From the NCBI GenBank assembly GCA_964421015.1, contig CAYQUS010000001.1, forward strand, positions 364,726 to 428,725: a stretch of 64,000 nucleotides of DNA. Reading direction: 5' to 3'. How positions within the stretch are numbered: position 1 is the stretch's first letter; every line of letters starts with the position of its first letter. The position numbers and the translations under genes are program-made. The notes beneath the pieces were generated by a model that had not been told where the DNA came from, made no database searches, and was given only the letters and a program-made list of their open reading frames with translations. Positions 1 through 64,000 of this stretch are shown here, one piece after another. The DNA is from an uncultured Planctomycetia bacterium. GTDB lineage: Bacteria > Omnitrophota > Gorgyraeia > Tantalellales > Tantalellaceae.

Positions 1-1569
1 CTTCCACTCCGGACCCAATTTCTTAACGAATATTTCCTTTTTAGGACTTGTGACCTGATTATTTACGGTTACATACTCTATCCCGGCAGCGTTCAGCTCA
101 TCAACTTCATATGGCATCGCCGGAAGAGTGCTGAGGAACTGCCCCTGACTGGAAGGATCTTCGTAGAGAAAGTAAAGCGGGTAACCCGTCTCGGCGGGAT
201 CTGAAACACTTATCATGAGTTCCAACTTGATATCCGAAACGCTGGAATTTTCTTTATACCCTCTTTTTTTCAGGCGTTTTTCCACAAGCTGAGAATAAGG
301 CTGGCTTAAGGCGGGCCTGAAACTGGTGCTGTCGCAGGCTATCCTTGAACCTTGCTTCACGTTATCTTTTATCCACTGCGCCGCTATTACGCGAGTATCC
401 AGAGAACTGAAAAGAATATCGGCCTTGACCGATTTAACTGTGGTAGGGACTAAAAACAAAAATGCCATCATGATCGCCGCTCTTCTGGCTTTCAGGCCGG
501 ATCCCAAAAACCCTAACCGGTCAAACAAAAGATATCCTGCCCCTATGGCCAGAAAAGGCACAAGAAAGATGACATATCTTGAAAAATGCTGGCTTTTAAA
601 GACAAGAACAGCGTATAACGCGACCGGGAATACCGCTACGATCTTGTGCCATCCGTCATTACTAAAAGCGAAAAAAAATATCCCAAGCCCGCCCATTAGA
701 GCTATAGGAACTGAGATGCCCTGAAAAAGAGAGTATGTCAAATGATGCGTCCAGCCAGTATAACAGAAGGCTCCGCTCTGGCTCAAAGATGACCTCATAA
801 AACCATCGAGATCAATTACGGCAAAAGGGTTTACCATAATAAATGCCGCGGCGATAAGGAGAAAACCCAACCACAATTTCGCTGAAAAGAATATTTCCCC
901 AAGGGACTTCCGTGACGACATAAAATGGGCCAGAAGATAAGGCGCCAGCATCACTACCCCGTTATATTTTACCCCTATGCAAAGACCGATGAAAATACCT
1001 GACAGGCAGTAATTTTTAAAATTCGGAGCCTTAAAAAGGAAAAACAACCTCTCGTAAGCAAGCAGTATAAGCGCCGTAAGAAGCATATCGGTGTATATGT
1101 AATGCGAATTGACGACGTTCAAGAAGCTGAACGACATTACGGCCGCGGCGAAAAGCGCGGCGTTTTTCGTCAGAGATCTTTCAGCTAACTTGTATGTAAG
1201 AAAAATGGACGCTGTTCCCGGGAGAACCCCTATGAAAAATCTTCCGACGAGGTAAAATATCGTGGGATCCCTGAAAAATGAAACAGCAAAATCCTGAGTC
1301 CCCTGCCAGGCGCCCATGACCTTTCCGACAAGGAACATGAGCCCGTATAGAGAGAAGAGAATATACGAAGTGAGCGGCGGGATAGCGAAGAACCCGGGGT
1401 TAAGATCCCCCGTACCGTAGGCAAGAGCATGGTTCACCACAATAGGCTCATCCTGATGGAATTGATAAGGAAGCCCGAAACTTATTCCCCACACGCGAAG
1501 TAAAAACCCGGCCAACAGGATACCTAAAAGCGTTAACCGCGTTTTTTCAGGCAAAACTACCCGTGACAT
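1..1569 (-). CDS. 5'-complete, 3'-truncated (runs off window) membrane glycosyltransferase, GT39/ArnT/PMT-like (GT-C fold)
   Basis: Not in the ORF track (no stop inside the window); translated manually. ATG at 1569 (rc) overlaps the upstream GT2 stop by 13 nt. Frame spot-checked at five places (1441-1569, 1141-1260, 721-780, 301-360, 1-60) with no stops. Hydrophobic multi-TM N-terminus with 'LPYQFHQDEPIVVNHA' in the first loop, typical of ArnT/PMT-type transferases. Confidence 0.55.
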   Translation of the reverse strand, partial: MSRVVLPEKTRLTLLGILLAGFLLRVWGISFGLPYQFHQDEPIVVNHALAYGTGDLNPGFFAIPPLTSYILFSLYGLMFLVGKVMGAWQGTQDFAVSFFRDPTIFYLVGRFFIGVLPGTASIFLTYKLAERSLTKNAALFAAAVMSFSFLNVVNSHYIYTDMLLTALILLAYERLFFLFKAPNFKNYCLSGIFIGLCIGVKYNGVVMLAPYLLAHFMSSRKSLGEIFFSAKLWLGFLLIAAAFIMVNPFAVIDLDGFMRSSLSQSGAFCYTGWTHHLTYSLFQGISVPIALMGGLGIFFFAFSNDGWHKIVAVFPVALYAVLVFKSQHFSRYVIFLVPFLAIGAGYLLFDRLGFLGSGLKARRAAIMMAFLFLVPTTVKSVKADILFSSLDTRVIAAQWIKDNVKQGSRIACDSTSFRPALSQPYSQLVEKRLKKRGYKENSSVSDIKLELMISVSDPAETGYPLYFLYEDPSSQGQFLSTLPAMPYEVDELNAAGIEYVTVNNQVTSPKKEIFVKKLGPEWK

Positions 1570-2273
1570 TTTTTTATCCTGAATAGGTCCATGAACATGT
1601 TAAGGGAACTGTTCAAAACCGTTACTTTACTTTCGGGAGAATTCTCCCACACGACCCCTGTTTCTTTTATCCTGTAACCCTTCTTTTGGGCCAGATATAC
1701 CATTTCCACATCAAAACAAAATCCGTCGATCTTCATCTCAAGAGCTATTTCTCTCGCCGCTTCTCCTTTTATAAGTTTGAACCCGCACTGCGTGTCGTTA
1801 TACTCACTGAAGAAAAGCGCTTTCACGAAAACATTGAAGATCCTTCCCATCGTCTGGCGATACCATGGCTGCGGCACCTTGAGCTTAGACCCTTTTACGC
1901 TTCGTGAAGCCATCACAAGATCGTACCCCTGTGCCATGACATCAAGTAGCGTATCGAATTCAGCAATTGGAGTGGAAAGATCTGCGTCCGAGAAAAGAAC
2001 ATATTCTCCCTTAGAGGCCAAAATGCCGGTTCTGACGGAAAACCCTTTACCTCTGTTCTTAGCGTTGGAGAGTATTCTGAGTTTTCCTTCGGCCTCGAGT
2101 AGGCTCTTCCTTGAAACTTTCACCGTCCCGTCAACACTTCCGTCATCAACCAGTATTACCTCATACTTAATGTTACGCCCCTCAAAATAGGCGTGTATTT
2201 TGTCAAGTGACGCGGCTATGCGTTTTTCCTCGTTATAGGCCGGGATAATTATTGAAAGATACATGTTATTCAT
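1557..2273 (-). CDS. GT2 polyprenyl-phosphate sugar synthase-like glycosyltransferase (DPM1/GtrB/ArnC-like)
   Basis: 'LSIIIPAYNEEKRI...VILVDDGSVDGT...FSDADLS': GT-A DXD and N-terminal motifs; 238 aa. Confidence 0.85.
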   Translation of the reverse strand: MNNMYLSIIIPAYNEEKRIAASLDKIHAYFEGRNIKYEVILVDDGSVDGTVKVSRKSLLEAEGKLRILSNAKNRGKGFSVRTGILASKGEYVLFSDADLSTPIAEFDTLLDVMAQGYDLVMASRSVKGSKLKVPQPWYRQTMGRIFNVFVKALFFSEYNDTQCGFKLIKGEAAREIALEMKIDGFCFDVEMVYLAQKKGYRIKETGVVWENSPESKVTVLNSSLNMFMDLFRIKKCHG

Positions 2274-2338
2274 TTTTTTTAGATCCTTCGGTCGGCCTTG
2301 CGGCCTCTCTCAGGATGACTGCTGCTGCTTTCTAGTTT

Positions 2339-2367
2339 GGTGACAGGCACCGGTGGTGCCTGTCACC
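2339..2367. repeat. REP-like palindrome GGTGACAGGCACC-ggt-GGTGCCTGTCACC
   Basis: Perfect 13-bp arms; lies between the two GT2 genes. Confidence 0.8.
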
Positions 2368-2371
2368 AATA

Positions 2372-3085
2372 TCAGTTGTATTTTCCAGCAAGGTCGTTCA
2401 CCCTTATTTTTGCAAGGCTCAAAAAACTTTTGATGCCGTCCCTTAAAGGTCTGACCTTTGACGTGTACTTATGTTTCCATTCCACGGGTATTTCTTTTAT
2501 CTTGTAGCCGTATTTTTTAGCTATAAAAAGATCTTCCGCGTCAAAGCTCCAATCGTTCATTATCTGTTTTCTGAAAACATCCCGGGAGGACTTTTTGTCG
2601 TATACCTTGAACCCACAGTTGATATCACTTACGCAAAGCCCCAAAAGCATCCTTGCGAAAAGTATGTACACAAGACCCAGTACGCGCCGTAATACCGGCA
2701 CCTTCACATCCGCGCCCGACATGCGCCTTGAAGCTATGTAAATAGAATTTTCGGAGCCGAATTCCGAATAAAACTTCTCAAGCTCTTTTATGGAAGTGGA
2801 ATTATCGGCGTCCATAAAAAGAACGTACTCTCCCCTTGCCTCAAGCATGGCCTTTTTAACAACGTAACCCTTTCCATGATTGGGTTTGCTTTCTATTATC
2901 CTGAAATTGACAATTCGCCCTTCAAATCCTCGGGCTTTGGTGACTGTCCGGTCTGTCGACCCATCATCGGCTAGTATTAGTTCTGAAAGAAAATCTTTTT
3001 TGGACAGATAGCTCTCTATCTCGGATAGAGTACCCTCTATATTCTTTTCTTCGTTGTAAGCAGGGATAATGACAGATAGATACAT
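2372..3085 (-). CDS. GT2 polyprenyl-phosphate sugar synthase-like glycosyltransferase (second paralogue)
   Basis: 'YLSVIIPAYNEEKNI...LILADDGSTDRT...FMDADNS'; 237 aa. Confidence 0.8.
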   Translation of the reverse strand: MYLSVIIPAYNEEKNIEGTLSEIESYLSKKDFLSELILADDGSTDRTVTKARGFEGRIVNFRIIESKPNHGKGYVVKKAMLEARGEYVLFMDADNSTSIKELEKFYSEFGSENSIYIASRRMSGADVKVPVLRRVLGLVYILFARMLLGLCVSDINCGFKVYDKKSSRDVFRKQIMNDWSFDAEDLFIAKKYGYKIKEIPVEWKHKYTSKVRPLRDGIKSFLSLAKIRVNDLAGKYN

Positions 3086-3126
3086 AGTTTTGTCTTATTT
3101 TTATGCGCCTTACATGGAGACACTTT

Positions 3127-3155
3127 GGTGCCTGGCACTAATAGTGCCAGGCACC
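3127..3155. repeat. REP-like palindrome GGTGCCTGGCACT-aat-AGTGCCAGGCACC
   Basis: Perfect 13-bp arms; 5' flank 'gagacactttggtg' shared with the 31080-31093 copy. Confidence 0.8.
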
Positions 3156-3165
3156 GAGTCCCGGA

Positions 3166-4293
3166 CTAGAACGCCAATACGGTATCTATCACGTACTGTA
3201 TCATTTCTTCCGTAAGTTCAGGATATACGGGCAGGGACAGAACGCTTTTCGCGGCCTTCTCGGAAACCGGGAAATCCCCTTCTTTGTGGCCAAGGTTCTT
3301 GTAACATGGCTGAAGATGCATCGGCACAGGATAGTACACCCTTGAGCCTATACCTTTTTCCTCGAGATACTTCAGCATGCCGTCCCTGTCGGGAACCGCT
3401 ATAGTATACTGGTGATAAGTGTGGACATTACCCTCCCCTGTTTTAGGAGCGATTATCTTACCCGAGTTCGAGAATGCCTTATTGTATTCCGCGGCTATCT
3501 TTCTGCGTTTTTCAAGCCAGGTATCAAGTTTTTTAAGCTTAACCCTGAGTATGGCGGCCTGCAGGCTGTCAAGACGGGAATTGTACCCTATAAGATCGTG
3601 AACATACTGTTTGCTGCTTCCATGAACCCTGAGCTTTTTGACAAGCGCGATAAATGCTTCGCTCGAAGAAAGGACCATTCCTCCGTCACCGAACCCGCCC
3701 AGATTCTTGCTGGGGAAAAAGCTAAATGCCCCGGCAAGTCCGAAACTCCCGGCTTTCTTACCCTTGTAGACCGCTCCCATAGCCTGGGCACAGTCCTCTA
3801 TTATCGTAAGCCCATATTTCTCAGCGATAGCCATGATAGGATCCATATCTGCGCACTGGCCATAAAGGTGGACTGGGATAATAGCTTTTATCGTTCTGAG
3901 TTCTGCGTTATTGCGTTTTTGCGTTTCGATTAAAAGTTCCTCGACTTTTCTGGGGTCGATGTTGTATGTGTCGGGATCGATATCGACAAATACCGGTACA
4001 GCGCCAAGAACGGATATTGACTCGGCTGTAGCGAAAAATGTGAAAGGTGTCGTTATTACCCTGTCACCCTCGCCTATACCGGCTGCTTTAAGAGCGAGAA
4101 TTATGGCGTCGGTACCAGAAGCTACACCGACACCGTGAGAAACGCCGGTGTACGCTGCTACTTCCTTTTCAAGAAACGAAACTTCGGGGGAAAGTATAAA
4201 ATGTTGATTTTCAAGGACACCGGCTATAGCCGCGTCTATTTCTTTTTTTATTCCCAGATACTGGCCTTTCAGATCCAAAAGCGATACTTTCAT
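3166..4293 (-). CDS. DegT/DnrJ/EryC1/StrS-family PLP-dependent sugar aminotransferase (Per- or ArnB-like)
   Basis: Family-typical N-terminus 'LLDLKGQY...ENQHFILSPEVSFLEKEVAAYTGVSHGVGVASGTDAI'. The ORF-track start (4317) includes the SD; the true start is ATG 4293 (MKVSLLDL) with AAGGAGAG 11 nt upstream. Confidence 0.85.
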   Translation of the reverse strand: MKVSLLDLKGQYLGIKKEIDAAIAGVLENQHFILSPEVSFLEKEVAAYTGVSHGVGVASGTDAIILALKAAGIGEGDRVITTPFTFFATAESISVLGAVPVFVDIDPDTYNIDPRKVEELLIETQKRNNAELRTIKAIIPVHLYGQCADMDPIMAIAEKYGLTIIEDCAQAMGAVYKGKKAGSFGLAGAFSFFPSKNLGGFGDGGMVLSSSEAFIALVKKLRVHGSSKQYVHDLIGYNSRLDSLQAAILRVKLKKLDTWLEKRRKIAAEYNKAFSNSGKIIAPKTGEGNVHTYHQYTIAVPDRDGMLKYLEEKGIGSRVYYPVPMHLQPCYKNLGHKEGDFPVSEKAAKSVLSLPVYPELTEEMIQYVIDTVLAF

Positions 4294-4352
4294 TATAATG
4301 CCTCTCCTTTTTTTCAACCTCTACCTTAACCTGTCCCTTCTTTTGACCCCTT

Positions 4353-4398
4353 AGTGACAGGCACTACAACTCGGAAAATACGATCTGTGCCAGTCACT
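4353..4398. repeat. REP-like imperfect palindrome AGTGACAGGCAC-N22-GTGCCAGTCACT
   Basis: 11 of 12 arm positions complementary; gmd-degT spacer. Confidence 0.6.
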
Positions 4399-4448
4399 TC
4401 GACCTTAACCTGAACCTCAACCTCTTTCTGCTTCCCCCTTCTTACTTC

Positions 4449-5429
4449 CTACCCCTTGGCTAAATACTCGTAATCCGACTTCACCATCTCGTTAACCAGA
4501 TCTTCGAACGAGAGCTTATATTCCCAGTCCAGTTCTTTTCTGGCTTTAGACGGATCCGCCACAAGAAGATCCACTTCCGCCGGACGGAAAAAATTCTTGT
4601 CTATTTCGACATATTTTTCGTAGTTGAGCCCGAGGTATTTAAAAGCGAGTTCGGCGAACTCCCTAACCGAGTGGGTTTCGCCCGTTCCTATGACATAATC
4701 CTCCGGTCTGTTCCTCTGGAGCATCGAATGCATCGCCTTAACATATTCCCCGGCGTGTCCCCAGTCCCTTTTCGCCTCCAGATTTCCAAGATACAGTTTC
4801 TTTTCTCTTCCAAGTTTTATCCTGGCCGCGGCGGAAGTGATCTTTCTTGTCACAAACTCGTATCCTCTTCTCGGGGACTCATGGTTAAAAAGTATCCCGC
4901 TCACCGCGAACATATCGTACGCCTCCCGGTAATTTCGCGTAAGGTCGAATCCTGCAACCTTGGATATGCCGTAGACGGACCGCGGGTGGAACCTGGTCTT
5001 CTCACTTTGCGGGACTTCCTCTACCCTGCCGAACATCTCGCTGGATGCGGCGAAATAGAACCTGCAATCCGGGACTACGCTCTGGAGAGCCGATAATATG
5101 TAATGCGTGCCGTTTATATTGGCGTTAAGCGTAGAGAACTCGTCTTCGAAAGAATACGTAACAAAACTTTGGGCGGCGAGATGATAACATTCGTCAGGCT
5201 TGATCCTCTGCACTATCTTAAATAAACTCGGATAACTTTCCAGTGACCCTGAATGAAAAACTATCCTGTCGGCTATGTGGTTTATCCTCCACATCCTGTG
5301 TTTCTGGTCCTCGAGAGCCACTCTCCGGACAACACCGTGAACCTCGTATCCCAGTCCCAAAAGATATTCGGCAAGATAACTCCCGTCCTGCCCCGTTATC
5401 CCAGTTATTAAAGCTTTCTTGGCCGGCAT
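4449..5429 (-). CDS. gmd: GDP-mannose 4,6-dehydratase
   Basis: 'KKALITGITGQDGSYLAEYLLGLGYEVHG...YHLAAQSFV' canonical Gmd. Confidence 0.9.
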   Translation of the reverse strand: MPAKKALITGITGQDGSYLAEYLLGLGYEVHGVVRRVALEDQKHRMWRINHIADRIVFHSGSLESYPSLFKIVQRIKPDECYHLAAQSFVTYSFEDEFSTLNANINGTHYILSALQSVVPDCRFYFAASSEMFGRVEEVPQSEKTRFHPRSVYGISKVAGFDLTRNYREAYDMFAVSGILFNHESPRRGYEFVTRKITSAAARIKLGREKKLYLGNLEAKRDWGHAGEYVKAMHSMLQRNRPEDYVIGTGETHSVREFAELAFKYLGLNYEKYVEIDKNFFRPAEVDLLVADPSKARKELDWEYKLSFEDLVNEMVKSDYEYLAKG

Positions 5430-5439
5430 AGTGCTCCTT

Positions 5440-6372
5440 TTATTTTAAAGATCCTTTAGCCCACTCGATAGTTTTGCTGATCCCTTCCTCCAGACTGACC
5501 CTGGGTTCCCAGCCAAGCTCTTTCCTGGCTTTTGTTATATCCGGACGCCTTACCTTGGGATCGTTGACCGGGAGCGGCTTAAAGATTATATCGCTTTTTG
5601 TTCCCGTAAGTCTTTTTATGATTTTGGCGAAATCAAGAACACTCAACTCTTCCGGGTTGCCGATATTCACAGGTTCATTTAGCTTTGAGTTCATAAGACG
5701 TATTATTCCCTCAACAAGATCGGAAACATAGCAGAAACTTCTGGTCTGGGATCCGTCGCCGTAGACTGTCAGCGGCTCTCCCTTAAGGGACTGATCTATA
5801 AAATTCGGCACCACTCTGCCGTCATTATGGCGCATTCTTTCCCCGTAGGTGTTGAATATCCGCACGATCTTAGTGTCAATACCATGGGTCCTGTGATAAG
5901 CCAGGGTTATAGCCTCGGCGAACCTTTTCGCTTCGTCATAACATCCCCTTGGGCCTATGGGATTCACATTTCCCCAGTATGTCTCCGGCTGTGGATTCAC
6001 AAGCGGGTCACCGTAAACCTCGGAAGTCGAGGCCAGGAGAAATTTAGCCTCGTGTTCTTTCGCTACCCCAAGAGCGTTATGTGTGCCGAGAGACCCCACC
6101 TTAAGCGTCTTTATCGGATGCTGCAGATAATCCTCAGGGCTGGCCGGAGAAGCGAAATGCAGCACATAATCTATCTTTTCGTCGAGTATTATGAACTTTG
6201 AGACATCATGCTTTATGAACTCGAAATTCTCATTGGACGCCAGGCGAGAAATATTATCCGTACTTCCGGTTATCAAATTGTCCATACAGACAACTTTGTG
6301 CCCGTCCTTGAGCAACCTCTCCGATAAATGTGATCCAAGAAACCCGGCGCCGCCTGTAAGTAATATCCGCAT
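5440..6372 (-). CDS. UDP-glucuronate decarboxylase family (UXS/ArnA C-domain-like SDR)
   Basis: '[16 protein letters not shown]...[10 protein letters not shown]...[17 protein letters not shown]' UXS hallmark motifs. Confidence 0.8.
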
Positions 6373-6463
6373 ATTAGTCCTTTTTTGTTCCTTTTGTTCT
6401 GTTAAATCAACCTCAACCTTAACCTGAAGCTCAATCTTAGCTCTTTACCCTAACTACTTTAAC

Positions 6464-6622
6464 TCAAAATAACGTGTATATGAACGGCGCCACGGCCGAT
6501 GATTCCGTAAAAAGGACCAGGAGCCCCAGAAGAATAAGAATAACAACTATCGGGAGAAGCCACCATTTTTTTCTTACCTTCATGAAATCCCAAAGCTCTC
6601 TAAAAAGCTCCATTTTTCCCAT
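6464..6622 (-). CDS. SxtK/DUF5989-like 52-aa membrane protein (not in ORF track, below 60 aa)
   Basis: Manual translation: MGKMELFRELWDFMKVRKKWWLLPIVVILILLGLLVLFTESSAVAPFIYTLF*. GAGGAG SD upstream. This family commonly sits next to carbamoyltransferase/SxtJ genes. Confidence 0.6.
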   Translation of the reverse strand: MGKMELFRELWDFMKVRKKWWLLPIVVILILLGLLVLFTESSAVAPFIYTLF

Positions 6623-6682
6623 TTTTTCTCCTCATGTTACTTCGAGTAAATCTTTCCTGTCTTGCAATGTCAAGCAGGCTCG

Positions 6683-7084
6683 TCAATACTGCTTCTCAAG
6701 ACTTTCTCTATCTGCCGATATAACCGCTCTTTTTCTCCAGTAAGTATCTGAGGGCCTGTTGAAATTTTTGTCTAGAATATCCTTGCCCAGAAACCTCATA
6801 ACAAGTCCGATAGGCGTGAGGATAAGGTAATAAACCGCTATAAGTATGACCCTCGTGTTAAACCACCCTATAGCGTGGGCCACCCTTAGAAATATCCTGA
6901 AAACAGGAGAAAGAAGGACCGGAAAGATAAGCGCCGATATAAGAGCCGCGCCTGAAAACCCGGCAAACCACATAAACAGGTTCTCATTGCCTTTTCTGAA
7001 ATGCAAAAAGGACAGTATGGCAAGAATAAGCGCCAAGACCGTTCCGAATTCCCTTAAATCTTTTTTTCCCCAATCGTTTTTCAT
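6683..7084 (-). CDS. SxtJ-like small membrane protein
   Basis: 133 aa with 2-3 TM segments, immediately downstream of the carbamoyltransferase, the usual SxtJ position. Confidence 0.55.
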   Translation of the reverse strand: MKNDWGKKDLREFGTVLALILAILSFLHFRKGNENLFMWFAGFSGAALISALIFPVLLSPVFRIFLRVAHAIGWFNTRVILIAVYYLILTPIGLVMRFLGKDILDKNFNRPSDTYWRKRAVISADRESLEKQY

Positions 7085-7096
7085 CTTTGTATGGCC

Positions 7097-8926
7097 TTAA
7101 TCAAGTTCAAATTCGAACACTTCCTCCAGCCTGAGCCTGGCAGGATCCTGCTGTTTTTTATCTATGACGAAACTACCCATTACCAGATAATCCATATTGG
7201 TTCTCATGAAACAACGGTAAGCGTCATCCGGAGTGCAAACAATAGGTTCACCCCTTACGTTAAATGACGTATTGATAACAAGCGGACATCCATGAAGCTC
7301 TGAAAATTTTTCGATAAGAGCGTAATAATCCGGATTATCTTCCCTTTTTACTGTCTGCACCCTGGCGGAATAGTCTACATGCGTTATGGCGGGAACTTCC
7401 GAGCGCTTTTCTTTAAGTTTTTCCATACCCCGCGATAAAGAGTCATTTTTCATCGGGACCCTCTTCTCTTCGGCAACGGGCGAGACGATCAGCATGTAAG
7501 GGCTTTCTGAATCAAGCCCGAAATATTCTTTGGCGTTCTCCGCGAGGATACTCGGAGCGAAGGGTCTGAAAGACTCCCTGAACTTTATTTTCCTGTTTAT
7601 TACAGACTGCATTTTTTCGGATCGGGGATCCCCAAGGATACTTCTTGAGCCGAGAGCCCTGGGACCGAATTCCATCCTTCCCTGAAACCACCCTATCACG
7701 TTTTCCGCCGCGATCAGGCTTGCCACCCGGGAATAAAGATCCTCTTTTCCCATACGCGTGTAAGGAATACCGTTCTCCTTAAGATATCTTTCCACTTCTT
7801 CATCCGAAAAATCAGGCCCCAGGAGACTCGCCTTTTGTGAATCGCGTGTTTTAGTGGCGTGCCGAACATTACCCAGGTATTCATGCCAGGCAACAAGAGC
7901 CGCGCCAAGAGCTCCGCCGGCATCCGAAGAAGCGGGTTGTATCCAGATCTTTTCAAAGGGACCTTCTCTTAAGACCTTTCCGTTAGACACACAGTTAAGA
8001 GCTACCCCTCCGGCCATGCAAAGATTTCTACAGGATGTCGTATCGTAAAGGTGACGCGCCATCTTCATTACCACGGATTCCGTTACGACCTGCACGGATC
8101 TGGCAAGGTCCATATGTCTCTGTTCGACTTCAGCCTCTTTTTTTCGCGGCGGACCGCCGAAAAGCTTATGAAACTTTCGGTTTGTCATGGTAAGTCCGGC
8201 GCAGTAGTTAAAATACTTCATATTGAGCTTAAAAGAACCGTCCGGTTTGAGATCGATGAGCTCATCAAGAATGATCTGAGCGTATACAGGTTCACCGTAA
8301 GGCGCCAGGCCCATAAGCTTGTATTCTCCGGAATTAACCTTAAAACCGCAATAGTAAGTAAAAGCCGAGTATAAAAGCCCCAGAGAATGAGGGAACCTTA
8401 TCTCCTCAAAAAGTTCTATTCTGTTTCCCCTGCCCTTCCCGAGGGTTACCGTAGCCCATTCTCCCACGCCATCCACCGTAAGAATCGCCGCCTCTTCGAA
8501 TGGAGAGGGGTAAAAAGCGCTGGCCGCGTGAGAATGATGGTGTTCCGGAAAAATGATCCTCCCCTGGTACCCAAGCTCCGACTTTATGTGTTCTTTCATG
8601 AAAAGTTTCTTTTTTATCCAGGGCGGCATAGCTTGAATAAAAGACCGTATTCCGGAAGGGGCATAAGCAAGATAGGTCTCAAGAAGACGTTCGAATTTAA
8701 CAAACGGCTTATCATAAAAGGCCACTACATCCAGATCTCCCGGCTCTACTCCCGCCTCTTTAAGACAGTATTCCACAGCCTTTGACGGAAAAGAAGGATC
8801 ATGTTTCTTCCTCGTGAACCTTTCCTCCTGAGCAGCGGCGATAATATTACCGTTCTCCAAAAGCGCGGCGGCGGAATCGTGATAATAAGCGGAAATTCCA
8901 AGTATGTATGTTTTGTTATTTTTCAT
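7097..8926 (-). CDS. Carbamoyltransferase, NodU/CmcH/SxtI family
   Basis: 'YILGISAYYHDSAAALLENGNIIAAAQEERFTRKKHD' N-terminal ASKHA-like domain plus a C-terminal carbamoyltransferase domain; 609 aa. Confidence 0.9.
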   Translation of the reverse strand: MKNNKTYILGISAYYHDSAAALLENGNIIAAAQEERFTRKKHDPSFPSKAVEYCLKEAGVEPGDLDVVAFYDKPFVKFERLLETYLAYAPSGIRSFIQAMPPWIKKKLFMKEHIKSELGYQGRIIFPEHHHSHAASAFYPSPFEEAAILTVDGVGEWATVTLGKGRGNRIELFEEIRFPHSLGLLYSAFTYYCGFKVNSGEYKLMGLAPYGEPVYAQIILDELIDLKPDGSFKLNMKYFNYCAGLTMTNRKFHKLFGGPPRKKEAEVEQRHMDLARSVQVVTESVVMKMARHLYDTTSCRNLCMAGGVALNCVSNGKVLREGPFEKIWIQPASSDAGGALGAALVAWHEYLGNVRHATKTRDSQKASLLGPDFSDEEVERYLKENGIPYTRMGKEDLYSRVASLIAAENVIGWFQGRMEFGPRALGSRSILGDPRSEKMQSVINRKIKFRESFRPFAPSILAENAKEYFGLDSESPYMLIVSPVAEEKRVPMKNDSLSRGMEKLKEKRSEVPAITHVDYSARVQTVKREDNPDYYALIEKFSELHGCPLVINTSFNVRGEPIVCTPDDAYRCFMRTNMDYLVMGSFVIDKKQQDPARLRLEEVFEFELD

Positions 8927-9050
8927 TCTTTAAGCCGCATTCGTGCCAGTCACTTAAACTAAACCTTGACCTCAACCTTAGCCTGTCTCCAGACACTTAC
9001 ACTCAACCTTAACCTTGCCCCTTTACTTCCCTCTTACTCCTTACATCTTG

Positions 9051-9986
9051 CTACTTGCTCTTAACAAACCACTTAACAGTTCTCTCTAACCCTTCGTGAA
9101 AACCCACTGACGGAGTAACCCCCAGCTTTTCCTTAAGCGCCGTTATATCAGCGTATGTTTTAAGAACATCTCCCCTTCTTTTCTCACCATATACGGGTGG
9201 AATATTTTTCCCCATTATCTTAGCTATCGTTTTGGCTGTTTCGTTCACCGAATAACTTTCCCCGCAGGCCACATTAAAGACCATGCCCGCTACACCCTTT
9301 GCGTGACAAGAAGCTATGTTAGCGTCCACAACGTTCTTTACATAAGTAAAATCCCGAGACTGTTCGCCTGTTCCGTCTATTATACACGGCTGGTCTTTCA
9401 TAAGCCTGTCAATAAAAGCCGGGATAACCGCCGAATACTTTGACTCGGGATTCTGTCTGGGGCCGAAAACGTTGAAATATCTTAGACTTACGGTCTCAAG
9501 GCCCATTGTGTAAGTAAACATCCTGGCATAAAGCTCTCCCGCCAGTTTACTGACGGCATAAGGCGAAATGGGATTGGGGCAAAGACCCTCATGTTCCGGG
9601 AAAACCTCACAGTCGCCGTACGCTGAACTGCTCGAAGCATAAACAAATCTTTTTACTTTGTGTTCGGCCGATATAAGCAGCATATTAAGAGTGCCCCAAA
9701 CGTTGACGTCGTTCGTGGGTACGGGCGCTTCAACGCTTTTAGCTACACTTCTTAAGGCCGCCTGGTGTATAACGTAATCCATTCCGGACACGGCCTTTTT
9801 TACGTCTTCTTCCTTACGAACATCCCCCTTAAGAAATTCTATCTTATCCATAAAGGGCTTTAAATGAGCTTCGAACCCGGTAGAGAGGTTGTCCAGTACG
9901 CGGACGGTCTCGCCTTTAGAAACAAGTTCCTCTACAATGTTGGAGCCTATGAAACCGGCTCCGCCTGTTACCAGGTATTTAGACAT
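9051..9986 (-). CDS. UDP-sugar 4-epimerase, WbpP/TviC-like SDR
   Basis: 'KYLVTGGAGFIGSN...YASSSSAYG...SPYAVSK(YxxxK)...LRYFNVFGPRQ'. Start trimmed to ATG 9986 (MSKYL), which has an AGGAG SD 7 nt upstream. Confidence 0.8.
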   Translation of the reverse strand: MSKYLVTGGAGFIGSNIVEELVSKGETVRVLDNLSTGFEAHLKPFMDKIEFLKGDVRKEEDVKKAVSGMDYVIHQAALRSVAKSVEAPVPTNDVNVWGTLNMLLISAEHKVKRFVYASSSSAYGDCEVFPEHEGLCPNPISPYAVSKLAGELYARMFTYTMGLETVSLRYFNVFGPRQNPESKYSAVIPAFIDRLMKDQPCIIDGTGEQSRDFTYVKNVVDANIASCHAKGVAGMVFNVACGESYSVNETAKTIAKIMGKNIPPVYGEKRRGDVLKTYADITALKEKLGVTPSVGFHEGLERTVKWFVKSK

Positions 9987-10292
9987 GTTTTTACTCCTTG
10001 TAGACACGTTAGTGCCAGGCACCATTACAAACACACGTTGGTTCCCCCTCGCTACAGTTCAGCTATGCAGTTTCAGTTTTCTCTGCTCATAAAACTGCAG
10101 CTTCACTGGCTCGGGACAGTTCGACCAGGCACCGTCTCGTTATTGCGTTTTTGCGTTACGCGTTATTGCGTCATAACCTTAACTTGACTATAGATTCTTC
10201 GCTTCGCTCATAATGACGTCTCTCAGCCTGGACCTTAACCTAAACCTCAGCCTTAACCTACCCGTTTCCCCTTTCTACTTTCTACTTTCTAC

Positions 10293-11606
10293 TTACAACT
10301 TAACTATATTCTCTCCCTTTATCCCCAGTTTCCCGGTAATATTACGGGTATCGAATATTTTTTTAGCGTTCCTCGCCACCAGTTTGTAATCCACATCGGA
10401 ATGGTCGGTAAGGACAATTACGAGGTCCTGTTCCTTGATGAGTTCCGGCAGGATCTTCACGCTCCTGGACTTAAGACCGTGTATGTCAAGGTACGGTATA
10501 TAGCTGTCGTTATATATCCAGGCGGATTTCTTTTTATCCAGGATCTTTATAACGTCCAGAGCCGGTGACTCGCGAAGATCGTTTATGTCCTTTTTGTACG
10601 CCACACCCAGAACAAGTATTTTGGCGCCCTTAAGTTTTTTGCCGGCCGCCTTGAGGAGTTCCTCCACCCTGTCTGCCACGTGCCTGGGGGCGTTGATATT
10701 GACCCTGGCGGCAAGATCTATCATCTTTGTCTCAAACCCTACTTTACGGGCTTTCCAGGAAAGATACATCGGATCCGCCGGTATGCAGTGTCCTCCAACT
10801 CCCGGACCGGGATAGAAAGGCATGAAACCGAAAGGTTTAGTTTTAGCCGCCTCAACGACCTCCCACACGTCTATACCAAGCTTATGACAGAGATGGGCAA
10901 ACTCGTTTATAAGGCCGATATTGACTATCCGGAAAGAGTTTTCCAGAAGTTTCGTGACCTCGGCGGTCTCAGGAGATGTCAGCCCTATGACCTTAGCTGT
11001 AACCTGCTCATAAAGCAGCTTAGCCAGTTCCGTGCACCTGTCTGTTATCCCGCCGACCAGTTTGGGTATGTTTGAAAAGTCGTATTTGGGGTTTCCCGGA
11101 TCTATCCTTTCCGGGGAGAACGCGAGAAAGAAATCCTCTCCCGCCAGGAAAGTCTTTCCGGAAATCGTGGGAAGAAGAATGTCCCTCGTAGTTCCCGGGT
11201 AGGTTGTGCTTTCAAGTACCACAAGCTGGCCTTTTCTGAAATTCTCTTTTACCGTTTTAGCCGCTGAAAGTATATATGAGATATCCGGTTTAAGGGCCTT
11301 GTTTATCGGTGTGGGCACGCAAATTATAATGACGTCACATTTGGAAAGAGCTTTATTGTTGGCCGTAACAGAGAACTTACCGGTTGAAGAGGCTTCGGCT
11401 ATATCCTCGTCTTTCATGTCTCCTATGTAGGATTCCCCTTTCTTAAGGCGGGCTATCCTTTTCTTGCTGGAGTCAAGCCCGATGACATTAAAACCTTTCC
11501 GTGAAAATTGTATGGCCATCGGAAGCCCGACATAACCGAGACCTATAACCCCGACAACGGCTGTTTTGTCTAGAATTTTCTTTTCAAGATTTGTGTATGT
11601 ATTCAT
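10293..11606 (-). CDS. UDP-N-acetyl-D-hexosamine / UDP-glucose 6-dehydrogenase family (WbpO/TviB-like)
   Basis: 'VGVIGLGYVGLPMA' Rossmann fold and 'GGHCIPADP' catalytic Cys motif; 437 aa. It pairs with the adjacent WbpP-like epimerase. Confidence 0.85.
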   Translation of the reverse strand: MNTYTNLEKKILDKTAVVGVIGLGYVGLPMAIQFSRKGFNVIGLDSSKKRIARLKKGESYIGDMKDEDIAEASSTGKFSVTANNKALSKCDVIIICVPTPINKALKPDISYILSAAKTVKENFRKGQLVVLESTTYPGTTRDILLPTISGKTFLAGEDFFLAFSPERIDPGNPKYDFSNIPKLVGGITDRCTELAKLLYEQVTAKVIGLTSPETAEVTKLLENSFRIVNIGLINEFAHLCHKLGIDVWEVVEAAKTKPFGFMPFYPGPGVGGHCIPADPMYLSWKARKVGFETKMIDLAARVNINAPRHVADRVEELLKAAGKKLKGAKILVLGVAYKKDINDLRESPALDVIKILDKKKSAWIYNDSYIPYLDIHGLKSRSVKILPELIKEQDLVIVLTDHSDVDYKLVARNAKKIFDTRNITGKLGIKGENIVKL

Positions 11607-11636
11607 GTTTTTATATCCTTCGTCTTAGAACACATG

Positions 11637-11678
11637 GGTGACAGGCGCTCTGAAAAAGTAATGAGTGCGCCGGTCACC
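11637..11678. repeat. REP-like palindrome GGTGACAGGCGC-N18-GCGCCGGTCACC
   Basis: 11 of 12 complementary; between the rmlD start and the wbpO-like stop. Confidence 0.6.
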
Positions 11679-12561
11679 TTGATATATATTCCCGAAGAGC
11701 CTCTTCCCATTTTCTAAGTTCCATTCCGGTATACGCCGTGAACTTACCGGTATCCATAACCGAAAAAGCGGGCCTCGCGGCCGGCCTTCCCAGACTGTCC
11801 GAAGAAACCGGGACTATCGACGTATCAGACATTTGGGGAACAAAACTTTTTATCTTCACCGCGAATTCATACCAGGAACACTGTCCGGAGTTACACACGT
11901 GATATATCTCACGCCCGTTTACGCCTTTCGCGATAAGCTCCTTCAAAGCCAGCGCAAGATCCTTTGTATATGTCGGAGAGCCCACCTGATCGTTAACCAC
12001 CTTTAGACTCTTTTCCGCGGATGATTTTGATATTATCGTATCGACAAAATTTTTCCCGCCAGGCCCGAAAAGCCAGCTTGTACGCACTATGGCAAAATCT
12101 CCGGCCTGTTTTTTGACGGTTTCTTCCCCCAGGACCTTGGTCCTGGCGTACTCTCCTAAAGGTCCGAGCTCATCGGTTTCTTTGTAAGGAAAGTTCTTCC
12201 TGCCGTCAAAAACAAAATCCGTGCTGATAAAGACCAGTTTGGTCCCGATCGCCCCCGAAACCGATGCCACGTTGATCGTGCCTTCAATGTTTATCCTGCG
12301 GGCCCTGTCCTTGTCCAGTTCGCACCCGTCCACGTCTGTCCATGCCGCCGCATGGATGACAACATCGGGCCTTTCTGTTTCTAAAGCCTTCCTGACCCGG
12401 CCGGCGTCCGATATATCGGCTTCGTAAAATTTATCCAAAGATGGATACCTCGTACCGGGCTCTCTTATGTCCATTCCGGACAACTCTGCCCCGCTCTTTG
12501 AAAGAACACCGCAAAGTTCCTGCCCGAGCATGCCGCTTGAGCCAGTTATCAATATTTTCAT
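11674..12561 (-). CDS. rmlD: dTDP-4-dehydrorhamnose reductase
   Basis: 'MKILITGSSGMLGQEL...VIHAAAWTDVD' RmlD family. Confidence 0.85.
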   Translation of the reverse strand: MKILITGSSGMLGQELCGVLSKSGAELSGMDIREPGTRYPSLDKFYEADISDAGRVRKALETERPDVVIHAAAWTDVDGCELDKDRARRINIEGTINVASVSGAIGTKLVFISTDFVFDGRKNFPYKETDELGPLGEYARTKVLGEETVKKQAGDFAIVRTSWLFGPGGKNFVDTIISKSSAEKSLKVVNDQVGSPTYTKDLALALKELIAKGVNGREIYHVCNSGQCSWYEFAVKIKSFVPQMSDTSIVPVSSDSLGRPAARPAFSVMDTGKFTAYTGMELRKWEEALREYISR

Positions 12562-12591
12562 AGACCCGCTATCCCGGGAAACGCGAGATCC

Positions 12592-13569
12592 TCACCACTT
12601 TATGATCTCGGCTTTTTCCCTGAGTTTTCTCCACCAAAGTTCATTACCCTTGTACCAGCGCACCGTCTTGTCTATATCTCCCGAAAAATCCGAAGAGGGT
12701 TTCCACCCCAAATCTTTCATTTTAGAAGAATCAAGAGCGTACCTTCTGTCATGCCCCGGCCTGTCCTTCACATACTCGATAAGATCTTTTCCCTTCCCCA
12801 TCGAGGATAGTATGGCGTTTGTAAGGTCAAGGTTGGAGACGTGGTTGCCGCCGCCTATATTGTATATTTCTCCGCTCTTTCCTTTACGCATTACTATATC
12901 CAGGCCTCTGCAGTTGTCCTCCACAAAAATCCAGTCCCTTACGTTACCGCCGTCCCCGTAAAGCGGGACTTTTTTACCATCGATAAGGTTGGTTATAAAA
13001 AGAGGTATTACCTTCTCGGGGAACTGATACGGTCCGAAATTGTTAGAACTCCTCGTGACTATTACAGGCAGACCGTATGTGGTGAAATACGAAAGGGCCA
13101 GAAGGTCGGCCGCGGCCTTGGTGGCCGAGTAGGGACTATTAGGCTTAAGGGGATCTTCTTCCGATGAAAGCCCCTTGGCCACGCTGCCGTAAACCTCATC
13201 CGTACCTATCTGTATGAATCTGGACACCCCTTTTTTTCGGGCCGCTTCGAGAAGCGTCTTTGTGCCGTAGACATTAGTTACGATAAAGTCGTCGGGGTAT
13301 TTTATAGACCTGTCCACATGGGTTTCCGCCGCGAAATTCACCACAACGTCAGACGCCCCCACGAGAGACTCCACAAGTTCCTTGTCGCATATATCACCTT
13401 TAACGAAAGAATAACGGGCGTCAGACGATATATCGTCGAGACTCTCCGGGTTACCGCAATACGTGAGCTTGTCGAGGTTAGTTATCCTTATATCCTTGTA
13501 CTCCCGGAGCAAAAGCCTTATAAAATTCGACCCTATAAAGCCGCACCCTCCCGTCACCAGAAGCCTCAT
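12592..13569 (-). CDS. rmlB: dTDP-glucose 4,6-dehydratase
   Basis: 'MRLLVTGGCGFIGSNFIRLLL...NFAAETHVDRSI'. Start trimmed to 13569; its ATGA overlaps the rmlA stop. Confidence 0.9.
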   Translation of the reverse strand: MRLLVTGGCGFIGSNFIRLLLREYKDIRITNLDKLTYCGNPESLDDISSDARYSFVKGDICDKELVESLVGASDVVVNFAAETHVDRSIKYPDDFIVTNVYGTKTLLEAARKKGVSRFIQIGTDEVYGSVAKGLSSEEDPLKPNSPYSATKAAADLLALSYFTTYGLPVIVTRSSNNFGPYQFPEKVIPLFITNLIDGKKVPLYGDGGNVRDWIFVEDNCRGLDIVMRKGKSGEIYNIGGGNHVSNLDLTNAILSSMGKGKDLIEYVKDRPGHDRRYALDSSKMKDLGWKPSSDFSGDIDKTVRWYKGNELWWRKLREKAEIIKW

Positions 13570-14312
13570 TCGGCGCCCTCCCCTGAAAACTTTTTCTCTT
13601 CTTTTTCGGCCACCAGATTGGTAGCTCTCCGAAGCGACCTGAAAGTTCCGGCATCGGTCCACCAGCCGTCAAGCATGGAGTATTCCAGCTGGCCTTTTTT
13701 GATATACATATTGTTAACGTCGGTGATCTCAAGCTCTCCCCTGTCAGAGGGATCAAGTCCCTTTATAAAATCAAAAACCTGCGGATCGTACATATACACG
13801 CCGGTAACTATGTAATTCGTAGGCGGATTTTTGGGCTTTTCTATTATCCTTTTTATCTTCTTGCCGTCAAATTCCACGACGCCGAACCTTTCGGGGTTGG
13901 AGGACTCCTTTATCATTATACGAGCGCCTTTTTTCTGCGCGGCGAACTTCTCGACTTCGCTTTTTATGCTTTTTTCAATTATGTTGTCTCCAAGAATAAC
14001 GACACATTTGTCGTTATCGGCAAAGTATTCGGCAAGGCCCAGGGCCTCGGCTATGCCACCCTCTTTTTCCTGATAGGCGTAATTTATCCCTTTGAGGCCG
14101 AATTCCGTTCCGTTACCGAGAAGCCGGAGAAAACTTCCAGCGTGGCTGCCGCCCGTAACTACCATTATCTCGGTTATTCCGGCGTCCACAAGGGTCTGTA
14201 TGGGATAATAGATCATGGGTTTATCGTAAACAGGAAGAAGATGCTTGTTGGTTATCTTTGTCAGGGGGAAAAGCCTGCTGCCAAGACCGCCCGCTAGTAC
14301 TATACCTTTCAT
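13566..14312 (-). CDS. rmlA: Glucose-1-phosphate thymidylyltransferase (short form)
   Basis: 'MKGIVLAGGLGSRLFPLTKITNKHLLPVYDKPMIYYPI'. Confidence 0.9.
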   Translation of the reverse strand: MKGIVLAGGLGSRLFPLTKITNKHLLPVYDKPMIYYPIQTLVDAGITEIMVVTGGSHAGSFLRLLGNGTEFGLKGINYAYQEKEGGIAEALGLAEYFADNDKCVVILGDNIIEKSIKSEVEKFAAQKKGARIMIKESSNPERFGVVEFDGKKIKRIIEKPKNPPTNYIVTGVYMYDPQVFDFIKGLDPSDRGELEITDVNNMYIKKGQLEYSMLDGWWTDAGTFRSLRRATNLVAEKEEKKFSGEGAE

Positions 14313-14374
14313 GAATCCACCTTTTTATTTAGATCCTTCGGTCGCTTCGCTTCCTCAGGATGACGTTCGCCTCG

Positions 14375-14821
14375 TTATTTCTTCCAGTCAAACGGTATAT
14401 CGTTGTCAAAAGCATCTACACGGTACTCGTCAGGATCGTTCTTATCGTAGGGCCGGGTTACCGTATTTATGACCACAGCCTCCTCATCGCTCACACACTT
14501 GAACCCGTGGTACACTTCGGCCGGGATCTGTACGAGAAGAGGGTTCTCGAGGCTGATAGTGTACTCTTCCGTTTTACCGTAAGTCGGGGAAGTTTTCCGG
14601 GCGTCATAAAGACCCAGTCGCATCTTCCCTCTTATGCATGTAAAGTTATCAGTCTGCTTTTTATGATAATGCCATGCTTTCACCACTCCGGGAAAAGCCG
14701 TTGTCATGTAAACCTGCCCGAAAACCTGGAAAATATCATCGTCGTTCCGTAATATTTCCATCAAACGTCCGCGGTCATCCGGTATGAGCCTTAGTTTTTT
14801 CACTTTGACGCCCTCTATCAT
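14375..14821 (-). CDS. rmlC: dTDP-4-dehydrorhamnose 3,5-epimerase-like cupin
   Basis: 148-aa cupin with 'RGLHYH'-type motif (here 'KAWHYHKKQTD'); it lies in an rmlC-A-B-D gene order. Confidence 0.8.
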   Translation of the reverse strand: MIEGVKVKKLRLIPDDRGRLMEILRNDDDIFQVFGQVYMTTAFPGVVKAWHYHKKQTDNFTCIRGKMRLGLYDARKTSPTYGKTEEYTISLENPLLVQIPAEVYHGFKCVSDEEAVVINTVTRPYDKNDPDEYRVDAFDNDIPFDWKK

Positions 14822-14875
14822 TGTTGCTCCTTTCTATACATATTGGTGCCCCCTCACTGCCAGGCACCAAAACCC

Positions 14876-16183
14876 TCAGCTCGACGCCCGGCCTATCCCC
14901 TCATATGTAAAACCCATCTTGGCCATCTTTTTCGGGTCGTATATGTTGCGGCCGTCCAGTACCGCGGGCTCGGCCATCTCTTTCTTTATTCTCGCCCAAT
15001 CAACCTCTTTAAATTCGTTCCATTCCGTCATAACGGCCACGCAATCGGCTCCGGAGGCGGCCTCGTAGACGCTCGAACAGAATTCTATTTTGCCCGAGTC
15101 CGCCAGTTCCCTCTCGGCGTTTACCGCAGCCACGGGATCATAAGCTTTTATTTTAGCTCCCTGGGAAAGCAAACGCCTTATTATGTCGATAGCCGGCGCC
15201 GAACGTATATCGTCGGTATCAGGCTTAAAAGCAAGGCCCCATACGGCAATGACCTTACCGGAGATGTTCCACATCATCTTACGTATCTTTTCGACCACCA
15301 TTTCTTTCTGGCGCTCGTTTATCTTTTCCACCTCTTTAAGAAGCCCGAAATCATACCCCATATTCTCGCAGATATGTATGAAGGCCTTGAGGTCTTTCGG
15401 AAAACACGACCCTCCGAACCCTACGCCGGCCCTCAAAAAGTGGCGATTTATCCTGGAGTCCAGCCCTATGCCCTCGGCTACCTGCTCAACGTCCGCCCCG
15501 GTTTTCTCGCATATATTGCTGAGCGCGTTGATGAACGATATCTTTGTAGCCAGGAACGAGTTAGCCGCGTGTTTTATTATCTCCGCGCCTTTTATGTTAG
15601 TTACCACTATCTTAGTGTTCAGCGGCTCATAAAGCTCTCTCAAAAGTTTCTCGGCTCGCTGTGACTCCACGCCTATCACTACCCTATCCGGGTTCATAAA
15701 GTCTTTTATAGCCGATCCTTCCCTCAGGAATTCAGGATTGGACGCTATCTCGAATTCACTGCCGCTTTTATTGAACTTACTTATCGTGCGTCTCACCCAT
15801 TCCCCTGTTTCCACCGGAACAGTGCTCTTTTCCACTATAAGTTTGTACGAATCAACATGTTCCGCTATATCCTTGGACACCTTCTCTATACCCGTGAGGT
15901 CAGCGCTACCGTCATCTCTGGGAGGGGTACCCACACAAATAAAAACTACCTCTGACCCGGAAACCGCTTTTTTGATGTCGGTTGTAAAGCTTAACCTGCC
16001 GCCTTTAACGTTCTTCTTTATGAGCTCGTCAAGCCCCGGCTCATATATGGGAACGCCCCCTTTTTTGAGAGTATCTATCTTAACGGGGTCGCTGTCGGCG
16101 CATATTACCTGGTTACCCAGATCCGAGAAACAGGTTCCCGTTACAAGACCCACATAACCGCTGCCGACTATAGTTATTTTCAT
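14876..16183 (-). CDS. ugd: UDP-glucose 6-dehydrogenase
   Basis: 'MKITIVGSGYVGLVTG...VFICVGTP'. Start trimmed to 16183; GGAGAAAGG SD upstream. Confidence 0.9.
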   Translation of the reverse strand: MKITIVGSGYVGLVTGTCFSDLGNQVICADSDPVKIDTLKKGGVPIYEPGLDELIKKNVKGGRLSFTTDIKKAVSGSEVVFICVGTPPRDDGSADLTGIEKVSKDIAEHVDSYKLIVEKSTVPVETGEWVRRTISKFNKSGSEFEIASNPEFLREGSAIKDFMNPDRVVIGVESQRAEKLLRELYEPLNTKIVVTNIKGAEIIKHAANSFLATKISFINALSNICEKTGADVEQVAEGIGLDSRINRHFLRAGVGFGGSCFPKDLKAFIHICENMGYDFGLLKEVEKINERQKEMVVEKIRKMMWNISGKVIAVWGLAFKPDTDDIRSAPAIDIIRRLLSQGAKIKAYDPVAAVNAERELADSGKIEFCSSVYEAASGADCVAVMTEWNEFKEVDWARIKKEMAEPAVLDGRNIYDPKKMAKMGFTYEGIGRASS

Positions 16184-16400
16184 AATACGCCTTTCTCCTG
16201 TTAAGGGAGAAGAAAACACATATTCACAGGAGCTTAAAAAATGAATATTCCCTTATAATAATAAAGGTCACATCCCTGTTTAACAAATACTGTAAAACAT
16301 CAAAAAACAGCGCCCCAAAAAGCGAAAAACTAAGTTGAAATTATAGCATACCCCTATAAAGGCCGCAATAAAATATGGGTTAGAAGTTGTAGGGGGAAAC

Positions 16401-16443
16401 CCGCGGGGAGAGTGTATCCGAGCACCACAAACGATCCGCCGCC
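16401..16443. repeat. Conserved 43-bp intergenic element, copy 1 (39/43 identical to copy 2 at 31145-31187)
   Basis: ccgcggggagagtgtatccgagcaccacaaacgatccgccgcc. It lies 134 bp after the lptD-like stop and 218 bp before the ugd start. Confidence 0.7.
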
Positions 16444-16576
16444 CGGAAGGGATAAAAATAAGGACACCCCCTGAAGAATCTACTCCTGAAGTATAAAGAT
16501 AGCAGGCTGATCTTGAGGAGCGCAGGATACGCTCTCCCTTAGGTAATCGGTTAGTTCAAGCCGGCACAACCAGATA

Positions 16577-19318
16577 TTACTGCTCCGGTGCCGCGGCGGG
16601 CGGAGAAACCTGTGAAAGTGCTCCCGGGGGCGTCTTGTCATATGCCCTTGAAAGCCCTATCGGAAGCTCGGGGAAGGCCTTAAGCCTGAAGGCCATCCAG
16701 AACGTGAAATCATCCTCGAAAATATTGCTGCCGTCGATGTCATATACCATATCCACAGCCCAGCAGTGAAGGTCTCTTGTAACGGTAAGCTGCTGCTCTT
16801 CTATGTCCAGTTTCTCAATATCATACCTCTGGTAAAGCCCCACACTCCATTTGGGGTTTATTATCCAGCTGGTATCGAAAGTGAACTGGTTACGCGATTC
16901 CTCATCCGGCCTTTTCTCGTATCTGTATCCCAAAGCTGCCTGGAAGGTCTTCCATGGCTGGAGCACAGCTTCCACGCTGTTGGTCTTTACGGCAAAATTT
17001 TCGGTCTCAACTTCCATCCTGTTGTCGAAGTAAAGCCAACTGTACGGCCTGACCTCGAGTTCGGAAGATAACATTGTAAGGCGCGGGCCTTCTTCTTTCT
17101 CCCTGAAAGAGTAGTCCGCCGTCACTATGCTTCGAAGAAGATCAACCGATGCCATTTCCCCGGGAAGCCCTCTTTTTGTCTGAAATTTATTTTCAAAAGA
17201 AAGCTCTATGCCGTTCTGGTGTTCAAGCGCGTCTATCGCGTCCATCTGGTAGAAATGCTCCTTGCTCATGCTGGGCCGGTAGGTGTAGTAATACTGAGCT
17301 TTAGGCACGACTATGTGCCTGAGGCCGTTTATGTCAAGCCCCAGGTAGTCGGTCTTAACATCGTAAACGCGATGGAACCTTATAAAATTATCTACGCCCC
17401 CTCCGAAAGTCCCCCTTGCCGCCGGCTGACTCTGGTTCTTAGTTTTACTGTAGGCAGTCCCCTCAACGGTACCGTACGGCACAATACTCAAAGGCCCGAT
17501 ACCCGTAGCGTAAGATAGTTTCTGATAGGTGTCGGCTCTCCCCACTTTCTCCGGAGGAGACGAAAGAAACTCGTACTCTTTCTCGAAATAGGTCACGGAC
17601 GAAGTAGATCCGTAATAGAACGGTGTATTCCACAACCTCTGGTCGAAGATATCTATCTTGGCCTCCGGCAGACGCTGAGTCACCGTGTAAAAATCGTTAA
17701 ACCTTTTATTAGCCTCAAGGCTGAAGGAATAGTTCGGTTTGGAATTAATGATCGAGATGTAGTTCGCAGGTACGGGATTGTTTTCCTCGTACTCGTTATA
17801 GAAATAGTCCCGTAGAACGTGCTCATCGCTGAGCTTATTGAATTCCATCATACCCACGGTCTCATCGTCAAAATCAAGACGGTGTTTCCACTGTATACGC
17901 CTTCTCCACTCCTGTTTGGTTCCCTCATCCCTGAACTCCGACGGGTCGTATGTGGCGAAACCGTTCTGGTCTATGAAGTATCCTCTGAGAAGTCCTTTGC
18001 CAAGCCCCTCTATCCCGGTGTCGTCAAGGTCGTAGTATAGGTTCCCGCCGAAAGCAAAACCTTTCTTTGTCCTGTAGTCGAGAAGAAGATCGGCCTTGGT
18101 CTCGCCTTTTATGTGCATACGCCAGGCGGAAAGGAGAAAATATCCCCAGTCCGAAGTGACTCCCGGGATGAACTGTACCTTGGCTTTCAAGTCTATGTTG
18201 GGCTGATAGTAGTAAGGTATCCACAAAACCGGAACATCCCCAAGGTAATAGACCACGTTCTTGGCTATCACTTTTTCATTCGGAAAAACCCTTATTTCTT
18301 TGGCTTTCAGATGATAATGCGGTTTGTCATGGTCACAGGTGGTGATGTATCCGTTCTTAAGAACATATTCGTTGGGCCCCACCTTGCCGGTTTCTTCGGC
18401 TGTTGCGAACCACGGGAAGGCCTTGAGATCGGCTCCGGCTATTTCGCCTTCCTTGTTGGCCAGGTCGTACCTTATGTAATCCCCTTCCAGCACGCCTTTG
18501 GGATGCTGTATACGCACGTTACCCTCGCATAGGGCTATCTTAGCCTTGGTATCTATGGATATTTTGTCGCATTTAAGTATCACGTCGCCGTATTGTATGG
18601 CAACGTTACCCTCTGCCGAAATAGTGCCTTTCTCCTGCAGATACTCTACCTTATCCCCATCCACAACGATCGAATGCCCTGACCCGGCGAGAAGATCCAG
18701 CTCGGCGTCCTCTCTTCTTTCAAAAGCGCTCGAAATTTCCTGTTCGTCGACAGATGTTTCTTTTGCGCTTTCCTCCGTCAATACGGCTTTTTCCTCCGCC
18801 AAGCTCTCCGCGGGCGCCGCCTCTTCTTCCTTCTCCCTCAAAGCGTCTTTCTCTTTTTTCTTCTCAAGTTCGGCCGCTTCCTTTTCGGATCTTTTCCTGT
18901 CGGCTTCCTCTTTTTTACGCGCCTTTAAGGCCTGCTTCTGCGTCAAAGCCTCTTTCTTCTGCTTTATTTTAAGATCTTTCAGATCTGCCTGGTATTTCTT
19001 CCACCTCTGTTCGGCGTCGTCAAGATGCTCTAAAAAGGCTTTGGCCACGGGGCTATCCGGGCTCAGTTTCAGAGCCTTTTCTCCGTACGCCCTTGCTTTG
19101 GAATAGTTGTTTACTCCTCTTTCCGCCCTGGCTTTCTCCAGAACCTTGTATATCTCAAGGTTCTTTTTCTGGACTTTCTGGAACTCGGGATCAGCGGAGG
19201 ATTTACCTGCTCCCCAGAAAGCCTCGGAAGGAGCGGCCCAGCCAAGAACCATGGAAAGGCAAAGCAGAACCGAGCATAATTTAGCGAATTTCCCGGTGGT
19301 GATGATATTTTTCATCAA
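16577..19318 (-). CDS. lptD: LPS-assembly outer-membrane protein LptD-like (OstA N-domain plus C-terminal beta-barrel), with a K/E-rich coiled-coil N-terminal extension
   Basis: Signal peptide and OstA-like region 'DGDKVEYLQEKGTISAEGNVAIQYGDVILKCD...ITTCD'; long aromatic-rich C-terminus; the 'KKEEADRKRSEKEAAELEKKKEKDALREKEEE' segment is unusual for LptD. Confidence 0.7.
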   Translation of the reverse strand: MMKNIITTGKFAKLCSVLLCLSMVLGWAAPSEAFWGAGKSSADPEFQKVQKKNLEIYKVLEKARAERGVNNYSKARAYGEKALKLSPDSPVAKAFLEHLDDAEQRWKKYQADLKDLKIKQKKEALTQKQALKARKKEEADRKRSEKEAAELEKKKEKDALREKEEEAAPAESLAEEKAVLTEESAKETSVDEQEISSAFERREDAELDLLAGSGHSIVVDGDKVEYLQEKGTISAEGNVAIQYGDVILKCDKISIDTKAKIALCEGNVRIQHPKGVLEGDYIRYDLANKEGEIAGADLKAFPWFATAEETGKVGPNEYVLKNGYITTCDHDKPHYHLKAKEIRVFPNEKVIAKNVVYYLGDVPVLWIPYYYQPNIDLKAKVQFIPGVTSDWGYFLLSAWRMHIKGETKADLLLDYRTKKGFAFGGNLYYDLDDTGIEGLGKGLLRGYFIDQNGFATYDPSEFRDEGTKQEWRRRIQWKHRLDFDDETVGMMEFNKLSDEHVLRDYFYNEYEENNPVPANYISIINSKPNYSFSLEANKRFNDFYTVTQRLPEAKIDIFDQRLWNTPFYYGSTSSVTYFEKEYEFLSSPPEKVGRADTYQKLSYATGIGPLSIVPYGTVEGTAYSKTKNQSQPAARGTFGGGVDNFIRFHRVYDVKTDYLGLDINGLRHIVVPKAQYYYTYRPSMSKEHFYQMDAIDALEHQNGIELSFENKFQTKRGLPGEMASVDLLRSIVTADYSFREKEEGPRLTMLSSELEVRPYSWLYFDNRMEVETENFAVKTNSVEAVLQPWKTFQAALGYRYEKRPDEESRNQFTFDTSWIINPKWSVGLYQRYDIEKLDIEEQQLTVTRDLHCWAVDMVYDIDGSNIFEDDFTFWMAFRLKAFPELPIGLSRAYDKTPPGALSQVSPPAAAPEQ

Positions 19319-19396
19319 ATCTTCCTTCTTGTTTTTTACCGCCAGCAGTATACCACTTTGAAAATCAAAAATCTACCGCGGTTTTAAGGAATATGC

Positions 19397-20779
19397 CTAC
19401 ACGGTGCACACTTTGTTACGCCCCCTGCGCTTGGCCTTATAAAGGGCTGTGTCGGCCTTTTCCAGAAGCGTTTCTATTCTTGTGCCGTCCTCGGGATAGG
19501 TGGCTATTCCCACGCTGACCGTCATCTTGAGTTCTTCGTCAAAGGCCTTTATGTCTTCCTCTTCCACGCCTTTTCTTATACGTTCGCCTACCGATACAGC
19601 CAGGTCCTTTGTTGTTTCAGGCAGCACCAGACAGAATTCCTCCCCGCCGTACCGGGCTATCATGTCGACTTCCCGAACGGACTTTTTAAGCCTTGAAGCT
19701 ATCTTATTAAGCACCGCGTCTCCCACAAGATGCCCGTACTTATCGTTGCAGTTCTTAAAATGGTCGACATCCACCATCCCTATGGAAAAGGTGAGTTTAA
19801 GCCTTTCCGCTCGGTCTACCTCCTCGGTAAGACGCTCCATGAGATGCCGTCTCAGATAAACTTCGGTAAGCCCGTCCATTATGGAAAGTTCCTGTACCTT
19901 TTCATAAAGCTGCACTTTCCGGAATTCAAGAGCTATCTGCGGAATAAGTATCCTGAACCTTCCGTACATCGCCCTTTGCGCCCCCTCTATGGCAAGTATC
20001 GCGCATATCTCTCCGGCCACGCTTATGGGGAACACGGTAAAAGTGTCAGAAACGACGCCCATTTCCTCGAACAGTTCCTCTGATTCTTCGCGCGTCATAA
20101 AGAACGACCCGGTATCATGTGCGGCGGAACACTCTATTACTTTCCCGCAGTTAATGGAGTCTTCGGCGCGAGAAACCCCGTCCGGCTTCTCCACTCTTTT
20201 TGAAACGCATTTCACGAATTCCATACCCGGGCACACTAAAAGATGCGCCGCCGTGAGGCTGAAATTCTCTTCCAGAAAATCAAAAAGTTCATCAAGAAGG
20301 TTCTCGAACGTAAGCGCCGGGGCGAGTTTCTTTGTTATCTCATACAGCCTGGATATCCTGGAAAGCTCCGTCTCTATCTTCTTCCCTCTCCTGTCGATAG
20401 ACTCAAGTTCGGAAACAAGGCTGTTATACTTTCTCTGGGCCCCTCCCGCCTCATCAAGATAAAGTTCCTCGAACATTCCGTAAAGGGCCGAAGCCACATA
20501 ACTTGCCAGAGCCACCAAAAAGAACAGCGACATAAAAACGACTATATCAATGACGTTAAGAGCGCCCAGGGTCTTGTAAAATACGAGAAAAACAAAGTTC
20601 ATCACGGTTATGACGGCGGCCTGCCGGGGCGAAAAAACGAAGGGCATCATCGCGTAAACTATAGGAACGGCGAAAAGAAAAAGGTATTCGTCTCCGTGCG
20701 GGAACACGTATGCCGCCCAGCTGGCCGCCAAAAGAAGAGCGTTAAGCGCAAAGAGCATGAAAGGCTTCATTTTGAGCAT
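19397..20779 (-). CDS. Membrane-anchored diguanylate cyclase (GGDEF)
   Basis: N-terminal TM helices and 'RYGGEEFCLVLPETT' GGEEF motif. Confidence 0.8.
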   Translation of the reverse strand: MLKMKPFMLFALNALLLAASWAAYVFPHGDEYLFLFAVPIVYAMMPFVFSPRQAAVITVMNFVFLVFYKTLGALNVIDIVVFMSLFFLVALASYVASALYGMFEELYLDEAGGAQRKYNSLVSELESIDRRGKKIETELSRISRLYEITKKLAPALTFENLLDELFDFLEENFSLTAAHLLVCPGMEFVKCVSKRVEKPDGVSRAEDSINCGKVIECSAAHDTGSFFMTREESEELFEEMGVVSDTFTVFPISVAGEICAILAIEGAQRAMYGRFRILIPQIALEFRKVQLYEKVQELSIMDGLTEVYLRRHLMERLTEEVDRAERLKLTFSIGMVDVDHFKNCNDKYGHLVGDAVLNKIASRLKKSVREVDMIARYGGEEFCLVLPETTKDLAVSVGERIRKGVEEEDIKAFDEELKMTVSVGIATYPEDGTRIETLLEKADTALYKAKRRGRNKVCTV

Positions 20780-22227
20780 ACTCTGTTCTTTCCCTTGTTT
20801 TTAGCCCTGTATAAAGCGCGGTCGGCCTCCATTATTATGTCGTCCTTAAGCCTGGCATCCTCGGGAAAAACGCTCACGCCTATGGATACGGTAACTGAAC
20901 ATTTCTTTCTCCTGACTGTTACCGGCGTCTCCTGCACCCTGGCCCTTATTTCTTCCGCTATCTTCACGGCCGATTCCCTATCGGCATTCAAAGCCAGAAA
21001 AGCGAACTCCTCGCCGCCGTACCTGGCGACGGTGTCTCCGGCAGAGGCCTTGCTCTTCAGTATGCTGCCGATATTGTGAAGTATAACGTCTCCCGTCATG
21101 TGTCCGTACTCGTCATTGAACGTCTTAAAATTATCTATATCCAGCATCAAAAGCGCGAAGGAGCTTCCGCTTCTCAAGGCTCTTTTGACTTCCTCATCGA
21201 GCCTTTCCATGAAGTACCTGTGCACATATAGGCCGGTCAGGCTGTCCCTTATTGCCAGGTCCTCGGTTTTTCGGTACAGCCTGGCGTTCTCCATGGCCAC
21301 AGCCGCCAGGTCCCCTATAATATCCAGCATTCTCAGCTCATGCGCCGTGAAGTCGTCCTCTTTGGGAGAATCGACCCGCAAGACCCCGAGAACACGTCCT
21401 TCCATTATGAGGGGTTTTACCATAAGAGAAACAGCGTCGTCTTTCTCCTCTTTTCCCTTCACAGAGAACCTGAAGTCTTCCTTGACGTCTCTGACCAGAA
21501 GGCTCTTGGTGTTCTTTATGGCCCAACCGTCGAATATGCCTCCTTTTTTGCTCTCGAAAGCCTTTCTACCCGGGCCCTTCAGTGTACAGCAAAGATTAAG
21601 CCCCCCGGACTCGGGATTGACGGTAAAAAGTAGAACACGGTTGTCCCCCTTGAATATCTCGAAGGTCTCATGCGCGACGGTGTTAAGTATCTCCTCTTCC
21701 CTTAAAGTTATCCCTATCTTGTCGGCTACGCCTTTAAGTTTCAAAAGCCCGTCTATCTTGGTCCCCATCGCGGAAACTTCTCTCTCCCTGTTCTTCATGT
21801 GGTCGCTTATGAGATTGTTGTCCTCCGAGATCTTCTCCATAGTGACCTTGTGGTTCTGACGGGACCTGTGGTATTTCCTGTTAAGGTGATACCCTTCGAA
21901 TATAAAAACAAAGAAAACCACTATCAGAGAAGCGTAATATTGCGGATCCGTGGATGTCAGGGGCCGATGCAGGAATATCATGGTAAGAAGAAAAGAAATA
22001 AGCCCTGACACTACCCCAAGAGCGCTCCAAAGGAACATCATTAAGGCGCCCGTAAGAATTACCGAACTGAGTATTATGAACTCGACATGCTGCACTTTCC
22101 CGGAAAGAAAAGGTCCTATGGAATTTATGTTGCGTAAAAGAAGAAGGAAAAGCAACAGAGAAAAACCGGCAAGAACGTTTTTTCTTACAGTTGGCGTAAT
22201 GAAGTTGGCCATAAAAAGCCTAAACAA
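20767..22227 (-). CDS. Membrane-anchored diguanylate cyclase (TM, GAF-like, GGDEF)
   Basis: 'RYGGEEFAFLAL' motif; overlaps the downstream GGDEF gene by 13 nt. Confidence 0.8.
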   Translation of the reverse strand: MFRLFMANFITPTVRKNVLAGFSLLLFLLLLRNINSIGPFLSGKVQHVEFIILSSVILTGALMMFLWSALGVVSGLISFLLTMIFLHRPLTSTDPQYYASLIVVFFVFIFEGYHLNRKYHRSRQNHKVTMEKISEDNNLISDHMKNREREVSAMGTKIDGLLKLKGVADKIGITLREEEILNTVAHETFEIFKGDNRVLLFTVNPESGGLNLCCTLKGPGRKAFESKKGGIFDGWAIKNTKSLLVRDVKEDFRFSVKGKEEKDDAVSLMVKPLIMEGRVLGVLRVDSPKEDDFTAHELRMLDIIGDLAAVAMENARLYRKTEDLAIRDSLTGLYVHRYFMERLDEEVKRALRSGSSFALLMLDIDNFKTFNDEYGHMTGDVILHNIGSILKSKASAGDTVARYGGEEFAFLALNADRESAVKIAEEIRARVQETPVTVRRKKCSVTVSIGVSVFPEDARLKDDIIMEADRALYRAKNKGKNRVCSK

Positions 22228-23323
22228 TGGTTTTTTCGGTCACCTTATCGAAAAAGTGCACCTTGCTCATATCGAAAACAACGTCCATGTCCAGGTTTAT
22301 CTGAGGGTTGGCGTCCCCGGGAACTTTGGCTATTAAAACATGTTTTCCCGTATTGAGATGCACATACGCTTCCGAGCCCAAATGTTCCACGACTTCGCAT
22401 GTCATGGTAACAATATTTTCCGGGGGGACCTCCGAAACCGAAAGTTTGTCGTAAATATTCTCGCTCCTTATACCCATAAGAAGCCTCTTGTCCGTATAGC
22501 TGTCCAGAACGTCGTACATACCCTCGACAAGTTTTATACGGAAGTTCCCCTCGTCGAAATACAGCTTTTTGTCCTTTTTCACTATCTTGCCCTCCATGAA
22601 ATTCATGGGAGGCGCGCCTATAAAACTTGCCACGAATTTATTGACAGGCCTGTTATACACAGCTGTGGGGGTATCTATCTGCTGTATGACCCCGTCCTTC
22701 ATTACTACTATCCTGTCCCCCAGTGTCATGGCCTCGGTCTGATCATGCGTCACGTATATCATGGTGGACTGTAGCCTTATATGAAGCCTTCTTAATTCGA
22801 TCCGCATCTGGGCCCTGAGCTTGGCGTCGAGGTTGCTCAGAGGTTCGTCGAAAAGAAAAACAAGAGGTTTTCTCACTATGGCTCTTCCCACAGCCACCCT
22901 CTGTCTCTGCCCGCCTGAAAGTTCACGTGGCTTACGGCTGAGCAGGTTCTCAAGCCCCAGTATGCCCGCGGCTTCCTTTACACGGGTATCTATCTCTTCC
23001 TGCGGATATTTTTTGAGTTTAAGGCCGAAAGCCATATTCTCATATACCGTCATATGAGGATACAAAGCATAGTTCTGAAAGACCATCGCTATATCACGGT
23101 CTTTTGGAGGAAGGCCGTTCACCTTGCGTTCGCCGATGAATATCTCCCCGGCGGAGACGTTCTCGAGCCCGGCTATAAGGCGGAGCGTAGTGGTCTTGCC
23201 GCACCCGGAAGGCCCTACTATCACCATGAATTCCTTGTTGTCAACCCCGAAACTAACGTCGTTGACAGCTTTTATTCCGCCTTGGAACTCTTTAACAACG
23301 CTTCTTAGACTGACTTGTGCCAT
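22220..23323 (-). CDS. ABC transporter ATP-binding protein, MalK/UgpC/MsmK sugar-import type
   Basis: Walker A 'GPSGCGKTT', signature 'LSGGQRQRVA', Walker B 'FLFDEPLSNLD' and a C-terminal TOBE-like domain. No permease or substrate-binding-protein genes are adjacent. Confidence 0.85.
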   Translation of the reverse strand: MAQVSLRSVVKEFQGGIKAVNDVSFGVDNKEFMVIVGPSGCGKTTTLRLIAGLENVSAGEIFIGERKVNGLPPKDRDIAMVFQNYALYPHMTVYENMAFGLKLKKYPQEEIDTRVKEAAGILGLENLLSRKPRELSGGQRQRVAVGRAIVRKPLVFLFDEPLSNLDAKLRAQMRIELRRLHIRLQSTMIYVTHDQTEAMTLGDRIVVMKDGVIQQIDTPTAVYNRPVNKFVASFIGAPPMNFMEGKIVKKDKKLYFDEGNFRIKLVEGMYDVLDSYTDKRLLMGIRSENIYDKLSVSEVPPENIVTMTCEVVEHLGSEAYVHLNTGKHVLIAKVPGDANPQINLDMDVVFDMSKVHFFDKVTEKTIV

Positions 23324-23422
23324 TTTATCACTTTTTTTATTTTCAGGAAAATCTTCTTCCCTAAACTATATACAACAGTCTGACAGCCATTGTCAACGCA
23401 ATTCAGGCCGTTCCCGGGCCCG

Positions 23423-24265
23423 TCAAGCCTCGGAAGTGTAGTCTATGAGCGAACCTATTTTTTTTCTTATGTCGTTGCGGTGGACTATCATATCTATGAG
23501 ACCATGCTCAAGAAGGAACTCCGAGCTCTGGAACCCTTCCGGAAGGTCCTGCTTTATGGTCTGCTGTATTACCCTCGGGCCGGTAAACCCTATGAGTGCC
23601 CTGGGTTCTGCCATTATTATGTCGCCGAGCGACGCGAAACTCGCCATTACCCCCGCCATTGTCGGGTTAGTAAGAAGGGATATGAAAAATCCCCCGTTCC
23701 GGTTGAACCTGTCCAGCGCCGCGCTGGTTTTAGCCATCTGCATAAGAGAGAACATCCCCTCGTACATCCTGGCGCCTCCGCCCGAACCCGACACTATTAT
23801 TAGCGGTAATTTCTCCGCGTCGGCAAACTCTATAAGCCTCGTTATTTTCTCCCCAACGACCGATCCCATGGAGCCCATTATGAACCTCGAGTCCGTGGCT
23901 CCGATGGCCACCCTTCTTGAATCTATGTATCCTTCTCCCACGACAGCCGCTTCTTTAAGACCTGTTGCCTTCTGATCGTTCTTGATCTTTATCGGGTAGC
24001 CGGTCGGCCCCTTGAACTTAAGGGGATCCTTGCTTTCCATGTCCTTGAACATTTCAGAGAAAGTCCCGGGATCCACCATGTTTTCTATTCTTTCATAAGC
24101 CCCAAGCCTGAAATGGTAATCACATTTCGAGCATACGCTTGAAGACTCTTTCAGCTTCTTGTTGTACAAAAGCTCGCCGCACCCGGGACATTTGGTCCAA
24201 AGTCCGCCGGGCATATCTCTTTTTTTCTTTTTACCGAAAATCGGTTTTCTGGAGAAAAATGACAT
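23423..24265 (-). CDS. accD: Acetyl-CoA carboxylase carboxyltransferase beta subunit
   Basis: N-terminal Zn ribbon 'CPGCGELLYNKKLKESSSVCSKCDYH' plus a CT domain. Confidence 0.9.
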   Translation of the reverse strand: MSFFSRKPIFGKKKKRDMPGGLWTKCPGCGELLYNKKLKESSSVCSKCDYHFRLGAYERIENMVDPGTFSEMFKDMESKDPLKFKGPTGYPIKIKNDQKATGLKEAAVVGEGYIDSRRVAIGATDSRFIMGSMGSVVGEKITRLIEFADAEKLPLIIVSGSGGGARMYEGMFSLMQMAKTSAALDRFNRNGGFFISLLTNPTMAGVMASFASLGDIIMAEPRALIGFTGPRVIQQTIKQDLPEGFQSSEFLLEHGLIDMIVHRNDIRKKIGSLIDYTSEA

Positions 24266-24282
24266 CTTTTTTCCTTATTTTG

Positions 24283-25593
24283 TTATGATATGCAGCTTTT
24301 GCCGGCTTTTTCCTTCTGGTCCTCGAACCTGTTTATAACAAGCCCCGTGAGCAGCTTCGGATAGAAATAGGTGGATTTCTGCGGCATCATTTCCCCGTCC
24401 TCAGCTACCGCCTTAAGCTGCCCTATTTTTGTGGGATTGAGGAAAAAAGCGGCTTTACCCTCGCCTTTCAGGACCATTTCGCGAGCCTCTTCCGGGTCTT
24501 TAAAATAGACTATATCCCCCTCTTCGGCCTTTATTCCAAGTACCTTATCAAAAACTGAGGAATGCAGAACGCTAACGTCTAGACCTTTCCAGGATTCTGG
24601 TTTGCCTTTTATAAAATCCCTGAGCGCGATGGGATCTATCGGTTCAAGGAGCGTGTACCCTTCTGTATCGAACAAGCCGTAAACATAACTTTTCTGCCTG
24701 CGCCTGTCCATCTGGTCTATAAGCTCATCCAGACCGTTAAACTTTGTAAGATTGAAATATTCGCCGAGACGGGAACGTATATCTCTTACGGATGTACCCT
24801 TAAAGCCTTTTATCACCCTGTGCGTGGCAAGTACCGTAAGGTTCTCCGGATCGGACATGTCCGTAAGGTACATAAGCACATGATCCGCTCTGCCGTCGTA
24901 CCCCTGTTTCTCCCGGCACATATCCCTGTAGGCTCTCGCCACAGCGTACCGGTGATGCCCGTCGGCTATGAAGATTTTTCTGCCTGCCATCGCTCCCGTT
25001 ATTTCCGATATCTCTCCGTCGTCGTGAAGTCTCCACAGCATGTGTCTCACGCCGTCGATCTCTATATCTATGATGGGCTTCTCGGATGATGCCTGCCGCT
25101 TAAGAACACCGGATATCCTGCCACCATCGCCGCCGTAAAGACCGAATATAGGACTCAAGTTGCTCTCAACCTCTTTTATGAGCTTCATGCGGTCTTCTTT
25201 GGGTTTGGAAAGGGTATGTTCGTGAGGAAGAACGACCTCTGTTCCCTCGACCTTCATAAGACAGAGAAAACCCAAACGTCTGAAAATTTCGCCGCGCAGC
25301 TCATATTCCTGCTGGTATACGTAAAAGGCCTCTTCCTGATCCGTACGTAGAACGCCTGAACGTATCCATTCCGACATAGCTATTCTGGCGCGCGAATACT
25401 TGTTGTTTTTTTCGTCATCGCCGGGATTGTCCTTGCCAAGGATCAGCTTTACAACGTTATATTCGCTTTTCCGGTAAAGTTCTTCCCTCATTTCCGGAGA
25501 TATTACGTCGTAAGGCGGAGCCATGACTTCCGCCATGTCCCGCAGAAACTCAAAATTATAAAGTAACCCTTTGAATGGCTTTACTTCCGCCAT
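24283..25593 (-). CDS. DUF1015-family protein
   Basis: 'VKPFKGLLYNFEFL...APPYDVIS' N-terminal signature of DUF1015 (COG4198). Confidence 0.65.
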   Translation of the reverse strand: MAEVKPFKGLLYNFEFLRDMAEVMAPPYDVISPEMREELYRKSEYNVVKLILGKDNPGDDEKNNKYSRARIAMSEWIRSGVLRTDQEEAFYVYQQEYELRGEIFRRLGFLCLMKVEGTEVVLPHEHTLSKPKEDRMKLIKEVESNLSPIFGLYGGDGGRISGVLKRQASSEKPIIDIEIDGVRHMLWRLHDDGEISEITGAMAGRKIFIADGHHRYAVARAYRDMCREKQGYDGRADHVLMYLTDMSDPENLTVLATHRVIKGFKGTSVRDIRSRLGEYFNLTKFNGLDELIDQMDRRRQKSYVYGLFDTEGYTLLEPIDPIALRDFIKGKPESWKGLDVSVLHSSVFDKVLGIKAEEGDIVYFKDPEEAREMVLKGEGKAAFFLNPTKIGQLKAVAEDGEMMPQKSTYFYPKLLTGLVINRFEDQKEKAGKSCIS

Positions 25594-25970
25594 AACACCA
25601 ACCTTCCGAAATATAGTCCTGCAGCAGCTCCTCCGGAGTTAAAAAGAGCGTCATACAGACAGGTCTCTCTTCCCGGCACAAAGCTCTGGAACAGTTCAAT
25701 TAAGATACCATAACCTATTATTAATATCAACGCAAATGCTGTATTTTTGAAGGAAGGAATTACCCCTGAAGATTTAATGCCCAATGCCGACAGAAAAGCC
25801 AGAGAACCATACGCGGCGAAGTGTAACACTTTATCAAAATGATCTGGCTGGAGATCCGCCTTTAATTTATAAGGAAGCAGGGAGAAAAAAAGTATACCGA
25901 AAGCCAGCATGCCCGCGGGCGCCCAGGGGAAAAAACGCTTTTTTGCCTCGTCCCGGCTTAAAAATGCCAT
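25581..25970 (-). CDS. VanZ-like membrane protein
   Basis: 129 aa, 3-4 TM segments, 'DKVLHFAAYGSLAF...ELFQSFVPGR'. Confidence 0.55.
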   Translation of the reverse strand: MAFLSRDEAKKRFFPWAPAGMLAFGILFFSLLPYKLKADLQPDHFDKVLHFAAYGSLAFLSALGIKSSGVIPSFKNTAFALILIIGYGILIELFQSFVPGRETCLYDALFNSGGAAAGLYFGRLVLWRK

Positions 25971-25971
25971 C

Positions 25972-26226
25972 TTACCCCGAACAGGAGTCGCAGCAGCCTT
26001 TAGCCCCGCAGGAAGGTTTTTCGGGACTTTTATCTTTTCCGCAAGAGGGTTTATAATCAGTCTGGTAAAAACCTTTACCTTTAAAGATCACTCCGGCACC
26101 CGTGCTTATCATTCGTTCCACGTCGCCTTTGCATTGCGGGCATTCTTTTACCGGACTTTCCGTCATGCTCTGGAACTTCTCGAATTTGTGGCCGCATTTC
26201 TTACACTGATATTCATAAGTGGGCAT
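25972..26226 (-). CDS. FmdB-family zinc-ribbon protein
   Basis: '[13 protein letters not shown]...CPQCKG' paired CxxC motifs; 84 aa. Confidence 0.6.
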
Positions 26227-26237
26227 TCTGTCTCCTT

Positions 26238-27356
26238 TTATGTGAAAATATCCTTTACCTTGTTGACGATATTCTTTTTCCCGGCGGTTTTCTTCCCTCC
26301 AAGGCTCTCGTTAAACTCAGATAAAAGTTCTTTCTGCCTGGCATTAAGATTCGCAGGAATAATAACGCTGACCTTCACAAGCTGGTCGCCGGAACCTCTG
26401 CCGTCGAGCCTTTTTATTCCTTTGCCTTTTAGCCTGAAAACATGCCCCGAAGATGTTCCCGCGGGAATCGCCAGTTTTACGGATCCATCTATTCCGGGAA
26501 CATCTATTTCATCGCCCATGACAAGCTGATAAAAAGAAACGTCTGCGGAATACAGAAGATCGTACTCTCGCCTTGAAAAGAACTTATGTTCTCTTACGCT
26601 TATCCTGACGTACAGGTCGCCGCACGGACCCCCGTTCTCCCCCGGCTCCCCTTCCCTGGATATCCTGAGCTTAACCCCGGTATCCACACCTGCCGGCACT
26701 TTAACCGATATCTTCTTGGAAACCTCGACCCTGCCGCGTCCCGAGCAGGAGGTACAAGGATCTTTTATGGTCTCTCCCGTACCGCCGCAAACATCACATG
26801 TAGTTGCTATGCTGAAAAAACCGGCGGACCTGGCAACCTGTCCCGTACCGCCGCAGCGTTCACACCTTGCTTTCGATGTCCCCGGCTTAGCCCCGGACCC
26901 ATCGCATGGCGCGCAAACATCCTGTTTTCGTATTTTTATTTCTTTTGTTACCCCTTTTACCGCTTCCATGAAGTCTATAGTGAGCGAATACTCAAGGCTT
27001 GCTCCCCTGGACGCTCTCCTGGGACCGCCGCCCCCGAAACCGAACATACCGTCGAACATCCCCCCGAAAGCCCCGCCGAAAACCTCCCTGAATATCTCGC
27101 TTGGGTCATGGAACCCGAACCCGGAAGATCCCCCGCCCTGGAAAGCCGCTTCCCCAAAACGATCGTACCTTTCTCTTTTTCCGGGATCGCTCAGCACCTC
27201 GTAGGCGTGGGATATCTCCTTGAACTTCTCTTCGGCTTCCTTGTTCCCCGGGTTTTTGTCGGGATGGTATTTGAGCGCGAGTTTCCTGTAGGCTTTTTTC
27301 AGTTCTTCGCCTGAAACTCCGCGCTCAACACCCAGAATATCGTAATAATCACCCAT
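26238..27356 (-). CDS. dnaJ: Chaperone DnaJ
   Basis: J-domain 'YYDILGV...HPDKNPG', G/F-rich region, four CxxCxGxG motifs. Confidence 0.9.
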
Positions 27357-27394
27357 ACTTTCCTTTAAAGCCTCCCCAAAAGCGCCAAGGCCTG

Positions 27395-29305
27395 TCAGTT
27401 TTTATCTTTATCGTCGTCAACTTTGTAATCGGCGTCAACGACATCTTCCTCTTTCTTTCCCTGGCTTTGTTCCTGGCCCGCGGCGGATTCCTGCTTGGAC
27501 TGCGCCGCCTTGTATACTTCCTCTGAAAGCTTGTGGCTCGCTTTCTGGAGAGCCTCCTGGGCTTTTTTCATCTCGGACACGTCCTCGGAAGAAAGCGTTT
27601 TCCTGGCATCTTCCACCGCCGAGGCTATCTTCTTCTTCTCGTCGTCGGAAACCTTATCGCCGTAATCTTTAACCGCTTTCTCCGTAGCGTATATCAGGTT
27701 ATCCAGCTGGTTCCTGACCTCAACCAGTTCCCTCTTCCTCTTGTCGTCGCTTTCGTGGGCCTTAGCATCGGCCTTCATTTTTTCTATCTCGTCCTTGGAA
27801 AGACCGCTGGAAGATTCTATCCTTATGGACTGCTCTTTTCCCGTAGCCTTGTCTTTCGCCGAAACGTGCACTATACCGTTGGCGTCTATGTCGAAGGTCA
27901 CCTCTATCTGGGGGATACCCCTGGGAGCGGGCGGTATTCCCACAAGATCAAAACGCCCGAGCGTCCTGTTGTCGCTTGACATCTCCCTTTCACCCTGAAG
28001 GACCAGTATGGACACCGCCGTCTGGTTATCGGCCGCGGTCGAAAATACCTGGCTTTTCTTGGTAGGGATAGTGGTATTCCTCTCTATGAGTTTTGTCATT
28101 ACTCCGCCCAGGGTCTCTATACCCAGCGATAGAGGTGTAACATCAAGCAGCACGACATCCGAAAGACCTTCCGCGCCGCTTAGAACGCCGCCCTGTATTG
28201 CCGCGCCTATGGCCACAACTTCATCCGGATTTACCCCTTTGTGCGGCTCTTTTCCGAAAATCTCCTTTACCACCTGCTGAACCTTAGGCATACGGGTCTG
28301 GCCGCCTACCAGTATGACCTCGTCGATATCCGAGGGTGAATATCCCGAATCTTTGAGGGCCTTGTAGCACGGCGCCTTTGTCCTTTCCACCAGATCGTCC
28401 ACAAGCTGTTCCAGCTTGGACCTTGTAAGCGTCATTGTAAGGTGTTTCGGCCCGGAAGCGTCGGCCGTTATGAACGGAAGGTTTATCTCCGTTTCAAGAT
28501 TCGAAGAAAGCTCGCATTTGGCTTTTTCAGCGGCTTCCTTCAGCCTTTGCAGAGCCATCTTATCTTTCCTGAGGTCTATCCCGTTCGATTTTTTGAACTC
28601 TTCGGCTATCCAGTTCATAACCGTCTGGTCGAAGTTATCTCCCCCGAGATGTGTGTCTCCGTTAGTGGATTTTACCTCAAAAACACCGTCACCCACGTCA
28701 AGAATGGAGATATCGAAAGTTCCTCCGCCAAGGTCGAATACGGCTATTTTTTCGTTTTTCTTGCTGTCCAGCCCATATGCCAGGCTGGCGGCGGTAGGCT
28801 CGTTTATTATCCTCAAGACTTTAAGACCGGCTATTTCTCCGGCGTCCTTGGTAGCCTGCCTCTGAGAATCGTTGAAGTAGGCCGGTACGGTTATGACCGC
28901 TTCGGTTACCTTTTCTCCAAGATAATCTTCCGCCGTCTGCTTCATTTTTTGGAGTATCATCGCCGACACTTCGGGCGGTGTATATTTTTTGCCGTGACAG
29001 GCTACGACCACGTTACCCTTAGCGTCGTCCTCTACCTTGTACGGCACCAGCTTTTCCTCTTCCATAACTTCGGAATGCTGTCTGCCCATGAACCTTTTTA
29101 TGCTGAAAATAGTGTTGTCGGAGTTGGTCACAGCCTGTCGTTTCGCCGGCTGGCCGACAAGTTTTTCGCCTGTTTTGGTGAACGCCACCACGCTCGGCGT
29201 CGTGCGGGCGCCCTCGGCGTTAGTAATTACCTTAGGCTCCTTGCCTTCCATCACCGCCACGCAAGAATTAGTTGTTCCAAGATCTATACCGATTACTTTT
29301 CCCAT
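27395..29305 (-). CDS. dnaK: Chaperone DnaK (Hsp70)
   Basis: '[13 protein letters not shown]', 'DLGGGTFD', '[10 protein letters not shown]'. Confidence 0.95.
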
Positions 29306-29316
29306 AGTTATCCTCC

Positions 29317-29892
29317 TTATTCCATTTCCCCGGCTATTTCATCTAAACTGTTCTTCGCCACTTTCACCTGAGCGGCGCGCAGTAATCTGTCATTGAACAC
29401 GTACCCCGGCCTTACCTCCTCAACTATCTCACCGTCAGGGACATCGCCGGTCTCAACCGCCATGACGGCCTCATGCAGATTGGGATCGAACTGTTTTCCA
29501 ACCGTTTCTATTTTTTTAACTCCCGAATCCTCAAGCACACGGTGAAACTCCTTCTGCACGAGCTTTATGCCTTCAAGCATAGCGCCTTTATCCTCGGCCT
29601 TTTCCATTGCCGCGAAAGCCATATCAAAATTATCCATGATCGGGAAAAGCCTCGATATTATCCCTTCGTTCGCGAACCTTATATGCTCGTATTTCTCTTT
29701 CTCCAGCCTTTTTTTGGTATTCTCATACTCGGCGTGCACATTGAGCCATTTGTTGTAGTACTCGTCCCTTTCGGCAGCCTTTTTCCTCAGGTCCTCTGCT
29801 TCCGGGGGGAACGATTGCCCTGCGTCCTGTGACTCATCATCCCGGACATCCCGGGAAGCGGCGTCATCTTTGTGTTTTTTGTCCCTGTGCAT
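29317..29892 (-). CDS. grpE: Nucleotide exchange factor GrpE
   Basis: GrpE-family C-terminal region '[20 protein letters not shown]'; sits in the dnaK operon. Confidence 0.85.
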
Positions 29893-29894
29893 GG

Positions 29895-30953
29895 TTATCC
29901 GTCTATCTCCTCAAGTTTCGCGCTTATAAGGCTGGAAAGGCACCTTACTGTCCTTAGCGCCCTGTCATAATCCATCCTGGTAGGCCCCACAACTCCCATT
30001 CTCCCGGCGGCCTTACCCCTGAAAAAATAACCGCAGGTAACTATACTGCAGTCTTTTAGTATCTCGCTGCCGCACTCCTCGCCGATGTAAACCCTTACGT
30101 CTCCCGAAGAGAGATCTCTGGTGAGTATACCGGCAAGCTCGCTCTTCCTGTCCGAAAAAACGTGAAAAACCTTGCGTATGACGTTTATGTCCGAAAATTC
30201 CGGCTCATTCATGAAGTTGTCTATGCCTTCCATGTATATCTCGCTGTCCGCGTTATCGCTTACAATACCGTCCAGTACCTTCAGCGCCGTAAGAGCCGTT
30301 TCTCTGGCCTCTCCCCTGAGCTCACCGGAAACTTTATCCATGGCTGTCTTTATGTTCTCAGATATCCCCGATACAGGTTTTTCGGCGTGATTTTCGTTTA
30401 TGTACCTCGCCACCCTGCCAAGCTCATCCGAACTCATCTCTCTATCCAGCCTTATCAGGTGGTTTTTAACGGCATTGGTCATAGTAACAAGCACCGCCAG
30501 GGCCATCTGAGAACTCAATTTAATAAGTTCAAGATGCTTGAGGTAGAGATTGTCCACTCCGGGCCAAACCATCACTCCGGCATTGTGAAGTTCCCTGCTT
30601 ATAAGATACGTCGTCTTCTCTATGACGTCTTTTATGGTCTCTATCTTTCTCGTATACTCCTGCGCCAGCCGTTCAGCCTCTCTTTTGCGGTAGCTTATGT
30701 TCTCGGTCTTCATCGAGACATAACGCCTGTACCCTGCGGTTGTCGGGACACGTCCCGCCGAAGTATGCGGCTGCTCTATGAACCCCTGATGCTCGAGCTC
30801 TCCCATAACGTTCCTGATGGTAGCGCTTGAGACATTCCCTCCCATTTTCTCGGCCACTGTCTTAGAGCTCACCGGTACTGCGCTCGAAACATAAGCCTCA
30901 ACAATATGGGCTAGAACGATGTCTTTTCTGTGGTCTTTACGCAAATTGTCCAC
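29895..30953 (-). CDS. hrcA: Heat-inducible transcription repressor HrcA (GTG start)
   Basis: wHTH N-terminus, HrcA family, directly downstream of a CIRCE operator. Confidence 0.9.
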   Translation of the reverse strand: MDNLRKDHRKDIVLAHIVEAYVSSAVPVSSKTVAEKMGGNVSSATIRNVMGELEHQGFIEQPHTSAGRVPTTAGYRRYVSMKTENISYRKREAERLAQEYTRKIETIKDVIEKTTYLISRELHNAGVMVWPGVDNLYLKHLELIKLSSQMALAVLVTMTNAVKNHLIRLDREMSSDELGRVARYINENHAEKPVSGISENIKTAMDKVSGELRGEARETALTALKVLDGIVSDNADSEIYMEGIDNFMNEPEFSDINVIRKVFHVFSDRKSELAGILTRDLSSGDVRVYIGEECGSEILKDCSIVTCGYFFRGKAAGRMGVVGPTRMDYDRALRTVRCLSSLISAKLEEIDG

Positions 30954-30983
30954 TTTTATCTGACCTCACTACTTGAAAATCTT

Positions 30984-31010
30984 TTAGCACTCTTTTAGTT
31001 CGAGTGCCAA
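30984..31010 (-). promoter_or_regulatory. CIRCE operator (HrcA binding site)
   Basis: TTAGCACTC-N9-GAGTGCCAA versus consensus TTAGCACTC-N9-GAGTGCTAA (one mismatch); 30 nt upstream of the hrcA GTG. Confidence 0.85.
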
Positions 31011-31011
31011 A

Positions 31012-31039
31012 ATTATATCATTGTCGATGTTTTTGTCAA
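31012..31039 (-). promoter_or_regulatory. Sigma70-type promoter of the hrcA-grpE-dnaK-dnaJ operon
   Basis: On the minus strand: TTGACA (31034-31039), 16 nt, TATAAT (31012-31017), immediately 5' of CIRCE. Confidence 0.7.
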
Positions 31040-31089
31040 GAGGAAGGTTCGAGGCAGTGAGGGGATGAGGTTGGAAACACAGACACTTT

Positions 31090-31118
31090 GGTGACAGGCA
31101 CCAATGGTGCCTGTCACC
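31090..31118. repeat. REP-like palindrome GGTGACAGGCACC-aat-GGTGCCTGTCACC (perfect 13-bp arms); probable hflX terminator
   Basis: Seen directly; shares the 5' flank 'agacactttggtg' with the copy at 3117-3155. Confidence 0.8.
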
Positions 31119-31144
31119 TAGGTATCGGGTATCGTTGAGAACAA

Positions 31145-31187
31145 CCGCGGAGAGAGTGTATTCGAGCACCGAAAACGATCCGCCGCC
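31145..31187. repeat. Conserved 43-bp intergenic element, copy 2
   Basis: ccgcggagagagtgtattcgagcaccgaaaacgatccgccgcc; 115 bp after the hflX stop and upstream of the hrcA promoter. Confidence 0.7.
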
Positions 31188-31301
31188 CTATTCGGCTTTT
31201 TGTTATTGGCGTGATGGATAGATATCGGCGTACAAAACCCTTTCGGAACCATTTTTAGCAGAGAAAAAGCAGGAAGCTGAAATGAGGAAGTTAGGTAAAA
31301 T

Positions 31302-32576
31302 TTACTTCTTGAGCGTCTTGAATATCTGGTTTTTGACCTTCTTGGGGACACGGGCTTTTATGTAAAGACCGTCTTCACGGTAAAGTTCCGAAAGCACCTC
31401 TCCCCTTTCCCGTATTATCGCCGCGGCCGAATAATGTTTATGGGGAAGCACTATCTCCATTTCTTCCATATCCTTTCGCATATAGTCCGTCAAAAGATCG
31501 TCTATGGCCGAGAGACCCTCTTTTTTAAGAGCCGATACAACAATGGGCCTATCGAACTTCCGTTTTATCCTTTCCTTGCCGGGCCCGTCCGGCACAAGAT
31601 CCGACTTATTAAGGACCGTGAACGAAGGCTTATCCGCGACTCCTATGTCGTTAAGGACCTGTATCACCGCTCCGGTCTTCTCATCCATGCGTTCATCATT
31701 CATATCAACCACGTGAAAAAGCACATCAGCTTCCACCACTTCTTCCAGCGTGGCCTTGAAACTCTCTATTAGGTGATGCGGAAGATCGTTCAAAAAACCC
31801 ACGGTATCGGAAAAAAGGACTATCTGATTATTGGAAAGCACCTTCTTTCTCACCGTAGGATCGAGCGTGCTGAAAAACTGATCTTTTGTTTTGACCTCAG
31901 CCGATGTAATCGCGTTAAAAAGAGTGGATTTCCCGGAATTGGTATATCCTACCAAAGCCGCGGAAAGCATGGAAAACTTTTCCCTTCTGGACCTTCTGAG
32001 CTGCCTCTGCGAGGTTATCTCCTTGAGTTCTTTTTTAAGCCGGGATATCCGTTCCCTTACTTTCCTGCGGTCCTCTTCAAGCTGCTGTTCTCCCGGGCCT
32101 TTTGTTCCTATACCTCCGGCCTGTTTGGAAAAATGCAGCCAAAGCCTGCTTAACCTCGGAAGAAGGTACATAAGCTGAGCAAGCTCAACCTGTACCTTGC
32201 CTTCAAGAGAAGTGGCCCTTCTCGCGAATACATCCAGTATTAGCTGCGTACGGTCTATGGTCTTTGCGTTGAACTTTTCGCTGAGATTCTTCTGCTGGGA
32301 CGGTGACAGATCGTTGTTGAATATTACGGTACCGGCTTTAAGTTCGGCCACCTTTAAAGCTATCTCTTCAGCTTTGCCTTTGCCTATAAAAAGGTCGGGT
32401 TTTACCTCTTTTATCCTGCATATCTCGCTTCCCGCTATCACCGCGCCGCACGACGAGGCAAGCGTTTTAAACTCTTCTATCCTGCCGTCAAGATCGGGTT
32501 CATCTTTTCCGAACTGCGTGACGGTGACAAGTATGGCCCTTTCTCTTTCTTTCGACACAGGCTTGGTCTGGTACAT
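31302..32576 (-). CDS. hflX: GTPase HflX
   Basis: G1 'GYTNSGKST' and G4 'NKSD' motifs; HflX N-domain. Confidence 0.9.
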   Translation of the reverse strand: MYQTKPVSKERERAILVTVTQFGKDEPDLDGRIEEFKTLASSCGAVIAGSEICRIKEVKPDLFIGKGKAEEIALKVAELKAGTVIFNNDLSPSQQKNLSEKFNAKTIDRTQLILDVFARRATSLEGKVQVELAQLMYLLPRLSRLWLHFSKQAGGIGTKGPGEQQLEEDRRKVRERISRLKKELKEITSQRQLRRSRREKFSMLSAALVGYTNSGKSTLFNAITSAEVKTKDQFFSTLDPTVRKKVLSNNQIVLFSDTVGFLNDLPHHLIESFKATLEEVVEADVLFHVVDMNDERMDEKTGAVIQVLNDIGVADKPSFTVLNKSDLVPDGPGKERIKRKFDRPIVVSALKKEGLSAIDDLLTDYMRKDMEEMEIVLPHKHYSAAAIIRERGEVLSELYREDGLYIKARVPKKVKNQIFKTLKK

Positions 32577-32598
32577 TTTAACATCCTTTTAAGGGGCC

Positions 32599-33522
32599 TT
32601 AAGGCTTAAAACCCGCCTTTAAGGCTATATCCTGGGCTATCTTCTCCGTCGGCCGCTCGGCATCTATCCATTCTATCCCGTCTACAGACCTCAGCCATGT
32701 CATCTGGCGCTTGGCGTATTGCCGGGTCTTTATCTTCAATTCTTCCTTGGCTTGTTCAATGCTTATCTCTCCGAGAACATACTGTAAAACTTCACTGATC
32801 CCCAGGGCTTTCGACGCCGTTAAACTTACATCCCTTCCCATCAGGCTTTCTACTTCTTCGATAAGCCCGCCCGCGAACATCTCCTCCACTCTTTTGTCTA
32901 TCCGCCCGACAAGAACGTCTCTATTCACCTTCAAAGCGAAAAGTTTAACGTCATACTTGTCCGTAAGACCCTTGGTCTCGGTTTTCTTTTCCGAAAATGT
33001 TTTTCCTGTGAGTTTGAACACCTCGAGCGCCCTGATAACCCGGCGAATATTTTGAGGATCTATCTTCAAAGCGGCTTCCGGGTCTATTCTTTTAAGTTGT
33101 TCATAGATGAACATATACCCTTTTTCGGCGGCCTGTCTCTCCAACTGCGCGCGGAAGTCGCTGTCTTTGGGCGGCGACGGAAAAAGACCGTCTATCAGGG
33201 CCTTGGCGTAAAGCCCTGTACCTCCCGAAATAACCGGCGTCTTTCCCTCGAGTATAAGCCGGTCCACTATCCCGATGGCGGACTCGGCGAAAGATGCCGC
33301 GCTGAACTCCTCCAAGAGAGAGATGACACCCACAAGATGATGCCTTACCCTCTTCATAAGCTCAGGAGACGGAGCCTGGGTAAGTATTTCCATGCCGCTG
33401 TAAACCTGCATGGAATCACAGGATATTATCTCTCCGCCGGCTATCTCGGCAAAACGTACGGCAGTTTCGCTTTTCCCGCTGGCCGTCGGACCGAGTATAA
33501 AAATAACGGTGCGCGATGTCAT
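32599..33522 (-). CDS. miaA: tRNA dimethylallyltransferase
   Basis: 'VIFILGPTASGKSE' P-loop. Start trimmed to 33522 (MTSRT); its ATGA overlaps the RAYT stop. Confidence 0.9.
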   Translation of the reverse strand: MTSRTVIFILGPTASGKSETAVRFAEIAGGEIISCDSMQVYSGMEILTQAPSPELMKRVRHHLVGVISLLEEFSAASFAESAIGIVDRLILEGKTPVISGGTGLYAKALIDGLFPSPPKDSDFRAQLERQAAEKGYMFIYEQLKRIDPEAALKIDPQNIRRVIRALEVFKLTGKTFSEKKTETKGLTDKYDVKLFALKVNRDVLVGRIDKRVEEMFAGGLIEEVESLMGRDVSLTASKALGISEVLQYVLGEISIEQAKEELKIKTRQYAKRQMTWLRSVDGIEWIDAERPTEKIAQDIALKAGFKP

Positions 33523-34151
33523 ATATGTTTTTCCTTGCTGGGGGCAAGAAGGGACACGGCATGCCGTTCCCCCACTTCCCCCCATTTAACAGGGTTATTC
33601 ATGATATATTCACGAATTCGTGCAAGATCGGATCCGTCCCGGATAATATGTTCGTAATAATTGCGTTGCCAAAGGCACGTTCCGGATGTATTTTGGATTT
33701 CGTTTATTCGTTTTGTCACCGCGGATTTAAATGAACGCATGACCGTTGATAATGATCCGGATACCGGTTTCCCGAAACGTTCGATTTTTTCGTTACGACT
33801 TCCGTCCGATGTAGGGGCACTTCCGTCCGATGTAGGGGCACGGCATGCCGTGCCCCTACATGCATCATCAACACCATCGTTGGACAATTGATCGCCGCAT
33901 CCACCGATCATTATTATTCCATGTATGTGATCGGGCATGACAACATATTCGTCCAATTTGATATTTGAAAAATGTTCGGGAATTGCGCTCCAACATTGTT
34001 TGATGATATTACCATACACATTTAACACCATTTTGCCGTTGTTAACATCACCGAATATGCATTTGCCGTTGGCACACACCGTCACATAATACGCTCCTTC
34101 CCGGGTGTAATCGTATCCTTTTAAACGTATTGACCTGCGGCTACCCGTCAT
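33519..34151 (-). CDS. IS200-like HuH-Y1 transposase / REP-associated tyrosine transposase (RAYT) with an in-frame low-complexity insertion
   Basis: 'YYVTVCANGKCIFGDV', HuH motif 'VVMPDHIHGII', catalytic Tyr region 'WQRNYYEHIIRD'. Its start overlaps the miaB stop by 1 nt (TAATG) and its stop overlaps the miaA start (ATGA). It contains a 21-bp tandem duplication (33799-33840) and a 28-bp perfect palindrome (33832-33859). Confidence 0.7.
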   Translation of the reverse strand: MTGSRRSIRLKGYDYTREGAYYVTVCANGKCIFGDVNNGKMVLNVYGNIIKQCWSAIPEHFSNIKLDEYVVMPDHIHGIIMIGGCGDQLSNDGVDDACRGTACRAPTSDGSAPTSDGSRNEKIERFGKPVSGSLSTVMRSFKSAVTKRINEIQNTSGTCLWQRNYYEHIIRDGSDLARIREYIMNNPVKWGEVGERHAVSLLAPSKEKHI

Positions 34152-35521
34152 TACGATACAACTTCCCCCTTAAACGTATTCGGACTTGCGCCCGTGACTT
34201 GAACATTCACGATTTTCCCGATAAGATCTTCCCCTCCCGGAAAAACACAAGTAACGTTGCTTCTCGTCCTTCCCATCATCTCTTCTCCGGACATCCGGCT
34301 TTTGCCCTCGACCAGGACTTCCACCGTCCTTCCGATAAACTCTTTGTTTTTCTTAAGGGATATACTCCTCTGAAGGGCCAAAAGCTCGGTGTTACGCCTC
34401 TTTTTTTCCTCTTCCGGCACGTCATCCGCAAGACATGCCGACATTGCGGGGGGTCTTGGGGAATACTTGAATATAAAAGCGGCGTTATATCCTATTTCCT
34501 CGACCGCTTTTCTCGTAGCTTCGTAATCTCTTTCCTTTTCGGAAGGGAACCCCACTATGATATCGGTGCTAAGGCCGCCTTCCGGAACGGTCTTACGGTA
34601 ACTTTCCACTTTTTTTAGATAATCTTCATACTTATATTTCCTGTTCATAAGATCGAGTATCTTGTCTGACCCGGACTGAAGCGGAAGATGCAGGCTTTCG
34701 CATACCTTTCCGAGGTCTCTCATAGCCCTGAAAAGCGGCATACCGGCGTCCTTGGGGTGGCTCGTAACAAAACGTATGCGCTCTATGCCCCTAACCTTGT
34801 TGGCCGCCTCAAGTATATCCGGAAAAGTGGTATCGCTATTGAGCCTTTTACCGTAAGAGTTAACGTTCTGTCCCAAAAGAGTGACTTCTTTGCATCCCCT
34901 GTCCGCGAGAGCCCATATTTCCTCGAGTATGTCGCGTTTCGTGCGTGACACCTCCCTGCCCCTTACATGCGGCACAATGCAGTAGGAACAAAAATTGTCA
35001 CAGCCGTACATAATGTTGACAAAAGCCGAGAGCTCCCCTTTTGTATGCCCCGCTGAATCACCCTTGGCGGACTTGCGCTTACCTCCGAGAGCGGCCGAAC
35101 GCTCTCCGGCAATGGACTTCTCTATAAGTTCGGGAATGTCGTAAATATTTCCCGGCCCGCAGATAATATCCACCATGGGGTATTCTTTAAGCAGCATTTC
35201 CTTATGCCTCTCGGCCATGCATCCTACTACGCCTATCCTGAAATCCGGATCTTTCTTTCTACGGGAAGCCAGCTTGTGCAGGTTCCCCGTCACCCTGTCT
35301 TCGGCATGCTGACGGACACTGCACGTATTGAACAGCACAACACCGGCCTCATCCTCGTTATAGGTAAACTCATATCCCTTCCCGGCCAGAACTCCCGTAA
35401 TTATTTCTGAATCCCTGAAGTTCATTTGACATCCGAAGGTGCGCAAAAGTATACGCTTTCCATGACCCGGCTTGCCCTCGGATTTGCCTGTATTGGTGTC
35501 GTTTCGCTCTTTTTCTGCCAT
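34151..35521 (-). CDS. miaB: tRNA-i6A37 methylthiotransferase MiaB (radical SAM MTTase)
   Basis: 'RTFGCQMN' UPF0004 N-domain, 'CDNFCSYC' radical SAM motif, TRAM C-terminus. The N-terminal 23 aa overlap the recombinase 3' end; an internal TTG start (LRTFGCQMN) is possible. Confidence 0.85.
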   Translation of the reverse strand: MAEKERNDTNTGKSEGKPGHGKRILLRTFGCQMNFRDSEIITGVLAGKGYEFTYNEDEAGVVLFNTCSVRQHAEDRVTGNLHKLASRRKKDPDFRIGVVGCMAERHKEMLLKEYPMVDIICGPGNIYDIPELIEKSIAGERSAALGGKRKSAKGDSAGHTKGELSAFVNIMYGCDNFCSYCIVPHVRGREVSRTKRDILEEIWALADRGCKEVTLLGQNVNSYGKRLNSDTTFPDILEAANKVRGIERIRFVTSHPKDAGMPLFRAMRDLGKVCESLHLPLQSGSDKILDLMNRKYKYEDYLKKVESYRKTVPEGGLSTDIIVGFPSEKERDYEATRKAVEEIGYNAAFIFKYSPRPPAMSACLADDVPEEEKKRRNTELLALQRSISLKKNKEFIGRTVEVLVEGKSRMSGEEMMGRTRSNVTCVFPGGEDLIGKIVNVQVTGASPNTFKGEVVS

Positions 35522-37101
35522 TTTAACCCCTCTTCATAACACATTTTCCAAGGTTCGTTGATCTCGACCTTGACGATCTCTTTGTTTTGAATGTAAATGC
35601 CCTTAAAGATGATCCTCATGAACGTTTTGACGAGGTAATCCATCTTTTCACTGCTCGGATTGCTCCGTAGGCAAAGCAAAAAGTCCTGCGTTGCCTTGAC
35701 CAGATTCACCGCATTACGCTTTTCAAGGATCTTGATTTGAATCGACTTCACATCCTGACGAAGCTTCTTCTCCTCGTTTCTCAAAAGCTCGGCCCGATCC
35801 TTGTAGATATCAATATTGATCTTGTCCTCCGAGAAAACCTCGTAAAGTCCTTTTTGCTTCTCGATATTTCTGGCGAGATCCTTCTCTTTGCCTTCCAACT
35901 CTTCAATAATCTTATGCTCCGGCTCGGTCGCGCTAAGTTTAATGACGTCGCTCAATTCTTCGATAACATGCAAGTTTTTGCTGATGGTGTCAATGATGTC
36001 CCAAACTTGCTTAGTGAGAACGTCGGCGCGAACCGCCTTATTCGAGCAATTGACATACGACACGCCAAGCGCCGAGCACGCATACCACGGCCGCCTCATC
36101 TTTGTGCGATGATTGCATGTGATCATGAGCCCGCGGTAATTGCGGCCGCATTCATTGCATTTGACCACACCGGACAAGTGATACACATTATTCCGGAAAC
36201 GGACAACCGCATTCGTGCGGTTACGCGCTAAAAGCTTCTGCGCGGCATCGTACATCTCTTGCGTAACAATCGGCTCGTGGGCGTTGGGAACTTCGATCAC
36301 CTTTGACGGATCATTATTGACGTAGCAATACCCTTTGCCCTCGCCATTTTTTGTCTTGCGTTTCTTATCATAATGCCGCCGGTTCCACGTGATCGTGCCC
36401 AAGTAGACCTTGCTATGCAAAATATCTGAAATAAACTTGCCGTAAAACCTGCCACCTTGCCTCGCCGAAACTCCAAGATGATAATAATGCCCGGCGATCT
36501 GCGCGGTGCTCTTACCGCCTAAATATTGATCGTAAATATCTCTGACAATCTTTGCCTCTTCCGGATGAATCTCGAGCTTCTTGGTTTCTTTATTGTGACG
36601 ATAACCATACGGAGCAAAGCGAGCGCCTTGCCAATGCCCGCGCTTAACACCCATGACCATACCCGGGAATACGCGCTCAACCAGACGATTGCGCTCAAAC
36701 TCCGCGCAACTTCCAAGCATCTGGATAGCCATCTTACCTGCGCTGGATGTTGTGTCAAACGGCTCAGTCGCTGACTTATAGCCAATGCCAAGCGTCTCAA
36801 ATTCTTCCAGCAAGCCCAACAGGTCCTTGAGCCGCCTGCTCAAACGATCCTGTTTATACACCAAGACCAGATCGAACATCTTAATCCGCGCATCAAAAAG
36901 AAGCTTCTTGAGCGCCGGTCTGTCCATATTGCCGCCCGAGAAACCATCATCCATGTAAACATCCCGGCCGGACATACTGCAAACAACATCCCAGCCGAAG
37001 TTCTTCGCGTACTGCAACAGATAATTCCTCTGCACCTCCAGCGAAAAACCTTCCCGGGCTTGATCCTCTGTACTGACTCTCGTATATAGTGCGACTTTCA
37101 C
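35422..37101 (-). CDS. Large serine recombinase (resolvase/invertase N-domain plus recombinase and zinc-ribbon domains)
   Basis: 'MKVALYTRVSTEDQ' catalytic Ser; 559 aa; Cys-rich region 'CNECGRNYRGLMITCNHR'. Confidence 0.85.
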   Translation of the reverse strand: MKVALYTRVSTEDQAREGFSLEVQRNYLLQYAKNFGWDVVCSMSGRDVYMDDGFSGGNMDRPALKKLLFDARIKMFDLVLVYKQDRLSRRLKDLLGLLEEFETLGIGYKSATEPFDTTSSAGKMAIQMLGSCAEFERNRLVERVFPGMVMGVKRGHWQGARFAPYGYRHNKETKKLEIHPEEAKIVRDIYDQYLGGKSTAQIAGHYYHLGVSARQGGRFYGKFISDILHSKVYLGTITWNRRHYDKKRKTKNGEGKGYCYVNNDPSKVIEVPNAHEPIVTQEMYDAAQKLLARNRTNAVVRFRNNVYHLSGVVKCNECGRNYRGLMITCNHRTKMRRPWYACSALGVSYVNCSNKAVRADVLTKQVWDIIDTISKNLHVIEELSDVIKLSATEPEHKIIEELEGKEKDLARNIEKQKGLYEVFSEDKINIDIYKDRAELLRNEEKKLRQDVKSIQIKILEKRNAVNLVKATQDFLLCLRSNPSSEKMDYLVKTFMRIIFKGIYIQNKEIVKVEINEPWKMCYEEGLKWQKKSETTPIQANPRASRVMESVYFCAPSDVK

Positions 37102-37322
37102 TATTCTTCCTTTAGCGTCTCACGCCACTCTTTAATCTTGGCGATACACTCGTCCGTAAACACCGGCCAATCTTTGTAATCGCGCTTTGGCTTAACCCAG
37201 CCCTTGCGGATCCAATTGATCATGGTCTGCCGGTGAACGCCCAACATCTTTGCCGTCTCTGTCATGGTGTAAGTTTTCATTTTGGCATCCTCTAATGGTG
37301 CCCAGTATACCGTATTATACAA
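37101..37322 (-). CDS. Small HTH DNA-binding protein (excisionase/AlpA/MerR-like)
   Basis: 'MTETAKMLGVHRQTMINWIRKGWVKPKR' HTH_17-like; it overlaps the recombinase start. Confidence 0.6.
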   Translation of the reverse strand: MYNTVYWAPLEDAKMKTYTMTETAKMLGVHRQTMINWIRKGWVKPKRDYKDWPVFTDECIAKIKEWRETLKEE

Positions 37323-37333
37323 CCCTATACAAG

Positions 37334-37549
37334 CTATTTTATCTTCTCCACGTCATAGCAATTGATGAACATCCTCGACAATAGCTCAATCCCCTCATCA
37401 AACGATTTATGCGCCTCTTGGATTTCAGCACAAGACAAACCACGGCTTTTGAGCTTTATTTCTAAAGCCTCCCAGCCCCGCAGGGTAACCGCCTGATCCT
37501 TATTTGTGCTTGCATCCTTGTCCATTTTTCCTACTGCCCAATAGGACAT
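37334..37549 (-). CDS. Hypothetical 71-aa protein
   Basis: ORF only. The start codon is embedded in a GGACAT repeat/hairpin and no SD is visible, so it is doubtful. Confidence 0.25.
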   Translation of the reverse strand: MSYWAVGKMDKDASTNKDQAVTLRGWEALEIKLKSRGLSCAEIQEAHKSFDEGIELLSRMFINCYDVEKIK

Positions 37550-37763
37550 TCGGACATTTCAAATGTCCGGTTGTGTCCGGTTTTACTGACACACTGACAT
37601 GACTCGTGTCAGTGAATGTCAGTCAAAACACCCTCCAAAACCCATCAAATACCCAATAATTGACGCTTTTTCCGCAAAAAACGCCTATTTTGCGCCTTCT
37701 TGACCTCATTCTGACGCTCTCCCGATAACCCCATATGACATGACATCGCTTTTTGAAATTTTG

Positions 37764-37828
37764 TATCACTGACAGAGCGCGCCTCGCCCGACCCTCGGCC
37801 GACACCCCCTTCCAAGGACCCGCGAACC
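37764..37828. repeat. Direct repeat A (about 65 bp, roughly 80% identical to 57044-57106)
   Basis: Shared blocks tatcactg...cgcgcctcgcccgaccctc...ttccaaggaccc..gaacc. Confidence 0.7.
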
Positions 37829-37968
37829 GGCATCGAGCAACCAGTGACAACAATGACATTTTTTCTCACGGTTATCTTCTTACTTTCCACACTCAACCCC
37901 TTTGCTCCTTACTCTTAACCTACGAACACAATTAATGAAAATTCCTGTCATAATCGTCATAGCCGTCA

Positions 37969-40098
37969 CTAAAACGGCCGCTCCGAATAATCGACCTCAC
38001 CCTCCCTGCGGACGCGTATGCCGTCCCACCGGCGAGACGCGCCACAACGCCCCTTGTTAACCGAAGGATATTGACGCAACAACTCCCGGCCAAACATGAT
38101 CTTGCTAAGCGGCCGGTACTCACTCTCAAGACACCAGTCCCGATAAGCCACATACAAGGCGTCACTGCCCACATCCGCTTGAGCGTCTAAAACACATTGC
38201 TCCTCAACGAAAATAATGACGTTATTGTTCTCCTTGCGATAGGCGTCCTTCACGGTCTGCATGGACGCGCTCTCCTCAAAATACCCGCGCTTCCTTAATC
38301 GCGTAAGACCGTTAAGCGACCACAAGAAGATCCCGTCCAGCTCGCTGGCCACAATCTTGTGCTTTAGCTTGGGATCACGTTCCTCTATGGAAAACTGCCG
38401 ATTAAACGGAAGGATTAAAAGACGCCGGTAATACCCCTCGGTCTTATCCCCGACGCGCGGCATGTTATTGGTTGAGAAAAGAAGCTTGCAGTAAGGTTTG
38501 AATTGAAACGGTTGGCCGTATTTTTCGTCAGCGGAGATCGTATCGCCGGTCACGATCGCCTTAAACATATTGTCATAGACATTGGTCTTGGCATTGGTTT
38601 CAAGGCTGATATTGACTAATTTGTCCCGAAGCCGGGCGATGTAATGGGAATCGTTAAACTTCTCAAGCGGGATGGATGAACAATTGTCCTTGCCAATAAG
38701 CTCCTCAAGCACATACAAAACAACGCTCTTGCCGTTGGCCCCCTCGCCAAAGAGAAAAAGCGCCTTTTCATAATCATTGTCCCGGGTCAGGCAATAGCCG
38801 AAATACTCCTGCAAGAGCATGATCCGGGCCGCGTCGCTCTCAAAGATCTGATCCAGACTTTTCTGCCACAACAAACATTCGGCGTTCTCGCGGTATGTCA
38901 CATTTAGCTGATTAATGGAATAGACATCCGCCGAATGCGGCAAGAGCTTCATCTTGTCGATGTCATAAAGCCCGTTTTTGACATTAAAGAGCGTGATGCC
39001 ATTGATGATGTCCGGCTTAACAAAAGTCTCTGTCTTAAGCGCGACAAGAACATTGCGAAGCCTGCTTGCTGAAAAACCAGCCCCGCACGCGTCCTTGATC
39101 CACTTCTGCACCTCCTCGACAAACAGCGGCCGGTAACATCCGCCTTTGTATTCATAATAGGTATCAGCGAAGTTGATCAGCCGGTGATGCTTGAGAATCT
39201 CGTCAGCGATTTCATTGGCATTAACTTTTCGTGCGATAAGCAGACTTGGCCGCGACGGCGCATAGACTTCCCGGCAATCATTGACCGCTTTTTCGATGAC
39301 AGATTGTCCATATGTCCGGCCATCGCCAAAATGCTTCTCGTCCCACTTGGGCCGCATGAGTCCGGACTGGCGAAAGAGCGAATCCATCTGCCCGGCGTCC
39401 TTGCCCGTCCAGAAGGCCAGCTTATTGCATAACGCCAGATCCGCTTCGCTTTGAGAGGGATAATCGTTCTGCCACTGGCCGGAATAGAGCCGCTGAAACC
39501 TCTCCGCGTCTTTGCTTTTGGCGATCAAGGAAAGAATGTCGTCCGCGGGCACTTTATCTACATACCGGCCGAATATCTCTTTAAGCGCTTCGGTGCATTC
39601 ATTAAGCTCAGCCGGATAATTTTCAAGACGGTTGCCGGTAACGGTAAAGAATCGACCCTTCGTATAAATCTCCAAGCCGATCTTTGAAATCTTGCAGGCC
39701 CGGGCGATCTTGCCTTTACAAAGGATATGAACACCTGTGCCGCTTGGCGAATACTCGGAATATGAATTAAGCGCGCTTAAAATTTCTACCGCATACGGCG
39801 CGATCGCTCCGTCCTTGACGCAGTGGTCGATATCCACACCTACATACGGCGGCTGAAATACAAAGCCCACCCCCGCATACCCGCGCTGAAACGCAAGGTC
39901 GCTTGCAGTCGTATAATCCGTCCATGTCCTTGGATCGTTTGTTTTGGCAGGACGTCCGGTCAGGACGTTCATCGGGACCTTGTCGGTGCGGTCTTTATTT
40001 CGCCTGAGTTGATAACCAACCCAACAAGGCAATTTGAGCAATTCCTGAGGAATGACCTCTTCGATCTTTCTCTTCTCTTTTCTTCTCTCGTCTTCCAT
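37969..40098 (-). CDS. Bifunctional primase-polymerase (PrimPol) / D5_N / P4-family SF3 helicase replication protein
   Basis: 'VGFVFQPPYVGVDIDHC' Prim-Pol DxD motif; 'LFGEGANGKSV' P4/D5-type Walker A; 709 aa. Confidence 0.8.
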   Translation of the reverse strand: MEDERRKEKRKIEEVIPQELLKLPCWVGYQLRRNKDRTDKVPMNVLTGRPAKTNDPRTWTDYTTASDLAFQRGYAGVGFVFQPPYVGVDIDHCVKDGAIAPYAVEILSALNSYSEYSPSGTGVHILCKGKIARACKISKIGLEIYTKGRFFTVTGNRLENYPAELNECTEALKEIFGRYVDKVPADDILSLIAKSKDAERFQRLYSGQWQNDYPSQSEADLALCNKLAFWTGKDAGQMDSLFRQSGLMRPKWDEKHFGDGRTYGQSVIEKAVNDCREVYAPSRPSLLIARKVNANEIADEILKHHRLINFADTYYEYKGGCYRPLFVEEVQKWIKDACGAGFSASRLRNVLVALKTETFVKPDIINGITLFNVKNGLYDIDKMKLLPHSADVYSINQLNVTYRENAECLLWQKSLDQIFESDAARIMLLQEYFGYCLTRDNDYEKALFLFGEGANGKSVVLYVLEELIGKDNCSSIPLEKFNDSHYIARLRDKLVNISLETNAKTNVYDNMFKAIVTGDTISADEKYGQPFQFKPYCKLLFSTNNMPRVGDKTEGYYRRLLILPFNRQFSIEERDPKLKHKIVASELDGIFLWSLNGLTRLRKRGYFEESASMQTVKDAYRKENNNVIIFVEEQCVLDAQADVGSDALYVAYRDWCLESEYRPLSKIMFGRELLRQYPSVNKGRCGASRRWDGIRVRREGEVDYSERPF

Positions 40099-40100
40099 CG

Positions 40101-40331
40101 TTACACTCCGTTTTGAAATAGATAATCTTTAACCCTTCGATAACAATCGAACAGCTTGCGCGCCTCTGAATCGGCATAAAAGTCCTCGCAGGCTTTATGA
40201 ACAGCCTGGATGTCATCAAACAAGACCCGTTTAAGCCTCCCCGAGCCCTCAATCCCCCGCATGGCAAACCCGCAATACAGTAAGTAGGTAGCCAGATAGA
40301 GATTCCCTGCCTCAAAATGCTTGTTTTTCAT
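40101..40331 (-). CDS. Hypothetical 76-aa protein upstream of the primase
   Basis: ORF only; its stop abuts the primase start. Confidence 0.3.
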   Translation of the reverse strand: MKNKHFEAGNLYLATYLLYCGFAMRGIEGSGRLKRVLFDDIQAVHKACEDFYADSEARKLFDCYRRVKDYLFQNGV

Positions 40332-40344
40332 GGTTTCAATGCCT

Positions 40345-40830
40345 CCTACTAGCTACATACGCAATGTTTTGGGAAACTGACGAAAATATTTTCATTTTTT
40401 TGACCCTCTACTAGCTACATACGACGTTTTTGGTAAACCTGCCGGAAATATTTTCACTTTCTTCACTAATTTCACTCCCCTAAGCGTATATTCCGGATTT
40501 TTCCGGGAAGTGTCGGAACTTTCTGCCCCCTCATAGGTGATTACGCAAAATTTCCAAAGTGTCGATGCTTTTGGCCAACTATTTTTGCCTTCCATAGGTG
40601 AAGACGATATTTTTCTCAAAGTGTCGGGGCCCTCTACCATAGGTATTACGTTTTCGGGTCCAAAATTTCGCATAATCCTTCAACTTTCCTTCCCCAAGAC
40701 GTATATACGACCTTTTTTGCCAAAGTGTCCCACCCCTCACCTATTAACACGCAAAAAATCGAAAAGTGTAACACCCCTCATGCCCTCCCATAGATGATTA
40801 CAGGAAAAATCCGAAAGTGTCGGGGCTAAA
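40345..40830. repeat. Iteron-like repeat array (putative replication origin)
   Basis: Two 62-bp tandem units starting with ctactagctacatacg (40345, 40407), then at least six spaced copies of AAAGTGTC(G/C) with a CATAGGTGATTACG sub-motif (40507, 40546, 40618, 40722, 40762, 40814). Confidence 0.65.
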
Positions 40831-41143
40831 AATAAAAAAAACCATTCCCGGCCAATTGACTGGAAATGGCTTTTCCCGCACAGGCGGAACAGTGATCAGC
40901 TGTCCCGTAAGTCTATATTGATTTTATAACAGCGCGAATCTTTCTTTAGCCCAAATAATGACAGCGAAGCTGGCATTATTTGCCCGAAGGGTCGGCCGAT
41001 AAAATCGCCAGATTTTATCGAAGCCGAGGCAATCCCGAAAAATGCACTATCTATATTTTAATCCAGCCATTTTTCGGGGCAAGGGGGTCGTTACTACAAA
41101 TTGGTAATAATTCGGAGAGGGCTAAAAACGGAGATTTTGAAGC

Positions 41144-41524
41144 TTAATCTTCATGCTCAAGAGGCTTGTCCGGGATCATGTCATAAACCATAGTCTGAAT
41201 CTCATATTCAAACCAGTCCTGAAACACCTTCCAAGACCTGTCTTTGGGCCACATTTCAGGATCCGTATACCAGCCGCCAAGCTCGTGCTCAAATATTTCT
41301 ACGCAATGCTTCTTCAGAAACTTTGCGTACTTCTCGTTTTCCTCATAAGCCGGGATCAGATACACATGCTTTGAATCAAAACCTTCGGTTTCAACCTCAT
41401 CCGGCTTCATCTCATGCTCAGGCCCGTCATATTCCTTGCTGGTGTAGACCAGCCAGTCAATGAACGGCTTCTTGAGCTTGACGATCAAAGCGGCGCGATT
41501 GATATCAGGAAATTCTTCTAACAT
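41144..41524 (-). CDS. Hypothetical 126-aa acidic protein, last gene of the coupled operon
   Basis: ORF only; the hairpin cgataaaatc-gccag-gattttatcg (40980-41010) lies downstream. Confidence 0.4.
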   Translation of the reverse strand: MLEEFPDINRAALIVKLKKPFIDWLVYTSKEYDGPEHEMKPDEVETEGFDSKHVYLIPAYEENEKYAKFLKKHCVEIFEHELGGWYTDPEMWPKDRSWKVFQDWFEYEIQTMVYDMIPDKPLEHED

Positions 41525-41531
41525 AATACCC

Positions 41532-42122
41532 TCATTCTAAGCGTAAGAAGGCTGAAACTGTGCCGTCAGCATTTAAATCCCAGAAACGTGGCATGCGAGG
41601 TTTTAGCTTGCCATCGGGAGTTATATCTGCGCCAAAGATTTCACCTTCAATTATTGCTAACCGTTTAAGATTATCTTGAGCCAGTGAAGAAAAATCAATG
41701 CCGCTAACTTTTGGACTCATGTGATGGACGTCATTGCGGTAACTACCATATATGCCCCTTGCGGAATCAGCGCATGATTTTGATATTGTTTCATTTTGCT
41801 CTAACTCGTTAATCAGTTCTTCTATTGATTTCGCTCCGCCGTCACCCATATTTTTATTCAACCCGATTCGGCCTGCAATAAACACGATAATACCCTCATT
41901 AATGCTATGGCTCATCATTACTGCGGCAATAAAATGACCGTCGCGGTACAAATTAATACACTCTGCTGATGCCGCGGCGAAATGATGATTACCAATTATC
42001 CATTGATGTCCAATCTCTATGTATCTGTCGACTCGCTGATTGACTGAAGAATTAAAATCAGAGATTATCGCTTCTTTGACTTGTTGCATTTTTATTGCTT
42101 TCTGAATATCTGAATTTTGCAT
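41532..42122 (-). CDS. Hypothetical 196-aa protein, possible HEPN-like (weak)
   Basis: 'GSYRNDVHHM' fits an Rx4H pattern; otherwise unassigned. Confidence 0.35.
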   Translation of the reverse strand: MQNSDIQKAIKMQQVKEAIISDFNSSVNQRVDRYIEIGHQWIIGNHHFAAASAECINLYRDGHFIAAVMMSHSINEGIIVFIAGRIGLNKNMGDGGAKSIEELINELEQNETISKSCADSARGIYGSYRNDVHHMSPKVSGIDFSSLAQDNLKRLAIIEGEIFGADITPDGKLKPRMPRFWDLNADGTVSAFLRLE

Positions 42123-42123
42123 A

Positions 42124-43149
42124 TTAATTACATAAATTTATATCACTAAATACCTGACACCCGCCCCTGCACACCGAGAAATGCAAACAGGTTTTGCATT
42201 TTTCGGAAGCCAGCTTATTCCGCATATTAAGAAATATCGCGCTATTCTGCCAAGCATTCACAATCGATGACCGCTTAAGATCAACACCCTTGACTTTACG
42301 CTCCATAAATGAACATGGATACAGCATTAAATCTTCAGAAATAAAAGCAGAAAAACATCCCGCTTCACAAGCTTCCACCGAAACAGGATTGTACTCAAGA
42401 TGCGTAACGATACCTGGAACACAACAACTATCAAAGCCAATCTTTATCTTGGAATTGTTGACTAGTGAAAAGAAAAAGTCAACTTCGGGAGACATTTTTA
42501 GCATATCTGAACAGCTACCTTTACCAGCAGGTTTGAATAATAAGAATATCAAAGCATTGACTCCTGCAATTTTCTTGACATCGGCTGTCAGAAGTCTTAT
42601 TGCAGACTCAATCGAATTAGCAGATAACACAAAATGAATATTTGTTTTAATTCCGGAGTTTATTAATTTGTGAAGATTGAAATAGAATTGGCTTTCCGGC
42701 TCATAAAAACTGATCGCCACTGCTCCGCAATATTTCTTGGAAGCGAGAATGATATTTTCTGTTAAGCCGTCGCCATTCGTGGTATATGAAGGAACAATAT
42801 TGTACTTATCGCGGGTTACCTCAAGAATCTTTTCAAAGCTTGAATGCTGATTCGGGTTCCCGCCACCAAGAGCTATTTGTAGGACACCGCAGTCCTTCGC
42901 CTGTCTCAAAATATATTCATAATCAGCAAATGGCATCTCTTTCCCGGCTTTTGACGACGCCCTATAGCAGAAAGAACAGCTTCTTTCACAATAGTTTGTT
43001 ATCGATACATCAAGAAGCTCGGGACCATGAGCTGAGTATATTGGTTCTGATGAATTGCTATCTTCAACGCGCGCAAAAAACCCGGTATTTTGGTTAAAAA
43101 TTACGGAATATTTTTGCTCGTCATATCTCTTAAGCAATAAAGAGTTCAT
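42124..43149 (-). CDS. Radical SAM protein with C-terminal SPASM/twitch-like Cys cluster
   Basis: 'NYCERSCSFCY' CxxxCxxC motif; C-terminal 'CKTCLHFSVCRGGCQVFSDINLC'; 341 aa. Confidence 0.8.
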   Translation of the reverse strand: MNSLLLKRYDEQKYSVIFNQNTGFFARVEDSNSSEPIYSAHGPELLDVSITNYCERSCSFCYRASSKAGKEMPFADYEYILRQAKDCGVLQIALGGGNPNQHSSFEKILEVTRDKYNIVPSYTTNGDGLTENIILASKKYCGAVAISFYEPESQFYFNLHKLINSGIKTNIHFVLSANSIESAIRLLTADVKKIAGVNALIFLLFKPAGKGSCSDMLKMSPEVDFFFSLVNNSKIKIGFDSCCVPGIVTHLEYNPVSVEACEAGCFSAFISEDLMLYPCSFMERKVKGVDLKRSSIVNAWQNSAIFLNMRNKLASEKCKTCLHFSVCRGGCQVFSDINLCN

Positions 43150-43151
43150 GC

Positions 43152-43574
43152 TTACCAGCTTGAATTTGTAGCATCAATATAAATATTTTTTCCTTCAATC
43201 TTAAAAGAGTCACAACAAACAAATGTTTCTAATGCATTTACATCTGAAGATAAAGTTCCGAAATACAAGGAATCGCCATGCGCTTTAGCACACTTTATTT
43301 TTCCGACTAAGTCTGCAGAAAAAACATCAGCAATAAAAACATCCCATTGCCTGCCCTTGTTCCAGCGATGAGAAGCAACTGCCGCATCGAACGGCTCCAT
43401 ATTTGAAGCGAACATTTTAAACAACTCTAAAAACATGGGATAAACCGGAGATTTCTTATTGATGCCAACGCATTTCATGAATTGATCCTCTGTAAATTCC
43501 TGACCTTTTTTCAGGACCACAACAAAACATGTAGATGAGCTATTTGTAACGAAATCAAACTTTATTTTCATCAC
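43152..43574 (-). CDS. Hypothetical 140-aa protein
   Basis: ORF, translationally coupled (20-nt overlap with the upstream gene). Confidence 0.4.
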   Translation of the reverse strand: MMKIKFDFVTNSSSTCFVVVLKKGQEFTEDQFMKCVGINKKSPVYPMFLELFKMFASNMEPFDAAVASHRWNKGRQWDVFIADVFSADLVGKIKCAKAHGDSLYFGTLSSDVNALETFVCCDSFKIEGKNIYIDATNSSW

Positions 43575-43983
43575 GCACTCCTAGCACAGAATTTAATATA
43601 TTCAGGGCGCCATCGGAACTCATGGTGAACATTTCTAAATTGTAATCCCCTGTAACGTGCTCTTTGCGCCACAGCAACACAGTATTCTTGTGTTTTAATA
43701 ATTTTTCCGCTCCGGCTACCGCCACATCGTCCGGAAGACAATACTTTTTTTGAAGGAATTCACTAAATGACCCGTATTCACGACTGTGATAATTTCTATA
43801 CTCATCACGCAAATCGACCGTTTCCGAAAAAAAGCAGTCATAGACTCTGCTTAATAGCCTTCCCGCAAAACTGTTGCGCCCAACCCGCATTGCTCTTAAG
43901 AATCTCCCCTTGCTGATATTCTTTACAACATGAAAAATATACGCCTTGTTATGGTCTTTCTTGTATTCGTAATGAATCATCAA
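43555..43983 (-). CDS. Hypothetical 142-aa protein
   Basis: ORF; ATGA overlap with the NACHT gene. Confidence 0.4.
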   Translation of the reverse strand: MMIHYEYKKDHNKAYIFHVVKNISKGRFLRAMRVGRNSFAGRLLSRVYDCFFSETVDLRDEYRNYHSREYGSFSEFLQKKYCLPDDVAVAGAEKLLKHKNTVLLWRKEHVTGDYNLEMFTMSSDGALNILNSVLGVRDENKV

Positions 43984-46214
43984 ACACCACCATGCATTAA
44001 CTTGACTTCGTTTATCAAAGTATCGGCTCGATTTTTATAATACTCATTGTTGCATTTCTGATATTTCTCGAATATCGCCAAGGCAGTCACTTGGGAATCC
44101 CTATACAATAAAGACAGTATATTTTTTGCCGTAGCAGAGCCAGCCTTTTCAGCAGATGCAATGAAGAATAAAAATTCTAAGGCAGGGTTATTTACATCAC
44201 CGGCTTTAATAACCTCATTTATATATTCAAAATAATGCTCCAAGCGTATCTCGTCATCTCTACCGCCATAAGTGCTTAAAAGCCTCTTAATCAAAAACGC
44301 CTCAAATTTCTCCTGGCGATCAACGTCTTGCATTGCGACCAATAAAGAAAAAAGCATTGTAATATTTAATTTTTTGTATGTCTCCGGATCATAACGATAA
44401 TAAATCAACATTTTTAGAATAAACTCGGCCTTTTCCTTAGAAGACAAATATTCTCTCTTTACCTGCTCGACATCTTGATCTGTTAGATCGGCGTCATTTG
44501 TTTCGAATAAATAATGAAGATATTTCTCTTTCCACCATCCCGTTCTCGCTAATATTTGATCAAGTTTCTGTTTACTCCGGTCTTTTTTCGAAATAAAAAA
44601 TAAATATTTACTGACCCCTTCGAACAAAGGTTTCTGCGGCAAAACCTCATCAGCGATAAATTGGGTGAATTTTTGTTCATCTTCGGGCAACAATACATTG
44701 GCCAAATAATCGGCGATTAGAAAGTCTCGGATTTCATCAAATGTAAAGCTTATAACTTCCCCATCCAACAAAACGCCAGTTTTATCAACCACATCCCTTC
44801 TAAAGAAGATGTTTTCATCTATCAGCTTAAGTATCACATTTTTATCAATCGCAGTCTTGTCGATAACAACCTGCATTGGAACATCTTTGTGTAGCCTGGA
44901 ATCAACCATGTGTTTTACGATTTCACGAATAACTTTCTGAATGGAATCATTCCCATTAGTTTTACCTTTGATCCCATCTCGAATCTGCCTATAGTATTCT
45001 TGGAAAAGGTCAAGCATGTAAACGTTCAGAATTGAACCGATGCTTCGTCCTTGATGCGCTTCGCAAAAAATACGCAATAACAAGAAATTACTGACCAGCT
45101 TCTCATAAACTCGCCCGGCAAAAGACTTCCATTCAATTTCAAAAAACGAAAGATACTTTCGGAATAACTTATCCTTCTCATGCTCCTCAAGTTTTGAATT
45201 TATGCCCTTAATCTTTTGTATTTCTGAAGCAAAAGACGCAGTCTGGATACCCTTAAAATTTAAATCATAATATTCTGTTCTGCATGTCAGAATTATTCGG
45301 ACAAACGGGTTTGAAAGCATATCTCCAATAAAAACATTCAATGCGTTGGGAAAATTTGCATCACTCGATTCATTTAAAGCATCGATAATTACAATGAAAT
45401 TTGTTTTTCTTCGCCCACATTCATGCTCAATGAATTTATTTAAGGTATCAAAATCTGTTCCGCCGGTTATTCTTTCTGTGACAAAAGCTCTCATTGAGCT
45501 GTTATTCAGTCCGTAAAAATCACCCCCGTAGAATAAGGCAACAGGTATTTCCAGCTTTAATAAAAATTCTTTTGTAAGATCGCATATTAGATTTGTTTTC
45601 CCTTGCCCTGCATCATCTAACAGCACAAGAACTCGCGACTTCAATACATTAAACTTTGCAATGGTCTCATCCATTTTCCAGCGGGCTTGCCAAGGAAAAT
45701 CATTGCTCTTCTCCGGCATGTTATTTAAAACAACGGCATTTCGTGCAATTGAAAGGTTCAATTCTTCAAGTTTAGCTTCAAGCGTTTTCAAGGAAGGGCG
45801 TGCGAGCTTCCGAAAAACCTTAAATGCAATTTTTTGTTGAATCTCCTTGTTGAGGACAGCATTTGTGTATGTAAAATCGCGTCTGTTTATATGGTCGATA
45901 AATTTATTACAGAACAAAAAAGGATGACAAAAATATCTGAGCTCCTCTTTAACTTGATTGATTTCTATATAGGAATCTGGCAGGTATTTTTTTGAATTGA
46001 TTTGTTTTTGAATTTGATCCTGCGTAAATGACAATAGTTTCTTCTGAATGGCTATATTCTGCTTTCTACGCTTAAGGCACTCTCGAATATAATTAAACGG
46101 CCATTTAACAAACCCCTTCAAGAAAGGCACCACAAGTAAAGTAATAATAAGGCCGACCACAATTGCGACGGAATTCTGCGAAATATATTGTTTTACCGCT
46201 GGCCAATCCATCAA
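43980..46214 (-). CDS. Membrane-anchored NACHT-type STAND NTPase
   Basis: N-terminal TM 'SVAIVVGLIITLLVVPFL'; Walker A 'DDAGQGKTNL'; Walker B 'FIVIIDALNESSD'; sensor-1 'RIILTCRTEY'; helical C-terminal half; 744 aa. Confidence 0.65.
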   Translation of the reverse strand: MMDWPAVKQYISQNSVAIVVGLIITLLVVPFLKGFVKWPFNYIRECLKRRKQNIAIQKKLLSFTQDQIQKQINSKKYLPDSYIEINQVKEELRYFCHPFLFCNKFIDHINRRDFTYTNAVLNKEIQQKIAFKVFRKLARPSLKTLEAKLEELNLSIARNAVVLNNMPEKSNDFPWQARWKMDETIAKFNVLKSRVLVLLDDAGQGKTNLICDLTKEFLLKLEIPVALFYGGDFYGLNNSSMRAFVTERITGGTDFDTLNKFIEHECGRRKTNFIVIIDALNESSDANFPNALNVFIGDMLSNPFVRIILTCRTEYYDLNFKGIQTASFASEIQKIKGINSKLEEHEKDKLFRKYLSFFEIEWKSFAGRVYEKLVSNFLLLRIFCEAHQGRSIGSILNVYMLDLFQEYYRQIRDGIKGKTNGNDSIQKVIREIVKHMVDSRLHKDVPMQVVIDKTAIDKNVILKLIDENIFFRRDVVDKTGVLLDGEVISFTFDEIRDFLIADYLANVLLPEDEQKFTQFIADEVLPQKPLFEGVSKYLFFISKKDRSKQKLDQILARTGWWKEKYLHYLFETNDADLTDQDVEQVKREYLSSKEKAEFILKMLIYYRYDPETYKKLNITMLFSLLVAMQDVDRQEKFEAFLIKRLLSTYGGRDDEIRLEHYFEYINEVIKAGDVNNPALEFLFFIASAEKAGSATAKNILSLLYRDSQVTALAIFEKYQKCNNEYYKNRADTLINEVKLMHGGV

Positions 46215-49180
46215 TAATACTCCCTTATATACCCATACGCCCGGTCGAAGAGGTCTTGGTCAGTGTGGAGATTATATTTGAGCAGGGTTTTGCGGAGGGC
46301 TTTTTTGACTTCGCGCTCACCGGCGGCAGTGGACTGCCAACCCGGGAATCGCACAACCTTAACAATTTCATCTATGTCATTGACTATGCGTTCCACGATG
46401 GCAGGCGTCTGATCTGTGCGGACTTCCAAGAATAACTCGGTTAGCGCCGACTTCGCGCCACGACGCTCTTCCTGAGTCTCTTCTTCCTTTTCAGCCTGAA
46501 CGACTTCCTTGGCCAGCTCGATCAAATGCTTGAGGAAATCAACGCTATTAATGAGCCCGCGCTCAACCTTATCGCGCAACTCCTCAAGTCGCTGGCCAAG
46601 TTCTTCAAATTTCGGATTCCCCTTATGCTTCCGTAGGCGATTAACAATCTCGATCTCGATTAACTTGGTCTTTTTGGCATCCTTTGTTTTCATGAGATCT
46701 TCGACCACATCCGCATCGAGTATGATCTTCTCCAAGTCATCGCTGATCTTCTCGACATGGATATGCTCATGAATTAGCTTCATCGTCTGGGCACCCAAAG
46801 CATGCCACAATAGCCTGCCGGTATCACTGGACGGCGGCTTCACTGATTCGTACACCTTGGTCAACCAGCGGTAATCCTTCTCATAAACGTTCAGAATTGA
46901 ATCCGGCGACAGTGCCTCCCAGAGAAGCGACAAATAACTGTAATCATTTGCAAAGGCATCCCGCTTGGTATTCGTATTCACACATTCCTGCGCGAGTAAA
47001 AGCCCTTCATATCCCTCAATACTTCTATCCACATTGGGAAAGTGCGCCAGACATAGGGCTATTGCCTGCTTCAGCTTGTCTTTAAGCGTCCCAATATTCG
47101 TAATGACTTGCCGCACGGATGCCTCGTCAAATTCCAGAGCCCGGGCCACGTTATCAAAAACACCGTAATAATCCACGATCAATCCATGCGTCTTGTCTTT
47201 ATAAACACGGTTTGTCCGGCAGATAGCCTGAAGCAGATTGTGATCCTTCATGGCTTTGTCGAGATACATGGCCTGAAGAATCGGCGCGTCAAAACCAGTT
47301 AAAAGCTTGGCTGTTACGATGACAAATTTGAGCGGGTCCACAGGATCACGGAATCGGTCTAACAGTTTCTCCTGCTCATCACGCTCCATTCGATACTTCT
47401 TCTTGAAGGCTTCATCGTCTGAATGGTTGGTCGAGATGACAACCACACTCTCTTCTGGCGGGATTAGCTTGTCCAACTCTTCCTTGTAAAGTTCGCACGC
47501 AAAACGATCCGGACAGACGATCTGCGCCTTGAACCCTTGCGGCTCAATCTTTTCATGGAAGTGCTGAACAATATCAGCGGCAATCTTCCGAATGCGATCC
47601 GGTGACTTCAGGAAAGCCGACATTTGTGCCGCTTTCTGAACAAGCAATGCCTTCTGCTCTCCCGACAATGTCTCTGTCATCTGGGCAAATTCGGCATCAA
47701 TGAGCTCTTTATCTACGTGGATATCCAGCAACCTCGGCTCAAAATGAAGCGGAAGTGTGGCTTTATCCCGTAACGACTCCTCAAAAGAATATCGGGACAA
47801 GTAACCGGATAAATCTTCTTCCGCGCTAAACGTTCTAAATGTATTCCTGTCTCGCTGGTTAATTGGTGTGCCGGTAAGCCCAAAGAAAAACGCATTAGGC
47901 AAGGCATTGCGCATTTTCCGGCCCAAATCACCCTCTTGTGTTCGATGCGCCTCATCAACCAGAGCAATAATATTCTCCCGATCATTCAAAAGGCCGTCTG
48001 CCTCAGCGAATTTATGCATGGTCGTTATAATGATCTTGCGCGTGTCCTGTTTTAACAACCGTTGTAATTCTTCCCGGCTATCTGTCGCCACAATATTGGG
48101 AACATCACAGGCATTAAACGTAGCCGTAATCTGAGTATCTAAGTCCACACGATCAACCACAATAAGCACTGTAGGACTTTTAAGCTCCGGCATCTGGCGC
48201 ATCTTCTGCGCGGCAAAGACCATTAAAAGTGATTTGCCTGAACCCTGAAAATGCCAAATAAGCCCTTTCTTGACCGCGCCCTCTTTGACGCGCTGGACGA
48301 TTAGGTTTGCACCCTCATACTGCTGATACCGAGCGATGATCTTAATTCTTCGGTTCTTCCGGTCAGTTGCAAAGATCGTGAAGTGCTCCAGCAGATCCAG
48401 AATCACCGCTGGTTTGAACATTGACTCAAGCGCAACCTCGATCTCTTTCAAGCCGATCAGTTCCTTTAAGGCAACATCTTTATTTGACTCATCCCGCCAC
48501 GGCCCCCAGATTTCAAGCGGCATGCGAATAGAACCATAGCGGAATGTTTTCCCTTCCGAGGCGAATGAAAAAATATTCGGCACAAATAGCTCTGGAACAG
48601 TATTCTCATAATCGTCATGAATCTGGACAGCGCCATCCAACCAAGAAATAGACGGCCGCACCGGCGTCTTAAATTCTCCGACTACAATCGGAATGCCGTT
48701 TATAAGCAAGACCATGTCCGGAATCTTGGTAACACCCCTGATAATCTTGTACTGATTGGTTGCTATGAAAACATTGTTTGAGAGCTTATCGAAGTCAATC
48801 AACCGCACCGGGACGTGCTGGTTATTTTCGCCAAAGGGCATCGTCTTCTCGCCCTGAAGCCACTTTGTGAATTCCTCGTTGGCTTTAACAAGACCGACGT
48901 CATTGACCGATAACAAAATGGCCCGAAGCTTGTAGATGACCTCGTCCGCCCGCTCCGGTATGGCGCGAATCTCGGCATTGATCCGAATAAGGGCATCTTT
49001 GAGCATCTTCTCAACCACAACCTCGCCTTCATCACGGCCAAGCTGATCGGCTGATAGATATTTCCACTGCACTGTCTCGGCATACTCTGGACGCGCACTA
49101 TCTCCAACGCCGCCAGATCCTTGACCGGTTAACTTAGATATTACATATTGCTCGATAGTATTTTGTTCGTTAAATGTCAT
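46211..49180 (-). CDS. hsdR: Type I restriction enzyme R subunit
   Basis: N-terminal nuclease region 'LINGIPIVVGEFKTP'; SF2 helicase motifs 'HFQGSGKS' and 'VDEAHRTQ'; 989 aa. Confidence 0.9.
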   Translation of the reverse strand: MTFNEQNTIEQYVISKLTGQGSGGVGDSARPEYAETVQWKYLSADQLGRDEGEVVVEKMLKDALIRINAEIRAIPERADEVIYKLRAILLSVNDVGLVKANEEFTKWLQGEKTMPFGENNQHVPVRLIDFDKLSNNVFIATNQYKIIRGVTKIPDMVLLINGIPIVVGEFKTPVRPSISWLDGAVQIHDDYENTVPELFVPNIFSFASEGKTFRYGSIRMPLEIWGPWRDESNKDVALKELIGLKEIEVALESMFKPAVILDLLEHFTIFATDRKNRRIKIIARYQQYEGANLIVQRVKEGAVKKGLIWHFQGSGKSLLMVFAAQKMRQMPELKSPTVLIVVDRVDLDTQITATFNACDVPNIVATDSREELQRLLKQDTRKIIITTMHKFAEADGLLNDRENIIALVDEAHRTQEGDLGRKMRNALPNAFFFGLTGTPINQRDRNTFRTFSAEEDLSGYLSRYSFEESLRDKATLPLHFEPRLLDIHVDKELIDAEFAQMTETLSGEQKALLVQKAAQMSAFLKSPDRIRKIAADIVQHFHEKIEPQGFKAQIVCPDRFACELYKEELDKLIPPEESVVVISTNHSDDEAFKKKYRMERDEQEKLLDRFRDPVDPLKFVIVTAKLLTGFDAPILQAMYLDKAMKDHNLLQAICRTNRVYKDKTHGLIVDYYGVFDNVARALEFDEASVRQVITNIGTLKDKLKQAIALCLAHFPNVDRSIEGYEGLLLAQECVNTNTKRDAFANDYSYLSLLWEALSPDSILNVYEKDYRWLTKVYESVKPPSSDTGRLLWHALGAQTMKLIHEHIHVEKISDDLEKIILDADVVEDLMKTKDAKKTKLIEIEIVNRLRKHKGNPKFEELGQRLEELRDKVERGLINSVDFLKHLIELAKEVVQAEKEEETQEERRGAKSALTELFLEVRTDQTPAIVERIVNDIDEIVKVVRFPGWQSTAAGEREVKKALRKTLLKYNLHTDQDLFDRAYGYIREYY

Positions 49181-50337
49181 GTTTTGCTCACGAATAATTG
49201 ATTAATAATCTTATTTTGAATTTCGATTGTTCTATCGATAAAAGCCTCTATTGATTTCTTTTGCTTTACAATTCTATCTAACTCTTTGACTATCCTATTT
49301 TGTTCTTTTAATTCGGGAACAGGCACTTCCACAGACCTAAAAACATTGGCATTCATTTTAAAATTAACTTGTTGAGCGACATCTTTAGTAAAGTATTCTG
49401 TCCTACGTAAAAAATTAAACAAATAGAACCCATATTCCGGCAAAAATAGTTCTCTATTAGACCTAATTCGCAAAACAAAGGATGCGTAGGTATAACTGCC
49501 ATCTAAATCAAATATGGCCGTTTTCCCGACATGAGCTGGCGATCCAGATCGCCAATTAAGTAATAGATCTCCCTTCTTTAAAAAGAATTGGTCTTTTTTG
49601 GGTGGTTCAATGTAAACCTTCTTAGACATCTCAATATCGCCTTCAAGTGAAATGTTGGCTCCTGTTATGATCGGCCAACCAATTTTAGAATCTTTGTTAT
49701 CTGCTACAGATTCTGAAATTCCATAATCAACCTGAGCAATTTCTTCGATTCTGCCAACTTTCCATTTTCGCTTCTTAAAAATATCCCATTCTAAGGATTG
49801 CCTTAATTGCCCAAGACGCAATGATATCTTTGAATATGCCTCTATTGCGGAATTAATGCTCCATAGCAAGCTGGCAATATTTTCTTGTTCTTTTAAAGGC
49901 GGCACCAATAAAGTATACTTTGCTAAATCTCTCCATTTTACTCGTTTTGACATCGTGCCAGCAGCATGAGAATTTGCATATTGCCACAATGGTTCTCCAT
50001 TAAAAATAAAAGCCAAAAAACCAGGAACAATCGCTTCTTTATTCTCCCTAATAACAAAAGCATCTCCTGAACAAATACCATCGAAGTCGACCATTGACGC
50101 ACGTTTAAGGTATGCATTTCTACGAGCAAAGAGGATATCGCCTTTTTTAAAAAGTTTCATCGCGGATACTAAATTTTCAGTTGAACCCCATTTCTTAATT
50201 TTCAAATCCCCAGAAACAAAATGTTCAAGCCCAACAAAACGTTCATACCCTGACTTAGACGGATTATCAATGCGCTCAGATATTTCTGTGGCAATCTCAC
50301 CCAAACATATCTTTTGCCATTTTTCGACATTAATCAT
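49177..50337 (-). CDS. hsdS: Type I R-M specificity subunit
   Basis: Two target-recognition-domain halves with conserved spacer helices ('LKEQENIASLL', 'LKEQNRIVKEL'). Confidence 0.85.
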   Translation of the reverse strand: MINVEKWQKICLGEIATEISERIDNPSKSGYERFVGLEHFVSGDLKIKKWGSTENLVSAMKLFKKGDILFARRNAYLKRASMVDFDGICSGDAFVIRENKEAIVPGFLAFIFNGEPLWQYANSHAAGTMSKRVKWRDLAKYTLLVPPLKEQENIASLLWSINSAIEAYSKISLRLGQLRQSLEWDIFKKRKWKVGRIEEIAQVDYGISESVADNKDSKIGWPIITGANISLEGDIEMSKKVYIEPPKKDQFFLKKGDLLLNWRSGSPAHVGKTAIFDLDGSYTYASFVLRIRSNRELFLPEYGFYLFNFLRRTEYFTKDVAQQVNFKMNANVFRSVEVPVPELKEQNRIVKELDRIVKQKKSIEAFIDRTIEIQNKIINQLFVSKT

Positions 50338-51796
50338 TAGACAATGCCTCTATTAAATTTAGCATTTCAACCTTTACTACATCTGATTTCAAGTCCCAAT
50401 TAGTTATGGCAGCTTTTAAATCACCACTCTGCGTACTTTCAGAGATGTGCCGCTGAACATAAAGTTGAACACTAAGATTTCCATTGTTCTTTAAAATATC
50501 TTTGGTTGATACAATTTTGCAAAATCGCTCAATATTCTTATGCCCCCTATACGCAGTTAAAATATTTTGTATGTTTTCCTTCTCCAAATAACTCATTGTT
50601 TTTTCTTTTCTTATCTCATCAACCGCGTCAATGAAAATAACTTTATGGCGAATTTCCTTTTTCTTGTTACAAATCACAATACAAGAAACCATTGATGAGT
50701 TATAAAAGAGATTGGGACCCATCCCAATAACAGCCTCAACGACATCAGATTCAATCATTTTCTTTCGCATCTCAATTTCAGAATCCCGAAACAGTATCCC
50801 ATGTGGCCAAAGAACTGCACACCGGCCATTTTTATCATCAAGACTTTTAATAATGTGCTGCTGAAACGCGTAATCCGCGCACCCTTGCGGCGGCGTGCCG
50901 TAGATATTTCGGCCGTAAGGATCTTTTTCAAATTCCGTCCTGTTCCATGACTTGATCGAATACGGCGGATTAGCGAGGATGATATTAAATTGCTTGAGCT
51001 TATCCTTTTCCAAAAATGCCGGATGTTTTAAGGTATCCCCGCGTGCAATCTTGAAATCCTCAATGCCGTGTAAGAACATATTCATCCGCGCGATAGCCGA
51101 CGTCATCAGGTTAAGTTCTTGTCCATAGAGCTTAAGCGACCGATATTCTTTCTTATCAGCCTTAAGTTTATTCACACAAGAAAGTAGCATGCCGCCTGAT
51201 CCGCACGTGGGGTCATAAATCGACTCGCCCGGCTTTGGATCCATGATCAGCGTCATTAAGTGGACAACCGTGCGGTTGGTATAAAACTCCGCGGCCGTAT
51301 GGCCACTGTCGTCCGCAAATTGCTTGATAAGAAATTCATAGCCCTGTCCAAGTTCATCATTGGGAACATTCTTAATAGATAATGTCTCTGATGAAAAATG
51401 CTCCATCAGGTTAATAAGCGTCTCATCGCTCAACCGATCTTTATTCGTCCACTGCGCATCACCAAATATGCCAAAAAGCGTATCCGGGTTGGCTTTTTCA
51501 ATCTGGCGCATGGCCTTCTCGATCGCCATGCCGACATTCTTTGTATTCTCGCGGGTATGCTTCCAATGCGCCCCCTTGGGTATCTGGAAACGGTGATTCT
51601 CGGCAAATTCGGCAAACTTCAAGTCCCCGCGTGATTCTTTAAGCGCGTTCTGATACTCTTCATCGTAAACATCACAAATACGCTTATAGAAAAGAAGCGG
51701 GAATATGTATTGTTTGTAATCTCCGGCATCAATCAGGCCACGCAACAGCGTTGCCGCTCCCCAGAGATATTTTTCTAATGCCTGTTGTGTCATCAT
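50330..51796 (-). CDS. hsdM: Type I R-M N6-adenine DNA methyltransferase, paralogue 1
   Basis: HsdM N-domain; 'DPTCGSGGML' (motif I); 'NPPYS' (motif IV); 'EFYTNRTVV' deviates from the usual FYTP. Confidence 0.9.
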   Translation of the reverse strand: MMTQQALEKYLWGAATLLRGLIDAGDYKQYIFPLLFYKRICDVYDEEYQNALKESRGDLKFAEFAENHRFQIPKGAHWKHTRENTKNVGMAIEKAMRQIEKANPDTLFGIFGDAQWTNKDRLSDETLINLMEHFSSETLSIKNVPNDELGQGYEFLIKQFADDSGHTAAEFYTNRTVVHLMTLIMDPKPGESIYDPTCGSGGMLLSCVNKLKADKKEYRSLKLYGQELNLMTSAIARMNMFLHGIEDFKIARGDTLKHPAFLEKDKLKQFNIILANPPYSIKSWNRTEFEKDPYGRNIYGTPPQGCADYAFQQHIIKSLDDKNGRCAVLWPHGILFRDSEIEMRKKMIESDVVEAVIGMGPNLFYNSSMVSCIVICNKKKEIRHKVIFIDAVDEIRKEKTMSYLEKENIQNILTAYRGHKNIERFCKIVSTKDILKNNGNLSVQLYVQRHISESTQSGDLKAAITNWDLKSDVVKVEMLNLIEALSND

Positions 51797-53286
51797 TTTA
51801 GTAATCCAAATTCCTTCAACTGTTCTTTCATTTTCTCTTCCGCTTTGACTGCTTCATTAAATGCCGCTTTAAGGTCCTTGAGCGCCTCTTTAACGCTGGG
51901 CAAATTGTCCTCAATCTTTTTTTCGACATAGAGCGGAATGTTCAAATTAAAATCATTGGCTTCAATATCCGATAGCGTCGCCACTTTGACATGATCTTGG
52001 ACGTCTTCATAGCCGCGATACCAGTCATAAATACATTTTATATGCTCTTCTTCGAGATAATTTTGCGCTCGCCCAATTCTGATCTGATCTGAAGCATCAA
52101 TAAAAAGAACCTTATCTCGCCTATCCTTCTTTTTCATTGCACGAAAGACTAAAATACAAGCCGCTAATTGTGTTCCATAAAATATGTTTTGTCCTAGTCC
52201 AATAATTGCTTCTAAAATATCCATCTTCAATAACTGCCTACGTATGTTGCCGTCTTTGTCCATCCGAGCCAATGTCCCCTGTGGCAAAACAACAGCTATC
52301 CGACCATTTGGATATTCCATCGACTTCACCATATGCTGAACCCAGGCCAAATCACCATTACTATCCGAGGGAACTCCTACAATATTGCGTCCATATGGAT
52401 CTTTTTCCCACAGGTCAGCGCCCCATTTCTTTAATGAAAACGGCGGATTGGCTATCACGCAATCAAATGTGGCAAGGTTATCCCCATTAAAGAAAGCCGG
52501 ATTGCGGAGAGTGTCATCGCGGACAATGGTAAAGTCCTCTACCCCATGCAAAAACATATTCATACGAGCAATTGTTGAGGTGGTAAGGTTCTTCTCTTGG
52601 CCAAAAATCTTGAGCGTCCGGCAATCCTGCTTCTTTTCTTTGAGATGGTTGATACATTCCAAAAGCATGCCGCCGGTACCGCAAGCCGGGTCATAAATTG
52701 ACTCTCCGGGCTTGGCATCGATAATCCGCCCCATTAGATTGACTACGGAACGCGGCGTATAAAACTCCCCCGCTTTCTTATTCGTTAAGTCAGCAAAGTG
52801 CTTGATCAAATATTCATACGCCTGACCAAGAATATCCGGTTCAATGTGGCCGTTAGCCAGATAGTATTGAGAGAAATGTTCAATGAGATTAATGAGAAGC
52901 TCGTCCGAAAGCCGGTCTTTATTCGTCCACTGGGCGTCGCCAAAGATGCCGTAAAGAAACTTCTGGTTAGCTTTCTCAATCTCGCGGAAAGCATATTGAA
53001 GCGCCTGCCCAACATTCTTTGTAACCTGCCGCACATCATTCCAGTGACAGTTCTCCGGGATAATGAACCGATGAAATTCCGGCAAGCTCGCATATTCCAC
53101 ATCTCCGCCCGACTCTTCTAAGGCTTGTTTGTATTCATCGTCATAGACGTCTGAAATGCGTTTGAAGAACAGAAGCGGGAATATATAAACCTTGAAGTCA
53201 GCCGCATCTACCGGGCCCTTGAGTATCCAAGCGGCTTTGGAGAGATATTGTTCGAGTTGCGAGAGGGTTATTTTGCCGTTGTTCAT
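51793..53286 (-). CDS. hsdM: Type I R-M N6-adenine DNA methyltransferase, paralogue 2
   Basis: 'EFYTPRSVV', 'DPACGTGGML', 'NPPFS'; about 50% identical to paralogue 1. Confidence 0.9.
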   Translation of the reverse strand: MNNGKITLSQLEQYLSKAAWILKGPVDAADFKVYIFPLLFFKRISDVYDDEYKQALEESGGDVEYASLPEFHRFIIPENCHWNDVRQVTKNVGQALQYAFREIEKANQKFLYGIFGDAQWTNKDRLSDELLINLIEHFSQYYLANGHIEPDILGQAYEYLIKHFADLTNKKAGEFYTPRSVVNLMGRIIDAKPGESIYDPACGTGGMLLECINHLKEKKQDCRTLKIFGQEKNLTTSTIARMNMFLHGVEDFTIVRDDTLRNPAFFNGDNLATFDCVIANPPFSLKKWGADLWEKDPYGRNIVGVPSDSNGDLAWVQHMVKSMEYPNGRIAVVLPQGTLARMDKDGNIRRQLLKMDILEAIIGLGQNIFYGTQLAACILVFRAMKKKDRRDKVLFIDASDQIRIGRAQNYLEEEHIKCIYDWYRGYEDVQDHVKVATLSDIEANDFNLNIPLYVEKKIEDNLPSVKEALKDLKAAFNEAVKAEEKMKEQLKEFGLLK

Positions 53287-54056
53287 AGCCCTCCCTGATC
53301 GGCAAAGCTGAAATGCTTGTCGCCTGCGATAATAATGTGATCCAGAAGCTTTATATCCAAGAGCTTCCCGGCATTGGACAAGTCTTGAGTGAATTTCTTG
53401 TCTTGCGTGCTAGGCGAGCATTCCGAGCTGGGATGGTTATGAACACAAACAATCGACTTGGCGAATTTCTGTAGCGCGGCGTGGATTATCTCACGGACAA
53501 TCGGGAATGCCTGATCAACGGTCCCAACGGCAGTATCCACGATATCGATAATGCGGTTATTACTATCAAGATAGACAACCTTAAAAACCTCTGTCTTAAG
53601 GTCGCGAAGCTGGGGCATGATGATATCCACAACATCCTTGGCAGAGGCGATCTTCTGCTTCCCGGTGGACACATCATCCTCGCGATAGCGCCGCCCGATT
53701 TCAAGCGCGGCCTGAATATGGGCAATCTTGGCCCCGCCCAAGCCTTTGAACTCTTTCCAGTCCCGGGCGTCGGTGTGGGCCATGTTGCGGAATGTGCTGA
53801 ATTTTTTAAGAATCTTGCGGGCGAGGTCAATGGCGCTGGTGCCCTGCGTGCCGGTGCGAAGAAGAATAGCCAGAAGCTCTGAATTACTCAAAGCCCCTGC
53901 ACCCTTCTTGAGGAGTTTCTCTCTCGGCCTGTCATCGGCAGGCCATGATTTTATCCCTGCTATTTTCTTCTCGTTTACCATTCTCTTCTCTATTCTTCTC
54001 TTCTCTCGAATTAACCCGTAATCAAACTGTCCTACGGAAGTACAAAGTGGCGACAC
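53283..54056 (-). CDS. radC: RadC-like JAB/MPN-domain protein
   Basis: 'HNHPSSECSPSTQD' JAMM-type motif; HhH-like N-terminus 'LSNSELLAILLRTG'. Confidence 0.8.
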   Translation of the reverse strand: MSPLCTSVGQFDYGLIREKRRIEKRMVNEKKIAGIKSWPADDRPREKLLKKGAGALSNSELLAILLRTGTQGTSAIDLARKILKKFSTFRNMAHTDARDWKEFKGLGGAKIAHIQAALEIGRRYREDDVSTGKQKIASAKDVVDIIMPQLRDLKTEVFKVVYLDSNNRIIDIVDTAVGTVDQAFPIVREIIHAALQKFAKSIVCVHNHPSSECSPSTQDKKFTQDLSNAGKLLDIKLLDHIIIAGDKHFSFADQGGL

Positions 54057-54541
54057 TTAATACGAATCTCTTTAAGCTCCTTCAGCACTGCCGCCAAATC
54101 AAACGATTCACCGCGAAACGTCAAAGCCTGCGCTAAAGGATCATACGCCCTATGATGATTGGTAGGGACGTTTCCAAAGATTGACTTAAATGGATCCACT
54201 GCCAAATCGCTGTAAACCGCTGAAGATTGCTTTTTGAACCAATCTTCTATTCGCTCGTCATAGTGCTCGAAATGATTGCGGAATTTGCGATCAGAAAGAA
54301 TGTTTCTCTCTGAAATTTTAAGTAACTCCCGCAATTTTTCGCCGCGTTCTTCATATCCCTTAGATGGCCATAAAATCTTCGATACGTTTCCAGCGGCCAC
54401 GAGAATCGATTGAATTGAACTCCAAACTTCAATCTGATCGAAATTGTCCTTGATCGCCGATAAACGTTTAGAAGCCAATTCTGCAATCTTTGATTGCGTT
54501 ACAATCTCACCTATAAAAACCGTTTCAGCAAGGGCCTGCAT
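54032..54541 (-). CDS. Hypothetical 169-aa protein, possible HEPN-like (weak)
   Basis: 'RKFRNHFEHYDE' contains Rx4H patterns; overlaps radC by 25 nt. Confidence 0.35.
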   Translation of the reverse strand: MQALAETVFIGEIVTQSKIAELASKRLSAIKDNFDQIEVWSSIQSILVAAGNVSKILWPSKGYEERGEKLRELLKISERNILSDRKFRNHFEHYDERIEDWFKKQSSAVYSDLAVDPFKSIFGNVPTNHHRAYDPLAQALTFRGESFDLAAVLKELKEIRIKCRHFVLP

Positions 54542-55079
54542 CTTTATTCCCCCCGCACTTCTTCTCTTCCTTCAAGAATGTTGCAATTACGGAACTGATC
54601 TGTTTAAACGCAACCGGATAATAGTCCCAGACCTCGACACAAAGATTCACGATTATTGAATTCTCGTTCAATCGTTTGATCTTATATTTTTCATGAACGT
54701 GGCCGCAGAAATTCCACGGCACGTTTGGGTCCGCATCCTCGGCCCGGTGCGTCATGCAGATATCCTTTGAGCCGTAGTGAATATAGACCTTCGAAATGAT
54801 CGTGTTGAGGCTGTTGTGCCGGTCATGATTGCCCTTGATGAAAATGAATTTACCGTTCAGCCTCTTTTCGAAATGCCTGTATTTCTCCTCGCCGCCTTCT
54901 TTGCCGCCCTTGAATATAAAGTCTCCGAGGAAAAAGACAGTATCTTCCGGCTTCACCCGCTCATTATGCTTGCGGATGATCGTCTCGTTCATTTCCTCGA
55001 CCGTCTCAAACGGCCGGTTGCAATACCGAATGATATTGGCATGCGAAAAGTGATAATCTGATGTCCACCAGTAGTTCAT
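54525..55079 (-). CDS. Calcineurin-like metallophosphoesterase
   Basis: 'TSDYHFSH', 'LGDFIF', 'GNHDRHN', 'GHVHE' motifs. Confidence 0.75.
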   Translation of the reverse strand: MNYWWTSDYHFSHANIIRYCNRPFETVEEMNETIIRKHNERVKPEDTVFFLGDFIFKGGKEGGEEKYRHFEKRLNGKFIFIKGNHDRHNSLNTIISKVYIHYGSKDICMTHRAEDADPNVPWNFCGHVHEKYKIKRLNENSIIVNLCVEVWDYYPVAFKQISSVIATFLKEEKKCGGNKDAGPC

Positions 55080-55100
55080 AATGCCCTGTATTTGCGAGTC

Positions 55101-56105
55101 TTAGCCCGACTCATTTTTCTTCTTCCCCTCAAGACGTTTTATCTCACGGTCAAAATCAGAAATGTAATCCTTATCTTGTTTCAATCGATAGACGCCATAT
55201 TCAGCTTCGGCTTTAAGCCTTGCTTCCAGCATACTTACTTTACCCTTATCCTTTAAGATCGGATAATCCGATAATTTTAAAAAACGGTCTAGAAATTCTT
55301 TCCAATCAGACATCATAGTCAATTGCTGTCTTTTTGCTCGAGTTTCGGCTAAATCCAAATACGCTGATATGATCCTATTCAACTCTTCTATATGCGCTTT
55401 GTTTAAATAGTTTTTAGCCACTGTCACATCGGACTTTAGTATCTTTCCATCCGGGGCATTCTTCCAAGTTGTAAGCCCCATGTATATTTTTTTCGCATCT
55501 GCGGTTGAATAAATAATCTCTGCCGCAGTCTTACCTGTAATCGCCCAATGGAGCTTGTTTTGTGTTTCAGCATAAAAATCCTTAGTCAACAACGCATTTT
55601 TATCGTAATCCGCTGAAAGAGCATAGATATCAGTAATTTTCTGATAAAATCTGCGTTCACTGGCGCGAATCTCCCTAATACGTTCGAGCAACTCATCAAA
55701 ATAGTCTTTACCGAACCTCTTACCTTGTTTGAGCCGCTGGTCATCCAACACAAAGCCCTTGATCATAAATTCTTTGAGTGTTTTTGTAGCCCATATTCTA
55801 AACTGTGTTGCTCTAACGCTATTGACCCGATACCCAACTGCAATGACAGCGTCAAGATTATAAAATGTTGTCTGATACTTCTTGCCATCTGCGGCAGTTA
55901 TTTCCATTTTGGAAACAACTGAAGACTCTTGTAATTCACCGCTATCAAAAATATTCTTTAGATGTTTACTAACAGCTGGTACGGCCACACCAAAAAGCTC
56001 AGCCATTTTCTTCTGAGTAAGCCAAAAAGTTTCGGCATTGTACACCACCTCAATCTGAACATTACCCTGGGGAGAGTTATAAAAAATAATATTGGATTCG
56101 CGCAT
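55101..56105 (-). CDS. rhuM: RhuM-family virulence protein
   Basis: 'IIFYNSPQGNVQIEVVYNAETFWLTQKKMAELFGV...NIFDSGEL...FYNLDAVIAVGYRVNS' closely matches the RhuM family N-terminus. Confidence 0.8.
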   Translation of the reverse strand: MRESNIIFYNSPQGNVQIEVVYNAETFWLTQKKMAELFGVAVPAVSKHLKNIFDSGELQESSVVSKMEITAADGKKYQTTFYNLDAVIAVGYRVNSVRATQFRIWATKTLKEFMIKGFVLDDQRLKQGKRFGKDYFDELLERIREIRASERRFYQKITDIYALSADYDKNALLTKDFYAETQNKLHWAITGKTAAEIIYSTADAKKIYMGLTTWKNAPDGKILKSDVTVAKNYLNKAHIEELNRIISAYLDLAETRAKRQQLTMMSDWKEFLDRFLKLSDYPILKDKGKVSMLEARLKAEAEYGVYRLKQDKDYISDFDREIKRLEGKKKNESG

Positions 56106-56112
56106 ACGTCTC

Positions 56113-56724
56113 CTATCTAATATCCTTTTGCTCTAACTTCTTTATTGTTTTCTCCATCCACGCCGGGGCATAACGAAGATCGCTCATCAGCTGTTTTTTA
56201 TCCTCGACCGATAATCTTCTTTTAAGTTTATTAATAATCTTGTCGTCGATGTTCTCCTGCTTTATATAACGCAAGGCTTGAATAACCAAGCCGCTCACGC
56301 GACCGGCAGTCGCCATATTCTTTGGCGATGTCTTCTTAAACATAATATGCCAGTTACCAACTTGAACCACCCGGGTAGAGCCATCTGTTAATAAAGCAAT
56401 CTTTGCCGGTACTTGGTCGGATAAGCCCAGCAAGTTGGCCGCGTATGCTCCGGAAGGTTGAATCTTAAGATTATCTTTTTCAGCAAGCGCGGCGGTAAGA
56501 CGCTCAACGCTTGGCGGCATCTCTCCAAAATCCGGATGCTTTCGTGGATAATCATAAAGCCCGCGCGCTAATCGGCGAATCTCACCAGATCGAACTAACC
56601 GGCTCAACGCCTGATCTACAGCGGCCCGATTGCCAAGATCAAGAAAATGACTAGGAGCAAACACCCAGCCTTTTTTCTTGCCGATAATCCGACGAAAAAT
56701 CTTGCTCTCAATAGATTCAGTCAT
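56113..56724 (-). CDS. AbiEi/DUF6088-family antitoxin-like wHTH regulator (no cognate AbiEii nucleotidyltransferase seen)
   Basis: 'SIESKIFRRI...GWVFAPSHFLDLGNRAAVDQALSRLVRSGEIRRLARGLYDYP' typical AbiEi N-terminal domain. Confidence 0.7.
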   Translation of the reverse strand: MTESIESKIFRRIIGKKKGWVFAPSHFLDLGNRAAVDQALSRLVRSGEIRRLARGLYDYPRKHPDFGEMPPSVERLTAALAEKDNLKIQPSGAYAANLLGLSDQVPAKIALLTDGSTRVVQVGNWHIMFKKTSPKNMATAGRVSGLVIQALRYIKQENIDDKIINKLKRRLSVEDKKQLMSDLRYAPAWMEKTIKKLEQKDIR

Positions 56725-56739
56725 ATTTAACTCTTTTTG

Positions 56740-56771
56740 ATGTCAGAAATAATATATCGCACTTCTGACAT
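56740..56771. promoter_or_regulatory. Inverted repeat operator upstream of the AbiEi-like gene
   Basis: ATGTCAGAA-N14-TTCTGACAT (perfect 9-bp arms), 16 nt upstream of the start codon. Confidence 0.55.
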
Positions 56772-57043
56772 AAAGTAAAGCTATTTCTACGCTCCACGGG
56801 CATAATTAACCCCGAAATGTCCACCGGCCGGGAATGTCCACTATTTACGAGATATTTCGATTTAATGGACATTTGCATGTCCATCCATGTCCATCAAAAC
56901 GCCCTTTTTGGGCCCTCCCGAACACCCGCAGGATACCCCTAAAATCGCCTGTTTTCCGACGCTGGACGCTTATTTTAGCCGGTTTGACCACTTATGCCCA
57001 AACCCCAAAAGTGATGGACATGGACATCAATTTGTCTGACCGC

Positions 57044-57106
57044 TATCACTGGCTCCCCGCGCCTCGCCCGACCCTCACCCAAGCCCCATTCCAAGGACCC
57101 TGAACC
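57044..57106. repeat. Direct repeat B (partner of 37764-37828)
   Basis: See repeat A; embedded in a GACAT/ATGTCC-rich non-coding border region. Confidence 0.7.
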
Positions 57107-57249
57107 GCTTCCAAGCATAAAAAATCCCCATGGCCACGCCTCTCCAGCTCTACCACAGGGACTTGAGTTGCTGATCGATGTTGATCCTTACAACGCCCCG
57201 ACAACCGCCGCCGCCAAGCTTGCCATCGCATTACTATAAATCTGCCACC

Positions 57250-57285
57250 GGCCAGCCGAAAGTCTTTATAAAGACTTTCGGCTGG
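57250..57285. repeat. 36-bp perfect palindrome GCCAGCCGAAAGTCTTTATAAAGACTTTCGGCTGGC
   Basis: Seen directly; about 75 bp 3' of the SET gene. Bidirectional terminator or recombination site. Confidence 0.7.
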
Positions 57286-57357
57286 CACATCGTTTCTTTC
57301 GTACACTCCGTATCCGACACTACTTCTGAATCCCGTCGTTCTAAGCCCGAAGCAAAC

Positions 57358-57933
57358 TTATCTTCCATATTCCACACCTCTTTTTTTCTCAAGTTGCAGC
57401 GGCAAGAATATCGATTTTCTCGCCAGGGCCTCTTTGAGCGGCTGCTCGACTTTATTTACAAGTTTTAGCGCGGCACTCACCTTTTCATCCCAGAACCTCT
57501 GGAGTTCTTTTGGAACAGGATGCTTGAAATCAACCACCTTGCAGCAATTACTCTCACCGCAGAAACACGGCATTTTTACATCATCATAAAAATCCCTGTA
57601 GTCGTAAGTAGCCTCTTCACCCTTCTTTATGTCTCTTACCACGATATCAAACCCGTATTCGGCCCCCAGGATGTTAGCGTTACACGAATGGTTAAGATAT
57701 CTCGTCTCGTCGCAAGGCAAAACAAATGTTCCGTCCTTTTTGCGGTAAGCGTAATCCAAAAGCGCCATTTTTTCTTTATCCGACATCCTGTAATACCCTA
57801 GCTCTTCCGCGGACCGCGTCCGGCATTTATCACACTCAAAACAGACTATTGTTCCTTTGGGTACGACCTCTTTCGCGAAAAGCCCCTTACCTTTATTCTT
57901 GGTTTCTTTGACCTCAAATAATCTCGCTATCAT
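57358..57933 (-). CDS. SET-domain protein (lysine methyltransferase fold)
   Basis: 'RYLNHSCNANI' and 'EEATYDY' SET motifs plus a Cys-rich post-SET region. Confidence 0.75.
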   Translation of the reverse strand: MIARLFEVKETKNKGKGLFAKEVVPKGTIVCFECDKCRTRSAEELGYYRMSDKEKMALLDYAYRKKDGTFVLPCDETRYLNHSCNANILGAEYGFDIVVRDIKKGEEATYDYRDFYDDVKMPCFCGESNCCKVVDFKHPVPKELQRFWDEKVSAALKLVNKVEQPLKEALARKSIFLPLQLEKKRGVEYGR

Positions 57934-58211
57934 CCGGTCCCCCCATTTTCATTTACCAGCTCTTCTTTCTGTTTTCGGGTAAGTTTTTTGATCCTTTTCT
58001 CTTCCAGGAACGCCTTCTTGAAATACTTGTACTCCCTGTGCCACACGAGTTTAACGGGACGCCTGTCTCTTGTATACTTGGCCCCCTTGCCGTCGTTATG
58101 GACTTTAATACGCTTCTCGAGATCCGGGGTATACCCCGTGTAATAGGTCTTATCCGCACATTCGACAATGTACGTGAAAAACCTGCCTGTTCGCTTTATC
58201 CTGCCCGTCAT
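57930..58211 (-). CDS. GIY-YIG nuclease superfamily small protein
   Basis: 'FFTYIVECADKTYYTGYTPDLEKRIKVHNDGKGAKYTRDRRPVKLV'. Start trimmed to M13 of the track ORF. Confidence 0.7.
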   Translation of the reverse strand: MTGRIKRTGRFFTYIVECADKTYYTGYTPDLEKRIKVHNDGKGAKYTRDRRPVKLVWHREYKYFKKAFLEEKRIKKLTRKQKEELVNENGGTG

Positions 58212-58312
58212 GGGACGTATCTTAACATGAAAGCTATCTTGTAACAACCGCCGCGGGGCAAACTCTAACCCGCCTTGACGAAATATTCATAGGATAGGCA
58301 GGAGATCTCAAC

Positions 58313-59104
58313 CTATAAAAGCTTTTTGGATCTAAAAACTTCCCTGACTATCTCTTTCGCCGTAATACCGTAAGGTTCTTCACCGCCGGTAATATTACAA
58401 GCAAAAACATATGTCGTATCGCCATGCTCGAGAAAACCTACGAACCAGCCCAGGTTCCATTCACCGTCCGGCCCCATACCGGATCCTGTCTTACCGTAAA
58501 GCGTGCCTTTATCGGTCTTCTCTACCAGCATGATATCACGCAGAATAGCGATATTCTTTCCGGAGAACGGAAGTTTGCCGTCCAAGAGCCTGTTCAAAAG
58601 AGCTACTTGCTCATACGCGGTGATCTTTATGGAAGTTGAATCCTGACGCGGAAGCCAAAAAATATCGACCCCTGCCGAAATATCCCTTGAACCATACCCG
58701 ATCCTTTCAATATACTCCATCATCCTTTCTTCGCCTATCTCCCGCGCCAGGGCCTGGTACGCAGGCACGGCCGACACCCGAAACGCCTCGCGCAGCGTTA
58801 GGTCCCGATTCCAACCCTCTATATCGCGCTTCACCCCATCCCATTTATACCAAGGCTTATCGGCTCCGTTTATAAGCCCGAGTTCAAGACCGATAAGGGT
58901 GTTGTAAATTTTGAATGTAGAGCATGGGGCAAGCTGCCGGGAGCTAAGCACCGGATCGATATCGGCCGTATCCCCCGACATCCGGTCATGTATAACTAAA
59001 GCCGCTTCATATCCGTTCAAAAGGGATCTATCTATCTGCTGAGAGAACGAAACCGGACTTATTAAAAAAATGAAAAGAAATGGTGTTATCTTGCCTATTT
59101 TCAT
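58313..59104 (-). CDS. Class D (OXA-like) beta-lactamase family protein / penicillin-binding transpeptidase-fold sensor domain, secreted
   Basis: Signal peptide; motifs S-T-F-K ('CSTFKI'), S-x-V ('SAVP'), K-T-G ('KTGSG') and W-x-x-G ('WFVG'). Confidence 0.6.
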   Translation of the reverse strand: MKIGKITPFLFIFLISPVSFSQQIDRSLLNGYEAALVIHDRMSGDTADIDPVLSSRQLAPCSTFKIYNTLIGLELGLINGADKPWYKWDGVKRDIEGWNRDLTLREAFRVSAVPAYQALAREIGEERMMEYIERIGYGSRDISAGVDIFWLPRQDSTSIKITAYEQVALLNRLLDGKLPFSGKNIAILRDIMLVEKTDKGTLYGKTGSGMGPDGEWNLGWFVGFLEHGDTTYVFACNITGGEEPYGITAKEIVREVFRSKKLL

Positions 59105-59874
59105 TTCTCCGCCACTACAAGCATCTCGAAGTCTTCCGTGGTCAGCTTGTCGTTCCTCGAAAAGGCCCCGAGCTTGGCGCCGAAAATGTCTATTTTCTTA
59201 AATCCCAGGGTTTTTAAAAGCCATGAGATCTCGCTTGGCACATAGTATCGCTCGTTACAGGCCAATTCCTTTTTAGTTCCCGCGTCGTCCTCGAACACGA
59301 CGGTGTTATGGTCCCGGAACGTCATAAGGTCAAAAGAACAATTCTTGCACGCCGAATTGCCTTCCTTGGCCGCGGACTCATAAAATTCCTTAACGGAATG
59401 AAAAAGCGGAAATAACCCGTTCAATGTCGTAAAGATGAACTTGCCTTTATCTTTTAAGGCTTTCGCGGCGTTCTTTAATATTTCAAAATTCATCTCATCT
59501 GTTTCCATTAAAGAAAACCCGCCCTCACAAAGCATGATAGCGAGGTCGAATTCACATCGGAAAGGAAGACTGCGGGCGTCCTGTACCTGAAAATCCACGG
59601 TAAGACCGTTTTCGAGAGCCTTTTCCCTCGCTCTTTTGATCTGGCTGGCGGAAAGATCGACACCGGTAACGCTATACCCTCTTCGCGACAGTTCTATGGC
59701 ATGACGCCCTGTGCCGCATCCTATATCGATGATCTTTGTAGGGCCACAGCACACTGTGCCCCTACGTATCTCATCTTCTATAAAATCGCACTCGCCCAGG
59801 GTTCCATGGACAAAACACTCATTGTCGTATTTACGGGCGTAATTCTCAAAAAGTTCCTCATACCATTGCTTCAT
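59101..59874 (-). CDS. Class I SAM-dependent methyltransferase
   Basis: 'IIDIGCGTGRHAIELSRRGYSVTGVDLS' motif I. Confidence 0.8.
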   Translation of the reverse strand: MKQWYEELFENYARKYDNECFVHGTLGECDFIEDEIRRGTVCCGPTKIIDIGCGTGRHAIELSRRGYSVTGVDLSASQIKRAREKALENGLTVDFQVQDARSLPFRCEFDLAIMLCEGGFSLMETDEMNFEILKNAAKALKDKGKFIFTTLNGLFPLFHSVKEFYESAAKEGNSACKNCSFDLMTFRDHNTVVFEDDAGTKKELACNERYYVPSEISWLLKTLGFKKIDIFGAKLGAFSRNDKLTTEDFEMLVVAEK

Positions 59875-59892
59875 ATAAAGATCGCCTTTCCC

Positions 59893-60657
59893 TCACCGTC
59901 CTTTTTCAGGGACAACGCGCCGGGTGTAAGATGCCGCGGCAAGATCGTATACCTCGAATTCCGCCGGAGAATCGGTGAACCTCACGTAACGTTCGACGTC
60001 ATAGGAAAGATTATTTTCGAACTTTTCAGACCAGACTTTCTCACCGGAAGGATCGAGAAGCACAAACTCCATATCATACGACTTATCCCCACGGGTAGCC
60101 GCAAGGACATATCTGCCGTCAGGAGAAAGCGTTATCGCCACCATATCGGGTAAACCCGCGGAGCGGTACCAGACCTCATCCCCGGTAGAAGCATCGAACA
60201 GCGTCACAGTCGCGCTTTCGGAGCCGTTACCGCCCACGGCGAAATATTTGCCGTCGGCAGATACGCTTGTAGCCCTGACCCATCTCAAGGTTTCCTGGCT
60301 CATTGAAGTGCCCCTGAAAAGAACTTTCCTCGCGAATTCCCCTTTCCCGTCAAAGATCACCACCCCGCTCGAAGCCCCCTCGTCTCTCCAGCCCCAAAGT
60401 GTCAGTATTATGGTCTCGCCGTTATCCGAAACAACAACGGGTCCCGGTTCTTCGGTAAGAGGTTTCGACCATACTTCGATCCCGTCCTCTTTAAGGCTCC
60501 ATGAAGGGAACCCTTCTCCGTACTTTATGGATACCTCGTATCGTCCGTTCTCCGAAGTGTATGTATCTACTGACCCCGGTTCGACGGGCATCATTTCCGC
60601 CGAGAGCCCCGCCGAAAAAAGGCACAGAATGATCGCCAAACATGTAAAAACCTTCAT
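59893..60657 (-). CDS. Secreted hypothetical protein (possible beta-propeller)
   Basis: Signal peptide 'MKVFTCLAIILCLFSAGLSA'; no recognisable catalytic motifs. Confidence 0.4.
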   Translation of the reverse strand: MKVFTCLAIILCLFSAGLSAEMMPVEPGSVDTYTSENGRYEVSIKYGEGFPSWSLKEDGIEVWSKPLTEEPGPVVVSDNGETIILTLWGWRDEGASSGVVIFDGKGEFARKVLFRGTSMSQETLRWVRATSVSADGKYFAVGGNGSESATVTLFDASTGDEVWYRSAGLPDMVAITLSPDGRYVLAATRGDKSYDMEFVLLDPSGEKVWSEKFENNLSYDVERYVRFTDSPAEFEVYDLAAASYTRRVVPEKGR

Positions 60658-60703
60658 AGAACCTTCCTTTTTTGATCCTAAAAGATAAATTATCCGGAAG
60701 TTA

Positions 60704-60931
60704 TTATTCTGTATCTACCGGAACGGCTTCGGGCTCTGGAATAGAAACTTCGACATCGGTGAAATCTATATCCATCCCGGACCTTCTGCCGTCACTGCCG
60801 TCAAAAGACACCCCTGTATTCTCCATATCCTGAAGCTGGTCCATCGCCTCGCCCGCCATGAGCTGAGAAGCCGATAAGAGAACAAGGCATAACATAGTAA
60901 TAACGCTTGCCACCGTAAATTTTTTCATCAC
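60704..60931 (-). CDS. Small secreted acidic protein
   Basis: ORF with a signal peptide. Confidence 0.3.
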   Translation of the reverse strand: MMKKFTVASVITMLCLVLLSASQLMAGEAMDQLQDMENTGVSFDGSDGRRSGMDIDFTDVEVSIPEPEAVPVDTE

Positions 60932-60943
60932 ATTCTCCTTTTT

Positions 60944-61564
60944 TTATCGTATCATTCTGAAAGAATCCGCTATTTTCTGGAATACCGAAAGGAACTCTTC
61001 ATACACGCTCTCAGGCGCGGAATACTCCAGAACAAAAAAGCCTTCGCCGTCGGCAGCGGGAATTACGTATATCTTTTCTTTTATCAGGACCTTGGTATCG
61101 TCCTTCGAGTTAGGAAAAAGGAACCGACTCCTTTCCCTTTCAAACACGATAGCCCTTGCGCCGCCGAGATTTGTTTCTTCGGGCACCGCCATAACTTCAC
61201 CCAGGATATCAACGGTGTTACGGCTCACAAAATCCTCATGACCGTCGAAATCACCGTTACCCGGCCCGAAAAAAGAAAGGTATATAAGCACGGGGGCATT
61301 ATCTGTCCTGGGGCCCGAAAGCTCCATCATGTATGTCATATCGTCGCCGTAATAGGGATCGTTATCTTCCCTCTGCCAATCTCCCGGGATAAAACACGTA
61401 AAATACCCTCCTTCTATGCCGAGTTTTTCGGTTTCCGGGGCCGCCTCCCCTACATCGGAGACAGTTTCGTCTCCAAAGACCATAGAAGCGGTCTGCCAGG
61501 CCATAAGCGATAAAAAAAGAAAAACACGCGCGTAAACCTTCATTACATGGTCTTTTACCATCTC
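60944..61564 (-). CDS. Secreted hypothetical protein
   Basis: Start trimmed to ATG 61564 (MVKDHVMKVY) with a GGAGG SD; the longer track ORF overlaps the upstream gene. Confidence 0.4.
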   Translation of the reverse strand, partial: EMVKDHVMKVYARVFLFLSLMAWQTASMVFGDETVSDVGEAAPETEKLGIEGGYFTCFIPGDWQREDNDPYYGDDMTYMMELSGPRTDNAPVLIYLSFFGPGNGDFDGHEDFVSRNTVDILGEVMAVPEETNLGGARAIVFERERSRFLFPNSKDDTKVLIKEKIYVIPAADGEGFFVLEYSAPESVYEEFLSVFQKIADSFRMIR

Positions 61565-61580
61565 ACTCCCTCCAAAAAAA

Positions 61581-62054
61581 TTATTTTTCGATCTTGCCGG
61601 AACCGCCGCACGCCGGGCACGGGAACTTCCAGTTCTTTCCGCAGGCGCCGTTACACATCGAGCATGTTTCCTGGCCCGAAGAACCGCATCTCCCGCATGA
61701 CACATTTCCCATTCCGTCGCAGTTATTGCAGGTTTCCTCGACCTTGCCGCTACCTCCGCACATCCCGCACCTTTCCTCTCCTATCTGTCCGGAACCCCCG
61801 CAATCAGGACATGGGACGTTAACACTTCCGCTCCCCATGCATATACCGCAACGTTCGGTGCCGGTGCCGTTACACCTCATGCATGATACATTCCCGGAAC
61901 CGCCGCACTTCACGCAATCTCTCCATTCTTCGATACTGCCGGTACCGGAACAATCGTCGCAAGTCACGGTTTCAGCGGCCGAATAGCCGGCAAATGAGTA
62001 ACAGGCAAACAAAAAAAACGCCGCGATAACGGTAAGCGCCTTTAACTTCAACAT
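61581..62054 (-). CDS. Secreted Cys-rich protein built from about 11 DnaJ-type CxxCxGxG zinc-finger repeats
   Basis: Signal peptide followed by 'CDDCSGTGS..CVKCGGSGN..CMRCNGTGT..CGICMGSGS..CPDCGGSGQ..CGMCGGSGK..CNNCDGMGN..CGRCGSSGQ..CSMCNGACG..CPACGGSGK'. Confidence 0.5.
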   Translation of the reverse strand: MLKLKALTVIAAFFLFACYSFAGYSAAETVTCDDCSGTGSIEEWRDCVKCGGSGNVSCMRCNGTGTERCGICMGSGSVNVPCPDCGGSGQIGEERCGMCGGSGKVEETCNNCDGMGNVSCGRCGSSGQETCSMCNGACGKNWKFPCPACGGSGKIEK

Positions 62055-62116
62055 ATTTCCTCCTTTTCAATTAACCTTGACTGTCCGGTAGAGTTACCGG
62101 GCATATACCTTAAAAA

Positions 62117-62392
62117 CTACTTTTTTACCTGTGTTTCTCCGTCATCTTTTATTTCCGCCACCTCTAAATTGCCTTTCTTCATGAGCCGCATGGCTTTAAA
62201 CCCGAGATATATCATGGCAAGACACCCCACGGTCCATATGAGAGAGAACACCGCGACAAAAGGCCTCGCCTCTCCCTCCGCCGCCATTAGGAACAATATC
62301 CCGAGCGGTAGAAAAAGAATACCCAGAATGGTCTGGGCTTTCACCGCAAGAGCCGCCTCCCCGGGAAGGTTTAAATAAATTTTTTTAGACAT
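62117..62392 (-). CDS. Small two-TM membrane protein
   Basis: ORF with hydrophobic segments. Confidence 0.35.
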   Translation of the reverse strand: MSKKIYLNLPGEAALAVKAQTILGILFLPLGILFLMAAEGEARPFVAVFSLIWTVGCLAMIYLGFKAMRLMKKGNLEVAEIKDDGETQVKK

Positions 62393-62463
62393 CTTTTCTC
62401 CTCCGCATTTTAAAGCGCATTATACACTCATCTGTCGCTGATATAAATATGTATCGATCCCCG

Positions 62464-63420
62464 CTATCCCCTGCGTATCAGAAAAACAAGGTAACCCGCG
62501 TAAAGAAAAAGAAAAACCAGTCCCTCCCACCTGTCTATCATCCTTTTTTTACCCGTGAACATGCTGAAAAAAAGGATGAGGCTCGCGAAAATTACTACCG
62601 CGATGTCAGTGTTCATCTCCGGCGAAAACGGGATAGGCCGTATTATCGAACTCAGTCCCAGAACAAAGAAAATATTGAATATGTTGGACCCCACAATGTT
62701 CCCCACGGCTATATCCGGGTTTCTTTTATACGCCGCTACGGCCGACGTGGCAAGTTCCGGCAGTGAAGTGCCTATGGCGACTACGGTAAGACCTATGAAA
62801 GACTCGCTCAGGCCCATGATCTTAGCAAGATATACGGCTCCCTCAACCACCCATACCGACCCCAGCCAGACACCGGCAAGTCCCCCCAAAATAAGGCTCG
62901 ATATCCTTGCCGGCCCTATTTCTCCGGGTACATCTCCAGCCGAAATATCCTTGTTTTCACCTGCCATACGGTAAATGTAATACAGAAAAACGCAGAAAAG
63001 CGCTACCAAAACCGCGCCGTCAAAACCACTGAGGATGGTATCTACGCTTCCCCGCCAGGTATCGTTGACCATTAGTCCGACAATTATTATTGCGGCCAAA
63101 GCCATGGGTATCTCTTTCCATACCGTACCTTTAGCGACGGAAAGCGGGAAAATGACCGCTGATATGCCCAGTATCAGAAAGATATTAGCCGCGTTACTCC
63201 CCAACACATTTCCGATAGCTATATCCGTGTTACCTTTTACGCTCGCGATTATATTAACCGAAAGTTCGGGCAGAGACGTCCCGAAAGCTATGACCGTAAG
63301 TCCGATAGCAAGATCCGACACCCTTAGCCTGCGGGCGAGTACCCTCGCTCCATCTACCAGAAAATCCGCCGACTTAATTAAAACTACAAAACCCGCTACA
63401 AGAAGAATTATTTCCCGCAT
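62464..63420 (-). CDS. CaCA-family cation (Na+/Ca2+) antiporter, YrbG-like
   Basis: Two alpha-repeat motifs 'GTSLPELSV...NVLGSN' and 'GTSLPELATS...NIVGSN'. Confidence 0.85.
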   Translation of the reverse strand: MREIILLVAGFVVLIKSADFLVDGARVLARRLRVSDLAIGLTVIAFGTSLPELSVNIIASVKGNTDIAIGNVLGSNAANIFLILGISAVIFPLSVAKGTVWKEIPMALAAIIIVGLMVNDTWRGSVDTILSGFDGAVLVALFCVFLYYIYRMAGENKDISAGDVPGEIGPARISSLILGGLAGVWLGSVWVVEGAVYLAKIMGLSESFIGLTVVAIGTSLPELATSAVAAYKRNPDIAVGNIVGSNIFNIFFVLGLSSIIRPIPFSPEMNTDIAVVIFASLILFFSMFTGKKRMIDRWEGLVFLFLYAGYLVFLIRRG

Positions 63421-63463
63421 CCCTCACCCGTTATTTTTTTAAATAGACTTTCTCTCCCGCGAG

Positions 63464-63997
63464 TCATTGTCCCGGAGCCCCTGCAGGTTTGCCCTTAAGC
63501 GCCCTGAAAACGTTTTTCAGGAACCGGAACATGATCTTAAGGAACCATATGGAAATGAGCACAAAAATAAACACCAGAACAGCGGCTATTACGGGATGGC
63601 GTATCACAAGCCATAGAACAGCCACAACAAGACCGTCTTCGGTGAAACTGGCTATGGAATTTGTAAAAGGCTCCGGGGAAGTGTTTATCGCCGCCCTCGT
63701 TGTGGCCTTTGTAAGATGTGTGTCCATGGCCAGCGTCCCGCCCATTATTGCCGAAGATAACTGCAAAGCGGGAGCCGCGTCCGAAAGCCCCATATACGCT
63801 ATCAGAGCTCCCCCCACGGGACGTATAAAAGTATGTACGGAATCCCAGGCTGAATCGACAAAAGGTATCTTGTCGGCGAAAAATTCCACGACCGTCATGA
63901 ATAGGGCCGCCGCTATCACAAGAGGATGGGACAGTATATCAAGATTTCCCGGGAGATCTATCACGCCAATCCTGTTAATTATGCCAAGACCGGCCAC
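63464..63997 (-). CDS. DUF4126-family membrane protein (5' end may extend beyond the window)
   Basis: 'FFADKIPFVDSAWDSV' motif; four TM segments. Confidence 0.5.
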   Translation of the reverse strand: MAGLGIINRIGVIDLPGNLDILSHPLVIAAALFMTVVEFFADKIPFVDSAWDSVHTFIRPVGGALIAYMGLSDAAPALQLSSAIMGGTLAMDTHLTKATTRAAINTSPEPFTNSIASFTEDGLVVAVLWLVIRHPVIAAVLVFIFVLISIWFLKIMFRFLKNVFRALKGKPAGAPGQ

Positions 63998-64000
63998 TGT

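Follow-up and report, generated by a model that had tools for sequence, protein, structure and literature searches.

Here we show that a 64-kb stretch of DNA from an uncultured Omnitrophota bacterium, referred to below as the window, carries a family of palindromic repeats that is real and far more abundant than chance allows. It is an ordinary bacterial repeat type, lodged in the spacers of a sugar-biosynthesis cluster. The reading we favour, with moderate confidence, is that these are 'untagged' REP-like stem-loop repeats that have spread in permissive spacers and would be transcribed as RNA hairpins with roles at the RNA level. The family is probably not the partner of a RAYT-like gene that lies nearby.

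The core GTGNCNGGCAC gives 13 strand matches in the window against 0.23 +/- 0.58 expected (100 shuffles, maximum 3), and these fall at eight loci, every one intergenic. All eight loci lie within the ~8% of the window that is spacer (P ~2e-9, our own arithmetic for eight independent sites). Seven are found within the 15-kb glycan cluster (P ~2e-4 given the spacer lengths, again our own arithmetic), and there are no copies across 31.2-64 kb or in the remaining ~4 kb of window spacer. The eight palindrome sites claimed by the original prediction are all present where it placed them:

2339-2367, unstranded: perfect hairpin GGTGACAGGCACC-GGT-GGTGCCTGTCACC, with arms that extend to 15 nt; RNA fold -28.6 kcal/mol, z = -7.7.
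3127-3155, unstranded: perfect hairpin GGTGCCTGGCACT-AAT-AGTGCCAGGCACC, left flank GACACTTT, each arm a palindrome in itself; RNA fold -30.6 kcal/mol.
4353-4398, unstranded: imperfect hairpin AGTGACAGGCACT...TGTGCCAGTCACT, 11 of 13 pairs, 20-nt loop; RNA fold -18.3 kcal/mol.
8942-8954, unstranded: single unit, reading AGTGACTGGCACG on the minus strand.
10011-10023, unstranded: single unit AGTGCCAGGCACC, left flank GACACGTT.
11637-11678, unstranded: imperfect hairpin GGTGACAGGCGCT...TGCGCCGGTCACC, 11 of 13 pairs, 16-nt loop, with one A-T pair replaced by a compensated G-C pair; RNA fold -20.8 kcal/mol, z = -4.2.
14845-14868, unstranded: short form with an 8-bp stem, TTGGTGCC-loop-GGCACCAA; RNA fold -14.3 kcal/mol.
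31090-31118, unstranded: perfect hairpin with the arms of the copy at 2339, loop AAT and left flank GACACTTT; RNA fold -31.7 kcal/mol, z = -8.5.

Hairpins are present at five of the eight loci, and the three perfect ones have RNA folds of -28.6 to -31.7 kcal/mol. With units of 29-46 nt, stems of 8-15 bp and folds of -14 to -32 kcal/mol, the family has the size and structure of generic REPs, and its confinement to spacers at eight of eight loci matches their extragenic position. Enrichment, spacer location and folds together bear out the earlier proposal of a family of the REP kind, that is, of short, extragenic, hairpin-forming repeats. [quoted passage not shown]

The 13-nt arm reads GGTG(A/C)C(A/T)GGCAC(C/T), a near palindrome of the form GGTGCC-N-GGCACC, and is present either as an inverted pair with a loop of 3-20 nt or as a lone unit; the lone units of 11-13 nt at 8942 and 10011 are each almost self-palindromic. 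Complementarity of the arms is maintained through compensated changes: as read from the sequences, compensated double substitutions occur at five of the 13 stem positions among four distinct hairpins (G-C/A-T at position 1, A-T/C-G at 5, A-T/T-A at 7, A-T/G-C at 11 and C-G/T-A at 13). The A/C asymmetry of the arm GTGACAGGCAC recurs as a mirror image in GTGCCTGTCAC, its partner, and the pairs are therefore true inverted repeats rather than two independent protein sites. The stems contain no G-U pairs, so that selection at the RNA level is inseparable from maintenance of a DNA palindrome. Neither a target-site duplication nor a clean insertion boundary is definable for the hairpin units. GACACTTTGGTG recurs as a flank, without mismatch at 3119-3130 and 31082-31093 and with two mismatches at 10003-10014.

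It had been claimed that all copies sit just 3' of minus-strand genes. Measured from the upstream stop codon, one locus overlaps it (11637) and the others lie at 4, 7, 10, 50, 96, 183 and 269 nt; the claim is correct for half of the loci and fails for the other half (50, 96, 183 and 269 nt). The hairpin at 2339 lies 4 nt past the stop of a GT2 gene (2372-3085) and 65 nt ahead of the start of another (1557-2273), that at 3127 lies 10 nt past the DegT stop, that at 4353 lies 50 nt past the stop of a GDP-mannose-dehydratase-like gene and the short form at 14845 lies 7 nt past the UDP-glucose-dehydrogenase stop. At 11637 the right arm overlaps the stop codon of the rmlD-like gene (11674-11676). 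The single unit at 8942 has a carbamoyltransferase start 15 nt downstream, and that at 10011 is 24 nt upstream of an epimerase start at 9986. The latter unit falls inside a mechanical ORF (9051-10034), but is intergenic if the Shine-Dalgarno-preceded ATG at 9986 is taken as the start, which gives a protein of 311 aa compared with 310 aa in orthologues. The copy at 31090 lies 183 nt past the stop of hflX; the -35 element of the conserved hrcA promoter follows 51 nt downstream.

Stable G+C-rich stems directly 3' of several stop codons might be taken for intrinsic (Rho-independent) terminators between genes, as the original prediction had suggested, and the same stem, where it occurs in low-GC organisms, is bordered by A- and T-runs that resemble a bidirectional terminator. 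However, an intrinsic terminator consists of a G+C-rich stem-loop followed by a U-tract, and in the window no T-run is present on either side of the eight loci, none of which was called by a terminator scan (0/8); the hairpins are therefore not canonical intrinsic terminators. The copies are, in addition, placed within tightly packed same-strand arrays that are apparently co-transcribed. We consider a terminator role very improbable. On the reading we favour, the location of the hairpins inside same-strand gene arrays suggests that they are transcribed, which would yield very stable RNA hairpins. These could act as barriers to 3'->5' exonucleases, differentially stabilising upstream segments of polycistronic mRNA. 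Copies that overlap a stop codon or lie within 10 nt of one (2339, 3127, 11637 and 14845) might also hinder terminating ribosomes and attenuate translation, as is reported for E. coli, where PMC12306157 (citing Liang et al. 2015) ties REPs no more than 15 nt from the end of an ORF to translational control.

Two relatives with ~81% DegT identity, L247 and L249, have glycan clusters syntenic with that of the window (17.3 kb and 21.1 kb, respectively); these orthologous clusters hold no hairpin copy, with one mismatch allowed, and their spacers contain other repeats. Promoter and CIRCE of the hflX-hrcA spacer are kept in four relatives, and the hairpin is found in only two of the four compared, being present in the window and L125 and absent in L122 and L124. 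Its GACAC-bearing flank has opposite orientations relative to hrcA in the two. From their absence in the relatives' glycan clusters and their presence in two of four at hflX-hrcA we conclude that the hairpins are repeats that spread recently and are specific to the lineage, rather than conserved regulators.

The same comparison bears on the idea that the repeats are operator sites, at which a dimeric transcription factor bound to the 13-bp GGTGCC-N-GGCACC would co-regulate the glycan cluster (and hrcA). Such sites would fit with arms that are each almost self-palindromic, with three loci that are single-unit or short (8942-8954, 10011-10023 and 14845-14868), with the gathering of seven of eight loci in one functional cluster, and with the 13th base, which completes the 6-1-6 palindrome and, among the matches listed, is mostly C or T in the hairpins of other organisms. 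However, conservation at orthologous promoter positions is seen neither in L247 and L249 nor, at hflX-hrcA, in L122 and L124, where the copy upstream of the conserved promoter/CIRCE block is missing. Moreover, many copies adjoin stop codons and not promoters, the arm spacing ranges between 16 and 33 nt, and a model of half-sites in double-stranded DNA has no need of the exact mirroring of asymmetric arms. Operator sites are thus a highly improbable explanation.

Beyond these genomes, metagenome contigs carry the form with a short loop and a related (T)TGGTG-type flank in other gene contexts: it separates peroxiredoxin and BaxI genes, follows an RlmL-like gene and occurs close to plsY/engA. Among the matches listed (120 metagenome loci), 30% of hairpins lie inside any ORF of at least 100 aa, compared with 83% of random positions, and the 13-mer stem GGTGNCNGGCAC(C/T) is also present in hairpin repeats of many phyla, again among the matches listed. 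Concentration in the 15-kb cluster, together with the lack of copies in the other ~4 kb of window spacer, would be expected had the repeats multiplied purely by local duplication or gene conversion, with no dispersed family. The original prediction had named this as the outcome that would count against it, but a copy upstream of hrcA, 28.7 kb off, is near-identical (94% over 31 nt), the same spacer of L125 holds the element in opposite orientation, and related contigs have it in unrelated gene contexts. We therefore regard local duplication as very unlikely to be the whole account. The presence of seven of the eight loci in the cluster may reflect a role specific to the cluster or spread that was purely local.

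The original prediction had further linked the hairpins to a RAYT gene in the window. The gene and its associated palindrome are as follows:

33519-34151, minus strand: RAYT-like Y1 HuH transposase gene, 210 aa, with HuH motif H75-I-H77 and a Tyr motif around Y165.
33832-33859, unstranded: GTAG 'double-foot' REP GTAGGGGCACGGCA/TGCCGTGCCCCTAC (GTAG-GGG...CCC-CTAC), in frame inside the RAYT-like gene.

The gene product scores 32.1 bits against Pfam Y1_Tnp (cut-off 23) and 73.4 bits against NCBIfam REP_Tyr_transpos, slightly below the cut-off of 80; H75-I-H77 and Y165 are kept in the homologue alignment, giving it the HuH and catalytic tyrosine of a RAYT. It was therefore conceivable that this is a classical REP/RAYT system in which the transposase recognises and multiplies the GGTGACAGGCACC hairpins, which resemble REPs in their size, structure and position and share GGCAC/GTGCC with the double-foot palindrome. 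However, the nearest family hairpin is 2.4 kb from the gene and none flanks it. The hairpin units, whose flanks read TTTGGTG, CTTAGTG, GTTAGTG, ATGGGTG and ATTGGTG, have no GTAG (GT[AG]G) or CGTC tag at the stem foot, and so fall outside the tagged-REP super-families. When the RAYT was used as a tblastn query, the 1.7 Mb of hairpin-bearing loci yielded no homologue, which is weak evidence because RAYTs are single-copy.

The double-foot palindrome, by contrast, sits between the HuH and Tyr motifs, with a degenerate copy at the 3' end of the gene (33548-33575) and a variant within a methyltransferase CDS (59738-59765), and the insert that it encodes (CRGTACRAPT / VGARHAVPL) is common in the alignment to RAYT homologues from many phyla. 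According to PMC6006769 (section 13), the hallmark of TnpAREP subclass 2.4 is just such a 'double-foot' REP (5' GT[AG]G ... C[TC]AC 3') in frame between HuH and Y, with three G-C pairs at the stem bottom, and on that description the gene has the subclass 2.4 arrangement. The GTAG palindrome is thus the probable cognate repeat of the RAYT-like gene, distinct from the hairpin family; the proposed RAYT link was not sustained, and we judge it unlikely.

As untagged REP-like repeats, the hairpins may spread as non-autonomous elements or through the copying of palindromes, with a putative trans-acting enzyme. They sit beside other small repeat modules, in what may be a BIME-like mosaic:

2282-2319, plus strand: module B (GATYCTTCG...TCAGRATGAC), a weak hairpin, found again at 10193-10217 and 14332-14364, in each case on the plus strand.
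4395-4424, plus strand: module C, runs of the hexamer (AACCTN)n, also at 6408-6425, 8961-8978, 9004-9021 and 10230-10247.

Both modules reside in spacers together with hairpins, in no regular architecture. Enterobacterial REP/BIME elements are likewise 20-40-nt palindromes, strictly extragenic, between same-strand genes and often right after stop codons, which form stable RNA hairpins without a U-tract; they also share mosaic spacers with other short motifs, as may be the case here. The present family differs from them in its unrelated sequence, its lack of a GTAG foot, its perfect stems without bulges and its Omnitrophota host, and no alternating-orientation arrays are seen in the 64-kb window. 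REPs tagged with GTAG/CGTC and mobilised by RAYT (TnpAREP; PMC3733652, PMC6006769) include the subclass 2.4 double-foot type, exactly the kind that the RAYT-like gene carries, whereas the hairpins are untagged, do not flank that gene and belong to another family. Unlike REPINs, which are inverted REP doublets (Bertels and Rainey 2011, PMC3116915), the hairpins are all singletons with nearest neighbours one whole gene apart, the closest pair (2339 and 3127) being split by a 714-nt gene. Untagged REP-like stem-loop families are already known, and those of M. tuberculosis, D. radiodurans, Bordetella, Brucella and cyanobacteria (SLS families; PMC3733652) are, like the hairpins described here, dispersed palindromes with no conserved terminal tetranucleotide and no known transposase; the present family is set apart from them by its sequence, its phylum and an arm that is a near-perfect 6-1-6 palindrome.

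The window holds two palindrome families that can be told apart: the RAYT, a Y1 HuH transposase-like gene, goes with a GTAG 'double-foot' palindrome and not with the more conspicuous hairpins. The hairpins occupy eight loci between 2339 and 31118, all present as the original prediction had described them, and every one is intergenic, in a window of which spacers account for about 8%. The hairpin core motif GTGNCNGGCAC has 13 strand matches in the window against 0.23 expected from shuffles, and the convincing copies in the window (at most two mismatches) all fall within 2339-31118. The three perfect hairpins have stems of 13-15 bp and loops of 3 nt, and their RNA folds reach -28.6, -30.6 and -31.7 kcal/mol (z-scores -6.4 to -8.5); the units starting at 4353 and 11637 form 11 of 13 pairs around longer loops, that at 14845 is a short form, and those at 8942 and 10011 are single arms. 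The two arms stay complementary: double, compensated substitutions are found by direct reading at 5 of the 13 stem positions, among just four distinct hairpins, as in the GGCGC/GCGCC of unit 11637 versus the GGCAC/GTGCC of most copies. Each 13-nt arm (arm pattern GGTG[ACT]C[ACGT]GGC[AG]C[CT]) is itself close to a 6-1-6 palindrome, GGTGCC-N-GGCACC. Arm GTGACAGGCAC is nevertheless asymmetric, and its partner GTGCCTGTCAC reproduces that asymmetry exactly in mirror image, so that, judged from the sequence, the units are true inverted repeats rather than pairs of independent protein-binding palindromes. No Rfam family matched anywhere across the window.

The genes of the window lie on the minus strand almost throughout. 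The DNA belongs to an uncultured Candidatus Omnitrophota bacterium, which is also present in sample SRR27544757, and the closest named homologues of HrcA and DegT all come from Omnitrophota MAGs. The glycan cluster is followed by lptD, two GGDEF genes, an ABC ATPase, accD and DUF1015, then by hrcA-grpE-dnaK-dnaJ, hflX and miaA, and then by the Y1 transposase gene, miaB, a serine recombinase and a low-GC stretch.

Genes, promoter elements and GTAG palindromes of the window (coordinates; strand where assigned; description)
1557-16219; sugar-nucleotide and glycan cluster: two GT2 glycosyltransferases, DegT, GDP-mannose-dehydratase-like and epimerase genes, carbamoyltransferase with SxtJ, two UDP-glucose dehydrogenases, rmlA, rmlB, rmlD, rmlC-like gene
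31039-31034 and 31017-31012; minus; sigma-70-like hrcA promoter, TTGACA and TATAAT
31010-30984; minus; CIRCE operator TTGGCACTC-N9-GAGTGCTAA
33519-34151; minus; RAYT gene
33548-33575; degenerate copy of the GTAG palindrome, overlapping the 3' end of RAYT
33832-33859; GTAG 'double-foot' REP GTAGGGGCACGGCA|TGCCGTGCCCCTAC, in frame within RAYT between HuH and Tyr
35422-37101; large serine recombinase, in a probable integrated element
37969-40098; primase-polymerase/D5-type helicase, then a tightly packed gene block of G+C 0.36-0.47
59738-59765; variant of the GTAG palindrome, in frame in the SAM-methyltransferase ORF 59101-59874, encoding ...RRGTVCCGPTK...

Seven of the eight hairpin loci fall within the glycan cluster, an excess over its share of spacer length (P ~2e-4 by our own arithmetic), and local spread or a cluster-related role is therefore possible. 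The stretch 35422-56724, adjoining miaB, is a probable integrated element, and no copy of the hairpin family occurs in it. Further along, at 57930-58247, a stand-alone GIY-YIG nuclease gene (105 aa) without an NCBIfam match neighbours a SET-domain gene. The hairpins had been placed just 3' of genes, which is true of only half of the loci, since the distance from the upstream stop codon runs from overlap through 4, 7, 10, 50, 96 and 183 to 269 nt. The proposal that they double as intrinsic terminators does not hold: a terminator scan of 1-16500 called none, and a T-run is found on neither side of any copy. Four other identities were considered and set aside. The short-loop hairpins happen to match the GG-N10-GC of sigma-54 promoters, a reading set aside on direct inspection of the sequence because loops range in length between 3 and 20 nt and the unit is a palindrome; an NtrC-type dyad, GCACC-N5-GGTGC, is set aside because the spacing here is inconstant and unfitting. 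Cassette boundaries resembling integron attC sites would be expected to come with a GTTRRRY core and an integrase, both of which are absent, and gene order is kept in relatives; a MITE would carry terminal inverted repeats and a target-site duplication, and direct repeats are absent from the flanks.

The RAYT ORF encodes a genuine Y1 HuH protein of 210 aa, which scores above the cut-off for Pfam Y1_Tnp and reaches 73.4 bits for NCBIfam REP_Tyr_transpos, whose cut-off is 80. It is wedged between miaB and miaA: the miaB ORF ends on the base next to its ATG, and the miaA start, as called on the Logan contig, adjoins its stop; the same position holds only a 35-bp spacer in the relative L122 (7596-7631) and a 109-bp gap with no called gene in L124 (781-891). 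The GTAG palindrome within the ORF has a partial direct copy beside it, and the same insert recurs in homologues from many phyla, translated as CRGTACRAPT in one frame or VGARHAVPL in the other. This is exactly the arrangement published for TnpAREP subclass 2.4, in which 'double foot' REPs with a 5' GT[AG]G and a 3' C[TC]AC lie in frame between HuH and Y (Quentin et al., 2018, PMC6006769). A REP/RAYT system is therefore indeed present in the window, with a REP of the GTAG family. The association of the hairpins with this gene was not borne out: they carry no GTAG/CGTC foot, and the RAYT is not flanked by them. Searching 1.7 Mb of hairpin-bearing loci by tblastn gave no RAYT homologue, which is weak evidence in the same matter.

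Comparison with relatives marks the hairpins as variable and lineage-specific. The order miaB-miaA-hflX-hrcA-grpE-dnaK-dnaJ is common to four relatives, and within the hflX-hrcA spacer the hrcA promoter and CIRCE align in all four relatives compared. The hairpin of this spacer, upstream of the promoter/CIRCE block, is one that the window shares with L125 alone; the L125 copy has a 21-nt loop and the opposite flank orientation, and the spacers of L122 and L124 lack the hairpin. The orthologous glycan clusters of L247 (17.3 kb) and L249 (21.1 kb), with 81% DegT identity, contain no hairpin copy with one mismatch allowed, and their spacers hold other repeats: AAAGGGGACAGGC...GCCTGTCCCCTTT hairpins, GTCATTGCGAGG...CGAAGCAATC units and ACGCAATAACG arrays. 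On metagenome contigs, short-loop hairpins with (T)TGGTG-type flanks occur in unrelated gene contexts (between the genes for peroxiredoxin and BaxI, following an RlmL-like gene, near plsY/engA), and a non-coding element of the window recurs on two of these contigs. Such a distribution fits repeats that spread and decay, and does not fit conserved regulators.

The original interpretation is upheld in part: the hairpins are REP-like, and they are neither linked to the RAYT nor terminators. On balance we favour the view that they are untagged REP-like repeats that have proliferated via some trans-acting activity and whose consequence would most likely be felt at the RNA level. In polycistronic transcripts these stable hairpins would hold up 3' exonucleases and determine how stable individual segments of the mRNA are. 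The four hairpins that overlap a stop codon or lie within 10 nt of one would interfere with terminating ribosomes, as is reported for REPs of E. coli up to 15 nt from the end of an ORF (Liang, Rudd and Deutscher, 2015, as cited in PMC12306157). The hairpins mark sites at which expression within the long glycan operon may be tuned. We found no earlier description of REP-like repeats in Omnitrophota in the literature searched, which would make this an old kind of repeat in a new phylum. Omnitrophota are an uncultured phylum of very small cells.

The stem of the hairpin, with its occurrence across phyla, is the one feature worth following further. Scanning genome contigs with the pattern GGTGNCNGGCAC-N0-30-GTGCCNGNCACC, which is too permissive, gave at least 120 matches in many phyla, and scanning metagenome contigs with exact type-A arms also gave at least 120. 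Among the matches listed, hairpins built on the stem GGTGNCNGGCAC(C/T) come from many phyla (database loci L002-L245), including Bacillaceae, Anaerolineae, Thermoleophilia, Acidobacteriota, Planctomycetota, Gammaproteobacteria and Omnitrophota, and form at least six families that have the same outer stem around differing inner palindromes, at G+C contents of 0.33-0.72. One example, from Neobacillus/Bacillus, reads GGTG(T/A)CAGGCACC-ATGTGAA...TTCACAT-GGTGCCTG(A/T)CACC, and the hairpins listed from low-GC organisms are flanked by an A-run and a T-run, resembling bidirectional terminators. Matches of this kind could be ascertainment from very large databases. Again among the matches listed, 102 of 105 metagenome hairpins have C or T as the 13th arm base, which both search patterns left unspecified, and this base forms a C-G or T-A pair in 84 of the 109 hairpins from genomes; the bias suggests that the motif is really shared across phyla. 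In viral contigs the real stem and two scrambled stems gave 0, 1 and 0 matches, an uninformative control, and a literature search by motif sequence returned primer matches only, with no bacterial mention. That GGTG(C/A/T)C-N-GGCAC(C/T) is a hairpin 'foot' common to otherwise unrelated repeat families in many phyla seems to us unlikely. Were it so, either a conserved trans-acting partner (nuclease, transposase, DNA- or RNA-binding protein) or a minimal mobile hairpin that spread horizontally time and again would be implied, and real sharing across phyla would point to a conserved factor acting on the hairpins. A recent survey describes REP sequence similarity across taxa as relatively low (PMC12306157).

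The hairpin spacers also carry two further repeat modules, B and C, and the resulting mosaic resembles BIME architecture, but no regular pattern emerged in the window.

Repeat modules, and counterparts in relatives (coordinates; strand where assigned; description)
2282-2319, 10193-10217 and 14332-14364; all plus; module B, GATYCTTCG...TCAGRATGAC (sense strand GTCATCCTGAG...CGAAGGATC)
4395-4424, 6408-6425, 8961-8978, 9004-9021 and 10230-10247; module C, (AACCTN)n hexamer runs in five glycan-cluster spacers, (NAGGTT)n on the mRNA strand
L247 9626-10000 and 12440-12540; counterparts of the window's octamer run
L125 6-103, L137 243-387 and L195 1335-1436; the ~150-nt structured element in relatives

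In L249 a module B variant, GTCATTGCGAGG...CGAAGCAATC, lies at 1703, 4125-4380, 8172 and 9312, with six copies at 51-nt spacing in a called 91-aa ORF; the same locus has a different hairpin family, AAAGGGGACAGGC-(~38 nt)-GCCTGTCCCCTTT, at 12443-12520, 14609-14630 and 15364-15440, with the GACAGGC core of the window's arm. A (GACCTC/GAACCT)n run related to module C adjoins the hairpin in L125 (262-295) and is turned the other way with respect to the genes. The window's CGTTATTG octamer run (10138-10171) has as its L247 counterpart a 375-bp ACGCAATAACG-type array upstream of DegT. Finally, a conserved rod-like structured element of ~150 nt with a long closing stem lies at 16394-16540 on the plus strand and has no Rfam match. 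When three sequences are compared, six of its pairs have changed in a compensatory way; a stretch at 31145-31188 in the hflX-hrcA spacer repeats the 44 nt of its 5' end with 91% identity, and in relatives the element is found beside hairpin repeats. It may represent a small RNA not yet annotated, possibly one of the 6S type.

Follow-up and report, generated by a model that had tools for sequence, protein, structure and literature searches.

The window, as we call the whole stretch of 64,000 nucleotides analysed here, carries a class III O-carbamoyltransferase (CT) gene followed by genes for an SxtJ-family protein and a DUF5989 protein, set within a nucleotide-sugar and LPS-type gene cluster of an Omnitrophota bacterium. 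The trio adds one member to a known and already annotated module, and RefSeq names for the two small partners exist ("SxtJ family membrane protein" and "DUF5989 family protein"). Taken alone, the window extends a catalogued gene neighbourhood by a further annotated case, and its value lies in comparison. The module is not peculiar to saxitoxin biosynthesis: it is a widespread linked cassette with its own conserved CT clade, often accompanied by an SGNH hydrolase gene and often located in envelope-glycan loci. Our favoured reading, to which we give about an even chance of being right, is that the CT acts at the inner membrane, carbamoylating an envelope sugar that is attached to a lipid, and that the two small proteins tether the enzyme there.

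The carbamoyltransferase and its two small partners

The three ORFs are all encoded on the minus strand:

7097..8926, minus strand: CT, class III (NodU/CmcH/TobZ-type), of the trio-type (SxtI-like) clade; 609 aa, Pfam PF02543 and PF16861
6683..7084, minus strand: SxtJ-family small protein, predicted membrane protein; 133 aa, PF19588
6464..6622, minus strand: DUF5989 (SxtK-like) protein, predicted single-pass membrane protein; 52 aa, PF19451

The preliminary description of this DNA, made from the letters alone, had recognised a NodU/CmcH-family carbamoyltransferase followed by a 133-aa membrane protein and a 52-aa ORF, and the coordinates, Pfam scores and membrane predictions agree with it. Both domains of the CT are essentially complete, with Carbam_trans_N scoring 352.8 bits (gathering threshold 24; residues 8–344 covering profile positions 2–346 of 346) and Carbam_trans_C 253.9 bits (threshold 27; positions 1–170 of 170). 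Its relatives in the PDB are NovN (E = 1.7e-101), GdmN and TobZ, and the motifs GPRALGSRSI, FRPFAP, THVDYSARVQ and NTSFN align with NovN and GdmN. In the alignment, H16, H129, H133, D152 and D335 of the window CT correspond to H27, H133, H137, D156 and D333 of GdmN, where H133, H137, D156 and D333 are iron ligands and H27 is the general base (PMC9633730). Judged from this alignment all five catalytic residues are intact, and the 609-aa protein is predicted to be an active class III O-carbamoyltransferase.

Identity of the window CT to the CTs of 61 trio loci in other phyla is 52–66%, compared with 30–41% to NolO/NodU-type, Streptomyces, solved-structure and other CTs. Furthermore, trio-type CTs score above 800 bits on a trio-CT profile, against 410–480 for NodU/NolO enzymes. 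By sequence, the CTs of trio loci form a distinct SxtI-like clade. The expectation that the enzyme would group with glycan-modifying and not with antibiotic-tailoring CTs was thus borne out in its second half only, as it does not fall with the known glycan-modifying NodU/NolO enzymes either.

Searching the two small ORFs against the SxtJ and DUF5989 profiles had been proposed as a check, and both pass. The 133-aa protein matches PF19588 with 49.5 bits (cut-off 24.4), residues 8–104 covering profile positions 1–98 of 99. Its AlphaFold model (mean pLDDT 81) has three helices, at residues 7–31, 34–53 and 55–98, with pLDDT above 90, followed by a basic, disordered C-terminal tail. The conserved core reads GWFNTRVIL...TPIG...GKD...YW...EKQF, and a structure search of the PDB returned no relative. 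The 52-aa protein matches PF19451 with 90.7 bits (cut-off 27, E = 6e-26). It has the conserved motif RKKWW...P...APFIYTLF and all the positions invariant in an alignment of 31 sequences (R17, L22, P24, P46, F47 and Y49), so that its assignment to DUF5989/SxtK in the preliminary description is confirmed. By hydropathy it has one hydrophobic span, preceded by KVRKKWW, and a GAGGAG Shine-Dalgarno sequence lies upstream of its ORF. The hydropathy, the SxtJ model and the positive charges ahead of the DUF5989 span together lead us to predict that both partners are membrane proteins. The 52-aa ORF had been called unannotated; this was incorrect, as an identical protein is already recorded in NCBI, JGI, ENA and Logan (P0121).

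The shortness of these ORFs, and the fact that they were first called by eye, might suggest that they are chance frames or mis-annotations and that only the CT is real. We regard this as having practically no chance of being correct and have rejected it, given Pfam E-values of 7.5e-13 (SxtJ) and 6.1e-26 (DUF5989), homologues in the thousands that share invariant residues, synteny with the CT kept across more than 15 phyla, and the same pair as annotated RefSeq genes in Aquisphaera.

The spacers are short, with 12 nt between CT and SxtJ, 60 nt between SxtJ and DUF5989 and 91 nt between DUF5989 and the UXS-like gene beyond it. The CT and SxtJ ORFs share a reading frame, separated by TAA and four codons, and one natural in-frame CT-SxtJ fusion was found (P0085). 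The fusion and the shared frame suggest that the N-terminus of SxtJ is cytoplasmic and lies beside the C-terminus of the CT. An AlphaFold model of the fusion was of too poor quality for any interface to show.

The surrounding sugar and LPS-type cluster

Nucleotide-sugar genes and glycosyltransferases lie with the trio in one co-directional cluster beside LptD, as in an LPS/O-antigen-type locus. The order is LptD, followed by ugd, rmlCABD, a sugar dehydrogenase, an epimerase, the trio, a UXS-like gene, GMD, DegT, two GT2s and an ArnT-like GT-C:

16577..19318, minus strand: LptD-like outer-membrane LPS transport protein, the cluster boundary; PF04453 and PF03968
14876..16219, minus strand: UDP-glucose 6-dehydrogenase (ugd), first gene after LptD; three UDPG_MGDP_dh domains, TuaD 589 bits
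11674..14821, minus strand: rmlD, rmlB, rmlA and rmlC-like genes (dTDP-rhamnose-type pathway); RmlD_sub_bind 303.5, NTP_transferase 210 and dTDP_sugar_isom 65 bits
10293..11606, minus strand: nucleotide-sugar dehydrogenase (WecC/TviB/WbpO-like); UDPG_MGDP_dh N, central and C domains, NDP-sugDHase subfamily 430 bits, above cut-off
9051..10034, minus strand: SDR epimerase (TviC/WbpP-like), upstream of the trio; Epimerase 199.7 bits, TviC 260 bits against a cut-off of 760
5440..6372, minus strand: UXS/ArnA-C-terminal-like SDR decarboxylase or dehydratase, downstream of the trio; GDP_Man_Dehyd 190 bits, Epimerase 178 bits
4449..5429, minus strand: GDP-mannose 4,6-dehydratase (GMD); gmd equivalog 399.4 bits against a cut-off of 415, Pfam 400.8 bits
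3166..4317, minus strand: DegT-family sugar aminotransferase; PF01041 406 bits, best specific matches PseC, LegC and ArnB, below their cut-offs
1557..3085, minus strand: two short GT2s (238 and 237 aa), polyprenyl-phosphate sugar synthase-like; Glycos_transf_2 91 bits each
1..1560, minus strand: PMT_2/ArnT-type GT-C glycosyltransferase, partial, an open frame of 520 codons running off the window start; PMT_2 48.2 bits, cut-off 26.1

Ugd and RmlB pass their specific models (NDP-sugDHase subfamily, 487 bits, and dTDP-glucose 4,6-dehydratase equivalog, 459 bits, respectively), the RmlC-like protein reaches 46 bits against an rmlC equivalog cut-off of 156, and RmlA and RmlD are assigned by Pfam domains only. 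The specific matches of the UXS-like SDR are below threshold (UDP-xylose synthase 102 bits, ArnA 100 bits), as are the best NCBIfam matches of the two GT2s (PgfS, ArnC, AglJ, dolichyl-P hexose transferase and PpgS). The names given to these neighbours in the preliminary description were thus broadly right, with UXS, WbpP and WbpO holding at family level only; the closest specific models for these three (ArnA/UXS-like, TviC-like and WecC/TviB-like) all score below their equivalog cut-offs.

That the trio is embedded in a nucleotide-sugar/LPS-type cluster is supported by the domain scans and by conserved synteny, the cluster being kept in Omnitrophota relatives at 77%, 76% and 72% CT identity and the position of LptD in the relatives L088, L091 and L092. 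The cluster extends past the window start. No Wzx/Wzy, Wzm/Wzt or O-antigen ligase was found among the genes scanned to about 27 kb, where the sole ABC ATPase is MalK-like. The region from 41 to 57 kb is a defence island.

Distribution of the module and its SGNH partner

Relatives of the DUF5989 protein make up 4,441 clusters at 90% identity and 3,870 representatives at 50% identity, and at least 577 species genomes contain the module, SAR11, CPR Peribacteria, cyanobacteria and rhizobia among them. A co-occurrence analysis had been suggested as a further check on the trio. The three genes are tightly linked in 64 of the 80 loci anchored on DUF5989, spanning more than 15 phyla, with gaps mostly between -13 and about +150 nt. 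The order is CT-SxtJ-DUF5989 in 37 loci, SxtJ-DUF5989-CT in 16, DUF5989-SxtJ-CT in five, SxtJ-CT-DUF5989 in four and CT-DUF5989-SxtJ in one; in one further locus SxtJ and CT lie on the strand opposite DUF5989. The persistence of the trio in five gene orders indicates that the linkage outlasts rearrangement. Some trio-type CTs of Ralstonia, Paraburkholderia and Azospirillum occur without DUF5989 and with SxtJ lost or minimised, which suggests that the partners are not strictly required.

Many of these loci have the polysaccharide setting that had been anticipated. At least one glycan-type gene lies within 10 kb in 42 of 62 trio loci and at least three in 17; in the remaining 20 loci none could be recognised over that distance. 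The density of glycan genes hardly changes with distance (17.5% to 15%). These are raw figures, with no random-locus baseline. The trio lies inside a Wzx/Wzy locus in L093 (Wzx, Wzy_C) and adjoins an exosortase EPS locus in Aquisphaera. The genes around the module are unrelated ones in L090 and on the P0085 contig.

The trio is often joined by a fourth gene, for a membrane-anchored SGNH/GDSL hydrolase, in about 40–46% of loci: within 400 nt of the trio in 24 of 62, within 1.5 kb in 23 of the 50 having full flanks, and in 24 to 33 of the 62 depending on the distance allowed. Among 29 partner proteins, 21 match Lipase_GDSL_2 and seven ALGX, and a hydrophobic anchor at the N-terminus, with basic residues ahead of it, is found in almost all. 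The SGNH gene is still found about 180 nt away in three DUF5989 loci that have neither CT nor SxtJ, and it is retained beside trio-type CTs that lack DUF5989. In close Omnitrophota relatives DUF5989 is immediately followed by a divergent SGNH-like gene, at the position that in the window is taken up by just the 91-nt spacer. No SGNH/GDSL gene was detected in the whole 64-kb window, at E ≤ 1 or at E ≤ 1e-6, and L092 and Aquisphaera also lack one. MBOAT and AT3 proteins are absent from the window cluster and are not among the 25 commonest families of the 119 genes flanking related trio loci.

Possible acceptors and comparison with known systems

According to the favoured reading, the three genes would be co-transcribed and probably translationally coupled. 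The YrdC-like domain of the CT would convert carbamoyl phosphate and ATP to carbamoyl-AMP, and the Kae1-like, iron-containing domain would pass the carbamoyl group to an acceptor hydroxyl. SxtJ, with three helices, and DUF5989, with one, may form a dedicated inner-membrane partner that keeps the soluble CT at the cytoplasmic face, within reach of a membrane-bound acceptor. The most likely acceptor here would be a polyprenyl-phosphate-linked sugar or a lipid-linked LPS or glycan intermediate, made by the nucleotide-sugar enzymes, DegT and the two polyprenyl-phosphate-type GT2s and delivered in the periplasm by the ArnT-like GT-C. That the three proteins form a physical complex, what its topology is, which acceptor it serves and that a carbamoylated surface glycan results are all inferred.

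A different possibility, which we consider rather unlikely, is that the acceptor is soluble, for example a nucleotide sugar or a small metabolite that many phyla share, and that SxtJ and DUF5989 are accessory, acting in stability, regulation or product export. The position in a sugar cluster would then reflect only the supply of nucleotide-sugar substrate, or lineage history. A substrate has been proposed for SxtI alone, and this saxitoxin precursor is a soluble alkaloid; the class III CTases of solved structure are soluble enzymes with soluble metabolites as acceptors. The strong conservation of the CT across phyla with differing envelopes (Actinomycetota, CPR Peribacteria, SAR11, cyanobacteria) is more easily explained by a shared acceptor than by glycans specific to each lineage, and the trio loci among unrelated genes or without glycan genes nearby point the same way. 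The SxtI proposal, the conservation of the CT, the loci without glycan genes, the flat glycan-gene density and the poor fusion model count against the favoured reading as well, as do the loss of the partners in some lineages and the lack of such partners in known glycan carbamoyltransferases (NolO/NodU-type and, by its gene table, WapO). However, a lasting linkage to two integral membrane proteins is hard to square with a purely cytosolic reaction, and the synteny of the LPS-type cluster down to 72% CT identity and the enrichment of glycan genes in many loci also argue against a soluble acceptor.

The frequent SGNH partner raises the question of whether carbamoylation spans the envelope. The cytoplasmic CT would activate the carbamoyl group, SxtJ and DUF5989 would be the membrane component, SxtJ docking the CT and DUF5989 the SGNH protein, and the periplasm-facing SGNH protein would install or edit the group on an exported glycan, as a carbamoyl counterpart of the AlgIJFX, PatAB and OatA O-acetylation relays. 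The saxitoxin genes sxtIJKL would be a recruited copy, and the window would represent a reduced form, its SGNH component having been lost. The proximity of SGNH genes, the Lipase_GDSL_2 and ALGX matches, the N-terminal anchors, the retention of SGNH genes where other members are missing, and the placement of SGNH-like genes after DUF5989 in close relatives and of sxtL after sxtIJK in the PMC2679770 gene table are all consistent with such a scheme. We nevertheless think it improbable. The window, L092 and Aquisphaera have no SGNH gene, and SxtJ and DUF5989 together offer only about four helices and no invariant His, Ser or Cys nucleophile of the MBOAT/AT3 kind. Carbamates are usually inhibitors of serine hydrolases and not their substrates, and we know of no system for transmembrane carbamoyl transfer. 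It is just as conceivable that the SGNH protein is a decarbamoylase, the role proposed for SxtL, or that it is an unrelated esterase. It is similarly doubtful that CT, SxtJ, DUF5989 and SGNH constitute an unrecognised, phylum-spanning trans-envelope carbamoylation system with a conserved glycan or lipid of the envelope as its target. Should an envelope glycan prove to be the acceptor, as in our favoured reading, surface O-carbamoylation would be far commoner than now recognised. As pSymB of the genetically tractable Sinorhizobium meliloti carries the trio, the question can be addressed without cyanobacterial or Omnitrophota genetics.

The link to saxitoxin drawn in the preliminary description is upheld by the literature. 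SxtI, SxtJ and SxtK belong to the same three Pfam families as the window trio, and the gene table of PMC2679770 lists them in the usual CT-SxtJ-DUF5989 order, with sxtJ of 405 bp and sxtK of 165 bp compared with 402 and 159 bp in the window. There sxtL, a GDSL lipase, comes next, a placement that the SGNH-bearing loci share and the window does not. The same table includes sxtG amidinotransferase, the sxtH/T oxygenases, sxtU, sxtN and others; no such sxt-type domains were found in the 20 flanking genes scanned here, which are all sugar, LPS, GGDEF or housekeeping genes. Furthermore, the saxitoxin cluster is cyanobacterial, whereas the window host is an Omnitrophota bacterium. The accessible literature has described the function of SxtJ and SxtK as unknown since at least 2009, and as of 2025–26 the most that is said of them is that they are "hypothesised to work in conjunction" with SxtI.

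The trio had also been said to be known from nodulation-factor contexts, which our comparison does not support. Neither of the two nod-cluster CT loci examined, from R. phaseoli and from S. fredii (nodABCIJ-CT-noeI), has a gene for SxtJ, DUF5989 or an SGNH protein within 7 kb, and their CTs are 37–40% identical to that of the window. All 40 plasmid-borne DUF5989 matches are from Sinorhizobium, Ensifer, Rhizobium or Rhodobacteraceae, and the trio plasmids examined (S. meliloti pSymB and NGR234 pNGR234b) are large polysaccharide megaplasmids, not nod plasmids. NodU and NolO share the two-domain class III CTase architecture with the window CT and have an oligosaccharide acceptor. Assignment of the window CT to NodU itself was rejected, with 144.6 bits on the equivalog NF041651 (cut-off 1000) and a partial match at residues 279–563.

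TobZ, GdmN and NovN (E-values 1e-81 to 1e-101 against the window CT) have the Kae1-like and YrdC-like domains, the iron site and the general-base His in common with it, and the carbamoyl-AMP mechanism would apply to the window CT as well. They are soluble enzymes whose acceptors are secondary metabolites. An additional C-terminal domain, which mediates dimerisation in GdmN (D574–L674), is absent from the window CT; GdmN and NovN are 682–687 aa long, compared with 609 aa for the window CT.

The AlgI/J/F/X, PatA/PatB and OatA/OafA (AT3-SGNH) relays resemble the SGNH-bearing trio loci by functional analogy only, with a cytoplasmic donor, one or more membrane components and an anchored periplasmic SGNH/AlgX-like protein co-encoded in glycan loci. 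They use acetyl-CoA, whereas the donor chemistry of the trio is that of carbamoyl-AMP, and no homology of SxtJ or DUF5989 to the relay proteins was detected. Likeness to the Arn (L-Ara4N) pathway is one of context, with ugd, a UXS/ArnA-C-like SDR, DegT, ArnC-like GT2s and a PMT_2/ArnT-like GT-C beside LptD. All Arn equivalog models are far below their cut-offs in the window, no formyltransferase, deformylase or ArnE/F homologue was found, and GMD and the rml genes point to sugars other than those of Arn.

The closest precedent for the O-carbamoylated surface glycan predicted in the preliminary description is WapO (PA5005), a CT inside the Pseudomonas LPS cluster. It is a putative 7-O-carbamoyltransferase of the core heptose, to which a known carbamoyl group of the LPS core has been attributed, and in the gene table of PMC8005017, on which this comparison is based, its neighbours are a glycosyltransferase and a kinase, and small membrane partners do not appear.

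The carbamoyltransferase trio and its enzyme clade

The preliminary description reported a carbamoyltransferase followed by two small ORFs of the SxtJ and DUF5989 (SxtK-like) families. This was borne out, with exact coordinates and with Pfam matches to all three ORFs well above the cut-offs.

Genes of the trio in the window
7097-8926, minus strand: class III O-carbamoyltransferase (CT), 609 aa; Carbam_trans_N 352.8 bits and Carbam_trans_C 253.9 bits, both full-length
6683-7084, minus strand: SxtJ-family protein, 133 aa; PF19588, 49.5 bits (cut-off 24.4)
6464-6622, minus strand: DUF5989 protein, 52 aa; PF19451, 90.7 bits (cut-off 27)

The ORFs lie head to tail, with spacers of 12, 60 and 91 nt. 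The stop codon of the CT (TAA) and the start of SxtJ share one frame with four codons between them (7085-7099), and a GAGGAG Shine-Dalgarno sequence precedes the DUF5989 ORF. The same arrangement is present in two independent read-set assemblies, and among named homologues the closest come from Candidatus Omnitrophota MAGs. Sigma-70 promoter-like sites were found at shuffle level (17 vs 18.8 expected) and terminator-like sites were commoner than in shuffles (33 vs 18.9 ± 4.8 expected). Since these scans predicted no promoter or terminator in the spacers within or flanking the trio, they leave the operon limits undefined.

The closest solved relatives of the CT are NovN (E=1.7e-101), the unnamed CTase 7xb6, GdmN and TobZ. 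In GdmN-type enzymes carbamoyl-AMP is formed in the YrdC-like domain and transfer takes place in the Kae1-like domain; the iron site of GdmN consists of H133, H137, D156 and D333, with H27 as the general base (PMC9633730). In an HMMER alignment, residues H129, H133, D152, D335 and H16 of the window CT match these ligands and the general base, and all of them are conserved. Identity as TsaD or HypF was ruled out (14.6-17.3 bits, far below the cut-offs), and the score of 144.6 bits against the NodU equivalog model, which has a cut-off of 1000, means that the enzyme is no NodU orthologue.

For the CTs of trio loci, identity to the window CT is 52-66% (median 59.8%), the single exception being a locus without SxtJ (L034), where it is 38%. 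Plasmid-encoded CTs fall into two identity groups. The first, 56-63% identical to the window CT, comprises the planctomycete, Sinorhizobium/Ensifer, Ralstonia and Paraburkholderia enzymes, and the second, at 30-41%, those of NolO/NodU type and those from Streptomyces, Burkholderia glumae, Bacillus and archaea. This division places the window CT in a separate 'trio-type' (SxtI-like) clade of high conservation.

A nodulation-factor context, which had also been claimed for the trio, did not hold up. The two nod-cluster CT loci examined are one of R. phaseoli, near nolE, nodD1 and nodI, and the nodABCIJ-CT-noeI locus of S. fredii. Against the trio-CT profile they reach 410-480 bits, and neither contains an SxtJ, DUF5989 or SGNH (GDSL-type hydrolase) gene within 7 kb. 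All 40 plasmid matches to DUF5989 came from Sinorhizobium, Ensifer, Rhizobium or Rhodobacteraceae records; those of the plasmids that were examined are large chromid-type replicons. On pSymB of S. meliloti the order is SGNH, SxtJ-like, DUF5989, CT (L083/L084; CP073680.1, 483075-487277). By gene order, with neighbours matched via PMC6180224, this CT is probably SM_b20472, a gene that was named 'arcB2, ornithine carbamoyltransferase' and listed as essential for symbiosis in a Tn-seq paper (PMC7268258). That name is probably a misnaming. In the record of strain 1021, the DUF5989 gene has no listed annotation.

The small membrane proteins and their linkage to the enzyme

An alignment of 31 DUF5989 sequences gave the consensus ELWDFLKxRKKWWLxPI...LLLG...SAVAPFIYTLF, with R17, L22, P24, P46, F47 and Y49 invariant, a remarkable conservation for a peptide of 52 residues. 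At 90% identity the family falls into 4,441 clusters, and at 50% it has 3,870 representatives. The protein has one hydrophobic span with a cluster of positive charges just before it, and the positive-inside rule suggests an N-in, C-out topology. The AlphaFold model of SxtJ is confident (pLDDT >90 over residues 10-100) and consists of helices 7-31, 34-53 and 55-98, the last of 44 residues, followed by a disordered basic tail. Its best-conserved stretch is AHAIGWFNTRVIL..VYY.ILTPIGL.MR.FGKD...YW...EKQF. A Foldseek search of the PDB with this model gave no meaningful relatives, the best matches (E ~1) being ESCRT-III, PspA and ferritin helices.

A pattern scan with the DUF5989 alignment, covering one genome per GTDB species, gave at least 577 confirmed places, from which 80 loci were taken and annotated by iterative HMM searches. 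These include Acidobacteriota, Planctomycetota, Nitrospirota, Gemmatimonadota, Omnitrophota, KSB1, Actinomycetota, CPR Peribacteria, SAR11, cyanobacteria and Alpha-, Gamma- and Deltaproteobacteria, among others. CT, SxtJ and DUF5989 are linked in 64 of the 80 loci listed, with intergenic gaps mostly of -13 to about +150 nt. With C, J and K for CT, SxtJ and DUF5989, the gene orders are C-J-K (37 loci), J-K-C (16), K-J-C (5), J-C-K (4) and C-K-J (1), and in one further locus J and C are on the strand opposite K. That linkage is kept despite such rearrangement argues for functional coupling. DUF5989 stands alone in 12 of the 80 loci; six of these end at a contig edge and six are genuine (L013, L016, L036, L061, L067 and L080). 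In L036, from an Omnitrophota MAG (8736-10896), CT and SxtJ are absent nearby; judged by eye from translations, the flanking genes seem to encode a GT2 and a membrane protein of O-antigen-ligase type, within a cluster of heptosyltransferase type.

An in-frame CT-SxtJ fusion of 743 aa, found on one public contig (P0085), was the only natural fusion left after scrutiny. P0326, P0294, P0323 and P0388 looked like CT-DUF5989 or other long fusions; the first two were read as out-of-frame read-through artefacts of high-GC genomes, and an SxtJ domain is absent from all four. In the apparent CT-SxtJ fusion of L064, which seems to be from a long-read MAG, the CT is already frameshifted. An AlphaFold model of P0085 from a shallow alignment had a mean pLDDT of 62.8, with the YrdC-like domain below 50 and the interface not readable. 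Together with the in-frame layout in the window, P0085 hints weakly that the N-terminus of SxtJ may be docked at the C-terminus of the CT.

Directly next to the trio, the gene found most often encodes a GDSL/SGNH protein. A profile broad enough to take in divergent members placed an SGNH-like gene within 400 nt of the trio in 24 of 62 loci; of the 50 loci whose flanks are complete, 23 have one within 1.5 kb. Pfam assigned Lipase_GDSL_2 to 21 of 29 partners and ALGX to seven, the GDS serine being invariant. At the N-terminus almost all have a basic stretch and then a hydrophobic anchor; tethered in this way, the catalytic domain probably faces away from the cytoplasm. In three of the genuine DUF5989-only loci the SGNH gene is about 180 nt away.

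Loci with an SGNH gene
L016 3392-4645, L067 8688-10156 and L080 8497-10147: DUF5989-SGNH pairs without CT or SxtJ
L011, L025, L041, L042, L047, L062, L075, L088, L090 and L093: other SGNH-bearing loci

The trio-type CTs of Ralstonia, Paraburkholderia and Azospirillum keep the SGNH neighbour and lack DUF5989. In Ralstonia (L085) the CT is followed by a minimal SxtJ of 68 aa (8860-9066) with only the last helix and basic tail. Small soluble proteins follow the CT in Azospirillum (L096, 7829-8185) and Paraburkholderia (L095, about 7967-8116), ending in YNYTFF and FVYAMY; these ends resemble the invariant DUF5989 C-terminus FIYTLF, possibly by chance.

The glycan cluster around the trio

The trio is embedded in a sugar cluster, as the preliminary description stated. 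From LptD (16577-19318) to the window start all genes are co-directional, in the order ugd, rmlC-like, rmlA, rmlB, rmlD, nucleotide-sugar dehydrogenase, TviC/WbpP-like epimerase and trio, after which follow a UXS/ArnA-C-like SDR, GMD, a DegT aminotransferase and two short GT2s resembling polyprenyl-phosphate sugar synthases.

Features of the cluster and of the window beyond it
1-1560, minus strand: PMT_2/ArnT-type GT-C, a 520-codon open frame directly downstream of the two short GT2s and running off the window start
4316-4424, 6409-6426, 8962-9016 and 10237-10254, minus strand: repeated spacer element, also at 12823, 26070 and 49013
41144-56724, minus strand: defence island, GC 0.36-0.43

Since the GT-C frame runs off the window start, the glycan cluster extends past it. 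By its annotations, the cluster would join nucleotide-sugar supply to a lipid-carrier route ending in a periplasmic GT-C. Three other Omnitrophota contigs preserve this synteny, which speaks for a functional link within the lineage. At other loci the module lies inside a Wzx/Wzy locus (L093), adjoins an exosortase EPS locus (Aquisphaera), is about 8 kb from a polysaccharide operon (pSymB) or sits among unrelated genes (L090 and the P0085 contig). Raw counts, made without a random-locus baseline, gave at least one glycan-type gene within 10 kb in 42 of 62 loci, at least two in 27, at least three in 17 and none in 20. As an internal control, likewise without that baseline, glycan-gene density was flat with distance from the trio, so that enrichment is neither proved nor disproved.

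The short RmlC-like cupin (148 aa, 14375-14821, minus strand) also matches Pfam Polysacc_synt_C with 56.5 bits, an odd double match shared by a related Omnitrophota orthologue (L088, 4632-5093). An element some 60-80 nt long that contains RAGGTT hexamers in series recurs in the spacers of the sugar cluster, reading AAGTA..AAGGGG..AGGTTGAGGTTCAGGTTAAGGT..CTGG.ACAG on the coding strand. Its pattern has 13 matches vs 1.14 expected, four spacers can be aligned with each other, and a screen of 1-20 kb against Rfam gave no match for the spacers that carry it.

The block at 41-57 kb, which is low in GC, was considered as a place for missing glycan export or assembly genes and ruled out, being a defence island. 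It encodes type I restriction-modification (HsdR, HsdS and two HsdM paralogues), RadC, RhuM, a DUF6088/AbiEi-like gene and a 744-aa protein resembling Avs2 (75.6 bits). A radical-SAM protein in the island is weakly similar to pVip (37 bits), and of its four small proteins without a PADLOC match, one (41532-42122) also lacks a Pfam match.

Acceptor, mechanism and relation to known systems

The reading that we favour, and to which we give an even chance, is that the CT is active and held at the inner membrane by SxtJ and DUF5989, with a lipid-linked sugar or LPS/glycan intermediate as acceptor. SxtJ and DUF5989 would be dedicated membrane partners that keep it at the inner membrane, and in this genome it would carbamoylate an intermediate from the surrounding cluster. 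The family of the enzyme with its catalytic residues, the membrane character of the partners, the gene linkage and the synteny are established by the sequence data, and we infer the complex, its topology and the acceptor. A rival reading, in which the acceptor is soluble and the small proteins are accessory, agrees with SxtI and with the strong conservation of the CT across phyla; we nevertheless regard it as unlikely. The frequency of SGNH neighbours makes a trans-envelope relay involving the SGNH protein attractive, but such a relay has no known precedent and no SGNH gene is found across the whole 64 kb of the window, and we consider it quite improbable. In relatives with 76-77% CT identity, a divergent SGNH-like gene occupies exactly the position of the 91-nt spacer, and in one with 72% it is absent there, as in the window.

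All three families are curated in Pfam, and NCBI uses the names 'SxtJ family membrane protein' and 'DUF5989 family protein', so that the window adds a further member of a known module. The observation is confirmed, the interpretation given in the preliminary description is partly supported, and the annotation is ordinary. The breadth of the module, the separate CT clade, the SGNH fourth partner, the DUF5989-SGNH pairs without CT and the module on S. meliloti pSymB appear to be unreported in the accessible literature, where we found no mention of DUF5989. They are comparative observations and none is unique to the window.

The window cluster is like the Arn pathway in outline but matches none of the Arn equivalog models. 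In the saxitoxin cluster, sxtL, listed after sxtIJK, is a GDSL lipase (PMC2679770). From 2009 onwards, the saxitoxin literature has assumed, with no experiment behind it, that SxtI, SxtJ and SxtK act together. The module offers a tractable way to resolve the long-untested roles of SxtJ and SxtK, and points to a possibly common carbamoylation of the envelope.

Follow-up and report, generated by a model that had tools for sequence, protein, structure and literature searches.

A 44-nt repeat shared by the lptD-ugd and hflX-hrcA spacers of an uncultured Omnitrophota bacterium, tentatively read as a species-specific interspersed repeat

Why should the spacers ahead of two unrelated operons of an uncultured Omnitrophota bacterium, one beginning with ugd and the other with hrcA, carry nearly the same short sequence? 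A preliminary description of the 64-kb stretch of DNA analyzed here (the window) reported two near-identical copies of 43 nt, 39 of 43 positions being the same, and considered a transcription-factor site, a 3'-UTR or small-RNA module and a fragment of a small MITE as explanations. Our repeat search of the window (family D12) found both copies at those positions, as a direct repeat of 44 nt with 40 of 44 positions identical (91%). The two copies and the features discussed with them are as follows.

16340..16368, minus strand: promoter of ugd, with TTGCGG and TGCTATAAT separated by a 17-nt spacer; copy 1 lies 32 nt upstream
16401..16444, minus strand: 44-nt repeat, copy 1 (lptD-ugd spacer), which reads GGGCGGCGGATCGTTTGTGGTGCTCGGATACACTCTCCCCGCGG on the minus strand
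30977..31039, minus strand: hrcA promoter (TTGACA, 16-nt spacer, TGATATAAT; 31039-31012), then the CIRCE operator, TTGGCACTC-N9-GAGTGCTAA
31081..31127, no strand assigned: strong 13-bp REP-like hairpin, GGTGACAGGCACC-ATT-GGTGCCTGTCACC, between copy 2 and the hrcA promoter
31145..31188, minus strand: 44-nt repeat, copy 2 (hflX-hrcA spacer), which reads GGGCGGCGGATCGTTTTCGGTGCTCGAATACACTCTCTCCGCGG on the minus strand
33519..34151, minus strand: RAYT-like (Y1/HUH) tyrosine transposase gene (PF01797), between miaB and miaA

The repeat is real and stands well above the chance level. With one copy as query, blastn against the window returned the other at E 5e-11, and a two-copy nhmmer profile found the two at E 3e-14 and 3e-13, with the next match at E 0.63; the 19-mer core occurs twice in the window, where 0.02 occurrences are expected. 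The copies, the only two in the 64 kb, lie 14.7 kb apart in the same orientation and differ at four element positions (7, 18, 27 and 28 on the plus strand). Copy 1 is unchanged in one contig of the same species (L010) and copy 2 in another (L002). The element is also sharply bounded: similarity between the copies ends abruptly at the borders of the 44-nt core, outside which the two spacers are no more alike than shuffled controls, and the GC content of 64-68% in the core compares with 40-41% in the remaining spacer sequence.

The flanking genes named in the preliminary description were confirmed by Pfam as LptD, UDP-glucose dehydrogenase (ugd), HflX and HrcA, and its placement of the copies shortly after a minus-strand stop codon and upstream of the next promoter also held. 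Copy 1 lies 132 nt past the lptD stop and 32 nt ahead of the -35 box of ugd (TTGCGG); copy 2 lies 113 nt past the hflX stop and 105 nt ahead of the -35 box of hrcA (TTGACA), the latter part of a 12/12 promoter match in the sigma-70 scan. Every called gene of at least 150 aa in the window is on the minus strand, so the shared position on the same side of the genes carries little information. The interval between the copies holds hrcA-grpE-dnaK-dnaJ...GGDEF-lptD. Direct repeats of att-site type around an island were ruled out, as relatives without the repeats share the gene order of the intervening 14.7 kb.

At each locus we compared three relatives with the same gene order and 72-80% protein identity, and the element is missing from all their orthologous spacers. 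At hflX-hrcA, these are L003 (HrcA 77% identical), L004 (72%) and L131 (80%), all of which keep the promoter and the CIRCE operator; at lptD-ugd, they are L008 (LptD 78%), L009 (75%) and L132/L133 (75%), where the ugd promoter is kept, including in L008 and L132. A profile search for the 44-mer across all the relatives' loci gave no match. The spacers are also longer in the window species, 393 nt against 223, 50 and 253 nt for lptD-ugd and 348 nt against 233 and 122 nt for hflX-hrcA. One relative is represented at both loci (L003 and L008, scaffold ERZ23498500), and its two orthologous spacers have only a -10 box in common, which indicates that the pairing of the two loci is not ancestral. The absence of the element at both sites in close relatives thus gives it the appearance of recently copied repeat DNA and not of a conserved control element.

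The preliminary description saw no obvious self-complementarity, a view that we revise, as the 44-mer is a weak imperfect palindrome. Folded end to end, copy 2 forms an imperfect hairpin of 14 pairs and copy 1 one of 12 pairs; for their self-reverse-complement scores, the p values are 0.018 and 0.08. As single-stranded DNA, copy 2 folds at -8.5 kcal/mol (z -2.8), whereas copy 1 has a z of +0.1. Of the four substitutions, three lie in the apical stem, where they disrupt the hairpin of copy 1 (two base pairs broken) without any compensatory change, and the minimum-energy folds of the copies are unlike each other and no better than those of shuffled sequences except for the plus strand of copy 2. 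The borders of the element coincide with the foot of the end-to-end fold-back, which suggests a defined unit and not a random patch. A long-range pairing at copy 1, of GGAGAGCGUAUCC (16538-16526) with GGAUACACUCUCC, was rejected, as it has no counterpart at copy 2 and a blast E of only 2.7.

The surroundings are rich in repeats, with several other intergenic families in the window. The REP-like hairpin 17 nt from copy 2 is far stronger than the fold of the 44-mer (-16.5 kcal/mol, z -6.8) and belongs to a separate repeat family (D2, D3, I2, I16). The RAYT-like gene, 2.3 kb from copy 2, which is the nearer 44-mer, encodes a protein with HIH and YYEHIIR motifs that matches NF047646 at E 1.6e-20 with 73.4 bits, below the cut-off of 80. 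The gene itself contains other palindromes (GTAGGGGCACGGCATGCCGTGCCCCTAC) in its coding sequence, one in the middle and the other close to the 3' end. For the 44-mer, this gene is context, and a direct connection between the two is putative.

Typical REPs are imperfect palindromes of about 20-40 nt with a stable hairpin, present in tens to hundreds of intergenic copies per genome; a conserved tetranucleotide such as GTAG marks the 5' foot of the hairpin, and copies flank the cognate RAYT gene, often as REPINs. The 44-mer resembles them in being short (20-45 nt range), GC-rich, intergenic, located after gene ends, lineage-specific and imperfectly palindromic. REPs and their mosaic clusters (BIMEs) are repetitive extragenic palindromes spread by REP-associated tyrosine transposases, or RAYTs (PMC3337134, PMC3116915); copy 2 with the nearby REP-like hairpin looks like a BIME mosaic, and a RAYT-like gene is in the same window. 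Unlike REPs, the 44-mer has a weak palindrome that is not significant in copy 1, and its two copies in 64 kb are both singletons, form no inverted pairs and do not flank the RAYT-like gene. No GTAG or CTAC occurs inside the 44-mer; a GTAGGGG 5 nt from copy 1 was rejected as a REP-type foot, having no counterpart at copy 2 and a frequency in the window at chance level.

Other mobile-element classes show a similarly partial fit. Like a MITE, the 44-mer is a discrete non-coding unit in unrelated intergenic regions and is missing from the orthologous sites of relatives, but at 44 bp it is below typical MITE size. Its ends, CCGCGGGGAGAG... and ...GATCCGCCGCCC, share only a 4-nt GCGG/CCGC complement in place of terminal inverted repeats, and inspection of the flanks found no direct duplication common to both copies that could represent a target-site duplication. 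The earlier suggestion of a small MITE fragment therefore survives in the broad sense of copied repeat DNA, given the absence in relatives, the sharp borders and the expanded, repeat-carrying spacers, but fails the strict tests of inverted repeats and target-site duplication. Palindrome-associated elements derived from IS200/IS605 (PATEs) likewise have ends without inverted repeats and a subterminal or whole-length imperfect hairpin, and they rely on a transposase of the Y1/HUH type, like that encoded at 33519-34151. The 44-mer differs from PATEs in that no IS200/IS605 element with matching ends is linked to it and no conserved cleavage tetranucleotide or guide sequence is identifiable from two copies.

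Our preferred reading, held tentatively and at somewhat less than an even chance, is that the 44-mers represent a short interspersed repeat, rich in GC and weakly palindromic, that is restricted to this Omnitrophota species or to very close kin. A discrete 44-bp unit would have been copied into two permissive intergenic slots, each past the end of one transcription unit and ahead of the promoter of the next, after the split from the sequenced relatives. The copying would probably have been driven by mobile DNA or a repeat-spreading process similar to that of REP/BIME or non-autonomous elements, and the four substitutions may have accumulated by drift since the copying. We infer a larger dispersed family elsewhere in the genome, this mode of spread and the absence of a host function. 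A point against a dispersed family is that two copies are known from the window and the public collections scanned. When 185,579 representative genomes were scanned for the exact core, a single chance match appeared, in Erythrobacter, with unrelated flanks, and the exact-core scan of metagenomes returned only the same-species hflX-hrcA contig and did not recover the lptD-ugd copy. Among viral contigs, the 17-mer had no match and a GC-rich 15-mer had only chance matches without extension, and blastn against phages and plasmids gave nothing meaningful. This species is barely represented in the public collections, so the lack of further matches is weak evidence.

The same counts are what a one-off ectopic duplication would leave, in which a single short patch was copied from spacer to spacer, through templated repair synthesis or gene conversion for instance, with no family and no function. 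The copies number exactly two, in the same orientation and 14.7 kb apart, with no more in the public collections scanned, and further intergenic repeats occur in two copies within the window (37764-37830 with 57044-57108, for example), so local copying may be common here. We nevertheless consider such an event unlikely, because the coincidence of the borders with the foot of the fold-back points to a defined unit, and because a metagenome scan that missed even the lptD-ugd copy says little through its lack of matches.

A protein-bound cis-regulatory DNA site, specific to this species and coupling the expression of ugd and the sugar-nucleotide genes to that of the hrcA-grpE-dnaK-dnaJ heat-shock operon, would agree with the promoters downstream of both copies and with the far better preservation of the 44-mer than of the surrounding spacer. 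In E. coli, moreover, lptD, hflX and the heat-shock genes are all linked to stress regulons. We judge this quite improbable, since the distances to the -35 boxes are unequal (32 vs 105 nt), the REP-like hairpin intervenes at copy 2, and all the relatives are without the element though their promoters are otherwise kept. By inspection, no dyad or direct-repeat half-site pattern is intact in both copies, the second CGGAT having become CGAAT in copy 2. No acceptable sigma-54, ECF, sigma-32 or sigma-70 promoter was found inside the element by inspection, and the sigma-70 scan lists none there; the preliminary description likewise saw no sigma70 or sigma54 match. Its option of a transcription-factor site finds no support in conservation, spacing or promoter likeness. 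Inspection also gave no match of the element to IHF sites, the DnaA box, dif or parS. Copy 2 does lie about 160 nt upstream of the CIRCE of hrcA, the binding site of HrcA, and the 44-mer contains the GAGTG and AGCAC pentamers of the CIRCE half-sites; this resemblance was rejected because the pentamers are in the wrong order and form no TTAGCACTC-N9-GAGTGCTAA inverted repeat, the true CIRCE being separate and kept in relatives.

An RNA element, whether a small RNA or a module in the 3'-UTRs of the lptD and hflX mRNAs, with a hairpin or protein-binding motif as its means of action, is very unlikely: the sense orientation 113-132 nt past a stop codon, the GC-rich island inside an AT-rich spacer and the possible imperfect hairpin would suit it, but neither strand has a promoter or terminator bracketing the element, the two copies have no stable fold in common (that of copy 2 on the plus strand alone surpassing shuffles), the apical-stem substitutions are uncompensated and relatives do not conserve it. 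Rfam had no match at gathering thresholds anywhere in the window and only noise at E up to 10. The 3'-UTR or sRNA option of the preliminary description is likewise unsupported. A CsrA-type pair of GGA motifs was rejected, as one of the two is lost in copy 2. ARAGORN found no tRNA or tmRNA fragment, and no arm-like pattern was visible by eye. All six frames are open across the 44-mer, yet a coding role was also rejected, because the substitutions are non-synonymous in each frame examined and a ribosome-binding site is absent.

With two copies, recent copying and purifying selection account equally well for the 91% identity. That the 44-mer is a recently acquired and selected cis element, acting either as a DNA site for a protein or as an RNA motif in the 3'-UTR, with its identity maintained by purifying selection, is in our assessment a highly doubtful proposition. 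If true, cell-envelope sugar synthesis, through ugd and the sugar-nucleotide genes downstream of it, would share a single species-specific control with the HrcA/DnaK heat-shock operon. The repeat would be of greater importance only as such a selected regulatory site common to envelope and heat-shock operons, which the present evidence does not favour. If instead the 44-mers belong to a dispersed family, they would add one more species-specific intergenic repeat to the uncultured phylum Omnitrophota, which may serve as a strain marker and could account for some assembly breaks. A more tractable lead on how repeats spread in this lineage is arguably offered by the strong hairpin repeats and the adjacent RAYT-like gene within the miaB-miaA-hflX operon.

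A repeat search of the window returned a two-member family, with one member in each of two spacers:

16401-16444: copy 1 of the 44-mer, lptD-ugd spacer
31145-31188: copy 2 of the 44-mer, hflX-hrcA spacer

The preliminary description had placed two near-identical copies of a 43-bp element here, which our analysis confirms at 44 nt and 91% identity. With one copy as query, blastn recovered the other in the window at E 5e-11; a two-copy nhmmer profile found both at E about 1e-13, the next match being at E 0.63; and a 19-nt core was observed twice against an expected 0.02. Based on these results, the repeat is real and the window contains exactly two copies. On the minus strand it reads GGGCGGCGGATCGTTT[GT/TC]GGTGCTCG[G/A]ATACACTCTC[C/T]CCGCGG, and the four mismatches fall at element positions 7, 18, 27 and 28 of the plus strand. 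Its borders are sharp, with similarity ending abruptly: in Smith-Waterman comparisons of 115-135 nt upstream and 150 nt downstream, the flanks were no more alike than shuffled sequence, and their sole downstream match was a -10 box. GC content is 64-68% in the 44-mer versus 40-41% in the remainder of both spacers.

Pfam identifies the flanking genes as LptD, UDP-glucose dehydrogenase, HflX and HrcA. Read along the minus (coding) strand, 132 nt separate the lptD stop from the start of copy 1, and 113 nt the hflX stop from that of copy 2, close to the 115-135 bp first described. All real-looking ORFs in the window (1-64000) are on the minus strand. Because that strand carries every called gene of at least 150 aa in the 64 kb, the common position relative to genes is uninformative by itself; the shared orientation is the only informative part of the placement, and it is a 1-in-2 event.

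HrcA and LptD homologues put the window in Candidatus Omnitrophota, and its species occurs in three other data sets at 99.3-99.9% DNA identity. Copy 2 is unchanged in the contig from ERZ795059 and copy 1 in that from SRR27544757, while the JGI 3300010355 contig (L007) starts 60 nt upstream of hrcA, short of the element. A relative's contig (L006) starts 107 nt upstream of hrcA; both starts are near the CIRCE/promoter region, as would be expected if assemblies break where sequence is repeated. In the next closest relatives, proteins at these loci are 72-80% identical and the gene order miaA-hflX-hrcA-grpE-dnaK-dnaJ...GGDEF-lptD-ugd is shared. Their spacers compare as follows:

hflX-hrcA spacer of relatives L003, L004 and L131: TTGACA...TGATATAAT promoter and CIRCE kept; lacks the element and the hairpin found at 31081-31127 in the window
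lptD-ugd spacer of relatives L008 and L132/L133: ugd promoter kept; lacks the element
lptD-ugd spacer of relative L009: merely 50 nt; lacks the element

The 44-mer profile found no match at the loci of any relative checked. The lptD-ugd spacer measures 393 nt in the window species versus 223, 50 and 253 nt in relatives, and the hflX-hrcA spacer 348 nt versus 233 and 122 nt; in a relative with both loci on one scaffold, the two spacers have just a -10 box in common. Both spacers are thus longer in the window species than in relatives. The 44-mer was therefore gained at both sites within the window species' lineage, and the two loci were not coupled ancestrally.

Across 185,579 species (one genome each), the exact 18-base core (GGTGCTCGNATACACTCTC) had one match, in Erythrobacter, with unrelated flanks. 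No real match to the 44-mer was found in viral contigs, phage records or plasmids. A 23-base pattern searched in public metagenomes recovered the same-species hflX-hrcA contig and nothing elsewhere; it missed even the lptD-ugd copy, so the species is thinly represented in the searched collections. For sequenced relatives this rules out a family that is both widespread and well conserved; a species-specific one is compatible with these null searches because the collections contain little of the species.

The 44-mer is most likely ordinary repeat DNA. Our leading but tentative reading is a lineage-specific short interspersed repeat: a discrete 44-bp unit would have been copied twice, each time into a permissive gap separating transcription units. 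The earlier suggestion of a small MITE fragment thus survives in part: absence from relatives and sharp borders favour copied repeat DNA, but the element has neither the TIR nor the TSD that define a MITE. Unlike a REP, it has no tetranucleotide, no RAYT flanking and no REPIN pairs, and unlike att sites, its copies enclose syntenic housekeeping genes. Since these defining tests failed, we file it solely as a short interspersed intergenic repeat. The nearest rival, a single ectopic duplication without a family, is unlikely, and differs from the interspersed repeat solely in the copy number predicted elsewhere in the genome.

The element had been described as having no obvious self-complementarity; we found a weak imperfect palindrome. 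Folded as single-stranded DNA, the plus strand of copy 2 pairs end to end into an imperfect hairpin with 14 pairs (-8.5 kcal/mol, z -2.8; 2 of 200 shuffles did as well). Of these pairs 12 remain in copy 1, which loses two in the apical stem (z +0.1). Global self-reverse-complement scores had p 0.018 in copy 2 and p 0.08 in copy 1. The apical stem contains three of the four substitutions, none of them compensatory. The repeat borders lie at the foot of the fold-back, as expected of a discrete hairpin-type unit; it is nonetheless a weak signal, the genuine hairpin repeat in copy 2's spacer (31081-31127, -16.5 kcal/mol) having z -6.8.

A species-specific regulatory DNA site, such as the transcription-factor site proposed initially, is rather improbable. 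Both copies do lie upstream of the next promoter, as originally noted. The ugd -35 box is 32 nt past the end of copy 1, in a promoter (TTGCGG, 17-nt spacer, TGCTATAAT) called on its conservation in relatives. Copy 2 is followed by the strong 13-bp hairpin, a member of a separate repeat family, and at 105 nt by a perfect sigma-70 promoter and then the hrcA CIRCE operator. With 32 nt in one case and 105 nt in the other, element-to-promoter spacing is not conserved; moreover, relatives lack the element although their promoters are conserved, and no half-site pattern is intact in both copies.

In relative L008 the ugd 5' leader (16184-16340 in the window) is shorter by about 90 nt. The window's leader has a terminator-like hairpin and T-run at 16311-16324 on the minus strand (CGCTTTTTGGGGCG CTGTTTTTTG), some 15-30 nt past the conserved promoter, and then a second promoter-like site; L008 lacks the hairpin. 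The region could be a leader or attenuator, or else a further insertion.

Several candidate functions were rejected. Across the whole window no Rfam family reached its gathering score, a relaxed search to E 10 around the two copies yielded just noise, and ARAGORN found no tRNA or tmRNA. As RNA the copies fold differently, neither better than shuffles. On neither strand is the element bracketed by a sigma-70-like promoter or an intrinsic terminator, in line with the lack of a sigma70 match noted before. All six frames are open across the 44-mer by chance; substitutions are non-synonymous in each frame checked, and the short ORFs across it are unlike between copies. The 3'-UTR or sRNA module also put forward is the least probable reading, given that the copies share no stable fold, that substitutions break the stem, and that neither flanking transcription signals nor an Rfam match were found.

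Other repeats and a transposase-like gene were found in the window:

2330-2370, 3118-3158, 10002-10042, 14843-14869, 31081-31127: strong hairpin family GGTGACAGGCACC-N3-GGTGCCTGTCACC and variants, just after gene ends
14313-14374 and 2274-2371 (spacers): two-copy intergenic repeat, 46 nt, 83% identical, blast E 7e-7
4314-4333, 4396-4423, 6407-6437, 8957-8985, 10223-10260: AACCTCAACCTTAACCTG-type motif family, in spacers
37764-37830 and 57044-57108 (spacers): direct repeat, about 66 nt, copies 80% identical and separated by 19.3 kb
33519-34151, minus strand: RAYT-like gene (REP-associated tyrosine transposase-like, Y1/HUH type), 210 aa, PF01797 (Y1_Tnp) match

Several sugar-nucleotide biosynthesis genes have the AACCTCAACCTTAACCTG-type motifs immediately before them on the minus strand. 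Between the 66-nt repeats are genes for a primase-polymerase/D5 helicase, a radical SAM protein, a type I restriction R subunit and an AbiEi-like protein, and just outside the pair is a large serine recombinase gene (35422-37101); these repeats may mark the termini of a mobile element that integrated here. A tandem duplication (40346-40466; 59-nt unit, period 62, 78% identical) lies in a 1.4-kb gene-poor stretch at 40099-41531.

The RAYT-like protein scores just below the cut-off of 80 bits against the NCBIfam REP-associated tyrosine transposase model (E 1.6e-20, 73.4 bits) and carries HIH and YYEHIIR motifs. Its gene lies between miaB and miaA and overlaps each of them (stop/start overlaps TAATG and ATGA), and relatives L004 and L003 lack it at the equivalent place; it has the look of a domesticated RAYT within a housekeeping operon. 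Its coding sequence contains perfect or near-perfect GTAGGGGCACGGCATGCCGTGCCCCTAC palindromes (33539-33584 and 33811-33863) and a tandem duplication of 21 nt (GTAGGGGCACTTCCGTCCGAT, two copies); a weaker palindrome of the GTAGGGGCACGGCATGCCGTGCCCCTAC form is at 59740-59765. No link between the 44-mer and this gene was found, since the element has no GTAG-type motif and the gene is not flanked by it and has different palindromes, which are better candidates for cognate REPs. Such enzymes and repeat landscapes are the setting in which short intergenic units spread (PMC3337134, PMC3116915), and this genome combines the two: an enzyme of that kind in the RAYT-like gene, and such a landscape in its several repeat families.
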